Assembly: GCA_964016885.1 (NCBI GenBank)
Contig: OZ024766.1
Span: 10,292,001 to 10,356,000, forward strand
Length of the DNA: 64,000 nt
Direction: 5' to 3'
Source of the DNA: Eledone cirrhosa
Taxonomy: Eukaryota
Made by a program: the position numbers and the translations under genes
In this document: one piece after another, positions 1 through 64,000 of the stretch
Position numbering within the stretch: position 1 is the stretch's first letter
Layout: every line of letters starts with the position of its first letter
The notes under the pieces: model-generated
What the model was told of the DNA's origin: nothing
The model's input: the letters and a program-made list of their open reading frames with translations, nothing else
Database searches by the model: none

Positions 1-147
1 TCCAATATATAAATATATATATATATATCTATATATCTATATATCTATATATATATGTATATCTATCTATATATATATATATATGTATATCTATCTATAT
101 ATATATATGAATATCTATCTATATATATATATATGTATATATATATG

Positions 148-183
<36 letters not shown>

Positions 184-232
184 AATATATATATATATAA
201 AGGTTTTATATATATATGTATATATATAAAGG

Positions 233-274
<42 letters not shown>

Positions 275-600
275 GTTATATATATATATATGTATATATA
301 TATAGGTTATATATATATATAAAGGTTATATATATATGTATATATATATAGGTTATATATATATATGTATATATATATAGGTTATATATATATATGTATA
401 TATATATGTATATATATAAAGGTTATATATATATATGTATATATATATAGGTTATATATATATAAAGGTTATATATATATGTATATATATATAGGTTATA
501 TATATATATGTATATATATAAAGGTTATATATATATATGTATATATATATAGGTTATATATATATAAAGGTTTTATATATATAGGTTATATATATAAAGG

Positions 601-654
<54 letters not shown>

Positions 655-967
655 AGTGTATATATGGTTCAGTGAATCACCAGATGGTGGTACAATATAA
701 GTCACAGATCACAGAAGGATCCAAATACAAGTGTTTACTACTTGTAGATGACTGGAACTTGGACTCATTGACCTTGACAAACTTTCTTAAGTGATACACA
801 TGTAAGTGTAATGTCATTGTTTGACATCTAATGTCACCATAGACCTTTCTATTGCTCTCTCTCTCTCTCTCTCTTCCTATTCCCCACTCTACTACCCAAA
901 GTAATGAGTCCTATGGTGCTTTATGACTCACTAGTATTTTACCACACCCTATCTGATATAAGTTATA

Positions 968-1003
<36 letters not shown>

Positions 1004-1043
1004 TGTATATATATATATATGTATGTGTATGTATGTGTGTATG

Positions 1044-1078
<35 letters not shown>

Positions 1079-1727
1079 ATTTATTTATTATTATTATTAT
1101 TATTTTATTTTATTTTATTTTACTATTATTTTATTTTTTATTTTATTTTTATTTTATTTTTTTTTTCTTCTCGTGCAATGGCCATACTCGATAACGAGGG
1201 GGCAGCCATCATGTATGTATGTATGTATGTATGTATGTATGTATGTATGTATGTAGTGTTTGTACCAGAGTTTTCAAGTCGCTGGCTGGACTACAAAGTC
1301 ACACTCGTTCAGCGCATTGGTAGGGGTTCTCCTACATGGATATAAAGTAGTGGCTGTACTCAAAAACGAGTTGGCAGCCACCCTGTATGTATGTATGTAT
1401 GTATGTATGATGTTGACTTGTTCTTCTTTTTGGTAAATATCATCTTGGTTAAGAGAGTGGGACTGGCTTTGTGCAGTGCCTTTGCTCACTATAAAAGCTT
1501 CACGGCACAGCCATTGCTTTATATCTGGAGATCTCTCTGCACTTGTCGTCACATGGTACCATGGGCCCAGCACTATGTGTCAATAATTGTCACAAGTGTA
1601 GTGTTTGTACCAGAGTTCTCAAGTCGCTGGCTGGACTAAAAGGTCACATTCGTTCAGCGCATCGGTAGGGGTTCTCCTACATGGATATAAAGTAGTGGCC
1701 GTACTCGAAAACGAGTTGGCAGCCACC

Positions 1728-1763
<36 letters not shown>

Positions 1764-1771
1764 ATATATAC

Positions 1772-1805
<34 letters not shown>

Positions 1806-2282
1806 GTGTGTGTATATATATACATATATATGTATGTATGTATGTATATATATATGTATGTGTGTGTATATATACATATATACGTCCAAACCCATGCAAG
1901 ACGTTAAACGATGATGATGATATATCTATGTATGTATGTATGTGTGTGTGTATATATACATATATATGTATGTGTGTATGTATGTATATATATATATGTA
2001 TGTGTGTGTGTATATATACATATATATGTGTGTATGTATGTATATATATATATGTATGTGTGTGTGTATATATACATATGTATGTATGTATATATATGTA
2101 TGTGTGTGTGTATATATACATATATATATGTATGTATGTATGTATATATATGTTTGTGTGTGTGTATATATACATATATATATGTATGTATGTATGTATA
2201 TATATGTATGTGTGTATATATACATATATATGTATGTATGTATATATATATATGTATGTGTGTGTATATATACATATATATG

Positions 2283-2313
<31 letters not shown>

Positions 2314-2550
2314 ATATATACATATGTATGTATGTATGTATATATATATGTATGTGTGTGTGTATATATACATATATATATATATATAGGAACGAGTAGG
2401 ACCCCGACGGCTGAGCTCAAGCCGTTTCGACGGCTTGAGCTCAGCCGTCGGGGTCCTACTCGTTCCTATTACCCACTCTACTACCCTAAGTATTGAGTAC
2501 TTTGGTGCGTTATGGTCCATCTGGTTCCTTACCACATTTCCTTCGTTATA

Positions 2551-2599
<49 letters not shown>

Positions 2600-2824
2600 G
2601 TATGTGTAAACGTTTATACCTCATTACACAATGCTTCAAGTGAACTATAACTTCCTCCATATATATATATATATATACGACCGACCAGGTTCAGTATGAA
2701 TCTCTGTGACATCATCAGGTATTCGAAATATAACAAAGGAATATGATAGACATTGGGCTGGTAGCTGCTAAATGGTTTTCAGCTCCATGGATTTTGTCTA
2801 TTATATTCCTTTGTTGTATTTCGA

Positions 2825-2882
2825 ATGACTGATGATGTCACCAGATTCATACTGAACCAGCTCATTGAAATGATCATAGTAT
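2825..2882 (+). ncRNA. Degenerate type I hammerhead ribozyme motif
   Basis: CTGATGA...GAAA TGATCA TA; stem I is imperfect here, but the mirror copy near 2700-2720 reads gaatac-CTGATGA, which would pair with the downstream gtat. Confidence 0.45.
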
Positions 2883-2905
2883 AATAAACCCTTATATTTA
2901 TATAT

Positions 2906-2978
<73 letters not shown>

Positions 2979-3711
2979 GGAACGAGTAGGACCCCGACGG
3001 CTGAGCTCAAGCCGTTTCGACGGCTAATTCTGGACTAAATGAAAATTTTTATCCTCTTATATGAATAGCCGAGCTTCTCAGGGGGTAATTCCATATATGG
3101 TAAAAGTGATTGTCACAAGGATTGGTCAAAAGTTTGTTGTTGAGACACATAATTCTATCATGGCAATTTGTGGAAGGAAGGGGTAGCTGAACCTGCCAGT
3201 AGAAGAAAGAGGAAGAGGGGGTGGAGGAAACCCAGTCGTGCGTTGATAGTGTCAACTACAGCAGGGCAGGAGGTCAAGGAAGTATACTAGGGAGGGGGAG
3301 GAAGTCGAAACAATAAGTAAAACAATATGGGGTAAATATATAGATAAATACCGAGAATGTTAAAAGAAAAAACAATTAAATACTTATTGTTTCAACTTCC
3401 TCCCCCTCCCCCTCCCTAGTATACTTCCTTGACCTCTTGCCCTGCTGTAGTTGGCACTATCAACACACGACTGGGTTTCCTCCACCCCCTCTTCCTCTTT
3501 CTTCTACTGGCAGGTTCAGCTACCCCTTCCTTCCACAAATTGCCATGACAGAATTATGTGTCTCAACAACAAACTTTTGACCAATCCTTGTGACAATCAC
3601 TTCCACTTCCTCAGTGAAACAACAACCCAACCAGGAACTGGGCATATCAGAGTATTGACAAAATTATACACCTCAACAACATATGTACTTGTCTATACCA
3701 CACTAATTCGG

Positions 3712-3766
3712 ACTGCCTGAAGAGGTCACAGCCAAAGATGGCTGTCACTGAAATATATATAGCAGT
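3712..3766 (+). ncRNA. Type I hammerhead ribozyme (Penelope-type, short palindromic stem III)
   Basis: actgc CTGAAGA ggtcacagcc-aaagat-ggctgtcact GAAA tatata TA gcagt: stem I, core, stem II and cleavage triplet AUA all present. Confidence 0.85.
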
Positions 3767-3812
3767 AATAAACGAAGCTAAATTTTAAACATTTGACTTA
3801 TTTATTTTACTT

Positions 3813-3849
<37 letters not shown>

Positions 3850-4302
3850 GATAAATCTACCAAGAATTTACGGTAGTGTCCAATCCGTATGAAGAACTCA
3901 ATGTATTCCGGATATCATGGAAAGAAGAGATGTAATGAAAAATCACTTTCGGTGAAAGATAAACGGTATACAGAGTCAAGATAAAATATTAAACAAATAA
4001 TGAATAAACAATTCCTTATATTAAACAAAAAAAAAGTTCATTATTTAACGATCGTTTCTAGGATATATATGTGTTAGAATTGGCATGCATATTCAACAGA
4101 TCTATGTACAAAATTATACAAAATTATACAAATTATCAAGATTAAATATAATATATATATTTTGTATAATTTTGTATAATTTTGTACATAGATCTGTTGA
4201 ATATGCATGCCAATTCTAACACATATATATCCTAGAAACGATCGTTAAATAATGAACTTTTTTTTGTTTAATATAAGGAATTGTTTATTCATTATTTGTT
4301 TA

Positions 4303-4341
<39 letters not shown>

Positions 4342-4483
4342 AGATACTATTTATAGCTATGTATATTTTAAACTATAAACAACTATAAACAGGGAAGGTC
4401 AATAATTTATTACCAGTATATATATATATATATATATATAATGTATACACAAAACGTGTTGAAACAGATATTGTTATCTCTTG

Positions 4484-4525
<42 letters not shown>

Positions 4526-4563
4526 CATTCATATATATGCATGCGAGTGTGTGTGCGTGTATG

Positions 4564-4615
<52 letters not shown>

Positions 4616-4653
4616 CATTCATATATATGCATGCGAGTGTGTGTGCGTGTATG

Positions 4654-4705
<52 letters not shown>

Positions 4706-5254
4706 CATACATACATTTGTGGTAATGGATGTCACCAGACTGTGATATATATACATAAGTGTCTGTATCTGTTTAGGAATTGTGTTTATATATACACACA
4801 CACATATATATATAAATATATATATGTATGTATGTATATGTGTGTGTGTATATATATATACACACACAAAGAAACAAAAACATGTATGTAGATAATTTTA
4901 ACCAATTGTAATTACAACCAGGCAATAAAGATTTTAATTTTTGTTTGTTGTTGCTGTTGTTTGTCACAAATACACACTCTCCCTCTCTCTGTGTTTTTCT
5001 CTCAATTACAATATAAAAATCCTTGATTTGACATCTGTTATTTACTTTTACTCTTTTACCTGCTCCAGCCATCCGGCTGAGGCCATGCTTGGGCACCACC
5101 CATGTTGCAACATGTTCTATCTCCAGCCTGTGTTGGCTGGCCATTGGTGTAAGAGGGAGTTCGTTGCTGCTGCTCTTAGGTTACCTTCGTTCGGGATTTG
5201 GGGCTCATCCGGGACCCTGGATAGCAGAGTGTCGAGATGTTTCTTGAAAACATC

Positions 5255-6400
5255 CACACTGAGTTCAAATCCCGCCGAGGTTAACTTTGCCTTTCATCCA
5301 TACGGGGTCGATGAAATAAAGTACCAGTAATACACTGGGTAATTGCTGGCTTTGACGCATAGAGTTACAGCCCTTTCCATTCTGAGTTCAAATCCCGCCG
5401 AGGTTAACTTTGCCTTTCATCCTTACAGGGTCGATAAAATAAAGTACCAGTAATACACTGGGGTAATTGCTGGCCTTGTGACAAAAGTGAAACTATTATT
5501 ATTATATACAAATAGATGTTATGGAGTAGGTAGACCCAGAAAAACATGGGACGACATGATAAATTCCGATCTTACACACTTGCACCTCTCTAAGACAATG
5601 TCACTGGACCGAGATCTCTGGTGCCTTGCAGTATCCACACTGTAATGTGGTCGTGTAGGTGTCACGGCAAAAAAACACACAGTCCACGCTGTAATGTAGT
5701 CATGTAGGTAACACAGTAAAAAGTTCCCAGTCCACACTGTAATGTGGTCGTGTAGGTGTCACGACAAAAAAACACCCAGTCCACACTGTAATGTGGTCAT
5801 GTAGGTAACAGTAAAAACCTCCCAGTCCACACTGTAAACGTGGTTGGTGTTAGGAAGGGCATCCAGCCGTAGAAAACATGCCAGATAGTCCTATACGAGC
5901 GAGACACGGTCACCCGACCAACTTGCCTCAAGTGAGACAAAAATTCCCGTCTAACCCATGCTAGCGTGGTAGACGTTAAACGTTGATGATGATGAGATAA
6001 TAATAATAATTGTTTCTACTTTTGGCACAAGGCCAGCAATTGCACAGTGTATTACTGGTACTTTATTTTATCGACCCCGTAAGGATGAAAGGCAAAGTTA
6101 ACCTCGGCGGGATTTGAACTCAGAATGGCTAGAGATAATAATAATAATTGTTTCTACGTTTGGCACAAGGCCAGCAAAACCCAGTGCATTACTGGTACTT
6201 TATTTTATCGACCCTGTAAGGATGAAAGGCAAAGTCAACCTCGGCGGGATTTGAACTCAGATAAGAGATAATAATAATTGTTTCTACTTTTGGCACAAGG
6301 CCAGCAAATACCCAGTACATTACTGGTACTTTATTTTATCCACCCCGTAAGGATGAAAGGCAAAGTCAACCTCGGCGGGATAAGAGATAATAATAATAAT
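5255..6400. mobile_element. Cluster of a second SINE family: 2 tandem + copies (5255-5505) and 3 tandem - copies (5995-6400)
   Basis: B box gagttcaaatcc, conserved body gcctttcatcc..ggggtcgataaaataaagtaccag, tail ggccttgtgccaaaagtagaaac(aat)n. Confidence 0.8.
5518..5995 (+). mobile_element. RTE family A extreme 3' fragment and UTR
   Basis: YGVGRPRKTWDDMINSDLTHLHLSKTMSLDRDLW followed by the UTR seen at 34120-34500 and a (GAT)n tail. Confidence 0.85.
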
Positions 6401-6959
6401 TAGTGCTCAGGAGTACTACAACTAGATGTGTGTTTTGGTAATTTTGGGGGCGAAATATAATTATTGGGGTTGGGGTGCATGTCCCACTCACCCACCCCTT
6501 CCGTGCCCCAGCTCCAGTTCAACGATCACTGTCACATCACCCCGATAACACTGTATAGGCAGGTGGAAAAGAAACTAAGAATTCTTGAAGTCTCCGCTGC
6601 TAGTAGTTTGACGACAATTATTACCGGGGAACCAGATTTGATCTTACACCGAGCTACTGTAACCATAACGCATGCGTTTCATTCTTACACACATGCAACT
6701 TAGAGGAGAGGTATAGTAAGAGGTATATAGGAATTTAAGACAAAGTAGGAGGGAGAAGCTAGAGAGAGGAACAACTTAAAAGGAGGGGCAGTAAAAGAGA
6801 CGGACACATACATACATGTCGACGGATATAGTAAGACTAAAGGAGAGGTATATAGGAATTTAGTGACGAAGTAGGAGGGAAAAGCTAGAGAGAGTAATAT
6901 TTTAAAGCGAGGGGTAATAAGAGAGACACAGGAAGAAAAGACCATAGGGATAGCAAGAG

Positions 6960-7320
6960 GTATGTACTAATTTAATGAGGAAGGGGAGTGAGAAGCTAGA
7001 GAGAGTAATATTTTAAAGCAAGGGGTAATAAAAGAGAGAGACAGTAAGACCAGAGGAGAGGAATAGTAAGAGGTATATACTAATTTAATGAGGAAGGAGG
7101 AGTGAGAAGCTAGAGAGAGTAATATTTTAAAGCAAGGGGTAATAAAAGAGAGACAGTAAGACCAGAGGAGAGGAATAGTAAGAGGTATATACTAATTTAA
7201 TACGGAAGGAGGAGTGAGAAGCTAGAGAGAGTAATATTTTAAAGCAAGGGGTAATAAAAGAGAAACAGTAAGACCAGAGGAGAGGAATAGTAAGAGGTAT
7301 ATACTAATTTCATGAGGAAG
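6960..7320. repeat. About 112-bp purine-rich tandem repeat, about 3 copies
   Basis: taatttaatgaggaagg recurs at about 6968, 7081, 7193 and 7305. Confidence 0.85.
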
Positions 7321-7748
7321 TTGGAGGAAGGGGTTAAAGAGAGTAGACTGTAAAGAGAGAGATGTAGAATTAGTTAAGGAGAGACAGAAACCGGTGTAAC
7401 AGGAAATTACAAAAACAATCTATACACGTGTTTGTAGGAAGATAATTACATATATACATACACCTAATTATATCGATATACATGTATATACACATGTATA
7501 TATCCTCATGTGCTTGAAGACTGAGAGAAAAGAGTACTCAATACCGAAGTAGAAGTTTAATATTTTAGATATTTGTCGAGTGCTTTATATCAGTTATAAA
7601 AATATTTATTTGTTGTATCCCAACAATTTTAAATAGAACTTTTGCATATAATATATATATATATACTTAAACCGTTATATATATATATATATATACATAC
7701 ATACGTAAATCCTTATACACACACATATATATATATATACACAAACCG

Positions 7749-7789
<41 letters not shown>

Positions 7790-8014
7790 CACACACATAC
7801 ATACGTAAACCGTTATACACACACATATATATATATATACACACATACATACGTAAACCGTTATACACACACATATATATATATATATATACACACATAC
7901 ATACGTAAACCGTTATACACATATATATATATATACACACATACATACGTAAACCGTTATACACGCACATATATATATATATATATATACACACATACAT
8001 ACGTAAACCGTTAT

Positions 8015-8049
<35 letters not shown>

Positions 8050-8074
8050 CATACATACATACGTAAATCGTTAT

Positions 8075-8113
<39 letters not shown>

Positions 8114-8161
8114 ACATGCACGTTTAAACTTAATTGAAACAACTTTGTTTTATCTATAGCC

Positions 8162-8201
<40 letters not shown>

Positions 8202-8648
8202 CCACCATACCAAGATAGACTTCGATGATATATTAACTTCTCGCTTCACTGAGCGCTTTGTGATTGCCGCAAACGATTCGATTAGCACCTGCTACATTGC
8301 GCCTATACTTGTTATATTTGTGGAGGGTCCTTTTATTGTAATAATTGTTTGTACTTTTGGCACAAGGCCAGCAATATTGATGTAATAATATTGCCAGAAA
8401 TAATGTGTTGGTGTTATATGCTCTAGAGCTTTTTGTTGAGAAACTTAATCGATATATATATAGTATATATATTGATTTAACACACACATATATATATATA
8501 TATATATAAAATATCATACATACATACATATATAGGAAAATAATCAGGACCCCGACGGCTGAGCTCCAGCTATTTCGTCAGCTAGATCCGATATATATAT
8601 ATATATAATAATCTATTAGTAATAATAATAAAATTGATAATAATAATC

Positions 8649-8696
<48 letters not shown>

Positions 8697-8699
8697 ATC

Positions 8700-8742
<43 letters not shown>

Positions 8743-8789
8743 CACGTATTGACATTGTGTGTGAGGCATATAGCCTGAAATATCTAAAT

Positions 8790-8895
8790 ATGTCTACGTC
8801 TTCCTTGGAGTCGATGTCTCAAAGTACACATGTGGAGAAATTAAACATATCTGTTGACTGTAAACAGGGGGCTGTGAGGAATGTCAGATTTAACT
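8790..8895 (+). CDS. WDR83: WDR83 coding exon 1
   Basis: ATG at 8790 (alternative in-frame ATG at 8814); MSTSSLESMSQSTHVEKLNISVDCKQGAVRNVRFN; donor T|GTAAGT at 8896, phase 1. Confidence 0.88.
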
Positions 8896-11800
8896 GTAAG
8901 TTGTTGTTATTATTATTATTGGTAAAATACACCCAGTACACTCTGTAAAGTGGCAGTGTTGGTGTCATGATAAAATACACCCAGTACACTCTGTAAAGTG
9001 GCAGTGTTGGTGTCATGATAAAATACACCCAGTACACTCTGTAAAATGGTAGTGATGGTGTCATAATAAAATACACCCAGTACACTCTGTAAAGTAGTAG
9101 TGTTGGTGTCATGATAAAATACACCCAGTACACTCTGTAAAATGGTAGTGTTGGTGTCATGATAAAATACACCCAGTACACTCTGTAAAATGGTAGTGTT
9201 GGTGTCATGATAAAATACACCCAGTACACTCTGTAAAGTGGTAGTGTTGGTGTCATGATAAAATACACCCAGTACACTCTGTAAAATGTTAGTGTTGGTG
9301 TCATGATAAAATACACCCAGTACACTCTGTAAAGTGGTAGTGCTGGTGTCATGATAAAATACACCCTGTACACTCTGTAAAGTGGTAGTGTTGGTGTCAT
9401 GATAAAATACACCCAGTACACTCTGTAAAGTGGTAGTGTTGGTGTCATGATAAAATACACCCAGTACACTCTGTAAAGTGGTAGTGTTGGTGTCATGATA
9501 AAATACACCCAGTACACTCTGTAAAGTGGTAGTGTTGGTGTCATGATAAAATACACCCAGTACACTCTGTAAAGTGGTAGTGATGGTGTCATGATATAAT
9601 ACACCCAGTACACTCTGTAAAGTGGTAGTGTTGGTGTCATGATAAAATACACCCAGTACACTCTGTAAAGTGGTAGTGTTGGTGTCATGATAAAATACAC
9701 CCAGTACACTCTGTAAAGTGGTAGTGTTGGTGTCATGATAAAATACACCCAGTACACTCTGTAAAGTGGTAGTGTTGGTGTCATGATAAAATACACCCAG
9801 TACACTCTGTAAAGTGGTAGTGATGGTGTCATGATAAAATACACCCAGTACACTCTGTAAAGTGGTAGTGATGGTGTCATGATAAAATACACCCAGTACA
9901 CTCTGTAAAGTGGTAGTGTTGGTGTCATGATAAAATACACCCAGTACACTCTGTAAAGTGGTAGTGTTGGTGTCATGATAAAATACACCCAGTACACTCT
10001 GTAAAGTGGTAGTGATGGTGTCATGATAAAATACACCCAGTACACTCTGTAAAGTGGTAGTGCTGGTGTCATGATAAAATACACCCAGTACACTCTGTAA
10101 AATGTTAGTGTTGGTGTCATGATAAAATACACCCTGTACACTGTAAAGTGGTAGTGATGGTGTCATGATAAAATACACCCAGTACACTCTGTAAAATGGT
10201 AGTGTTGGTGTCATGATAAAATACACCCTGTACACTGTAAAGTGGTAGTGTTGGTGTCATGATAAAATACACCCAGTACACTCTGTAAAGTGGTAGTGTT
10301 GGTGTCATGATATAATACACCCAGTACACTCTGTAAAATGGTAGTGTTGGTGTCATGATAAAATACACCCAGTACACTCTGTAAAGTGGTAGTGTTGGTG
10401 TCATGATAAAATACACCCAGTACACTCTGTAAAGTGGTAGTGTTGGTGTCATGATAAAATACACCCAGTACACTCTGTAAAGTGGTAGTGTTGGTGTCAT
10501 GATAAAATACACCCAGTACACTCTGTAAAGTGGTAGTGATGGTGTCATGATAAAATACACCCAGTACACTCTGTAAAGTGGTAGTGATGGTGTCATGATA
10601 AAATACACCCAGTACACTCTGTAAAGTGGTAGTGTTGGTGTCATGATATAATACACCCAGTACACTCTGTAAAGTGGTAGTGTTGGTGTCATGATAAAAT
10701 ACACCCAGTACACTCTGTAAAGTGGTAGTGTTGGTGTCATGATAAAATACACCCAGTACACTCTGTAAAGTGGTAGTGATGGTGTCATGATAAAATACAC
10801 CCAGTACACTCTGTAAAGTGGTAGTGATGGTGTCATGATATAATACACCCAGTACACTCTGTAATGTGGTAGTGTTGGTGTCATGATAAAATACACCCAG
10901 TACACTCTGTAAAGTGGTAGTGTTGGTGTCATGATAAAATACACCCAGTACACTCTGTAAAGTGGTAGTGTTGGTGTCCTGATAAAATACATGGTTGTAA
11001 TGGTGGTGTTGGTACTGTGGTGGTGGTGTGATGTAGTGGGTGTGTGGGTAGTGGTGTGGTAGTGGTAGTGCAGTGATGGTTGTGGTGTTGGTGTGATATT
11101 ACTGTTGGTGGTGTGGTGTTGGTGTAGTAGTGGTGTTGTGTTGTGGTGGTGGTGTAATGTTGGAGATGTGGTGTTCATCATCATCATTTTACGTCTGCTT
11201 TTCCCTGCTTGCAAGGGTGGGACGGGTCTTATTCAGCACAGCATCTCTCCACTTGTCACGGTCCCTCGTCATCTCCACCGTGAGCTTCAATGATCTGAGG
11301 TCTGTTCTCACCACCTCCGCCCATGTTTTTCGTGGTCTACCTCTACCACGTCTTCCTTCAACTGGCATTTCCTGGCACTTCTTCACCCATCGGTCATCCT
11401 CCATGCGCATCACATGTCCATACCACCTCAGTCTCCTCTCCCGTACACTACATTCTATCCCTCTCAGACACAGTTTCTCTCTCAACACATCACATGTCCA
11501 TACCACCTCAGTCTCCTCTCTCGTACACTACATTCTATCCCTCTCAGACACAGTTTCTCTCTCAACACATCACATGTCCATACCACCTCAGTCTCCTCTC
11601 TCGTACACTACATTCTATCCCTCTCAGACACAGTTTCTCTCTCAACACATCACATGTCCATACCACCTCAGTCTCCTCTCCCGTACACTACATTCTATCC
11701 CTCTCAGACACAGTTTCTCTCTCAACACATTTATGCTGGGTCGTTCACGCACATTGACACTGCACATCCAACGGAGCATGCTTGCCTCATTTCTCTCCAG

Positions 11801-14800
11801 CCGTCGCATATCCTCTGCAGTTGCTGCCCATGTCTCACTACCATGCAGCATCGCGCTCCTCACACAAGCATCATACAACCGGCCTTTCGTACGCAGGGAG
11901 AAACCCTTCTTCGTCAACAGAGGAAGCAGCTCCCTAAACTTCTTCCAACCCGTCCTTATTCTAGATACTATGGCCTTGGAACACCCTCCTCCCATGCTAA
12001 TCTGATCTCCTAGGTACCGGAAGCTATCCACCACTTGTGTCTATCCAAAAATGTGTCTATCAGTGCGACTTCTACTGTCTAATTTTAACCCTGTTATTTT
12101 AAATATATACTTTATTTTTCCCTCTTCTCCCAGCTGATGGTGAATACTGCGTAAGTTGTGGCAGTGACAAAACCCTTAAATTGTGTGCAGTGATGGTGGT
12201 GGTTGTGGTGTTGGTGTGATATTACTGTTGGTGGTGTGGTGTTGGTGTAGTAGTGGTGTTGTGTTGTGTTGTGGTGGTGGTGTAATGTTGGAGATGTGGT
12301 GTTAACCCTGTTATTTTAAATATATACTTTATTTTTCCCTCTTCTCCCAGCTGATGGTGGTGTTGGTGGTGTTGGTGTAGTAGTGGTGTTGTGTTGTGGT
12401 GGTGGTGTAATGTTGGAGATGTGGTGTTGGTGTAGTAGTGGTGTTGGTGTAGTAGTGGTGTTGTGTTGTGGTGGTGGTGGTGGTGTAATGTTGGAGATGT
12501 GGTGTTGGTGTAGTAGTGGTGTTGTGATATTATTTTTCCCTCTTCTCCCAGCTGATGGTGGTGTTGGTGTGATATTACTGTTGGTGTAGTAGTGGTGTTG
12601 GTGTAGTAGTGGTGTTGTGTTGTGTTGTGGTGGTGGTGTAATGTTGGAGATGTGGTGTTAACCCTGTTATTTTAAATATATACTTTATTTTTCCCTCTTC
12701 TCCCAGCTGATGGCGGTGTTGGTGGTGTTGGTGTAGTAGTGGTGTTGTGTTGTGGTGGTGGTGTAATGTTGGAGATGTGGTGTTGGTGTAGTAGTGGTGT
12801 TGGTGTAGTAGTGGTGTTGTGGTGGTTGTGGTGGTGGTGGTGTAATGTTGGAGATGTGGTGTTAACCCTGTTATTTTAAATATATACTTTATTTTTCCCT
12901 CTTCTCCCAGCTGATGGTGGTGTTGGTGGTGTTGGTGTAGTAGTGGTGTTGTGGTGGTGGTAGTGGTGTAATGTTGGAGATGTGGTGTTGGTGTAGTAGT
13001 GGTGTTGTGGTGGTGGTAGTGGTGTAATGTTGGAGATGTGGTGTTGGTGTAGTAGTGGTGTTGTGGTGGTGGTAGTGGTGTAATGTTGGAGATGTGGTGT
13101 TGGTGTAGTAGTGGTGTTGTGGTGGTGGTAGTGGTGTAATGTTGGAGATGTGGTGTTGGTGTAGTAGTGGTGTTGTGTTGTGGTGGTGGTGGTGGTGTAA
13201 TGTTGGAGATGTGGTGTTAACCCTGTTATTTTAAATATATACTTTATTTTTCCCTCTTCTCCCAGCTGATGGTGAATACTGCGTAAGTTGTGGCAGTGAC
13301 AAGACCCTTAAATTGTGGAACCCCTACCGACAACTACAGCTGAAGACCTACTTAGGACATGGTTCTGAGGTTCTGGACGCTAATTCTGCCTGTGACAATG
13401 CTGCCCTTTGTTCTGGGGGTATGGACAAGTCAGTGATCTTGTGGGACGTGGCTACTGGTCAAGTAAAACGAAAATATAGAGGGCATGCAGGTAAGATTGT
13501 TGGTGGTGTGTGGTGTAGTGTAGTGTAGGTGGTGTGTGGTGTGGTGTAGTGTTGGTGGTGTGTGGTGTGGTGTAGTGTGGTGTGTGGTGTGGTGTGGTGT
13601 AGTGTTGGTGGTGTGTGGTGTAGTGTGGTGTAGTGTTGGTGGTGTGTGGTGTGGTGTAGTGTTGGTGGTGTGTGGTGTGGTGTAGTGTTGGTGGTGTGTG
13701 GTGTGGTGTAGTGTTGGTGGTGTGTGGTGTGGTGTAGTGTTGGTGGTGTGTGGTGTGGTGTAGTGTTTGTGGTGTGGTGTAGTGTTGGTGGTGTGGTGTG
13801 GTGTTGGTGGTGTGTGGTGTGGTGTGGTGTTGGTGGTGTGTGGTGTAGTGTAGTGTAGGTGGTGTGTGGTGTGGTGTGGTGTTTGTGGTGTAGTGTTGGT
13901 GGTGTGTGGTGTGGTGTGGTGTTGGTGGTGTGTGGTGTGGTGTAGTGTAGGTGGTGTGTGGTGTGGTGTAGTGTTGGTGGTGTGTGGTGTAGTGTTGATG
14001 GTGTGTGGTGTGTGGTGTGGTGTAGTGTTTGTGTGGTGTGGTGTAGTGTTGGTGGTGGAGTGTTGGTGGTGTGTGGTGTAGTGTTGGTGGTGTGTGGTGT
14101 GGTGTGGTGTAGTGTTGGTGGTGTGTGGTGTGGTGTAGTGTTGGTGGTGTGTGGTGTAGTGTTGATGGTGTGTGGTGTGTGGTGTGGTGTAGTGTTTGTG
14201 GTGTGTGGTGTGGTGTAGTGTTGGTGGTGTGTGGTGTGGTGTAGCATTGGTGGTGTGTGGTGTAGTGTTGGTGGTGTGTGGTGTAGTGTAGGTGGTGTAG
14301 TGTTGGTGGTGTGTGGTGTGGTGTAGTGTTGGTGGTGTGTGGTGTAGTGTTGGTGGTGTGTGGTGTGGTGTGGTGTTGGTGGTGTGTGGTGTAGTGTTGG
14401 TGGTGTGTGGTGTGGTGTTGGTGGTGTGTGGTGTGGTGTGGTGTAGTGTTGGTGGTGTGTGGTGTGGTGTAGTGTTGGTGGTGTGTGGTGTGGTGTAGTG
14501 TTGGTGGTGTGTGGTGTAGTGTTGGTGGTGTGTGGTGTAGTGTTGGTGGTGTGTGGTGTTGGTGGTGTGTGGTGTGGTGTAGTGTTGGTGGTGTGTGGTG
14601 TAGTGTTGGTGGTGTGTGGTGTAGTGTAGTGTTGGTGGTGTGTGGTGTGGTGTAGTGTTGGTGGTGTGTGGTGTGGTGTAGTGTTGGTGGTGTGTGGTGT
14701 GGTGTAGTGTTGGTGGTGTGTGGTGTGGTGTAGTGTTGGTGGTGTGTGGTGTGGTGTAGTGTTGGTGGTGTGTGGTGTAGTGTTGGTGGTGTGTGGTGTG

Positions 14801-17800
14801 GTGTAGTGTTGGTGGTGTGTGGTGTAGTGTTGGTGGTGTGTGGTGTAGTGTAGTGTTGGTGGTGTGTGGTGTGGTGTAGTGTTGGTGGTGTGTGGTGTGG
14901 TGTAGTGTTGGTGGTGTGTGGTGTAGTGTTGGTGGTGTGTGGTGTGGTGTAGTGTTGGTGGTGTGTGGTGTAGTGTTGGTGGTGTGTGGTGTAGTGTGGT
15001 GTAGTGTTGGTGGTGTGTGGTGTGGTGTGGTGTAGTGTTGGTGGTGTGTGGTGTAGTGTAGTGTTGGTGGTGTGTGGTGTGGTGTAGTGTTGGTGGTGTG
15101 TGGTGTAGTGTAGTGTTGGTGGTGTGTGGTGTGGTGTAGCGTTGGTGGTGTGTGGTGTGGTGTAGTGTTGGTGGTGTGGTGTAGTGTTGGTGGTGTGTGG
15201 TGTGGTGTGGTGTAGTGTTGGTGGTGTGTGGTGTGGTGTGGTGTAGTGTTGGTGGTGTGTGGTGTGGTGTGGTGTAGTGTTGGTGGTGTGTGGTGTGGTG
15301 TGGTGTAGTGTTGGTGGTGTGTGGTGTGGTGTGGTGTAGTGTTGGTGGTGTGTGGTGTAGTGTTGGTGGTGTGTGGTGTGGTGTAGTGTAGTGTTGGTGG
15401 TGTGTGGTGTGGTGTGGTGTAGTGTTGGTGGTGTGTGGTGTAGTGTGGTGTAGTTTTGGTGGTGTGTGGTGTAGTGTTGGTGGTGTGTGGTGTAGTGTAG
15501 TGTTGGTGGTGTGTGGTGTGGTGTAGTGTTGGTGGTGTGGTGTAGTGTTGGTGGTGTGTGGTGTAGTGTAGTGTTGGTGGTGTGGTGTAGTGTTGGTGGT
15601 GTGTGGTGTGGTGTAGTGTAGGTGGTGTGTGGTGTAGTGTTGGTGGTGTGTGGTGTGGTGTAGTGTTGGTGGTGTGTGGTGTGGTGTAGTGTTGGTGGTG
15701 TGTGGTGTGGTGTAGTGTTGGTGGTGTGTGGTGTGGTGTAGTGTTGGTGGTGTGTGGTGTGGTGTAGTGTTTGTGGTGTGGTGTAGTGTTGGTGGTGTGG
15801 TGTGGTGTTGGTGGTGTGTGGTGTGGTGTGGTGTTGGTGGTGTGTGGTGTAGTGTAGTGTAGGTGGTGTGTGGTGTGGTGTGGTGTTTGTGGTGTAGTGT
15901 TGGTGGTGTGTGGTGTGGTGTGGTGTTGGTGGTGTGTGGTGTGGTGTAGTGTAGGTGGTGTGTGGTGTGGTGTAGTGTTGGTGGTGTGTGGTGTAGTGTT
16001 GATGGTGTGTGGTGTGTGGTGTGGTGTAGTGTTTGTGTGGTGTGGTGTAGTGTTGGTGGTGGAGTGTTGGTGGTGTGTGGTGTAGTGTTGGTGGTGTGTG
16101 GTGTGGTGTGGTGTAGTGTTGGTGGTGTGTGGTGTGGTGTAGTGTTGGTGGTGTGTGGTGTAGTGTTGATGGTGTGTGGTGTGTGGTGTGGTGTAGTGTT
16201 TGTGTGGTGTGGTGTAGTGTTGGTGGTGTGTGGTGTGGTGTAGCATTGGTGGTGTGTGGTGTAGTGTTGGTGGTGTGTGGTGTAGTGTAGGTGGTGTGTG
16301 GTGTGGTGTAGTGTTGGTGGTGTGTGGTGTGGTGTAGTGTTGGTGGTGTGTGGTGTAGTGTTGGTGGTGTGTGGTGTTGGTGGTGTGTGGTGTGGTGTAG
16401 TGTTGGTGGTGTGTGGTGTGGTGTGGTGTGGTGGTGTGTAGTGTTGGTGTGGTGTAGTGTAGGTGGTGTGTGGTGTGGTGTAGTGTAGGTGGTGTGTGGT
16501 GTAGTGTAGGTGGTGTGTGGTGTAGTGTTGGTGGTGTATGGTGTGGTGTAGTGTTGGTGGTGTGTGGTGTAGTGTTGGTGGTGTGGTGTAGTGTTTGTGT
16601 GGTGTGGTGTAGTGTTGGTGGTGTGTGGTGTAGTGTAGTGTAGGTGGTGTGTGGTGTGGTGTAGTGTAGGTGGTGTGTGGTGTGTGGTGTGGTGTAGTGT
16701 TTGTGGTGTGGTGTGTGGTGTAGTTTTGGTGGTGTGTGGTGTAGTGTTGGTGGTGTGGTGTAGTGGTGTAGTGTTGGTGGTGTGTGGTGTGGTGTAGTGT
16801 TGGTGGTGTGTGGTGTGTAGTGTTTGTGGTGTGTGGTGTAGTGTTGGTGTGGTGTGGTGTTGGTGGTGTGTGGTGTGGTGTAGTGTTGGTGGTGTGTGGT
16901 GTAGTGTTGGTGGTGTGTGGTGTGGTGTAGTGTTGGTGGTGTGTGGTGTGGTGTAGTGTTGGTGGTGTGTGGTGTGTGTTGTGGTGTAGTGTTTGTGGTG
17001 TGTGGTGTGGTGTAGTGTTGGTGGTGTGTGGTGTAGTGTAGTGTTGGTGGTGTGTGGTGTGGTGTAGTGTTGGTGGTGTGTGGTGTGGTGTAGTGTTGGT
17101 GGTGTGTGGTGTGGTGTAGTGTTGGTGGTGTGTGGTGTGGTGTAGTGTTGGTGGTGTGTGGTGTGTAGTGTTTGTGGTGTGTGGTGTAGTGTTGGTGTGG
17201 TGTGGTGTGGTGTTGGTGGTGTGTGGTGTGGTGTAGTGTTGGTGGTGTGTGGTGTGGTGTGTGGTGTGGTGTAGTGTTGGTGGTGTGTGGTGTGGTGTAG
17301 TGTTGGTGGTGTGTGGTGTGGTGTAGTGTTGGTGGTGTGTGGTGTAGTGTTGGTGTGGTGTGGTGTGGTGTTGGTGGTGTGTGGTGTGGTGTAGTGTAGG
17401 TGGTGTGTGGTGTGGTGTAGTGTAGGTGGTGTGTGGTGTAGTGTAGGTGGTGTGTGGTGTAGTGTTTGTGGTGTGTGGTGTAGTGTTGGTGGTGTGTCGT
17501 GTGGTGTAGTGTTGGTGGTGTGTGGTGTGGTGTAGTGTAGGTGGTGTGTGGTGTGGTGTAGTGTAGGTGGTGTGTGGTGTAGTGTTTGTGGTGTAGTGTA
17601 GGTGGTGTGTGGTGTGGTGTAGTGTTTGTGGTGTAGTGTTGGTGGTGTGTGGTGTGGTGTTGGTGGTGTGTGGTGTGGTGTGGTGTAGTGTTGGTGGTGT
17701 GTGGTGTAGTGTTGGTGGTGTGGTGTAGTGTTGGTGGTGTGTGGTGTGGTGTAGTGTTGGTGGTGTGTGGTGTGGTGTGGTGTTGGTGGTGTGTGGTGTA

Positions 17801-18180
17801 GTGTTGGTGGTGTGTGGTGTAGTGTTGGTGGTGTAGTGGTGGTGGTGTGTGGTGTAGTGTAGTGGTGTGGTGTAGTGTTGGTGGTGTGTGGTGTAGTGTT
17901 GGTGGTGTAGTGGTGGTGGGGTGGTGTTGGTGGTGCGTGGTGTAGTGTAGTGGTGTGGTGTGTGGTGTACTGTTGGTGGTGTGTGGTGTAGTGTTGGTGG
18001 TGGGTGTAGTGTTGGTGGTGTGTGGTGTAGTGTTGGTGGTGTGTGGTGTAGTGTTGGTGGTGTGGTGTGTGTGGTGTAGTGTTGGTATTTTTGCTCAGAA
18101 CACTCCCTGAAACATAAGTATTACATGTGTAAAGTTTGAAAACAGTCGGTTGGGTGCTTCTCGAGCTTTAGGGATACAAA

Positions 18181-18241
<61 letters not shown>

Positions 18242-18559
18242 ACACAGCCATCCTCAGTTCTATACATATATATAGATTATCACATTGTCTGTCATATCAA
18301 CCCTGATAGCATATCCGTCGTGTCTGTCTGACATGTGTCAATAACACCTGCCCCCTTCCTGTCAACAGGTACCGTCAGCTGCGTCAAATTCAACGAGGAG
18401 TCAACCATTATCCTCTCAGGCTCCGTCGATGGAACTATACTCTGCTGGGACAGTCGTAGCAGGAAGTCAGAACCCATCCAGGTTGGTTGCCCCTTTCGCC
18501 TCTTTCTTCTCTTCATACCATGACTGCTGCTGCTACTACTACTACTGCTACTTTTACTG

Positions 18560-18591
<32 letters not shown>

Positions 18592-21255
18592 ACTACAAAT
18601 TTATATGTACTATTTCACACTGTAAAGTGGTCATGTAGGTGTCACAACAAAAAACACCCAGTCCACACTGTAAAGTGGTCATGTAGGTGTCACGACAAAA
18701 AGCACCCAGTCCACACTGTAAAGTGGTCATGTAGGTGTCACAACAAAAAAACACCCAGTCCACACTGTATAGTGGTAGTGTCGGTGTCACGACAAAAAGC
18801 ACCCAGTCCACACTGTAGAGTGGTCATGTAGGTGTCACAACAAAAAAACACCCAGTCCACACTGTATAGTGGTAGTGTCGGTGTCACGACAAAAAGCACC
18901 CAGTCCACACTGTAGAGTGGTCATGTAGGTGTCACGACAAAAAGCACCCAGTCCACACTGTAGAGTGGTCATGTAGGTGTCACGATAAAAAGTACCCAGT
19001 CCTCACTGTAAATGAGGTTGGCGTTAGGTGGGACATCCAGCTGTAGAAACCATGCCAAAGTATGTGTTGCATGTGGTCCTAGATGTGTGTATTATCTGAT
19101 TATGAGTTGTATGTGGTCTCTGGATTGAGAGATCACAGCTCTGATACTATAGACATGTGGTTAGAATATCTCAGGAAAGAATCTCTGAATTGAAAGATCA
19201 CAGCTCTGATACTACAGACATGTGGTTAGAATGTCTCAGGAAAGAATCTCTGAATTGAGAGATCACAGCTCTGATACTATGGACATGTGGTTAGAATGTC
19301 TCAGGAAAGAATCTCTGAACTGAGAGACCATAGCTCTGATACTATAGACATGTGGTTAGAATGTCTCAGGAAAGAATCTCTGGATTGAGAGATCACAGCT
19401 CTGATACTATGGACATGTGGTTAGAATGTCTCAGGAAAGAATCTCTGAATTGAGAGATCACAGCTCTGATACTATGGACATGTGGTTAGAATGTCTCAGG
19501 AAAGAATCTCTGAATTGAGAGATCACAGCTCTGATACTATGGACATGTGGTTAGAATGTCTCAGGAAAGAATCTCTGAACTGAGAGACCATAGCTCTGAT
19601 ACTATAGACATGTGGTTAGAATGTCTCAGGAAAGAATCTCTGAATTGAGAGATCACAGCTCTGATACTATGGACATGTGGTTAGAATGTCTCAGGAAAGA
19701 ATCTCTGAACTGAGAGACCATAGCTCTGATACTATAGACATGTGGTTAGAATGTCTCAGGAAAGAATCTCTGAACTGAGAGACCATAGCTCTGATACTAT
19801 AGACATGTGGTTAGAATGTCTCAGGAAAGAATCTCTGAATTGAGAGATCACAGCTCTGATACTATGGACATGTGGTTAGAATGTCTCAGGAAAGAATCTC
19901 TGAACTGAGAGACCATAGCTCTGATACTATAGACATGTGGTTAGAATGTCTCAGGAAAGAATCTCTGAACTGAGAGACCATAGCTCTGATACTATAGACA
20001 TGTGGTTAGAATGTCTCAGGAAAGAATCTCTGAATTGAGAGATCACAGCTCTGATACTATGGACATGTGGTTAGAATGTCTCAGGAAAGAATCTCTGAAC
20101 TGAGAGACCATAGCTCTGATACTATAGACATGTGGTTAGAATGTCTCAGGAAAGAATCTCTGAATTGAGAGATCACAGCTCTGATACTATGGACATGTGG
20201 TTAGAATGTCTCAGGAAAGAATCTCTGAACTGAGAGACCATAGCTCTGATACTATGGACATGTGGTTAGAATGTCTCAGGAAAGAATCTCTGAACTGAGA
20301 GACCATAGCTCTGATACTATAGACATGTGGTTAGAATGTCTCAGGAAAGAATCTCTGAATTGAGAGATCACAGCTCTGATACTATGGACATGTGGTTAGA
20401 ATGTCTCAGGAAAGAATCTCTGAACTGAGAGACCATAGCTCTGATACTATGGACATGTGGTTAGAATGTCTCAGGAAAGAATCTCTGAATTGAGAGATCA
20501 CAGCTCTGATACTATGGACATGTGGTTAGAATGTCTCAGGAAAGAATCTCTGAATTGAGAGACCACGTCTGGTGGGTTTTCTACGGCTGGATGCCCTTCC
20601 AAACACCAACCATGTTTACAGTGTGTACTGGGAGGTTTTTACCGTGTTACCTACACGGCCACATTACAGCGTGGACTGTGTGTTTTTTTGTCGTGACACC
20701 TACACGACCTCATTTAATTTGGACTGGATGTTATGGTACCAACATAACTTTACAGAGGAAGGGGTGGTGTTGGTGGGAGTGTGGGGGGGGGGGGGGTAGA
20801 GTATGTATATATATGTATATATATATATATAATATATATATATATATATAGGAGGTGAGTTTTATTGTAGTACAATAAAGCAATGCAGATATCGGATAAG
20901 AAGCACTCTACAGTTTGTAGGACTGGAGTATACATAATATATAAGATCAAAAGATGGTTAAAAGAGTTCCATGTATTTTATTATGCGCATTTCAAAAACA
21001 AACATCATCATGCAATAATATTTGTGTTTTCATCAGATAAAACAGGAGAACATGATATGAAGGCTAAAAAACACTTGTGGATAGTGCAGTTTTAAATCAA
21101 CATATGTAAAACTGCACTATCCACAAGTGTTTTTTAGCCTTCATATCATGTTCTCCTGTTTTATCTGATGAAAACACAAATATCATCGCATGATGATGTT
21201 TGTTTTTGAAATGCGCATAATAAAATACATGGAACTCCTTTAACCATCTTTTGAT

Positions 21256-21325
<70 letters not shown>

Positions 21326-22239
21326 CGTGCTCTCTCTTCTTCAGAAACTAAACGAAGCCAAAGACAGTGTCACTTCGATCCAGGTATCGGAACATGAAAT
21401 ATTATCTGGGTCAGCTGACTGTTATATCCGCAGGTATGACCTGAGAATCGGACGCCTCACTTGTGATTATGTTGGAAGTGAGTATATATACATATGTGTG
21501 TGTGTTTGTATGTGTTTGTATCATCATCATCATCATCATCATCGTTTAACGTCCATATTCCACGCTCGCATGGGTTTGGACGGGAGTTTTCCCACTTGAG
21601 GCAAGATTGGTTGTCCTGCTCGTATAGGACTGTCTGGCGGGTTTTCTACAGCTGGATGCCCTTCCTAACACCAACCACGTTTACAGTGTGGGGCTGGGAG
21701 GTATTTACCGTGTTGCCTACACGGCCACATTACAGCGTGGACTGTCTGGCGGGTTTTCTACAGCTGGATGCCCTTCCTAACACCAACCACATTTACAGTG
21801 TGGGGCTGGGAGGTTTTTACCGTGTTGCCTACACGGCCACATTACAGCGTGGACTGTCTGGCGGGTTTTCTACAGCTGGATGCCCTTCCTAACACCAACC
21901 ACATTTACAGTGTGGGGCTGGGAGGTTTTTACCGTGTTGCCTACACGGCCACATTACAGCGTGGACTATCTGGCGGGTTTTCTACAGCTGGATACCCTTC
22001 CTAACACCAAACACATTTACAGTGTGGGGCTGGGAGGTTTTTAACCGTGTTGCCTACACGGCCACATTACAGCGTGGACTGTGTGTTTTTTTTGTCGTGA
22101 CACCTACACGATCTCATTTGTTTCGGCCTGGATGTTGTGGGACCAACATAACTTTACATTGAAAGGGGCGGTGTGGATGGGATATATATGTGTGTGTGTG
22201 TGTGTGTGTGTCTCTGACTCTATATATACTGTATACAGT

Positions 22240-22275
<36 letters not shown>

Positions 22276-22687
22276 CAGAGTACCCGACCTCCCATGGGTA
22301 CAAGCTGAAGCATATAAACAATATGCCCCCACACGCTCCCACTGCAAAGTGGTCGAGGAGGTGCCACGGCAAAAAAGCACCCAGCACTCACTCTAAAGTG
22401 GACGGGTAGGCGCCACGGAAAAAAAAGCACCCAGCACTCACTGTAAATGAGGTTGGTGTTAGGAGGGGCATCCAGCTGTAGAAATCAAGCCAGAATTTTA
22501 TCTGATGAGGACGTACTGTTGAACCTGATTCAAGTACCTCTGAAATATGTATAATAAAATTTAATTGATCACAGGAATATCTATTTTGTTAATATTTGAA
22601 TTTATATTAATAACTCTGGAAAATATTTTCTTGTAGAGTGCTTCCAATCTACTGTAAAACTCATTCTTTGTTTAACTTGTTTAACTC

Positions 22688-22732
<45 letters not shown>

Positions 22733-24877
22733 TATATTCATGTACAGATATTTGTGCATACACAATAACAAAATATAAACAAATGTATTTATTTCACGAG
22801 GCTTGATAAGGATAAATATATGTTCATTTTACTGATGTTTGTTCACTGCCCTATGTACTGTACATGCTCTTTTTTTATGAGTTGTGGTGCACCTGGGCAC
22901 TGTACACAATATTTCATTATTGTTATTATATCATGACTCATACACTGTTCATTTTCCTGACATTTGTACATTATTCTATGTACTATACATGCACCTTTGA
23001 TGAGTTGTAGTGCACCTGAGCACTGTACACAATAATTTCATTATTATTATTATTATTATTATTATATCAAATATATAAGAACCCTAGAGCAAATCCCGAA
23101 CAACGCCGGGCCATTCTGCTAGTATATATATATAATATATAATATTATATATATATATATCTATATATATATATATATTTATCATCATCATCATCATCAT
23201 CATCATCATTTAAGTCCGCTTTTCCCTGCTTGCAAGGGTGGGATGGGTCTTATTCAGCACAGCATCTCTCCACTTGTCACGGTCCTTCGTCATCTCTGTG
23301 AGCTTCAGCGATCTGAGGTCTGTTCTCACCACCTCCGCCCATGTTTTTCGTGGTCTACCTCTACCACGTCTTCCTTCAACTGGCATTTCCTGGCACTTCT
23401 TCACCCAGTGGTCATCCTCCATCACATGTTCATACCACCTCAGTCTCCTCTCCCGTACACTACATTCTATCCCTCTCAGACACAGTTTCTCTCTCAACAC
23501 ATCCATGCTGGGTTGTTCACGCACATAGACATTGCACATCTAACGGAGCATGCTTGCCTCATTTCTCTCCAGCCATCGCATATCCTCTGCAGACTTTGCA
23601 ATTGTCTCACCAAGAAGAGGGCATCTGTTGTACTCTTCCCAGGCACAAAACCAAACTGCATCTCATCTAGTTTGACCCTTTCTCTAATCAGTTGCACTAA
23701 TATCCTTTCTGCCACTTTCATAACCTGATCCATCAGTTTTATACCTCTATAATTGCTCCTCTCCAGAGCATCCCCTTTACCTTTGTAGCAATATATGAGA
23801 ATACTGCTGCACCAATCTTTGGGTATGACACCACCATATATAGCCTGATTGATGATGAGTGCAACCAGTTTAGTGCCTACGTCCCCTGATGCCTTCAGCA
23901 TCTCAGCAACTATCCCTGATGGTTCAGCAGCCTTCCCATTTTTCATTTCCTTAATCGCCCCTGGGACCCTATATTCGTCAATCTTAATAGCTGGTCCCTC
24001 TGTCGGATCTACTGAGGGTAATTTCTCTCTCTCCCATACATTCTCCACATCAATTTCTCATAATGACATTTCCAGGTCTCCCTTTTCTGATCATTTGTGA
24101 CACTAAGTACATTCTGGACACATTTATCTCCAACAATATCCTGATTAGCATTGACACACTGCCTTGCAATGTGGAACACCGCGCGCCTCTGATCTTCCTG
24201 TCGCAGAACATTGGCAAACCTCCTACTCTCAGCTTCCCTGCGTGCTAAGTACACCTGACGTCTAGCTTCTCTCTTAGCGGCTGTATATCCTTCTCTACTA
24301 CCACCCTTTTTCCATGCCTTCCATGCTAGTCTTTTGTCTCTAATGGCCTTATCTACTGTGCTGTACCACCACCAGGTCACTCTCTGTCTGGTTGGAGCTC
24401 TGCTCCAGCCACAAGTTTCATCAGTAGCCTGCTGTAAGTTGTCACGCAAGAAATTCCAGTTATCATCTATGTCATACAACTCTAAATCGTCTTCTTTTTC
24501 GTCATACACATCTTGAAGGGCTTTCCTAAATTTGTATTTTAGTGAAAGGCCTTTTAGCTTCCAGACCTTTCTTCTTCACACCTTCCTGTATGTCTCATTC
24601 CATCTCTTGCTTACTGAGATATCACTAACGACTAACCTATGCTGTGGGGTACATTCTTCCCCAGAGTATACCTTGGTATTTGACACCATCTGCTTGTCCC
24701 GCTGCCTAACTAGTAAGAAGTCATATATATCATCATCATCTTCATTTAATGTCCATCTTCCATGCTAGCATGGGTTAGATGGGAGTTGTCCCACTTGAGG
24801 CAAGGTTGGTCGGGTGACCGTGTCTCGCTCGTATAGGACTATCTGGCAGGTTTTCTATATATATATATATATTATAT

Positions 24878-24972
<95 letters not shown>

Positions 24973-27900
24973 AGTGGTTAGAGCATTGGCCTTGGAATCG
25001 AAAGGTTGTGAGTTCAATTCTCAGACCGTGTGATGTGTTGTGTCCTTGAGCAAGACACTTTATTTCACATTGCTCCAGTTTACTCAGCTGTAGAAATGAG
25101 ATGATAGGGACTGGGGTCCCTATCATTCCACTGCAAAGTGGTCGTGGAGGTGCCAAGGCAAAAAAGCACCCAGCACTCACTGTAAATGAGGTTGGTGTTA
25201 GGAAGGGCATCCAGCTGTAGAAATGAGATGATAGGGATTGGGGTCCCTATCATTCCACTGCAAAGTGGTCGTGGAGGTGCCAAGGCAAAAAAGCACCCAG
25301 CACTCACTGTAAATGAGGTTGGTGTTAGGAAGGGCATCCAGCTGTAGAAATCAAGCCAGAATCAGTTCCCATCCCACCCTTGCAAGCAGGGAAAAGCGGA
25401 CGTAAAATGAAATGATGATGATGAATGATGATATATATATATATTTATATCACATATTTATCTTCGTTTTCTCTTCCTTCTCTTCCAGAGACAATCACTT
25501 GCGTGACCCTCACCAAAGACAACCAGTGTGTTCTTACCAGCTCCCTGGACAGTCAACTACGACTCTTCGATAAACAGACCGGACAGTTACTCAACGAGTG
25601 AGTTAGTGAGTTTAATTAAGGTGGGGCCTAGTGGTTAGGGTGTTGGACTGACGGCAGTAATGTCTTGGGTTCGATTTCTGGATCTAAGTCGGCTGGCATG
25701 TTGTGTTCTTGGGCAAGAAAAACTCCATTTCACATTGCTCCTGTACGACTGTAACGGAAATGTGTACCAGCTACATCGGGAGGGGGGGGGGGGTTTAACC
25801 CTATGGTGGACTAGCCTCCTGTCCAGGGGGAAGTCTTCTACTCTCAGTCACTTAACACCAATGAAACTAAGACAGACTTTAACCCTGTGATGGACTGGTG
25901 TCCTGTCCAGAGGGAAGTCTTGTATTCTCAGTCACTTAACACCAATGAAACTAAGACAGACTTTAACCCTGTGATGGACTGGTGTCCTGTCCAGGGGGAA
26001 GTCTTGTATTCTCAGTCACTTAACACCAATGAAACTAAGACAGACTTTAACCCTGTGATGGACTGGTGTCCTGTCCAGGGGGAAGTCTTGTACTCTCAGT
26101 CACTTAACGCCAATGAAACTAAGACAGACTTTAACCCTGTGATGGACTGGTGTCCTGTCCAGGGGGAAGTCTTGTATTCTCAGTCACTTAACACCAATGA
26201 AACTAAGACAGACTTTAACCCTGTGATGGCCTGGTGTCCTGTCCAGGGGGAAGTCTTGTATTCTCAGTCACTTAACACCAATGAAACTAAGACAGACTTT
26301 AACCCTGTGATGGACTGGTGTCCTGTCCAGGGGGAAGTCTTGTACTCTCAGTCACTTAACGCCAATGAAACTAAGACAGACTTTAACCCTGTGATGGACT
26401 GGTGTCCTGTCCAGGGGGAAGTCTTGTATTCTCAGTCACTTAACACCAATGAAACTAAGACAGACTTTAACCCTGTGATGGACTGGTGTCCTGTCCAGGG
26501 GGAAGTCTTGTACTCTCAGTCACTTAACACCAATGAAACTAAGACGGACTTTAACCCTGTGATGGACTGGTGTCCTGTCCAGGGGGAAGTCTTGTATTCT
26601 CAGTCACTTAACACCAATGAAACTAAGACAGACTTTAACCCTGTGATGGACTGGTGTCCTGTCCAGGGGGAAGTCTTGTACTCTCAGTCACTTAACGCCA
26701 ATGAAACTAAGACAGACTTTAACCCTGTAATGGACTGGTGTCCTGTCCAGGGGGAAGTCTTGTACTCTCAGTCACTTAACGCCAATGAAACTAAGACAGA
26801 CTTTAACCCTGTGATGGACCTGTGACCCATGTACGTCAATACTCATTCTTTTTTCTATTCAGAGGGTTTTTAAAAAAATCCCAACTAACAGACTAATTCT
26901 GTTTACTCAAATATGACGTAAGCAGATGCTACTACCTAATGTTATATCTATATATATAATATAAAAAAGTTGTTTGTTGGTTCTTTGGTTGAATGGCACA
27001 CGAAAACTACACACGCACACACACACACATCCACACACACACACACTAAAGAGACAGAGACAGAGAGAGAGGCCATTATACAGAGAGAGATACAATTAAA
27101 GTGTTAGATATTCAGAGGGGGGGAGAGAGAGAGAGACAGAGGGAGAGGCAGAGAGATTGAGAGAAAGGCCGTTATACAGAGAGAGATACAATTAAAGTGT
27201 TAGATATTCAGAGGGGGAGAGAGAGAGAGAAAGGCTGTTATACAGAGAGAGATACAATTAAAGTGTTAGATATTCAGAGGGGGAGAGAGAGAGAGGCAGA
27301 GAGAGAGAGAGAAAGGCTGTTATACAGAGAGAGATACAATTAAAGTGTTAGATATTCAGAGGGGGAGAGAGAGAGAGGCAGAGGGAGAGGCAGAAAGAGA
27401 GAGAAAGGCCGTTATACAGAGAGAGATACAATTAAAGTGTTTGATATTCAGAGGGGGAGAGAGAGAGAGGCAGAGGGAGAGGCAGAAAGAGAGAGAAAGG
27501 CCGTTATACAGAGAGAGATACAATTAAAGTGTTTGATATTCAGAGGGGGAGAGAGAGAGAGGCAGAGGGAGAGGCAGAAAGAGAGAGAAAGGTCGTTATA
27601 CAGAGAGAGATACAATTAAAGTGTTTGATATTCAGAGGGGGAGAGAGGGAGAGGCAGAGGGAGAGGCAGAAAGAGAGAGAAAGGCCGTTATACAGAGAGA
27701 GATACAATTAAAGTGTTTGATATTCAGAGGGGGAGAGAGAGAGAGGCAGAGGGAGAGGCAGAAAGAGAGAGAAAGGTCGTTATACAGAGAGAGATACAAT
27801 TAAAGTGTTTGATATTCAGAGGGGGAGAGAGGGAGAGGCAGAGGGAGAGGCAGAAAGAGAGAGAAAGGCCGTTATACAGAGAGAGATACAATTAAAGTGT

Positions 27901-30900
27901 TTGATATTCAGAGGGGGAGAGAGAGAGAGGCAGAGGGAGAGGCAGAAAGAGAGAGAAAGGTCGTTATACAGAGAGAGATACAATTAAAGTGTTTGATATT
28001 CAGAGGGGGAGAGAGGGAGAGGCAGAGGGAGAGGCAGAAAGAGAGAGAAAGGCCGTTATACAGAGAGAGATACAATTAAAGTGTTAGATATTCAGAGGGG
28101 GAGAGAGGGAGAGGCAGAGGGAGAGGTAGAAAGAGAGAGAAAGGCCGTTATACAGAGAGAGATACAATTAAAGTGTTAGATATACAGAGGGGGAGAGAGG
28201 GAGAGGCAGAGGGAGAGGTAGAAAGAGAGAGAAAGGCCGTTATACAGAGAGAGATACAATTAAAGTGTTAGATATTCAGAGGGGGAGAGAGAGAGAGAGG
28301 GAGAGGCAGAGAGAGAGAGAAAGGCCATTATACAGAGAGAGATACAATTAAAGTGTTAGATATTCAGAGGGGGAGAGAGAGAGAGGCAGAGAGAGAGAGA
28401 AAGGCCGTTATACAGAGAGAGATACAATTAAAGTGTTAGATATTCAGAGGGGAAGAGAGAGAGAGGCAGAAAGAGAGAGATAGGCCATTATACAGAGAGA
28501 GATACAATTAAAGTGTTAGATATTCAGAGGGGGAGAGAGAGTAACGTCCCACGAAAGTCTAGAAACGTCTTAAACTATAGATCCTTTGATCTAAAGGAAG
28601 GTTTAACAATATTGTGTTAGCTTCTATAAAGTAGTTTTACAGTCTTTGATTTTACAGAACAAAGAAAAATTGATACTATTTGAAATAAATCTACCCTCCA
28701 GCTTTTATCCCTATACTACTTACAGTCCATACTAACAATATTAAACACTTCAGAAGCAATGTTATGTGGTATATTGCTGTGTTTCAGATGACATCCTTTG
28801 GAGCTGTGTTGTTTAGAAGGAAAGGTCAGACATCCATTGATAGAGGACCCTCCAGCTTTTATCCCTATACTACTTACAGTCCGTACTAACAATACTAAAC
28901 ACTTCAGAAGCAATGTTATGTGGTATATTGCTGTGTTTCAGATGACATCTTTTGGAGCTTTGTTGTGTAGGAGGAAAGGTCAGACATCCACTGATAGAGG
29001 ACCCTCCAGCTTTTATCCCTATACTACTTACAGTCCGTACTAACGAAGCTAAACACTTCAGAAGCAATGTTATGTGGTATATTGCTGTGTTTCAGATGAC
29101 GTCCTTTGGAGCTGAAAAAGATCATACTAACTATGGTTATTTCACATTTAAAATCCAAGGCCAATGCTACCATTTAATTGGCAGTTTACTCCCCTAGCCT
29201 AATAAGGAAGTTTTATGATTGTTTTGTTTATCTCTCTCACATACTCACACATTACAGTCTCACTTCATACCAGACAACACACCCAATACAGTTGTTTTCT
29301 CTTTTTATCCGTCTTCTCTTAACTATTGTCCCGGGTGAAGCCGGGTACCTCACCTAATATTTATATATTTTTGCAAATCTTCACAGGTACAGTGGACACC
29401 GAAACTCAGAGTACAAGATCGACAGCTGTTTGAACAACATGGACAATTTGATCCTAAGTGGCTCGGAAGATGGCAATGTCTATATCTGGGATCTAATAAG
29501 TGTGAGTTTCAAGTGATTTTCTTCATCATCATCATCATCGTCATCATTTTTACGTCGTTTTTTTTTCCACACCCTCGTGGGTTGGACAGCATCTCTTCAC
29601 ACGCACAATCCTTCGTCATCTCCTGTGTGAGTGTCAGTGATTTGAGCTCAGCTAACCTCTTCCCAGGTCTTCCTTGGTCTACCTCTACTGAGGTCAGCCC
29701 TCACCACCTCTGCCCAGGTCTTCCTTGGTCTACCTCTACTGAGGTCAGCTCTCCCCACCTCTGCCCAGGTCTTCCTTGGTCTACCTCTACTGAGGTGAGC
29801 TCTCACCATCTCTTCCCAGGCCTTCCTTGGTCTACCTCTACTGAGGTCAGCTCTCACCACCTCTACCCAGGTCTTCCTTGGTCTACCTCTACTGAGGTGA
29901 GCTCTCACCACCTCTGCCCAGGTCTTCCTTGGTCTACCTCTACTGAGGTCAGCTCTCACCACCTCTGCCCAGGTCTTCCTTGGTCTACCTCTACTGAGGT
30001 CAGCTCTCCCCACCTCTGCCCAGGTCTTCCTTGGTCTACCTCTACTGAGGTCAGCTCTCCCCACCTCTGCCCAGGTCTTCCTTGGTCTACCCTTACTGAG
30101 GTCAGCTCTCCCCACCTCTGCCCAGGTCTTCCTTGGTCTACCTCTACTGAGGTCAGCTCTCCCCACCTCTGCCCAGGTCTTCCTTGGTCTACCCTTACTG
30201 AGGTCAGCTCTCCCCACCTCTGCCCAGGTCTTCCTAGGTCTACCTCTACTGAGGTCAGCTCTCACCATCTCTGCCCAGGTCTTCTTTGGTCTACCTCTAC
30301 TGAGGTCAGCTCTGCCCAGGTCTTCCTTGGTCTACCTCTACTGAGGTCAGCTCTCACCACCTCTGCCCAGGTCTTCCTAGGTCTACCTCTACTGAGGTCA
30401 GCTCTCACCATCTCTGCCCAGGTCTTCTTTGGTCTACCTCTACTGAGGTCAGCTCTGCCTAGGTCTTCCTTGGTCTACCTCTACTGAGGTCAGCTCTCCC
30501 CACCTCTGCCCAGGTCTTCCTAGGTCTACCTCTACCGAGGTCAGCTCTCACCACCTCTACCCAGGTCTTCCTTGGTCTACCTCTACTGAGGTGAGCTCTC
30601 ACCACCTCTGCCCAGGTCTTCCTTGGTCTACCTCTACTGAGGTCAGCTCTCACCACCTCTACCCAGGTCTTCCTTGGTCTACCTCTACTGAGGTCAGCTC
30701 TCACCTCTCTGCCCAGGTCTTCCTTGGTCTACCTCTACTGAGGTGAGCTCTCACCACCTCTGCCCAGGTCTTCCTCGGTCTACCTCTACTGAGGTGAGCT
30801 CTCACCTCCTCTGCCCAGGTCTTCTTTGGTCTACCTCTACCGAGGTCAGCTCTCACCATCTCTGCCCAGGTCTTCCTTGGTCTACCTCTACTGAGGTCAG

Positions 30901-33900
30901 CTCTCACCACCTCTACCCAGGTCTTCCTAGGTCTACCTCTACTGAGGTGAGCTCTCACCACCTCTGCCCAGGTCTTCCTTGGTCTACCTCTACTGAGGTG
31001 AGCTCTCACCACCTCTACCCAGGTCTTCCTTGGTCTACCTCTACTGAGGTGAGCTCTCACCACCTCTGCCCAGGTCTTCCTTGGTCTACCTCTACTGAGG
31101 TGAGCTCTCACCACCTCTGCCCAGGTCTTCCTTGGTCTACCTCTACTGAGGTCAGCTCTCACCACCTCTGCCCAGGTCTTCCTTGGTCTACCTCTACTGA
31201 GGTCAGCTCTCACCACCTCTGCCCAGGTCTTCCTTGGTCTACCTCTACTGAGGTGAGCTCTCACCATCTCTGCCCAGGTCTTCCTCGGTCTACCTCTACT
31301 GAGGTCAGCTCTCACCACCTCTACCCAGGTCTTCCTTGGTCTACCTCTACTGAGGTGAGCTCTCACCACCTCTGCCCAGGTCTTCCTCAGTCTACCTCTA
31401 CTGAGGTCAGCTCTCACCACCTCTGCCCAGGCCTTCCTAGGTCTACCTCTACTGAGGTCAGCTCTCACCACCTCTACCCAGGTCTTCCTTGGTCTACCTC
31501 TACTGAGGTGAGCTCTCACCACCTCTGCCCAGGTCTTCCTTGGTCTACCTCTACTGAGGTCAGCTCTCACCTCCTCTGCCCAGGTCTTCCATTATAATTA
31601 AGTACACCATTATAATTCCTTGACACATTGTCTAGCAATCCTGAACATACATATATACATATACACATATGTACATATATATATACCCCACTCTCAAGAG
31701 CGTGAAACTAATAAACCTTTGTTTGTACTGCCTCTCTGTTTTTGTTCCTGTTCCAGTTTTCACTATATATATACATATATATATATATATAATTAAATGT
31801 GAAGTTATGTTGGTACCACAACATCCAGTCCGAAATAAATGAGGTCGTGTAGGTGTCACGACAAAAAACACAGTCCACGCTGTAATGTGGCCGTGTAGGC
31901 AACACGGTAAAAACCTCCCAGTCCACACTGTAAACGTGGTTGGTGTTGGGAAGGGCACCCAGCCGTAGAAAACCCGCCAGACGTGTAGGTGTGTTGACAA
32001 TAAAACACACAGTCCACGCTGTAATGTGGCCGTGTAGGTAACACGGTAAAAACCTCCCAGTCCACACTGTAAACGTGGTTGGTGTTGGGAAGGGCATCCA
32101 GCCGTAGAAAAGCCGCCAGACAGTCCTGAGCAAGACAACCAATCTTGCTTCAAGTGGGACAATTCTCGTCCAGACCCATGCTAGCGTGGAAAATTGACGT
32201 TAAATGATGATCATGATATATATATATATATTCATCATTTTATTTTACGTCCGCTTTACCCTGCTTGCAAGGGTGAGACGGGAACTGATTTTGGCTTGAT
32301 TTCTACAGCTGGATGCCCTTCCTAACGCCAACCTCATTTACAGTGAGTGCTGGGTGCTTTTTTGCCGTGGCACCTCCACGTCCACTTTGCAGTGGAATGA
32401 TAGGGACCCCAGTCCCTATCATCTCATTTCTACAGCTGAGTAAACTGGAGCAATGTGAAATAAAGTGTCTTGCTCAAGGAAACAACACATCACCTGGTCT
32501 GAGAATTGAACTCACAACCTTTCGATTGCAAGGCCAATGCTCTAGCCACTAAGCCATGTGCCTCCATACATATATATATATATATGTATGTATATATAGT
32601 CAAAACTGGAACGGAAACAAAAACAGAGAGGCAGTACAAACAAAGGTTTATTAGTTTCACGCTCTTGAGAGTGGGGTATATATATATGTACATATGTGTA
32701 TATTTATATACATATGTACATATGTGTATATGTATATATGTATGTTCAGGATTGCTAGACAGTGTGTCAAGGAATGATAATGGTGCACTTGCCCTCACTG
32801 ATACTGATAAGAAGATAGCCTGGAAGTGTCACTACGAGAGGCTACTAAATGAGGAGAATAAGTGGGAAAAAGATAGTCTACCCCAAATCGATCCAATAGA
32901 AGGACAAGCAGTGTAGGTTAAAGGTAGTATAATACTTAAGGCAATCAAAGATATGAAGACAGGCAAGGCAGCTGGGCCTTCCGAGATAGTTGCTGAAATG
33001 CTGAAAGCATCTGGAATGGAGGGACATACTATGGTCACCCGGATAGTAAACCAAGTCATACAGAACGGGGCCATACCAAAAGACTGGCATAGCAGCATCA
33101 TCATTAACTGCTTCAAGGGTAAAGGGGATGCTCTAGATAGGGGGAACTATAGAGGCATTAAATTGATTGACCAGGTCATGAAGGTCACAGAAAGAGTTAT
33201 AGCGCAACTAATCAGAGAGCGAATTGATCTAGATGAAATGCAGTTTGGGTTTGTGTCAGGTAAAAGTACCACAGATGCTCTTTTCCTTGTACGAGAACTA
33301 CAGGAGAAGTACCTAGCTAAAAGTAAACACCCCTACTTAGCTTTTGTAGACCTGGAGAAAGCCTTTGACAGAGTCCCTCGCTCCATTATCTGGTGGGCCC
33401 TTAGAAAACTAGGTGTAGATGAATGGCTTGTGAGAGCTATACAAGCTATGTATAAAGAAACAGTCAGTAAGGTTAGAATTAAAAATGAATTTTGTGAAGA
33501 ATTTAGTTTAAAAGTTGGTGTTCATCAAGGCTCTGTCCTTAGCCCCCTCCTATTTATTATTTCCCTTCAGGCTATAACAGAGGAGTTTAAGACTGGCTGC
33601 CCATGGGAACTCCTATATGCAGAAGATGTAACTCTCATAGCTGAATGGAACATGGAAGCATGGCCTAGAATCATGCCTGTATACGAACAGCAATGCTACA
33701 TGGCAGTGAGACATGGGCAATGCGTGCAGAGGACCTACGCAGACTGGAAAGGAACGAAGCATGCATGCTCCGTTGGATGTGTAATAGTAATATATGTGAA
33801 CGGCAAAGCATAAATGAACTAAGTGAGAAATTAGGAATAAGAGGGATCAGATGCTGTTTACTTGAGAGAAGACTACATTGGTATGGCCACGTGATGCGCA

Positions 33901-36900
33901 TGAAAGACGACAACTGCATAAAAAAGTGCAGGGCGATCAAAATTGAGGGTAGTTACGGAGTAGGTAGACCCAGAAAAACCTGGGAAGATCTGATAAATTC
34001 CGACCTTACACACTTACACCTCTCTAAGACAATGTCACTGGACCGAGATCTTTGGCGCTACACAGTAATACAGAAGACCCGCCTTGCCTATGTACAAAGC
34101 GAAACCTACAGTCAGTAGGCACCTCTTAACCAAATATACACCCCCATCCCACTACCCCTACCCTATCCTCCCACTACCACCAACACCAACCTCTCCCTAT
34201 AAAGTTGGTACCACAACATCCAGTCCAAATAAATGAGATAATGATATCGAGTTCGTGTAGGTGTCACGAGAAAAAAAAACACAGTCCACACTGTAATGTG
34301 GCCGTGTAGGTAACACGGTAAAAAAGGCTCCCAGTCCACACTGTAAACGTGGTTGGTGTTAGGAAGGGCATCCAGCCGTAGAAAACCTGCCAGATAGTCC
34401 TATATGAGCGAGACATGGTCACCCGACCAGCCTTGCCTCAAGTGGGACAACTCCCGTCTAACCCATGCTAGCGTGGAAGATGGACGTTAAACGATGATGA
34501 TCATCATCATCATCATCATCAACGTTTAACGTCCGTGTTCCACGCTTGCATGGGTTTGGACGGGGGTAGTCCCACTTGAGGCAAGAGTGATTGTCTTGCT
34601 CGCATAGGACTGTCTGGCAGGTTTTCTACAGTTGGATGCCCTTCCTAACACCAACCACATTTACAGTGTGGGTCTGGGAGGTTTTTACCGTGTTGCCTAC
34701 ACGGCCACATTACAGCGTGGACTGTGTGTTTTTTTGTCGTGACACCTACACGATCTCATTTGTTTCGGCCCGGATGGCGCGGCACCAACATAACTTTACA
34801 TAGGACGGGGTGGTGTGGATGGGGTGGGGGTGGTGGTGGTGGGACGGGGTGTATTTTGTTAGAGATGCCTACTGGCAAGGCGGGTCTTCTCTGTTACTGA
34901 GTACCGCCAAAGGTCTCGGTCCAGTGACATTGTCTTGGAGAGGTGTAAGTGTGTGAGGTCGGAGTTTATCAGCTCGTCCCAGGTTTTTCTAGGTCTGCCT
35001 ATTCCGTGGCTACCGTCTATCTTTATTGCCCTGCACTTTGTTATACAGCTATCGACTTTCATGCGCATCACGTGTCCATACCAACGTAGCCTTCTCTCGA
35101 GTAAACAACATCTGATCCCTCTTATCTCTAATTTTTTCCTTAGTTCGTTTATGCTTTGCCGTTCACGTATATTACTGTTACACATCCAGCGGAGCATGCA
35201 AGCTTCGTTCCTCTCTAGTCTGCGTATATCCTCTGCACACAATGCCCAGGTCTCACTGCCATGCAACATTGCTGTTCGTATGCAGGCATCGTACAACCTG
35301 CCTTTCATTTTTAGGGAGAACCCTTTAGCAGCTAATAGTGGTATAAGCTCTCTGAACTTTTTCCAACCAGTTCTGACTCTAGCTACAGTACTTTCAGAGC
35401 ACCCTCCCCCACTGCTGATTTTATCGCCCAGGTAACGGAAGCTGTCCACTATTTCTATAGAACCCTCTGCGCAATTGAAAGAGCTAGTATTGTGTGGGCA
35501 CTTGCTGCTACTTATTGCACCAGAACACCGGCCACATGTAAAATCTATGTTCTTAGTTAGCTTACCTGTGATCCCACTACATCTTTTATGCACCCATACT
35601 TTGCATTTAGGACACAAAATGGAGTTTCTACCTACGCCTTTCCTACACACCGAGCACGACCATTTCCCAGAAGGGACCGCCGCCTTGTTTTCTTTCCTAC
35701 AAACTAGAACTTTGGTCTTAGCCAGGTTAATTTTAAGTCCTTTTGACTCTAGGCCGTGCTTCCATGTTTGGAATTTCTTCTCTAGCTCGGCCATTGATTC
35801 CGCTATGAGTGTCAGGTCGTCTGCGTATAGGAGTTCCCATGGGCAGCCTGTCTTGAACTCCTCTGTTATAGCCTGAAGGGCAATAATAAATAGTAGGGGG
35901 CTGAGAACAGAGCCCTGATGGACGCCGACTTTTACGCTAAACTCTTCACTATATTCGTTGTTAATTCTAACCTTGCTGACTGTTTCTTTATACATGGCTT
36001 GTATAGCCCTCACAAGCCATTCGTCAACGCCTAGTTTTCTAAGAGCCCACCAGATAATGGAGCGGGGGACTCTGTCGAAGGCTTTCTCCAAGTCGACAAA
36101 AGCTAAGTAGAGGGGTTTACCTTTAGCTAGGTACTTCTCCTGTAGTTGTCGTACTATGAAAAGAGCGTCTGTGGTACTTTTGCCTGACACAAACCCGAAC
36201 TGCATTTCATCTAGGTCAATTCTCTCTCTGATTAGTTGCGCTATTACTTTTTCTGTGACCTTCATGACCTGGTCGATTAATTTAATGCCTCTATAGTTAC
36301 TCCTATCTAGGGCGTCTCCTTTACCCTTATAACAGTTAACGATGATGCTGCTATGCCAGTCCTTCGGAACAACCCCATTCTGTACGACTTGGTTAACTAT
36401 GCGGGTGACCATGGTGTGTCCCACCGTGCCAGATGCCTTCAGCATCTCAGCAACTATTTCCGAAGGCCCAGCCGCCTTACCTGTCTTCATATCCTTGATT
36501 GCCTTACTTATTATACTCCCCTCGACTAACACTGCTGGTCCCTCTATTGGGTCGACATGGGGGAGACTGTCTTTCTCCCATTTATTCTCCTCATTTAGTA
36601 GCCTTTCATAGTGACACTTCCAAGCTGCCTTCTTATCAGTGTCGGTGATGGCAAGTGATTATATATATATATATATGTACATATATATATATATATCGGG
36701 TCATTCTTGAGTGCTACTGGTCACATGTTACCCAGTACAACCTGTCGTATGGTTGGGTTGTCGGCGACTAAACCGGCAACCCCACCAAGTTTACTTGGTG
36801 AGGAGGGTGATTTTGGACAGCCTGCAGGACAAAAACAAAACCTGACAAAGGGCGCAAGAACTCATAAGAGTCAACGGCCATCCAAAAGTGTGTAAATATG

Positions 36901-37548
36901 TATATACACATGTACCACGTGGTTAAACCACTGGGAGTGAAGGACCCCTAGCCTTTGTCAGGGCATTCTTCTAGGAGAAGGTAACTCAGGAAACTGGGAT
37001 AACTCCGATATAAAACCTGCGGCTCAGTAGTTACCGATGATGTTGATCTTTTCTTCTTTTCGGGTTATAGCTACTGTCTCTCAGAGAGTGGGATTGGCTC
37101 AGTGCACAGTCTTTCCTCACTTTAAAATATATCTTCACACACAGCCATTGCACGATAGAATTAATTAATAATTATTAATAATGGTATATTGTGCAATGGC
37201 CATACTCGATAACGAGGGGGCAGCCATCATACATATATATATGTATATATATATATATCTATATCTATCTATATATATATATATATATAATGTATGTGTG
37301 ATGATGATGATGATATCGTTAGTAACTAATACTTATTTTTTTCCTTCTTTTTTCATTTACTTCATCACCACCACCACCTCTAGGCTGATGTGAAGACCAA
37401 GCTGGAGCACCCTGACCAGCGCCCAGTACACTCCCTCTGCCACCACCCGTCAGATGCCGTCTTGCTCACAGCCTCCGGCAGTAAGATGTTTCTGTGGACA
37501 TCACGTTACCGTGGCAACGAAGGGCTCCCATCGTCTTCTTCGACCTGA
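8790..37548 (+). CDS. WDR83: WD repeat-containing protein 83 (MORG1) orthologue, 7 coding exons, 321 aa; join(8790..8895,13266..13490,18369..18481,21345..21477,25489..25597,29387..29501,37384..37548)
   Basis: The spliced translation (DCKQGAVRNVRFNSDGEYCVSCGSDKTLKLWNP...GHGSEVLDA...SGGMDKSVILWDVATGQV.RKYRGHAG...FNEESTIILSGSVDG...EAKDSVTSIQVSEHEILSGSADCYIRRYDLRIG...SSLDSQLRLFDKQTG...YSGHRNSEYKIDSCL...SGSEDGNVYIWDL...VHSLCHHPS) follows the remembered WDR83 sequence along its whole length. All six introns are GT..AG with matching phases; total 966 nt including the stop. Confidence 0.95.
8922..10990. repeat. 48-bp minisatellite, about 43 copies, WDR83 intron 1
   Basis: Unit gataaaatacacccagtacactctgtaaagtggtagtgttggtgtcat. 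Confidence 0.97.
11175..12083 (-). mobile_element. RTE LINE (family B) 3' fragment with an internal 80-bp x4 tandem amplification
   Basis: ORFs 11642..12034 and 11189..11506 (FRYLGD, LHGSETW, RLRWYGHV, GRGRPRKTW); (CAT)n tail. Confidence 0.92.
12085..12185 (+). pseudogene. Partial duplicate of the WDR83 exon 2 acceptor plus the first 52 nt of exon 2
   Basis: ttaaccctg...cccag|ctgatggtgaatactgcgtaagttgtggcagtgacaaaacccttaaattgtg is near-identical to 13217..13317. Confidence 0.9.
13266..13490 (+). CDS. WDR83: WDR83 coding exon 2
   Basis: Acceptor ttccctcttctcccag|; (S)DGEYCVSCGSDKTLKLWNPYRQLQLKTYLGHGSEVLDANSACDNAALCSGGMDKSVILWDVATGQVKRKYRGHA; donor CAG|GTAAGA. Confidence 0.95.
13498..18086. 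repeat. GGTGT/AGTGT-based G/T-rich satellite filling most of intron 2
   Basis: Almost exclusively G/T with sparse A; internal duplication at 2004-bp offset. Confidence 0.97.
18369..18481 (+). CDS. WDR83: WDR83 coding exon 3
   Basis: Acceptor ccttcctgtcaacag|; (G)TVSCVKFNEESTIILSGSVDGTILCWDSRSRKSEPIQ; donor CAG|GTTGGT. Confidence 0.93.
18617..19010. repeat. 48-49-bp tandem repeat, about 8 copies, from the RTE 3' UTR
   Basis: cactgtaaagtggtcatgtaggtgtcacgacaaaaagcacccagtcca; runs into the SINE/RTE tail motif. Confidence 0.9.
19118..20565. repeat. 65-bp minisatellite, about 22 copies, two interspersed variants
   Basis: tctctgaa(t/c)tgagaga(tcac/ccat)agctctgatactat(g/a)gacatgtggttagaatgtctcaggaaagaa. 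Confidence 0.96.
20976..21042 (-). ncRNA. Type I hammerhead ribozyme (left arm of a fold-back)
   Basis: Reverse complement reads ttttat CTGATGA aaacacaaatattatt-gcat-gatgatgtttgttttt GAAA tgcgca TA ataaaa. Confidence 0.8.
21159..21225 (+). ncRNA. Type I hammerhead ribozyme, sense in WDR83 intron 3
   Basis: ttttat CTGATGA aaacacaaatatcatc-gcat-gatgatgtttgttttt GAAA tgcgca TA ataaaa. Confidence 0.85.
21345..21477 (+). CDS. WDR83: WDR83 coding exon 4
   Basis: Acceptor ctctcttcttcag|; KLNEAKDSVTSIQVSEHEILSGSADCYIRRYDLRIGRLTCDYVG; donor A|GTGAGT. Confidence 0.95.
21520..22180 (-). repeat. RTE family A 3' UTR with a 112-bp unit x about 4 (also at 44830-45435 and 47192-47770)
   Basis: ggactgtctggcgggttttctacagctggatgccc...cacattacagcgt repeats every 112 bp. 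Confidence 0.9.
22494..22561 (+). ncRNA. Type I hammerhead ribozyme, sense in WDR83 intron 4
   Basis: aattttat CTGATGA ggacgtac...gtacctct GAAA tatgta TA ataaaatt; 8-bp stem I. Confidence 0.85.
23075..23122 (+). mobile_element. Helitron 3' terminus remnant
   Basis: cccgaacaacgccggg hairpin followed by ccattctgCTAG|T. Confidence 0.65.
23183..24720 (-). mobile_element. RTE LINE (family B), internally deleted, in WDR83 intron 4
   Basis: ORFs 24009..24509, 23494..24048 and 23210..23539; RT core deleted after RQLQ; (CAT)n tail. Confidence 0.9.
24967..25430 (+). mobile_element. Same SINE family, with an internal 127-bp duplication
   Basis: Same head, body and tail as 54186; the segment starting cagctgtagaaatgagatgataggg recurs at 25085 and 25212. 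Confidence 0.85.
25489..25597 (+). CDS. WDR83: WDR83 coding exon 5
   Basis: Acceptor ccttctcttccag|; (K)TITCVTLTKDNQCVLTSSLDSQLRLFDKQTGQLLN; donor GA|GTGAGT. Confidence 0.94.
25619..26820 (+). mobile_element. tRNA-derived SINE whose 3' part is amplified into an 84-bp x about 12 minisatellite (25795-26820)
   Basis: Head ggcctagtggttagg...gggttcgattt, body cttgggcaag; unit ttaaccctgtgatggactggtgtcctgtccagggggaagtc...gacagac (28-aa periodic ORF). Confidence 0.8.
26947..29357 (+). mobile_element. Non-autonomous Helitron in WDR83 intron 5 carrying a RepHel fragment
   Basis: 5' A|TCTATATATATAA; internal CCLEGKV..P..EDPP, HFRSN...FQMTSFGA, FTFKIQGQCYHLIGSLLP (Helitron N-terminal motifs); 3' hairpin cccgg-gtgaag-ccggg then CTAA|T. 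The 5' boundary is less certain than the 3'. Confidence 0.75.
27060..28540. repeat. About 92-bp GA-rich minisatellite inside the Helitron
   Basis: aaggccgttatacagagagagatacaattaaagtgtt(t/a)gatattcagaggggg(ga)n. Confidence 0.93.
29387..29501 (+). CDS. WDR83: WDR83 coding exon 6
   Basis: Acceptor tcttcacag|; (E)YSGHRNSEYKIDSCLNNMDNLILSGSEDGNVYIWDLIS; donor AGT|GTGAGT. Confidence 0.94.
29655..31590. repeat. 51-bp minisatellite, about 38 copies, derived from the RTE ORF C-terminus
   Basis: The minus strand translates as (RGRPRKTWAEVVRADLS)n; preceded by a decayed RTE 3' end at 29520-29655. Confidence 0.95.
32232..32567 (-). mobile_element. Same SINE family
   Basis: Reverse complement of the 54186 type. 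Confidence 0.85.
32757..34500 (+). mobile_element. 5'-truncated, internally deleted RTE LINE (family A relative)
   Basis: ORFs 32953..33813 and 33693..34118 are RT pieces; in-frame stop near 32914, YADD degenerated to YAED, deletion after LIAE; ends in GATGATGAT. Confidence 0.92.
34501..36657 (-). mobile_element. 5'-truncated RTE-clade LINE (family A), uninterrupted 557-aa RT ORF 34859..36532, 3' UTR and (GAT)n tail
   Basis: RT motifs QFGFVSGKSTTDA, AFVDLEKAFDRV, GVHQGSVLSPLLF, LLYADD; C-terminal RLRWYGHVMR...GRPRKTW; (CAT)n on + at 34501-34520. Confidence 0.95.
36696..37165 (+). mobile_element. Non-coding retroposon-like element (related piece at about 1410-1520)
   Basis: Shares gagagtggga.tggct..gtgca...cacagccattgc with 1450-1518; ends in an (AAT)-type tail; family not determined. 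Confidence 0.5.
37384..37548 (+). CDS. WDR83: WDR83 coding exon 7 (last, stop TGA)
   Basis: Acceptor cacctctag|; ADVKTKLEHPDQRPVHSLCHHPSDAVLLTASGSKMFLWTSRYRGNEGLPSSSST*; matches the final WD repeat (V.SL..HP...LLTA). Confidence 0.9.
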   Translation, partial: ADVKTKLEHPDQRPVHSLCHHPSDAVLLTASGSKMFLWTSRYRGNEGLPSSSST

Positions 37549-37628
37549 TCTCCTTGGGATGGTCATGGCTGTGGAACATCTTCGAACATAGGTCAGTATT
37601 GCTGGGTCGGGACTGACAACAACATGGA

Positions 37629-38310
37629 AGGACACATTAGATAATGTAGTCCTAGGTACACTGTGTCTGTATATAAGACAGGACACATTAGATAATGTAG
37701 TCCTAGATACACTGTGTCTGTATATAAGACAGGACACATTAGATAATGTAGTCCTAGGTACACTGTGTCTGTATATAAGACAGGACACATTATATAATGT
37801 AGTCCTAGATACACTGTGTCTGTATATAAGACAGGACACATTAGATAATGTAGTCCTAGGTACACTGTGTCTGTATATAAGACAGGACACATTAGATAAT
37901 GTAGTCCTAGATACACTGTGTCTGTATATAAGACAGGACACATTAGATAATGTAGTCCTAGGTACACTGTGTCTGTATATAAGACAGGACACATTAGATA
38001 TTGTAGTCCTAGATACACTGTGTCTGTATATAAGACAGGACACATTAGATAATGTAGTCCTAGGTACACTGTGTCTGTATATAAAACAGGACACATTAGA
38101 TAATGTAGTCCTAGATACACTGTGTCTGTATATAAGACAGGACACATTAGATAATGTAGTCCTAGGTACACTGTGTCTGTATATAAAACAGGACACATTA
38201 GATAATGTAGTCCTAGATACACTGTCTGTATATAAGACAGGACACATTAGATAATGTAGTCCTAGATACACTGTGTCTGTACAGAAGATAGGTCACATTA
38301 GATAATGTAA
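37629..38310. repeat. 51-bp minisatellite just downstream of the WDR83 stop
   Basis: ggacacattagataatgtagtcctag(g/a)tacactgtgtctgtatataagaca, about 13 copies. Confidence 0.95.
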
Positions 38311-38384
38311 TTTTAGACAAAACATAATTACCTGACCACTCCCTCTTGAAAATTGCCAGGTAGTTATGTTTTGTCTAAATTACG

Positions 38385-39410
38385 ACCATTAGGTCCTTCG
38401 TCGAAATGGAAAGTTTTCCATCTAACTCTGCGTATAAAGTCGTTTGTTCGCTGTATCATCCCGACGGTATAATCCATTCTCAAATGTATAGGAATGTTCT
38501 TTAGGGACATACCTATGTAATGCTTTTCCATAGTACCGTATGTTTAGGTGGTTGTTCGACCGATAAGGAGCCTGTAGTTAGGGAAGCAGAAAATTGCTTT
38601 TTGTGATCCAGTACGTGGTTAAGAAAGCCAGTTTCATGGATGGTTTCAACGTACAGTTAGGGGTAACTCCACAAGTTTGTAAGAATTCTGTTCAATCTTG
38701 GAGTATAAAGTATAAAAGAGAAAACACAGGTAAGCATTAAGAGAAGGATTTTATCCAGGTATTTACGACCGTTTCATTGGTAAGTGCAACCTTATATTGT
38801 TTTTCCAAATTCACATAGATACAGCAAAATCCTTAACACTAAATCTATTAGACTATCTTACTCCACGGCACCAAATATGGAGGCACACATTAAGATGCTT
38901 AACGCTAAAAAGATACATAACAACACCAAAACACAAATTTACAACAATAACAATACAATCACCATTGAACACAACAGAATATCTAATACACAACCACCCG
39001 CTAATAGGCAAACAAAATGTAACACTTGTACAGGCATCGCAGCCCACCAATAATGCCAAAGTTGCCCATGACAAGAACTGTAACTGCCTCCTACCTGAAA
39101 CCTGTCCATTACAAAATGAAAGTATGCAGTCTAACCTGGTTTACCAATGCACAGTGGAATCAGACAACCAGAAATGGTATTACATCGGAGCGACTGGGAA
39201 TACATTTAAAGCCCGTTGGTATACACACCGTTACGCAATGAAACATTCCCAGCACCGTTATGTAACTACCCTTGCAAACAAGACCTGGCAACTGAGGGAA
39301 AGTAACCATCAATACACCCTGAAGTGGAAAAAATTATCGAACGCGCCCCCATATCGGAGTGTTATGAGAAGCTGTCAATTATGCGACCTTGAGCTGTTCC
39401 ACATCCTGAG
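38385..39410 (+). mobile_element. Penelope-like element: GIY-YIG C-terminal ORF part (+, about 38802-39410) joined to an inverted pLTR/ORF N-terminus (-, about 38800-38385)
   Basis: + strand FPNSHRYSKILN...LSYSTAPN and CNC...CPL...VYQCTV...YIGATGNTFKARWYTH...CQLC; - strand MEKHYIGMSLKNIPI...FIRRVRWKTFHF and a hammerhead 3' half GAAACGGTCGTA. Confidence 0.85.
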
Positions 39411-39629
39411 TGCTGTAATGGAATCTGTGCTGCTGTACGGGTCTGAGACTTGGACACTGACCAAGAAACTCACTCAGATGGTGGATGGGTGCTACACGAG
39501 AATACTGAGGATCCAGCTATAGAAATCAAGCCAGAATCAGTTCCCGTCCCACCCTTGCAAGCAGGGAAAAGCGGACGTAAAATGAAATGAAAAAAAAATG
39601 AAATATGTGAAACCCTTGCAAGCAGGGAA

Positions 39630-41470
39630 AAGCTGCCCATGTCTCACTACCATGCAGCATCGCGCTCCTCACACAGGCATCATACAACTGGCCTTTCGTA
39701 CACAGGGAGAAACCCTTCTTCGTCAGCAGAGGAAGCAGCTCCCTAAACTTCTTCCAACCCGTCCTTATTCTAGATACTATGGCCTCAGAACACCCTCCTC
39801 CCATGCTAATCTGATCTCCTAGGTACCGGAAGCTATCCACCACTTCTATAGTAGCCGCCTGCATTTGAAAAATGTGTCTATCAATGCGACTTCTACTGTC
39901 TAATTTCCCTGTACATCTACTGCATACATATTTCTCCCTACCTGTTAGTTTGCCTGCTATCCCGCTGCATCTCTTGTGTACCCAGGATCTGCATTGTGTG
40001 CATTTTATAGAATTTATGCCAGTTCCTTTTCCGTATATCGAACATGGCCATTTCCCTGACGGAATCAGGGTTTTGTTCTCTTTTCTACTCATCAACACTT
40101 TCGTCTTAGCTAGATTCACTCTCAGTCCTCTTGCTTCCAACTGCTGTTTCCATAACCAGAATTTATTCTCTAGCTCCTCTACTGATTCTGCTATAAGAAC
40201 CAGATCGTCAGCATAGAGAAGTTCCCATGGACAGCCAGTCTTAAACTCCTCTGTTATGGCTTGGGGGACTATAATGAACAAGAGCGGGCTGAGGACCGAA
40301 CCTTGATGTACTCCTACTTGTATCTGGAATTCCTCACTAAACCACATTCCTACCCTGACTTTACTGACAGCACCTCTGTACAAAGTTTGCACTGTTCTCA
40401 CAAGCCATTCCTCTACACCCAGCTTCCTTAGGGACCACCAGATGACAGATCGGGGTGCCCTATCAAAGGTCTTCTCTAGGTCAATAAAGGCTAAGTATAG
40501 TGGCTTATTTTTCTCTAAGAACCTCTTTGCAATTGTCTCACCAAGAAGAGGGCATCTGTTGTACTCTTCCCTGGCACAAAACCAAACTGCATCTCATCTA
40601 GTTTGACCCTTTCTCTAATTAGTTGTGCTAATATCCTTTCTGCCACTTTCATAACCTGATCCATCAGTTTTATACCCCTATAATTGCTCCTCTCCAGAGC
40701 ATCCCCTTTACCTTTGTAGCAATATATGAGAATACTGCTGCACCAGTCTTTGGATATGACACCACCATATATAGCCTGATTGATGATGCGTGCAACCAGT
40801 TTAGTGCCTACGTCCCCTGATGCCTTCAGCATCTCAGCAACTATTCCCGATGGTCCAGCAACCTTACCATTTTTCATTTCCTTAATCGCCTCTTGGACCC
40901 TATATTCGTCAATCTCAATAGCTGGTCCCTCTATCAGATCTACTGAGGGTAATTCTCTCTCTGCCATTCGTTCTCCACATTCATCAGTCTCTCATAATGA
41001 CATTTCCAGGCCTCCTTTTTCTGATCTTTCGTGACACTAAGTACACCGGCATCATCCCGGACACATTTATCTCCAACAACATCCTGATTTGCATTGACAC
41101 ACTGCCTTGCAATGTGGAACACCGCACGCCTCTGATATTCCCGTCGCAGAACATTGACAAACCTCCTACTCTCCGCCTGCCTGCGTGCTAAGTACACCTG
41201 ACGTCTAGCTTCTCTCTTAGTGGCTGTATATTCTTCCCTACTCCCACCCTTTTTCCAAGCCTTCCATGCTAGTCTTTTGTCTCTAATGGCCTTATCTACT
41301 GTGCTGTTCCACCACCAGGTCACTCTCTGTCTGGTTGGAGCCCTGCTCCAACCACAAGTTTCATCAGTAGCCTGCAGCAAGTTGTCACGTAAGAAATTCC
41401 AGTTATTATCTATGTCATACGTCTCTAAATCGTCTTCTTTTTCGTCATATACATCTTGAAGGGCGTTCCT
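39630..41470 (-). mobile_element. RTE LINE (family B) fragment with frameshifts
   Basis: ORFs 40940..41380, 40515..40967 and 39526..40401: TWWWN, QFGFVPGKSTTDA, GVHQGSVLSPLLF, LLYADD, Cys-rich insert. Confidence 0.92.
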
Positions 41471-41755
41471 AAATTATTTATAAAACTGTTTATATATTGT
41501 ATTTTATCTGACGAAGGCATGCCATATTTTAATTTGTCTCTCCTTATTATTTATCTTTCTTTTTTTCTCTCTCTCCTTCTTTTTCTCTCTCCTTTCTCTC
41601 GGTTTTTTCTTTCTCTCCGTTCTTTTTTCTAACTGTGCTTAACACTATAACTAATAAAATAATTATAAACATTTCACTATCCAGACAGCTTCCAAAAATA
41701 ATGGTCGCTTATAATAGGGTACGTCAAAATTATTTATAAAACTGTTTATATATTG

Positions 41756-41820
41756 TATTTTATCTGACGAAGGCATGCCTTATTTTAATTTGGTATCCCT
41801 GAAATATGTATAATGAAATA
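41756..41820 (+). ncRNA. Type I hammerhead ribozyme
   Basis: tattttat CTGACGA aggcatgcc...ggtatccct GAAA tatgta TA atgaaata; a truncated 5' half is repeated at about 41500-41530. Confidence 0.82.
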
Positions 41821-41889
41821 AATATGGTTTTATAAATATAGTTTCCATTTATTTAATATCGTATATATATATATATATTTTTTTTATTT

Positions 41890-42160
41890 TTCTAGGGCGG
41901 GTAAAATTCCCGAGATCCATGGACGAGATCTCTCCAGCGGTCTCTGTCCCTCATTATCGCTGCCATGTCCTGCGTCTCCAACAGACCAGTGTCTGTCCTT
42001 AGGGCATCAACATACGTTAACCTTGGTCTTCCTCTTCCAGTGTGTCCATGCAGGGGCTCCCACAGGAGCACTGAGTGCAATGTCAACTCTGGATGTCAGT
42101 GAGCATGTCCAGCTAACCTCAGTCTCTTCTGTGTCACTTTTGAGCTGACTTTTGGGAGAA
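41890..42160 (-). mobile_element. 3' fragment of a third, diverged RTE-like LINE (related piece on + at about 39410-39510)
   Basis: SVLLWEPLHGHTGRGRPRLTYVDALRTDTGL...RDRDRWR; the second piece reads ESVLLYGSETWTLTKKLTQMVDGCYTRILR. Confidence 0.75.
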
Positions 42161-42404
42161 AATATATATATATATGACGGAGAAAGAGACGATTATTAGG
42201 AAGAAAAATATATTTTTTCCCTTTTTTGTTTCTTTCTCTCTCTTTTCTGGGTTAGAAAATGATTAAAACGAAATGTTTTATTTTGTGTGAAGTGTTAAGG
42301 TTTTAGTTGATTTATTTATTATTTAACAATGGCATTTATTTATATATTTAATTATTGTCTATTACCGGTTTCAGCATTTTTATATATATATTTATATATA
42401 TATA

Positions 42405-42464
<60 letters not shown>

Positions 42465-42505
42465 CGAAACATAAGTCAATTGCATGAACTCATAATCCTT
42501 TATTT

Positions 42506-42561
42506 ACTGCTATATATATTTAGATGATAGCCATTGAATGGCTACGACCTCATCAGGCAGT
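42506..42561 (-). ncRNA. Hammerhead ribozyme copy with core mutation G12->U (probably inactive)
   Basis: Reverse complement reads actgc CTGATGA ggtcgtagccatt-c-aatggctatcatc TAAA tatata TA gcagt; same family as 3712 with compensatory stem II changes. Confidence 0.7.
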
Positions 42562-43225
42562 TAGTCAGTTCTTAGATATGCCAGCTCTGTGTTTATAGTG
42601 TTGATGGTATCAGAGCCTTGGGACATATGAGCTTGTTAGGAATAATTTAATGTTGTCAGCAGGGATAGTCTTGATTCTCATTGGTCAGTTTGTAGATGGT
42701 AGTAGGGTTGGTATTTGACTTCAAAGGGGCAGGTGGTGTTGTAAAGTTCAAACCATCAGGCAAGATGACAATAGTTCCATATGACTGATTTTCACAAAAG
42801 GCATTCCTGGTTAGATATATTTCCAATTGAGGTTTATAGTATGAAATAGATACTACAGGTTGTTCTTAAATTGAGGAATTTATGTGGAGTGGTGCTACTG
42901 AAATTTATGGTTAGGGTAGAAAGTTTACAAATAAAAAGACTTATGTAGGTTGGCTTGCACTACACTCACACCCATCTTCACAGACACACACACATACACC
43001 CACATCCACAGACACACACACACATCCACACATACAAAATGTGGGGTGGTAATACTTAATATAATGGTTAGAGTCAAATACTTAGATAGTTTAGAAAATT
43101 TAGAAATAAAAGGTTTATGCTGGGTCACTTGTACATACACTCACACCTACCCCCTCAGACACTCACACATCTACACACACAAATCCATACAGGTGTGTAT
43201 ATATATATATATGTATGCATGCATG

Positions 43226-44615
43226 TCATCATCATCATCATCATCATCAACGTTTAACGTCCGTGTTCCACGCTTGCATGGGTTTGGACGGGGGTAGTCC
43301 CACTTGAGGCAAGAGTGATTGTCTTGCTCGCATAGGACTGTCTGGCAGGTTTTCTACAGTTGGATGCCCTTCCTAACACCAACCACATTTACAGTGTGGG
43401 TCTGGGAGGTTTTTACCGTGTTGCCTACACGGCCACATTACAGCGTGGACTGTGTGTTTTTTTGTCGTGACACCTACACGATCTCATTTGTTTCGGCCCG
43501 GATGGCGCGGCACCAACATAACTTTACATAGGACGGGGTGGTGTGGATGGGGTGGGGGTGGTGGTGGTGGGACGGGGTGTATTTTGTTAGAGATGCCTAC
43601 TGGCAAGGCGGGTCTTCTCTGTTACTGAGTACCGCCAAAGGTCTCGGTCCAGTGACATTGTCTTGGAGAGGTGTAAGTGTGTGAGGTCGGAGTTTATCAG
43701 CTCGTCCCAGGTTTTTCTAGGTCTGCCTATTCCGTGGCTACCGTCTATCTTTATTGCCCTGCACTTTGTTATACAGCTATCGACTTTCATGCGCATCACG
43801 TGTCCATACCAACGTAGCCTTCTCTCGAGTAAACAACATCTGATCCCTCTTATCTCTAATTTTTTCCTTAGTTCGTTTATGCTTTGCCGTTCACGTATAT
43901 TACTGTTACACATCCAGCGGAGCATGCAAGCTTCGTTCCTCTCTAGTCTGCGTATATCCTCTGCACACAATGCCCAGGTCTCACTGCCATGCAACATTGC
44001 TGTTCGTATGCAGGCATCGTACAACCTGCCTTTCATTTTTAGGGAGAACCCTTTAGCAGCTAATAGTGGTATAAGCTCTCTGAACTTTTTCCAACCAGTT
44101 CTGACTCTAGCTACAGTACTTTCAGAGCACCCTCCCCCACTGCTGATTTTATCGCCCAGGTAACGGAAGCTGTCCACTATTTCTATAGAACCCTCTGCGC
44201 AATTGAAAGAGCTAGTATTGTGTGGGCACTTGCTGCTACTTATTGCACCAGAACACCGGCCACATGTAAAATCTATGTTCTTAGTTAGCTTACCTGTGAT
44301 CCCACTACATCTTTTATGCACCCATACTTACGCACAGATATACATATCATCATCATCATCATCATCAACGTTTAACGTCCGTGTTCCACGCTTGCATGGG
44401 TTTGGACGGGGGTAGTCCCACTTGAGGCAAGAGTGATTGTCTTGCTCGCATAGGACTGTCTGGCAGGTTTTCTACAGTTGGATGCCCTTCCTAACACCAA
44501 CCACATTTACAGTGTGGGTCTGGAAGGTTTTTACCGTGTTACCTACACGGCCACATTACAGCGTGGACTGTGTGTTTTTTTGTCGTGACACCTACACAAT
44601 CTCATTTGTTTCGGC
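43226..44615 (-). mobile_element. RTE family A 3' fragment (about 1.1 kb) plus a second tandem 3'-UTR fragment (44346..44615)
   Basis: ORF 43587..44321 translates identically to the C-terminal part of 34859..36532; same 3' UTR. Confidence 0.93.
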
Positions 44616-46565
44616 TATATATATAATATAAAATATTTAAAAAATAATGAATAAAACAATGAAACAGCTCCCTACATTAAACAAAAAAAGCCCACCATTT
44701 AACGATCGCCCCCAGGACATATATGTGTCAGAACCGGCATGCACACTCAAAAGATCCATGTACAAAATTATACAAACCACCAAAGAGAATACAATTGGAC
44801 ACTACCGTAAACTTTTGGTAGATTTATCTACATCATCATCATCATCAGGTTTAGCGTCCGTGTTCCACGCTTGCATGGGTTTGGACGGGGGTTTTCCCAC
44901 TTGAGGCAAGAGTGGTTGTCTTGCTCGCATAGGACTGTCTGGCGGGTTTTCTACAGTTGGATGCCCTTCCTAACACCAACCACATTTACAGTGTGGGTCT
45001 GGGAGGTTTTTACCGTGTTGCCTACACGGCCACATTACAGCGTGGACTGTCTGGCGGGTTTTCTACAGCTGGATGCCCTTCCTAACACCAACCACATTTA
45101 CAGTGTGGGGCTGGGAGGTTTTTACCGTGTTGCCTACATGGCCACATTACAGCGTGGACTGTCTGGCGGGTTTTCTACAGCTGGATGCCCTTCCTAACAC
45201 CAACCACATTTACAGTGTGGGGCTGGGAGGTTTTTACCGTGTTGCCTACACGGCCACATTACAGCGTGGACTGTCTGGCGGGTTTTCTACAGCTGGATGC
45301 CCTTCCTAACACCAACCACATTTACAGTGTGGGGCTGGGAGGTTTTTACCGTGTTGCCTACACGGCCACATTTACAGCGTGGACTGTGTGTTTTTTTTGT
45401 CGTGACACCTACACGATCTCATTTGTTTCGGCCTGGATATAATATATATATATATACACAGAACATACATATCGGATATTGTTTATCGTTAATTCGTAAG
45501 CTGTTTTTCCGATTCTCGATTATTCTACTAAAATATATACATACAGAAACATAAAAATATATATATACATAAAATACACACATAAAACATACATACATAC
45601 ATATATATAAAATACACATACACATATATATAAAATACACATATATACACATAAAATACATATATATATACACATCATCATCATCATCATCATCATCAAC
45701 GTTTAACGTCCGTGTTCCACGCTTGCATGGGTTTGGACGGGGGTTTTCCCACTTGAGGCAAGAGTGATTGTCTTGCTCGCATAGGACTGTCTGATACACA
45801 TATATATAAAATACACATACACATATATATAAAATATATACATACATATATATAAAATACACATATATACACATATAAAATACATATATATATACACATG
45901 ATACACATATATATAAAATATATACTATATATACATATATATAATATACACATATATGCACATATAAAATATATATATATATATATACACATGATACATA
46001 TATACATATATATATAAAATATATACATACATATATATAAAATACACATATATACACATAAAATATATACTATATATACATATATATAAAATACACATAT
46101 ATACACATATAAAATACATATATATATACACATGATACACATATATATAAAATATATACATATATATAATATACACATATATGCACATATAAAATATATA
46201 TATATATATATATACACATGATACATATATACATATATATATAAAATATATACATACATATATATAAAATACACATATATACACATAAAATATATACTAT
46301 ATATACATATATATAAAATACACATATATACACATATAAAATATATATATATATATATATATATACACATGATACATATATACATATATATATAAAATCA
46401 GGTTCAATAAAACGTGGTTTAGATGACTCCTAACCAGTAGAGGATCTGGTGGACCATCCACCATAGGGACCACAAACCATGGGTGGTTGTTGTCCATTGG
46501 TCATTGGTACGGGGTGTAGGGGACCTACAGGGGGGGGGGGGCTTGTAGGAGGCCGTAACCGGAGT

Positions 46566-47070
46566 TTATCCATATAGCTTAAGGAAAGTTCCCGTCCTTA
46601 GGTGTCTGCAGGCACCGAATAAGTCGGCCCTTCTGTTTAATAGCTTGGTTTCGCCATGAAGAATCTCGAGTGTCTCACTAAGACAGAGGTTGCAAATACC
46701 AGACCCTCCTCTGTCTGGGGGGAACCTTTCTAACCACGGACCAGACCAGAGAGTGCGGGGACTTTTCAAGTTTGAGCTTCCAGATCAATTCAGAAAGGGC
46801 CGTACATTTCCTCTTATCTATTCTGTTAAAGGAATGGCGATGGTTATACCACCTATCTTTGAAGCTCGTCGCTGTGGATCCTATGTAATGGTGTTCCGAG
46901 TTAGGGGTTGTGACCTTGCACCTGTAGACCACGTTTTTCGTCATGCATTCATTACTAAGAGGGCATAGTGATGGGTCTCTGCAATTACATGACTTCTTAA
47001 GCCCCACCACATGTACCGCGTGGTTACCATCCCTCGGGGTTGGCTGGGTAGCCTCCGCAATCAGCACAGG
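46566..47070 (-). mobile_element. Penelope-like GIY-YIG endonuclease fragment (frameshifted)
   Basis: CNCRDPSLCPLSNEC...VVYRCKV...YIGSTATSFKDRWYNH, then CNLCLSETLEIL...LLNRR...CRH. Confidence 0.88.
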
Positions 47071-47766
47071 GTCGTTGGGTTCCGGTGTGCTAGTTGGGCC
47101 TGTCCGGGTTCTGATGCATCCTGCGTGCTGGTTCTGTTGGGTGGCTCCAGAATATATTTATATATATATTTATATATTTATATATATATATATCATCATC
47201 ATCATCATCATCATCATCATCGTTTAACGTCCATATTCCGCGCTTGCATGGGTTTGGACGGGAGTTTTCCCACTTGAGGCAAGAGTGGTTGTCTTGCTCG
47301 TATAAGACTGTCTGGCGGGTTTTCTACAGCTGGATGCCCTTCCTAACACCAACCACATTTACAGTGTGGGGCTGGGAGGTTTTTACCGTGTTGCCTACAC
47401 GGCCACATTACAGCGTGGACTGTGTGGCGGGTTTTCTACGGCTGGATGCCCTTCCTAACACCAACCACATTTACAGTGTGGGGCTGGGAGGTTTTTACTG
47501 TGTTGCCTACACGGCCACATTACAGCGTGGACTGTCTGGCGGGTTTTCTACGGCTGGATGCCCTTCCTAACACCAACCACATTTACAGTGTGGGGCTGGG
47601 AGGTTTTTACCGTGTTGCCTACACGGCCACATTACAGCGTGGACTGTGTGGCGGGTTTTCTACGGCTGGATGCCCTTCCTAACACCAACCACATTTACAG
47701 TGTGGGGCTGGGAGGTTTTTACTGTGTTGCCTACACGGCCACATTACAGCGTGGACTGTCTGGCGG

Positions 47767-49384
47767 GTTTTGGTGTTGTTATGTATCTTTTTAGCGTTAA
47801 GCATCTTAATGTGTGCCTCCATATTTGGTGCCGTGGAGTAAGATAGTCTAATAGATTTAGTGTTAAGGATTTTGCTGTATCTATGTGAATCTGGAAAAAC
47901 AATATAAGGTTGCACTTACCAATGAAACGGTCGTAAATACCTGGATAAAATCCTTCTCTTAATGCTTACCTGTGTTTTCTCTTTTATACTTTATACTCCA
48001 AGATTGAACAGAATTCTTACAAACTTGTGGAGTTACCCCTAACCGTACGTTGAAACCATCCATGAAACTGGCTTTCTTAACCACGTACTGGATCACAAAA
48101 AGCAATTTTCTGCTTCCCTAACTACAGGCTCCTTATCGGTCGAACAACCACCTAAACATACGGTACTATGGAAAAGCATTACATAGGTATGTCCCTAAAG
48201 AACATTCCTATACCTTTGAGAATGGATTATACCGTCGGGATGATACAGCGAACAAACGACTTTATACGCAGAGTTAGATGGAAAACTTTCCATTTAGACA
48301 AAACATAACTACCCGGCAATTTTCAAGAGGGAGTGGTCAGGTAATTATGTTTTGTCTAAAATTACATTATCTAATGTGACCTATCTTCTGTACAGACACA
48401 GTGTATCTAGGACTACATTATCTAATGTGTCCTGTCTTATATACAGACAAAGTGTACCTAGGACTACATTATCTAATGTGTCCTGTCTTATATACAGACA
48501 CAGTGTACCTAGGACTACGTTATCTAATGTGTCCTGTCTTATATACAGACACAGTGTATCTAGGACTACAATATCTAATGTGTCCTGTCTTATATACAGA
48601 CACAGTGTATCTAGGACTACATTATCTAATGTGTCCTGTCTTATATACAGACACAGTCTACCTAGGACTACATTATCTAATGTGTCCTGTCTTATATACA
48701 GACACAGTGTACCTAGGACTACATTATCTAATGTGTCCTGTCTTATATACAGACACAGTGTACCTAGGACTACATTATCTAATGTGTCCTGTCTTATATA
48801 CAGACACAGTGTATCTAGGACTACATTATCTAATGTGTCCTGTCTTATATACAGACACAGTGTACCTAGGACTACATTATCTAATGTCCTGTCTTATATA
48901 CAGACACAGTGTATCTAGGACTACATTATCTAATGTGTCCTGTCTTATATACAGACACAGTGTACCTAGGACTACATTATCTAATGTGTCCTGTCTTATA
49001 TACAGACACAGTGTATCTAGGACTACATTATCTAATGTGTCCTGTCTTATATACAGACACAGTGTACCTAGGACTACATTATCTAATGTGTCCTGTCTTA
49101 TATACAGACACAGTGTATCTAGGACTACATTATCTAATGTGTCCTGTCTTATATACAGACACAGTGTATCTAGGACTTTCCATTTCGACAAAGGACCTAC
49201 TGGTCGGACTGTGGAATACAACAAGGACACATACGGCTACAAATGGTGCAAGAACCCACCTATCAACCCTCAACTGGATGCCTTTGAACAGGACTTAAGG
49301 ATTATGGATATCAAATTCAAAAAGCGGAGGAATAATAAACTCCAGAATGACATAAATACATTCCTAAAAAAGCTGCGAAGGTAA
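47767..49384 (+). mobile_element. Inverted second copy of the Penelope-like structure, ORF N-terminus interrupted by a 51-bp minisatellite
   Basis: 47767-48360 is the reverse complement of about 38310-38930; ATG at 48168 MEKHYIGMSLKNIPIP...RWKTFH resumes after the array as FHFDKGP...DTYGYKWCKNPPINPQLDAFEQDL. Confidence 0.85.
48362..49176. repeat. Same 51-bp minisatellite, inverted, about 16 copies
   Basis: Reverse complement of the 37629-38310 unit. Confidence 0.95.
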
Positions 49385-49524
49385 ATTATGGTGCGCTTTC
49401 ATCAGATAAAATACAGATTTGTTTTATAAATAAATATTGACATACCCGGAAAAAAGACAACCTCAACATTTGAAATTCGCTGGATAGCGAATATATATAT
49501 ATATGTATATATATCTATATATCT

Positions 49525-49890
49525 ATCATCACCATCACCGTTTTACGCCCGTTCTCCCATGCTAGCATTGGTTAGACAGGTTGTCCTGTTGTGGGCAGTG
49601 TCTGGTCGGCTGACCTTGTCTTGCTCATACAGGAACTGATTCTGGCTTGATTTCTATGGCTGGATGCCCTTCCTAATACCAACCTCATTTACAGTGAGTG
49701 CTGGGTGCTAGCATTCCACTTTGCAGTGGAATTATAGGGACCCCAGTCCCTATCATCTCATTTCTACAGCTCAGTAAACTGGAGCAATGTGAAATAAAGT
49801 GTCTTGCTCAAGGAAACAACACATCACCCGGTCTGAGAATTGAACTCACAACCTTTCGATTGCAAGCCCGATGCTCTAACCATTAAGCCA
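49525..49890 (-). mobile_element. Same SINE family with a different (family A-like) tail
   Basis: Head and body as above; tail cccatgctagc...ggtcggctgaccttgtcttgctc. Confidence 0.75.
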
Positions 49891-50536
49891 TATGAATATA
49901 AAATGAAAGTGCTTTTTTAAAAAAGGGAATTCATTAGGTATTGACATATGTTTCTGTAACAGACGGAATACCTATGTACCGCTGCTTGTGTAATCATATA
50001 ATGTTAGCAAGTATTCGATAGCAAATGTATAATCAGTTGTCACTTCTTCAGAGATTTTGGATAAATTGGATAAAATCAAAAAAATTGAAGTATTTATATT
50101 AGTAATAGAGGAAGAAAAAGAGGGGATAGTATATGACAGATGGTAATTCAATTTACTGCTAAACAAGTATATAATGGGTTTCTAATGAGAATACCATGAG
50201 TAAATGGTTCATTTTATCTAAATAAGAATTTTTGGGAGTGCCAATTTAATCTCTACTTGACCAATTGGACAGTGGACAGGGCTGGTCATTTGGTGTAGTA
50301 GTATTAATTATAAAGTGTCAATTGGGGAAGGGGGAGATTTCGATTGCTACTGAATAACATCAATGCTAGTAGCCAGCTGGTATATGCATTAGGGAATTGA
50401 ATTAGGAAATCAGAAATCTCATTTTATCTATAGCAGTTTATATTAAATGGTAAATAATAGAAGAGTTGATAGAATTAAGACTAATAAAGAATGTTAATAT
50501 CTATTTTGACAATCAAACGGAGATAGAGACAGGCGT

Positions 50537-50937
50537 TCAATCCTGGTAGTATTTATAATATGAAAATGTAGATTTTAAGCGATGGTTACAGTATAACGAT
50601 CGCTGAATTCTGTTATTTAATAAAATGTTTTTGGATTTCATAATACAAAATAATTCCACATTACATAATTTACAAAATTCCTGTCCATGGGTTATGGAGG
50701 GGCAGCTGCTATTATATCCCATTTTAGGTGAAATTGTTGGTTATTTTCACGCAGCTGCCAAGCCTTGTCTGCGAGTGTTGTTACATAACGCTGGTTTTCA
50801 TGTTTTATCGAGTAGCGATGTCTATAAAGGCGTGATTTGAAGGAGGTGGCTGTAGATCCCACATAGTACCACTTCTGTCTATCCGATTCGATAGTACATT
50901 TGTATACGATGTTGCGTTCAAGACACTGATTGTTCAA
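50537..50937 (-). mobile_element. Penelope-like GIY-YIG endonuclease fragment (frameshifted)
   Basis: CLERNIVYKCTI...YVGSTATSFKSRLYRH, then CKLCNVELFCI...LLN...CNH. Confidence 0.88.
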
Positions 50938-50989
50938 TGTGTCTTGAACGTGTTCAAGACTGTTTTTTAACCTTCATATCATGTCTTCC

Positions 50990-51060
50990 TATTTTATCTG
51001 ATGAAAACACAAATATTATTGCATGATGATATTTGTTTTTGAAATGCGCATAATAAAATA
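50990..51060 (+). ncRNA. Type I hammerhead ribozyme next to a GIY-YIG fragment
   Basis: tattttat CTGATGA aaacacaaatattatt-gcat-gatgatatttgttttt GAAA tgcgca TA ataaaata. Confidence 0.85.
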
Positions 51061-51231
51061 CATGGAACTCTTTTAACCATCTTTTGATCTTATATATTAT
51101 GTATACTCCAGTCCTACAAACTGTAGAGTGCTTCTTATCCGATATCTGCATTGCTTTATTGTACTACAATAAAACTCTCCTACATATATATATATATATA
51201 TATATTATTTGTCTGTCTGGCTCTCTCTCTC

Positions 51232-51284
<53 letters not shown>

Positions 51285-51431
51285 AATGAGTCATGTTTAA
51301 AATTTGGCTTTGTTTATTACTGATATATATATGAAATAACAACCCAACCAGGAACTGGGCATATCAGAGTGCTCCAATCTGCATACTGAGGTGTTGGTAT
51401 ACAACCAACATATACTCAAAATTTATATATA

Positions 51432-51772
51432 TCATCATCATCATCATTTCATTTTACGTCTGCTTTTCCCTGCTTGCAAGGGTGGGACGGGAACTGATTC
51501 TGGCTTGATTTCTACAGCTGGATGCCCTTCCTAACACCAACCTCATTTACAGTGAGTGCTGGGTGCTTTTTTGCCGTGGTACCTACAGACCACTTTGCAG
51601 TGGAATGATAGGGACACCAGTCCCTATCATCTCATTTCTACAGCTGAGTAAACTGGAGCAATGTGAAATAAAGTGTCTTGCTCAAGGAAACAACACATCA
51701 CCCGGTCTGAGAATTGAACTCACAACCTTTCGATTGCAAGGCCAATGCTCTAACCACTAAGCCATGTGCCTC

Positions 51773-51773
<1 letters not shown>
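51432..51773 (-). mobile_element. Same SINE family
   Basis: Reverse complement of the 54186 type. Confidence 0.85.
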
Positions 51774-51820
<47 letters not shown>

Positions 51821-52153
51821 TACACATACACACACAATATATAAACATTTATGTTTGTCAGACTTCCAACAAATTAAATACAACTTCTACTTATATATAT
51901 ATATATATATATAAAGTAAGTCCAAAATATCTCATTAGATAAAATATATACAGTATTTCTTCTCCCAATCAGTATAAATCAACCACACAAAAAATATTGA
52001 TACCCTGTTATTTCTCTGAGGAACTGGAATCAGATCATATGAATCCAGTTCCTCAGAGAAATAACAACCCAACCAGGGGCTGGACATATCGGAGTATTGA
52101 CGGAGTAAAACACTTTAACAACATGTGTACCTGTCTCTATCACACCAATTCAG

Positions 52154-52208
52154 ACTGCCTGAAGAGGTCGCAGCCAAAGATGGCTCTCACTGAAATATAT
52201 ATAGCAGT
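52154..52208 (+). ncRNA. Type I hammerhead ribozyme (family of 3712)
   Basis: actgc CTGAAGA ggtcgcagcc-aaagat-ggctctcact GAAA tatata TA gcagt. Confidence 0.78.
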
Positions 52209-52377
52209 ACATCTTTAATAAACGAAGCCAAATTTTAAATATTTGACTTAATTACTTTATTTCACATTACTCCGGAGTAACCAAACCAACCTGCGTACTT
52301 CGTTGAGTGCTCCAAACTGCATTCTGAGGTATCGGTAAACAACCAACATATACTCAGAATATATATATATATATGGA

Positions 52378-53350
52378 CGAAGAAGGGTTTCTCCCTGCGT
52401 ACGAAAGGCCGGTTGTATGATGCCTGTGTGAGGAGCGCGATGCTGCATGGTAGTGAGACATGGGCAGCTACCGCAGAGGATATGCGACGGCTGGAGAGAA
52501 ATGAGGCAAGCATGCTCCGTTGGATGTGCAGTGTCAATGTGCGTGAACGACCCAGCATAAATGTGTTGAGAGAGAAACTGTGTCTGAGAGGGATAGAATG
52601 TAGTGTGCGGGAGAGGAGACTGAGGTGGTATGGACATGTGATGTGTTGAGAGAGAAACTGTGTCCGGGAGGGATAGAATGTAGTGTACGGGAGAGGAGAC
52701 TGAGGTGGTATGGACATGTGATGTGTTGAGAGAAAAACTGTGTCTGAGAGGGATAGAATGTAGTGTACGGGAGAGGAGACTGAGGTGGTATGGACATGTG
52801 ATGTGTTGAGAGAGAAACTGTGTCTGAGAGGGATAGAATGTAGTGTGCGGGAGAGGAGACTGAGGTGGTATGGACATGTGATGTGTTGAGAGAGAAACTG
52901 TGTCTGAGAGGGATAGAATGTAGTGTACGGGAGAGGAGACTGAGGTGGTATGGACATGTGATGTGTTGAGAGAGAAACTGTGTCTGAGAGGGATAGAATG
53001 TAGTGTGCGAGAGAGGAGACTGAGGTGGTATGGACATGTGATGTGTTGAGAGAGAAACTGTGTCTGAGAGGGATAGAATGTAGTGTACGGGAGAGGAGAC
53101 TGAAGTGGTATGGACATGTGATGCACCTGGAGGATGACCGATGGGTGAAGAAATGCCAGGAAATGCCAGTTGAAGGAAGACGTGGTAGAGGTAGACCAGG
53201 AAAAACATGGGCGGAGGTGGTGAGAACAGACCTCAGATCATTGAAGCTCACGGTGGAGATGACGAGGGACCGTGACGAGTGGAGAATAAGATCCGTCCCA
53301 CCCTTGCAAGCAGGGAAAAGCGGATGTAAAATGATGATGATGATGATGAT
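52378..53350 (+). mobile_element. RTE LINE (family B) 3' fragment with the same internal 80-bp unit x7
   Basis: ORFs 52413..52649 and 53025..53411; (GAT)n tail. Confidence 0.92.
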
Positions 53351-53776
53351 GGAGGCACATGGCTTAGTGGTTAGAGCATTGGCCTTGCAATATATATATA
53401 AAGTTTCATGAAATAGTCTTTTTAGACTATACAGAGCATTTGAGGTTTTTCCAAATTGAAGGATGAGTATTTAAACTTTATTTTATTCTTTACTCTATTG
53501 GTTTCTTACCTGGATTTCACAAAATCTGTGGATAAAATCTCTTTCTTCATTTTTTAAAAATTGAGTTTGAATAATTTTCCCATATTTAAATATTTTCTAT
53601 TTTGACGTTATAGTCACTTATATATTATGAAATACTTGTTTCTACTTTAGGCACAAGGCCAGCAATTACTCAGTGCATTACTGGTACTTTATTTTATCGA
53701 CCCCGTATGAAATACTGTTGGCTTCACGCTCACAATAATTTCTATATTTTCATTTATATATATATATATATGTATA

Positions 53777-53813
<37 letters not shown>

Positions 53814-53895
53814 GTTATTCCGGGTTAAATCGGAGGTAACCACAGTAAGTAAGGTACTCAATACATAGCAGAGTATAAAAGTTTTAATATAGATG

Positions 53896-53946
53896 AGATT
53901 CTACAGGACTAGAACTGTTTCATTCTTTAGAAATCATCAGGAATCT
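53896..53946 (-). ncRNA. Minimal type I hammerhead ribozyme (GUA triplet)
   Basis: Reverse complement reads agattc CTGATGA tttc-taaa-gaat GAAA cag-ttctagtc-ctg TA gaatct. Confidence 0.72.
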
Positions 53947-54018
53947 GGATATCAAAAATATATATATATATAGATACGATATATTAACAAATGTAAACTA
54001 TATTTATAAAACCATATT

Positions 54019-54083
54019 TATTTCATTATACATATTTCAAGGACACCAAGTTAAATTATGGTGTGCTTTCATCAGATAAAATA
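54019..54083 (-). ncRNA. Type I hammerhead ribozyme (family of 41756)
   Basis: Reverse complement reads tattttat CTGATGA aagcacacc...ggtgtcctt GAAA tatgta TA atgaaata; half copy at about 49383-49413. Confidence 0.82.
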
Positions 54084-54185
54084 TAATATAATATAGATCA
54101 GTTTTATAAATAAATATTGACATACCCTTAAAGAATGCGACCATTTCTGTTGGAAGCTCCCAGATATATAGATATATATATATGT

Positions 54186-54507
54186 GGAGGCACATGGCTT
54201 AGTGGTTAGAGCATTGGCCTTGCAATTGAAAGGTTGTGAGTTCAATTCTCAGACCGGGTGATGTGTTGTTTCCTTGAGCAAGACACTTTATTTCACATTG
54301 CTCCAGTTTACTCAGCTGTAGAAATGAGATGATAGGGACTGGGGTCCCTATCATTCCACTGCAAAGTGGAATTATAGTACCCAGCACTCACTGTAAATGA
54401 GGTTGGTGTTAGGAAGGGCATCCAGCTGTAGAAATCAAGCCAAATCAGTTCCCGTCCCACCCTTGCAAGCAGGGAAAATTGGACGTAAAATGAAATGATG
54501 AAATGAT
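54186..54507 (+). mobile_element. tRNA-derived SINE with a CORE-like body and an RTE family B 3' tail
   Basis: A box tggcttagtgg, B box gagttcaattc, ccttgagcaagacactt body, tail cccacccttgcaagcagggaaaa...aaatgatga. Confidence 0.85.
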
Positions 54508-54840
54508 ATATATATATAAAAATATATATCTATATATATATCTATATCTTTCTCTCTCTCTCTCTATATATATATATATCCCACCCCTCTCTCTTTCTAT
54601 ATAGCCCTCCTATCTCCCTATCTCTCTCACTATCCAAAGATAAAGTAGGTCAAACCTGACACTAATAAGTCAAGCTAGAAGTGTTCAAAGTTTTTTGGGC
54701 GAAAACACTCCCTGTCAAATGATACCCCCCCCCCCCTCACCGCCTCCTGTCTCATATCTCACCCATATTTCCAGACAGACCTGTTTCCACACAAATATAT
54801 GTATATATATATAGCATATATATATATATATATATAGATA

Positions 54841-54878
<38 letters not shown>

Positions 54879-55743
54879 TATATATATAGATATACTATAT
54901 ATATAGATATACTATATATATATATATACTATATATATATATATACTATATATATAGATATACTATATATATATATATATATATATATACTATATATATA
55001 GATATACTATATATATATATATATATATACTATATATATAGATATACTATATATATATATATATATACTATATATATATATATATACTATATATATATAC
55101 TATATATATATATATATACTATATATATATATATATATACTATATATATACTCTATATATATATACTATATATATATATATATCTATATATATATAAATG
55201 GAATAGAATGAAACAAAATTTAATTTCTCACTCTTAGTACGGCACTTACTTAAATGTAAGTATGTATGTATACGTACATACATATATGTATACAGACGTA
55301 CAGTAGCATGTACATATATACATACAGTCACACATATATATATGCACGTATCAGTTTACCGAACATTTATTATAATGCTCGGTTTGTTTGTTTGCAAACA
55401 AACAAACAGCCTGAATTACGCCGTACAGTGTTTAGGCAACCACGTCACCTTTTTGTTCAACACTGACACAGGAACGATGTACTAGTTTCAAGCTTATTAG
55501 CTATCGTCAGCACCGTATACCTTTCTGCCAGATGGTTGAATGTCCGAACAAAAAGGTGACGTGGTTGCCTAAACACTGTACGGCGTAATTCAGGCTGTTT
55601 GTTTGTTTGCAAACGAACAAACCGAGCATTATAATAATTGTTCGGTAAACTGATACGTACATATATATATGTGTGCCTGTATGTATATATATACATGCTA
55701 CTGTACGTCTGTATACATATATGTATGTACGTATACATACATA

Positions 55744-55778
<35 letters not shown>

Positions 55779-55974
55779 TCTGTGGGTCAATTCCCCTCTG
55801 ATAGCAGTGAGTAGGGATGGGTCAACTCTGCTCTGATAGCAGTGAGTAGGGGTATAGTCTGGGGGTCAACTCTGCTCAGATAGCAGTGAGTAGGGATGTG
55901 GTCTGTGGGTCAATTCCCCTCTGATAGCAGTGAGTAGGGATGAGGTCCAGGGGTCAACTCTGCTCTGATAGCAG

Positions 55975-56049
55975 TAGTGTATGTATGTATGTGTGTGCGC
56001 GTGTGTGTGTGTGTATATATATATATATGTGTATATGTATATATATATG

Positions 56050-56080
<31 letters not shown>

Positions 56081-56165
56081 ATGTGTATGTGTATATGTAT
56101 ATATATATATGTATGTATGTGTATATGTGTATATATATATGTATATGGTTGTGTGGACAGGTGTG

Positions 56166-56240
<75 letters not shown>

Positions 56241-56371
56241 ATATTTGTATGTATATATGTGTGTGTGTGTGTGTGTGTATATTTGTATGTATATATGTGT
56301 GTGTGTGTGTGTGTGTATATTTGTATGTATATATGTGTGTATGTGTGTGTGTGTATATGTATGTATATGTA

Positions 56372-56410
<39 letters not shown>

Positions 56411-56489
56411 ATGTGTGTATATATATGTGTATGTGTATATGTATGTATGTGTACGTGTGTATGTATGTGTGTGTATATATGTATATATG

Positions 56490-56586
<97 letters not shown>

Positions 56587-56731
56587 GTGTGTGTGTGTAT
56601 GTGTGTATATATATATGTGTATTTGTATGTGTCTGTGTTTGTGTATGTGTGTATGTATGTATATATGTGTGTATATGTGTGTGTATGTGTGTGTGTATAT
56701 ATATATATATGTGTATATGTGTATAGATGTA

Positions 56732-56772
<41 letters not shown>

Positions 56773-56906
56773 GTGTATATATATATGTATGTGTGTGTGT
56801 ATATATTTATATATATGTGCGTGAGAGAGAGAGTGTGTATATATATTTTGTGTGTGCGTGTGTGTATGTGTGTATGCGCGTGTGTATATATATATATATA
56901 TATGTG

Positions 56907-56939
<33 letters not shown>

Positions 56940-56940
56940 G

Positions 56941-56972
<32 letters not shown>

Positions 56973-57153
56973 CATATATATATATGTATATATATGTATA
57001 TATATATGTATATATATATGTATATGTATATATGTGTGTGTATATACGCGTTATATGTCTGTATATATATTTGTATATTTATGTATAGGTCTGTGTATGT
57101 ATGTGTATGTTTGTATATGTATGGATATATATATATATGTGTATGTATATGTA

Positions 57154-57238
<85 letters not shown>

Positions 57239-57240
57239 AT

Positions 57241-57293
<53 letters not shown>

Positions 57294-57395
57294 AGTGTAT
57301 AAATATTTATACATATGTATACTCGTGTTTGTATGTATGCGTGTGAGTGTATTTATTTGTGTATATATGTATGTATGTGTATGTGTGTGTGTATC

Positions 57396-57442
<47 letters not shown>

Positions 57443-57474
57443 ATCTGTGTATATGTATATGTGTATGTATGTGT

Positions 57475-57507
<33 letters not shown>

Positions 57508-57680
57508 GTGTATATGTATTGTATATGTATGTATGTATGTGTGTATGTATGTGTGTGTACATGAATATATATTTATATTTATATATATTTATATATTTTT
57601 TATATATGTGTGTGTGTTTTTATGTGTGTATATGTGTTTGTGTGTGTGTTTATGGTTGCGCGTAAGTGTGTGAGTGAGTA
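55975..57680. repeat. (TA)n/(TG)n compound microsatellite
   Basis: Alternating purine-pyrimidine low-complexity tract; similar tracts at 1-650, 1727-2386, 4425-4870, 7665-8115 and 45540-46395. Confidence 0.95.
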
Positions 57681-58180
57681 TGTGTTTTTTTGTTTTTTTG
57701 TTTTTTTGTTTTTTTGTGAATGTGTCTGTTGATTTTTGGCATATAGTTGATTAGTTTAAGAGAAGTTCAAAGATAATAGTAAGATATGCACTCAGTATTT
57801 TGAATCTGTCTGCAGAATTCTCTAGACCTTTGTCATTGGTAGAACCTTAATGACTTTAGCTTTTAAAGAATCTCCCTTTTCTTTAATTCTATGGACCATG
57901 ACTGACCCCCCACTGACTTTATAGACATCTGTTAGCTTAAGAGAAACTTATTGACAAGGAATGGTATGCCATCCGGAACCTGTTTATAGAATTCTGTCTG
58001 CCTTTGTTACTCTAAAAACATAAATAAATATAGATAAAAATAAAAATAAACTATAGCTTTGTAGAATTAGCTTTTAATGAATTCCCTTTTCTATCAACCA
58101 ATGACCTGCACCCATCCCACTCCCCACCCTCTCCTACCACTTGTAGAGACCTATAAATACCATATTTATTTTTGATACCC

Positions 58181-58231
58181 AGATTCCTGATGATTTCTAA
58201 TGAATGAAACAGTTCTAGTCCTGTAGAATCT
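58181..58231 (+). ncRNA. Minimal type I hammerhead ribozyme (family of 53896)
   Basis: agattc CTGATGA tttc-taat-gaat GAAA cag-ttctagtc-ctg TA gaatct. Confidence 0.72.
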
Positions 58232-58244
58232 CTTCTATATTAAA

Positions 58245-64000
<5,756 letters not shown>

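What the first reader, a model, noticed from the sequence alone, without database searches (positions are those of the whole stretch)
3712..54083. Conserved C-C (or C-U) mismatch at the fourth pair of hammerhead stem II across unrelated families
Seen by pairing stem II outward from the core: 3712 GGU[C]ACAGCC/GGCUGU[C]ACU; 42506 GGU[C]GUAGCC/GGCUAU[C]AUC; 22494 GGA[C]GUAC/GUAC[C]UCU; 41756 AGG[C]AUGCC/GGUAU[C]CCU; 54019 AAG[C]ACACC/GGUGU[C]CUU; 21159 and 50990 AAA[C]ACAAA/UUUGU[U]UUU; the decayed 2825 copy also keeps C-C. The flanking pairs covary freely while the 3-bp spacing and pyrimidine mismatch stay fixed, and most copies have U rather than the canonical C at 11.1. Inference: a selected structural element, such as a tertiary contact with stem I, a dimer contact or a protein-binding site, defining a hammerhead subtype I do not know as described.
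Basis: partly seen in the sequence, partly recalled or inferred. Interest (0 to 1): 0.85.

Follow-up and report, generated by a model that had tools for sequence, protein, structure and literature searches.

The report
Jumping-gene ribozyme keeps one unpaired cytosine
About 110,000 copies of a small self-cutting RNA motif in this animal genome, left by one branch of Penelope-like jumping genes, keep the same cytosine unpaired in the middle of an otherwise paired helix, which likely marks a contact point these ribozymes need in order to work.

Summary
Observation confirmed, rule corrected. All eight named motifs are type I hammerhead motifs with an 8-nt palindromic (dimer-type) stem III and a mismatch at stem II pair 4. 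The genome pattern gives 123,679 hits: C·C 83,099, C·U 25,640, C·A 4,196, C-G 816. The rule is 'C10.4 fixed, partner anything but G', not 'pyrimidine mismatch'; three amplified subfamilies carry C·A. Pair 4 is unpaired in 13 of 13 family representatives; pairs 2, 3, 5, 6 pair in 52 of 52 cells. The families are not unrelated: the seven tied to a protein form one Hydra-clade Penelope-like branch (97/95), down to 40% protein identity. The mismatch is absent from the genome's other hammerhead class as sampled, 29 metagenome relatives and 26 published Hydra-clade rows. U11.1 is an already listed clade trait. Selection is likely; the contact partner is unknown, and no cleavage or expression was shown. 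Not found in print in ten searches, but Lünse 2017 could not be read. The scan noted Penelope hammerheads before (shark, ray), not this mismatch.

The parts
3712..3766 (+). Type I dimer-type hammerhead motif, GGUC-ACAG family; C·C at 3727/3746; predicted cut after 3761
2829..2878 (+). Decayed hammerhead motif, UAUC/UGUC family; C·C at 2839/2863; stem I lost. An inverted truncated copy starts at 2718 (minus)
20974..21044 (-).
21157..21227 (+). Hammerhead motif, AAAC family; C·U at 21175/21204; palindromic stem III AUGCGCAU
22493..22562 (+). Hammerhead motif, GGAC family; C·C at 22512/22538
41756..41820 (+). Hammerhead motif, AGGC family; C·C at 41774/41797. A truncated copy starts at 41508
42506..42561 (-). 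Hammerhead motif, GGUC-AUAG family; C·C at 42546/42526; core G12 changed, so likely dead
46593..46998 (-). Broken GIY-YIG endonuclease and CxCX5C linker of a Hydra-clade Penelope-like element; other copies of this family carry the GGUC-AUAG hammerhead downstream
50692..50940 (-). Fragment of a Hydra-clade endonuclease, inverted next to the 50990 hammerhead
50990..51060 (+). Hammerhead motif, AAAC family; C·U at 51008/51037
52154..52208 (+).
54019..54083 (-). Hammerhead motif, AAGC family; C·C at 54065/54042
55474..55516 (-). Counter-example: short-stem II hammerhead motif of the other class, C-G at pair 4 (also 53909-53941 minus and 58186-58218 plus)

Best explanation
These are type I hammerhead motifs in the terminal repeats of one branch of Hydra-clade Penelope-like retrotransposons, and their long stem II keeps cytosine 10.4 unpaired, likely as a docking point that helps stem II pack against stem I when two copies pair up to cut. 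Shown: the motif, its place about 1 kb after and about 0.3 kb before the element's reading frame, the single protein clade, and the C-opposite-C/U/A rule. Inferred from known Penelope hammerheads: the palindromic stem III pairs between tandem copies, and the dimer cuts the element's RNA after residue 17. Inferred and untested: a stem II of 8-12 pairs moves loop II away from stem I, so the usual loop contact is lost, and the 1x1 internal loop after three pairs would supply a substitute, probably through backbone or groove contacts because no invariant partner base exists outside the core.
For: Pair 4 unpaired in 13 of 13 family representatives, pairs 2, 3, 5, 6 paired in 52 of 52 cells with two-sided changes. 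C10.4 is the only invariant position of 32 in stems I and II. The partner changed to U once and to A in three lineages, and no amplified C-G family with a long stem was seen; nine repaired copies (C-G or G-C) of one family scatter among five unrepaired ones. The mismatch lowers predicted pairing of the core-proximal pairs from 0.67-1.0 to 0.0-0.97, so it is kept at a cost. The seven linked families form one clade spanning about 2.5 amino-acid changes per site (identities 40-74%). G·U pairs fall on the sense strand (12 against 1 A·C), so the RNA strand is the folding one. Long-stem relatives outside the clade conserve a different signature in the same zone: U10.2-A11.2 in 12 of 12 and G10.3·U11.3 in 8 of 12, against 1 of 17 in short stems. 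The mismatch lies about where loop II starts in canonical hammerheads, whose helix II has 4 pairs (PMC4209133).
Against: No biochemical or structural data. No invariant base in stem I or flanks, and no U fixed at 1.6 or 1.7, so the known U1.7-loop II contact (PMC11875169 passages) is not conserved. On the seven-family tree, zero change at 10.4 alone is weak: other stem II positions change 2.1 times on average (Poisson about 0.12, my arithmetic) and 10.7 also shows zero. One origin means one independent event. Relatives with fully paired 10-pair stems II exist, so a long stem does not need a mismatch. C at 10.4 is also common in short-stem families. A small U·C subfamily among the 10,346 non-C hits is not excluded.
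Confidence: 0.4

Rival explanations
1. The unpaired cytosine is read by the element's own reverse transcriptase-endonuclease protein (or a host protein), which chaperones the ribozyme or picks the RNA for copying.
For: The Anolis Penelope-like hammerhead cut only when the element's protein was added (PMC11167929, section read). The mismatch tracks one protein clade. A fixed base with a free partner and no RNA partner base fits protein read-out.
Against: Linkage to one protein clade is expected of any feature of the element. In Anolis the proposed binding site is a different stem-loop. No binding data.
Confidence: 0.3
2. The mismatch is a hinge or brake: it weakens the three pairs next to the core so that single copies stay inactive or reverse transcriptase passes more easily.
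For: Predicted cost 2.6-6.7 kcal/mol, with the proximal pairs under 0.5 probability in 8 of 13 representatives. Any partner but G is tolerated.
Against: A brake does not need a C: U·C is one transition away and C10.4 often sits in a mutable CpG, yet 13 of 13 families keep C.
Confidence: 0.15
3. Inherited accident or a primary-sequence (DNA or promoter) signal: one ancestor had C·C and it has not yet changed, or the C is kept for a reason unrelated to folding.
For: Single origin; position 10.7 is also unchanged in the seven linked families; the terminal repeats of these elements carry promoters (PMC6765202 passage).
Against: Upstream flanks align well in only 1 of 21 family pairs and ungapped flank positions are saturated (2.6 changes each). 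At least three partner changes avoided G although pairing is favoured in every neighbouring column.
Confidence: 0.15

Closest known systems
Hammerheads of Hydra-clade Penelope-like elements (Craig et al. 2021, PMC8557442, section 11 and File S2 read)
   Same: Same host clade by protein motifs (RW, DKT, CxCX5C, CxxC..E..N..CxH); type I, 3-4 pair palindromic stem III, U·U or G·U at the first stem II pair, insertion in (TA)n.
   Different: 0 of 26 listed rows has C opposite C, U or A at pair 4 (25 paired, 1 loop; my reading), including the one octopus family listed. Stem III starts A-C there and A-U here.
Minimal hammerheads (min-HHR) of metazoan Penelope-like elements (Cervera and De la Peña 2014, PMC4209133; parts 1-2 of 4 of the text and parts 1-2 of 3 of the supplement read)
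   Same: Type I, longer than usual helix II, palindromic helix III, dimer model, place in the terminal repeats.
   Different: Consensus there has a bulged base after A9 and G10.1-C11.1; here no bulge and mostly U11.1. No C·C at pair 4 in 56 rows; one sea urchin row has C·A at pair 4, possibly a one-copy CpG change. Their search descriptor defined helix II as a stem and could have missed this class.
Short-stem III hammerhead variants that cleave as dimers (Lünse, Weinberg and Breaker 2017)
   Same: Penelope association and dimer cleavage, as cited in PMC6765202 and PMC6466107.
   Different: Paper not held; nothing of it was seen, so whether its alignments show this mismatch is open.
Canonical type I hammerheads (Schistosoma type, retrozymes)
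   Same: Full catalytic core CUGANGA / GAAA and a UH cleavage site.
   Different: 4-pair stem II with a loop that contacts stem I; here 3 pairs, a 1x1 loop, then 4-12 more pairs, and no fixed U1.7. Rfam listed no hammerhead match at 3650-3850 up to E 10, nor among the 150 rows shown of 184 for the window.

Membership tests
Type I hammerhead ribozyme | Core CUGANGA and GAAA with NUH site | tested here: met
   Intact in 8 of the 10 full-length mismatch copies of the window; 42556 has G12 changed and 2829 has lost stem I
Type I hammerhead ribozyme | Stems I and II supported by covariation | tested here: met
   42 cells with two-sided change, 0 of 500 shuffles as high; slid controls 30-52% paired against 87.7% (relatedness inflates the shuffle test)
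Type I hammerhead ribozyme | Self-cleavage | not testable with these tools
   No raw RNA reads were offered; RNA contigs did not cover the motif
Canonical (loop-contact) type I hammerhead | 4-pair stem II with loop II contact to U1.7 | tested here: not met
   Long stem II; positions 1.6 and 1.7 vary
Dimer-type Penelope hammerhead | Palindromic stem III, unstable as a monomer hairpin | tested here: met
   13 of 13 palindromic; monomer A15.1-U16.1 probability at most 0.1; duplex -2.2 to -10.5 kcal/mol
Dimer-type Penelope hammerhead | Predicted two-strand fold pairs through stem III | tested here: inconclusive
   2 of 5 two-strand folds pair through the palindrome, 3 do not, and none gives the full double hammerhead
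min-HHR consensus (Cervera 2014) | Bulged base after A9 and G10.1-C11.1 | tested here: not met
   No bulge; G-C at pair 1 in 1 of 13 representatives
Hydra-clade Penelope-like element | RW(K), DKT, CxCX5C linker, CxxC and CxH around E and N, C-terminal GIY-YIG | tested here: met
   Seen in L053, L050, L043, L030 translations against the definition; RWI or RWT in place of RWK
Hydra-clade Penelope-like element | Groups with the reference Hydra elements in a reverse transcriptase tree | not tested
   Reference proteins were not fetched; only a Hydra vulgaris hit at 35% identity
Hydra-clade Penelope-like element | Hammerhead in terminal repeat, tandem and inverted copies, (TA)n targets | tested here: met
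   L053 hammerhead then reading frame; L171, L172, L170 frame then hammerhead with inverted copy; (TA)n flanks

The most novel reading that the evidence does not exclude
A new natural way to stabilise a hammerhead: a C·H internal loop three pairs from the core replaces the loop-loop contact and switches on dimer cleavage, while long-stem relatives use a G·U wobble at pair 3 for the same job. This would give the missing tertiary (or protein) contact of Penelope hammerheads, in a subtype with over 100,000 genomic copies.
Probability: 0.3. Interest if true: 0.65.

Novelty: new variant of a known kind. Interest (0 to 1): 0.42.

Why it matters
Penelope hammerheads lack the known tertiary contacts, cut slowly in vitro, and one needs its element's protein (PMC4209133, PMC11167929). 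How they become active is open. A single base held unpaired at a fixed place across proteins only 40-55% identical gives a one-mutation test of where the missing contact lies. The class is also invisible to the Rfam scans run here, so paired-stem searches likely undercount hammerheads in such genomes. It does not change hammerhead chemistry or the known link to Penelope elements.

Tried and rejected
Rfam: no hammerhead family listed. Apparent exception: L165/L299 placed a short fully paired hammerhead behind a protein inside the clade; other copies showed this was an unrelated insertion, and 2 of 5 carry the AAGC mismatch motif downstream, the other 3 showing none within the cut. Strand flip: C·C reads G·G on the other strand and wobbles favour the sense strand. 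Fixed partner G outside the core: none; pairing of C10.4 with the stem III palindrome fails because several families have no G there. Repaired subfamily: nine repaired copies of GGUC-ACAG (seven C-G, two G-C) do not form their own group, though only five unrepaired copies were compared. Linking TATC, GCTC, AATC, GAGC, TGTC and GAAC-AUG families to a protein failed, so 6 of 13 representatives are unplaced. Viral contigs: no protein relative; 3 pattern hits lacked stem I. Expression: two RNA runs matched only a low-complexity patch; no evidence either way. The control for the C..G pattern (1,600) exceeded the count (816), so that control is not informative. Lünse 2017 and Martick and Scott 2006 were not held.
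Full report
Observation. Each motif has the hammerhead core, a stem I of 5-9 pairs (none in the decayed 2829 copy), an 8-nt palindrome in place of stem III, and a stem II of three pairs, a mismatch and further pairs. Two more copies (21036 minus, 52159 plus) and three truncated ones were found. Three hammerhead motifs in the window do not have the mismatch.

Genome counts. G000 is a 3.0-Gb genome. Named protein relatives come from an octopod and from Hydra, so a cephalopod is my inference. A pattern blind to pair 4 gave 123,679 hits against 4,736 reversed. Split by pair 4: C·C 83,099, C·U 25,640, C·A 4,196, C-G 816, non-C at 10.4 10,346 with control 2,535. The parts sum to 124,097 because one start can match several ends. 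Only the first 100 rows of each search were seen. By eye, the C-G rows are single mutants of mismatch families, chance hits and separate short-stem families. The non-C rows are chance hits, nested cores and single mutants. The C·A rows are different: about half are one near-identical GGAC subfamily, 9 an AGUC family and 6 a GAAC subfamily; fetched copies have intact flanking pairs. So the rule is C10.4 opposite C, U or A. A second hammerhead class, with stem III starting A-C, is as large (130,554 against 10,631); 19 of its 21 printed contexts pair at position 4 and none has C opposite C, U or A.

Covariation. Clustering 130 distinct contexts, filtered without regard to pair 4 but drawn partly from pattern-selected loci, gave 22 clusters, 19 with C·C as majority. 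I chose 13 representatives by hand. Pair 4 is unpaired in 13 of 13; pairs 2, 3, 5 and 6 pair in 52 of 52 cells, with flips such as U-A, A-U and G-C at pair 3. Pair 5 is always purine-pyrimidine, which transitions alone could explain. C10.4 is the only invariant of 32 stem I and II positions. The mismatch costs 2.6-6.7 kcal/mol in predicted folding. In contigs of two DNA-like runs laid on the AAAC family, six stem II places varied at 3% or more and neither mismatch position did; these runs may be the same or a close species.

Host element. Reading frames next to the motifs carry the marks of the Hydra clade of Penelope-like elements (against PMC8557442 section 11). Seven families were tied to a protein by position; GGAC and GGUC-ACAG first rested on one locus each, and L336 adds a second for the GGAC lineage. 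In a 37-row tree they form one clade, 97/95 (21 of the metagenome rows kept, seven rows under half filled, midpoint root); an endonuclease-only tree gave 96. Five families of the same genome without the mismatch fall outside; two of those links rest on one locus. Endonuclease identity within the clade is 40-74%. Upstream flanks align well only between AAAC and GAAC. The families are therefore relatives, but old enough that unconstrained sites have turned over.

Strength of the selection argument. Zero change at 10.4 on the seven-family tree is not significant alone (mean 2.1 changes at other stem II positions; 10.7 also zero). The case rests on invariance over 13 families, on at least three partner changes that avoided G, and on the scatter of repaired copies. 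Copy counts add little, since copies decay neutrally after insertion. I put selection at about 0.85.

Outgroups. Of 77 metagenome loci with related proteins, 42 had a hammerhead motif by one filter and 40 by a stricter one, giving 29 non-redundant motifs, none with C opposite C, U or A at pair 4. The 12 with stems of six or more pairs all have U10.2-A11.2 and G10.3, with a G·U wobble in 8; these are related, so not independent. File S2 of PMC8557442 lists 26 Hydra rows: none has the mismatch and 18 have U11.1 (my reading). U10.1·U11.1 is also described in PMC3088659 and PMC7229834 (passages). The 56-row alignment of PMC4209133 has no C·C at pair 4 and one C·A row.

Mechanism. Dimer cleavage through the palindrome follows from known Penelope hammerheads (PMC4209133) and from the unstable monomer stem III; two-strand folding was mixed. 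For the mismatch I favour an RNA docking point (0.4) over protein read-out (0.3; PMC11167929), a brake (0.15) and accident or DNA signal (0.15). From recall, not from a call: G·U wobbles often serve as helix-packing sites, which is why the outgroup signature weighs toward docking. No cleavage, expression or structure was shown here.

Literature. Ten searches, including 'hammerhead + C-C mismatch', 'hammerhead ribozyme + octopus' and 'pyrimidine mismatch + stem II', listed no paper on this feature; most hits were seen as listings only. Figures are not held. Lünse 2017 and its alignments could not be read and are the main risk to novelty. bioRxiv 10.64898/2026.07.22.740005 was read in part 1 of 5 only. 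Earlier scan notes held Penelope hammerheads of other genomes but not this mismatch.

Verdict. Real, lineage-specific and likely selected; a new variant of a known kind; interest 0.42.

Noticed in passing
L184-L260 (metagenome loci), also L261:1226: Hydra-clade hammerhead motifs with long stem II keep U10.2-A11.2 (12 of 12) and a G10.3·U11.3 wobble (8 of 12, against 1 of 17 short stems); possibly a second docking signature.
   Followed up: partly
G000, genome-wide: Two patterns give about 254,000 hammerhead-like hits, about 239,000 above their controls, an unusually large load.
   Followed up: partly
L261-L297 (for example G000:C1:319428447-319430546): Many intact 713-719 aa Hydra-clade reading frames in three families, with fully paired hammerheads; likely recently active.
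   Followed up: partly
L291:1250-1340 (minus), same in L292-L294, L297, L298: The 713-aa family carries a hammerhead-like motif with core CAGAAGA (U4 to A) in all six copies seen, with a longer stem III region.
   Followed up: no
G000:C1:1239857-1244284 and 5388706-5389666: Tandem arrays of about 311-bp units each with a short-stem hammerhead: retrozyme-like.
   Followed up: no
window 53909-53941, 58186-58218, 55474-55516: Short-stem II hammerhead motifs of the other class, each with U·U at the first pair and C-G at the fourth.
   Followed up: partly
window 23494-24575, 32917-33813, 34859-36658, 39526-41473: LINE-type reverse transcriptase fragments, two followed by a PHD finger.
   Followed up: no
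window 39004-39447 (+): Endonuclease fragment of a separate Hydra-clade family, sister to L094, outside the mismatch clade.
   Followed up: partly
window 13430-18167: About 4.7 kb of G/T-rich tandem repeat with GC skew near 1.
   Followed up: no
L092, L087, L031 (GGAC family): A second CUGANGA sits inside the stem II arm of some GGAC copies, giving nested pattern hits.
   Followed up: no

Follow-up and report, generated by a model that had tools for sequence, protein, structure and literature searches.

In the sections cited here, insertions of Penelope-like elements (PLEs) are described as carrying an inverted 5′-truncated copy beside the pseudo-LTR (pLTR), a tail on one side only and a bias towards (TA)n (PMC8557442), and head-to-head inverted pLTRs have been ascribed to self-priming (PMC3846280); the origin of PLE head-to-head repeats is called unresolved in the former account (PMC8557442). 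The cited part of a biochemical study describes a purified PLE protein that cuts and extends both target strands, two reverse transcription (RT) starts defining the tail (PMC11167929). Minimal hammerheads were found, according to the main text of their description, in opposite-strand pairs 100–700 bp apart, and in vitro the monomer did not cleave and the dimer cleaved weakly (PMC4209133). As for RNA editing, the passages cited report Penelope as heavily edited in lizard and octopus hyper-editing as very high (PMC5625713, PMC9068888), the editing motif being stated in the former as G depletion only.

In the 64-kb stretch of DNA analysed here (the window), a hairpin upstream of WDR83 coding exon 4 very probably consists of two 5′-truncated, head-to-head copies of a high-copy hammerhead repeat set between (TA)n runs, likely a PLE pLTR or a non-autonomous derivative, which would have arisen in one insertion event and likely has no selected role in WDR83. 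The host gene is the WDR83 of an octopod, its exon 2 being 92% identical to that of Octopus sinensis WDR83, and the match to the latter places seven coding exons on the plus strand. The exon next to the hairpin is the fourth of these seven, as the first-pass annotation had numbered it:

21345 to 21477, plus strand: WDR83 coding exon 4 (tblastn with O. sinensis WDR83, 87% identity; boundaries from sequence)

The acceptor AG of this exon is located at 21343–21344. The hairpin ends at 21264, 79 nt upstream of the AG and 80 nt upstream of the coding exon, and the interval up to the AG at 21343 is occupied by a (TA)n run together with a pyrimidine tract of 20 nt; neither this tract nor the acceptor is covered by the duplex. 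WDR83 introns are filled by large satellites at 13498–18086, 8923–10991 and 19117–20566, made up of 4.6 kb of a GT-rich 26-mer, 43 units of 48 bp and 22 units of 65 bp. Intron 1 contains a partial copy of the start of exon 2 (12126–12183, plus strand; 17 codons) including the acceptor, which sits among GT-rich repeats and is a possible decoy acceptor. In intron 6, two inverted reverse-transcriptase fragments about 80% alike (33673–35289), which we take to be RTE-like, form a second and longer dsRNA candidate in the WDR83 pre-mRNA.

The arms of the hairpin (20937–21097 and 21104–21264) are 161 nt long each and 98% complementary. Trimmed to the last perfect pair they comprise 20937–21094 and 21107–21264 (158 nt) around a loop of 12 nt, which bears out the earlier description of a near-perfect inverted repeat with a 12-nt spacer. 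Correct as it was in length, this ‘spacer’ is, however, sequence of the repeat family, and the left copy extends 84 nt past its arm to 20853. The parts of the hairpin and its flanks are as follows:

20802 to 20850, no strand: left (TA)n run, found by TRF, likely half of the target microsatellite
20853 to 21110, minus strand: longer 5′-truncated copy of the hammerhead repeat (pLTR-like), composed of tail, left arm and loop, with its 3′ end at (TA)n
20853 to 20936, minus strand: 84-nt 3′ extension (the tail), common to the left and third copies and absent from the right arm
21095 to 21110, plus strand: 12-nt loop and 4-nt TAAA microhomology (21107–21110), the head-to-head junction as read from sequence
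21107 to 21264, plus strand: shorter inverted copy (right arm), its 3′ end merging into (TA)n
21258 to 21322, no strand: right (TA)32 run, found by TRF

Bases 21107–21110 are common to both copies and form a 4-nt overlap at the junction, both outer ends of the hairpin run into (TA)n, and the copies differ in extent, 84 nt of the left one being absent from the right. Folding of the hairpin yielded a z-score of −37.7, with none of 100 shuffles equally stable. The arms mismatch at three positions (20963/21238, 21014/21187 and 21017/21184), where A in the left arm always faces C in the right arm; this bias was rejected as evidence, as there are only three cases, of which two are adjacent in stem II and possibly represent one event.

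The repeat to which the arms belong is dispersed and high-copy, and a further copy is present about 30 kb from the hairpin:

50961 to 51181, plus strand: third copy, consisting of one arm and the tail and ending in (TA)n; identity to the left copy 97% over 221 nt

Contigs aligning over 20851–21124 numbered 4403 in run X2, 483 in X1 and 62 in X5 (another organism code), and no reads aligned from the raw-read run X21 (another organism code, with about 1/100 of the reads sampled); since summed contig depth is no copy number, the family is graded only as high copy. Six listed RNA runs, containing 4–5% of the sequence words, did not enter this alignment. The contigs of X1, X2 and X5 track the family sequence across the 12-nt loop as far as 21110, beyond which they diverge into other sequence, and this identifies the loop as family sequence. 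Within X2, 60 contigs meet (TA)n near 20929, matching the end of the right arm, a few do so at 20854, matching the end of the left copy, and 45 contigs of variant sequence leave at 20949, so that two preferred 3′ ends at (TA)n correspond to the ends of the two arms. Past the junction, the X2 depth was 2852 at 21111–21120 and 735 at 21121–21124, the single contigs listed having 14–39. Fold-back chimeras occur in long-read data, and no aligned contig spans the whole stretch 20851–21124, as would be expected if the hairpin were an artefact of assembly or of long-read fold-back. Such an artefact is nevertheless scarcely credible, as the arms differ at three positions and X2 contigs reach 21111–21124, beyond the junction, with five of them fitting two places of the stretch. 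X2 possibly stems from the same individual as the assembly.

Each arm contains CUGAUGA, a stem II, GAAA and UA, with a stem I of 8 bp, and the descriptor scan placed one motif on each strand:

20974 to 21044, minus strand: minimal hammerhead of type I in antisense orientation to WDR83 (core from 21036; predicted cut between 20982 and 20981; descriptor scan)
21157 to 21227, plus strand: minimal hammerhead of type I in sense orientation to WDR83 (core from 21165; predicted cut after 21219; descriptor scan)

The type I core (CUGANGA, GAAA and UH, with stems I and II) is thus found in both arms, and stem II is long in both hammerheads. The earlier statement that each arm holds a full hammerhead is correct for the core and stems I and II, but stem III is a mere 8-nt palindrome and there was no Rfam match at gathering score. 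No hammerhead family was among 34 weak Rfam matches; weak microRNA matches were rejected, as any long hairpin gives them. The descriptor scan detected nine motifs in the 64-kb window against a mean of 0.05 per shuffle (60 shuffles), all nine being followed by a (TA)n run 38–155 nt downstream of the cut site. Searching metagenome contigs with an exact 25-nt hammerhead pattern gave no matches.

In the sense hammerhead (21157–21227) stem III is an 8-nt palindrome and the base of stem II is without a G–C pair. Even in the isolated right arm, stem III had a predicted pairing probability of about 0.0006, and the stable monomer stem III of a canonical hammerhead is accordingly absent. The palindrome, with its 2-nt loop, gave a self-duplex of −10.5 kcal/mol, and the cofolded dimer pairs through it, as expected of the palindromic stem III and loop 3 that allow minimal PLE hammerheads to dimerize. 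The G10.1–C11.1 pair at the base of stem II that also marks these hammerheads is not found, both arms having A–U; over 10 aligned motifs, the first stem II pair was AU in six, GU in three and another in one. This alignment, in which the structure was taken from one row, the rows are related and row 55510 is misaligned and was retained, had 90% of its cells paired and 7 of 13 pairs changed on both sides, above all slid controls. In columns 20 and 55 of alignment A2, the base preceding GAAA is U in 10 of 10 hammerheads of the window, with A or G as its partner; this U takes the place of the usual G–C pair and is possibly a lineage trait. As modelled, the ribozyme is not a canonical monomeric hammerhead but a minimal one that depends on dimers.

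Eleven hammerhead insertions were counted in the window, eight by the strict scan and three (2829 and the truncated 41508 and 49405) by looser searches. An inverted piece is present at six of them (2829, 3717, the WDR83 intron locus, 50998, 52159 and 55510) and absent from the other five (22502, 41508, 41764, 49405 and 54075). Three of these loci bear on the discussion below:

2688 to 2858, no strand: fold-back of another hammerhead family, with CUGAUGA on both strands, between microsatellites and upstream of the WDR83 coding span
22493 to 22562, plus strand: internal control in WDR83 intron 4, a hammerhead of a related family in sense orientation that lacks an antisense partner
55331 to 55673, no strand: palindrome with 128-nt arms (98%) and a hammerhead in its loop, outside the WDR83 coding span

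For the hammerhead at 22502 no antisense match of more than 20 nt was found anywhere in the 64-kb window, and its stem I is predicted to be only about 10% formed. Three motifs lie inside the gene, a number too small to reveal an orientation bias. Inverted pieces are attached to hammerhead repeats also at 3104–3602, 52006–52066 and 55331–55673. Two palindromes between TA runs (3981–4311, 96%; 2386–2469, 95%) had no detectable hammerhead. At 49172–49490 an N-terminal PLE coding piece (plus strand) is joined to a hammerhead (minus strand) cut off within stem II, this join being tail-to-tail, unlike the other joins in the window. A sequence at 50020–50050 (minus strand), close to where the copy with the GIY-YIG fragment has its 3′ end, is a possible decayed hammerhead that fails the strict scan.

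Most of the properties tested in the WDR83 hairpin are those of EN+ PLE insertions. An inverted 5′-truncated copy adjoins the 5′ end of the longer one, a (TA)n microsatellite flanks the hairpin on both sides, and a tail is present on one side together with two RT start sites, the tail being 84 nt long against the published 30–40 bp. Within the (TA)n flanks a target-site duplication is not readable, and no empty site was seen. A near-perfect palindrome between TA runs would also be produced by a miniature inverted-repeat DNA transposon (MITE or foldback element) flanked by TA, an origin rendered exceedingly improbable by the asymmetric ends with an 84-nt tail on one side, by the lack of symmetric terminal inverted repeats at both ends of all copies, by a third copy that is a single arm, by a loop made of family sequence that continues at other loci and by hammerhead stems that covary across families. 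It is likewise very improbable that one insertion was later duplicated in inverted orientation by a template switch during replication or repair, with no retrotransposition involved; the junction microhomology and the near-identical arms would fit this too, but the right arm ends where 60 X2 contigs meet (TA)n as well, and inversions are concentrated on hammerhead insertions (6 of 11).

If the hairpin arose by a single PLE-type insertion, the (TA)n tract would have been nicked by a Penelope-type GIY-YIG endonuclease, and reverse transcription would have begun at the far 3′ start site (20853), copying about 258 nt. At the TAAA/TTTA microhomology, the end of the cDNA may then have taken its own strand as template, and self-copying would have proceeded back to the AT-rich site near 20937, followed by joining to the other side of the tract. 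Alternatively, the same outcome would follow if both target strands primed synthesis, with two start sites in use. The 4-bp snap-back is not stable alone (DNA folding, 0 kcal/mol). Of 10 common family alleles the arms share nine (P about 0.12, assuming independent sites), and allele sharing was for this reason rejected as proof of snap-back; being so weak, it does not separate snap-back from two-ended priming, and we regard the two as equal alternatives.

Part of the evidence linking the family to PLEs comes from coding fragments in its neighbourhood, one of them adjacent to the third copy:

50695 to 50940, minus strand: Penelope-like element fragment, 5′-truncated, encoding a GIY-YIG endonuclease (match to the Pfam GIY-YIG model at E 0.0002, slightly short of gathering)

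This fragment and the third copy meet head-to-head at a snap-back junction of 12 nt, yet the fragment's own 3′ UTR showed no similarity to the hammerhead repeat family. The family may be a non-autonomous derivative. A profile built from three GIY-YIG fragments gave 4930 protein matches, and among the best 150 of these, four proteins of 696–759 aa match near their C-terminus, their N-termini likewise matching the window. A word-indexed protein search with the 82-aa GIY-YIG fragment left none of 17 candidates significant, Pfam found neither an RT nor a GIY-YIG match on six long relatives of the fragments, and six relatives that were looked up had no names attached. The motifs recognised by eye in P0190 are presumably those of an RT. 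The arms gave no meaningful match to the 150 best endonuclease relatives, and were rejected as coding sequence, as no frame matches these relatives. A CNC..CP cysteine linker motif precedes the GIY-YIG nuclease at 39058 and 46992, and the C-terminal GIY-YIG after a cysteine linker that is typical of Neptune/Nematis is hence found, in neighbouring coding fragments only. Because the 3′ UTR is unlike the family and Pfam gave no RT on the long relatives, a Penelope-like parent element is something that we infer, no RT or GIY-YIG frame in the 64-kb window tying to the repeat family.

Further PLE remains were observed in the window. At 46560–47055 (minus strand) is a GIY-YIG fragment that has the cysteine linker motif and derives from a more distant PLE. 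Two near-identical head-to-head joins of an N-terminal PLE piece and a pre-endonuclease piece (38397–39450 and 47784–48302; 99.6% over 238 nt) each adjoin the same 51-bp satellite, and are attributable either to local inverted duplication or to repeated insertion.

The first-pass annotation had proposed that the hairpin sequesters the sense ribozyme and thereby protects the WDR83 transcript. Sequestration is borne out in the predicted fold, where the hammerhead stems have pairing probabilities of about 0 versus 0.999 for arm–arm pairs. It could be argued from this that the antisense arm was retained to silence a harmful sense ribozyme in the WDR83 pre-mRNA, with editing of the duplex tuning exon 4 splicing, and an argument for such selection can be made from the thermodynamic certainty of the sequestration in that fold, the three A–C mismatches within the duplex, an A>G/T>C excess at the family level in run X1 and, in the passages cited, cephalopod editing aimed at intron and UTR repeats (PMC9068888). 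We consider it very unlikely. Stem III does not form in the monomer (about 0.0006), minimal hammerhead monomers are described in the cited sections as not cleaving (PMC4209133), and the one minimal hammerhead assayed there required the element's protein (PMC11167929); with a ribozyme that is minimal and dimer-dependent, there is little to protect against. Moreover, the sense hammerhead at 22502 is left unpaired in WDR83 intron 4, and fold-backs are the normal insertion product of the element, similar ones being found outside the WDR83 coding span (2688–2858 and 55331–55673). The proposed protection is therefore not supported, nor is the suggested effect near the acceptor, the hairpin stopping 79 nt short of the AG and the pyrimidine tract and acceptor being free of the duplex. 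Composed of two back-to-back ends of a very common repeat, the hairpin is likely an ordinary insertion scar and not a gene-protecting device, and a WDR83-specific regulatory role is unlikely. In the WDR83 pre-mRNA the 158-bp duplex would block the folding of an already weak hammerhead and, up to the removal of the intron by splicing, would serve ADAR as a passive substrate.

That the duplex is an ADAR substrate, as the same annotation had suggested, has support in a hint of A-to-I editing at the family level and not at the WDR83 locus itself. The search for editing listed 27 differences, of which 21 were at a similar level in X1 and X2 (ratio <10), and six were X1-specific and >50-fold higher in X1 (3–14% in X1, <0.1% in X2):

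X1-specific changes: positions 20974, 20979 and 20981 (T>C), 20983 and 21057 (A>G) and 21052 (A>T, one contig)

Five of the six are of the types produced by A-to-I editing of either strand, a proportion that is unremarkable when only transitions are considered (P 0.11). A-to-I editing prefers a 5′ U, and four of the five A-to-I-type sites have one, versus a baseline of 23% (P about 0.01), X1 being a run of unrecorded type whose sample differs from X2. Four of the X1 sites cluster within 10 nt with 19–20 contigs each, so that a diverged expressed copy is possible. No X1 contigs extend past the junction of the hairpin, and one other fold-back joint (21071–21105) was found in this run. Checking the arms for A-to-G mismatches thus revealed an A>G/T>C excess in the repeat family (X1) that is not assignable to WDR83, and the sequences hint at A-to-I editing of the family and not of the WDR83 locus specifically. 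This agrees with the editing aimed at repeats that the passages cited describe for cephalopods (PMC9068888, PMC5625713).

As a tentative proposal, to which we would give rather low odds, the double-hammerhead palindrome may be a recurrent or self-propagating unit, and PLE fold-backs may supply genome-wide, near-perfect intronic dsRNA that feeds octopod A-to-I hyper-editing, with the ribozyme inactivated by editing close to its cleavage site and sense copies in introns tolerated by selection chiefly as fold-backs. The idea of a recurrent unit arises because the X2 depth past the junction hints at tens of loci, depth being no copy number. Should fold-backs prove to be a main dsRNA source in the editing of cephalopods, a retroelement mechanism would be tied to the editing load of these animals. 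Independently of this, the WDR83 hairpin is a clean case of a known retroelement insertion pattern in octopods, and, with a junction that can be read and two 3′ ends, it can serve for testing how head-to-head repeats of PLEs are formed.

A search of the main texts of openly accessible papers found nothing on the WDR83 locus or on octopod Penelope hammerheads, nor, among the papers listed on octopus introns and editing, any mention of WDR83. No octopus motif was seen in the cited sections of PMC4209133, the supplement of which covers more families and may include cephalopods. In comparison with conserved amniote intronic hammerheads, the hairpin shares a sense hammerhead within an intron, but those are, in the sections cited, highly conserved and co-opted, whereas that of WDR83 has a minimal stem III and belongs to a repeat that is young and multicopy (PMC7761336). 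It resembles the inverted and palindromic repeats that are hyper-edited by ADAR in being a long, repeat-derived intronic duplex, although editing was seen in the cited parts of those studies (PMC5625713, PMC9068888) and the WDR83 duplex is known from sequence. As with the animal non-LTR retrozymes described in the cited part of bioRxiv 10.64898/2026.07.22.740005, the family consists of non-coding hammerhead repeats, pLTR-related and likely PLE-mobilised; retrozymes, however, are head-to-tail tandems, whereas copies of the WDR83 type are dispersed or head-to-head. Head-to-tail tandem units were absent from the 64-kb window, with no ‘go back’ joint within 274 nt; longer units may exist.

The closest ribozymes are the minimal hammerheads of metazoan PLEs (Cervera & De la Pena, 2014; PMC4209133), which, as given in the main text, agree with those of the WDR83 hairpin in being type I, with a long stem II, a short palindromic stem III and dispersed copies. 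They differ in that the WDR83 arms have A–U at the base of stem II in place of the conserved G10.1–C11.1, a longer stem I (8 bp) and cores 129 nt apart in a perfect hairpin. The insertion itself is a new family member, in octopods, of the known PLE pattern. Like the EN+ PLE pLTR insertions in the cited sections of Arkhipova et al. (2013; PMC3846280) and Craig et al. (2021; PMC8557442), it has a shorter inverted copy at the 5′ end of the longer one, an overlap at the junction, a tail on one side and a (TA)n target; unlike those insertions, it retains no ORF at the WDR83 locus, and its tail measures 84 nt as opposed to 30–40 bp.
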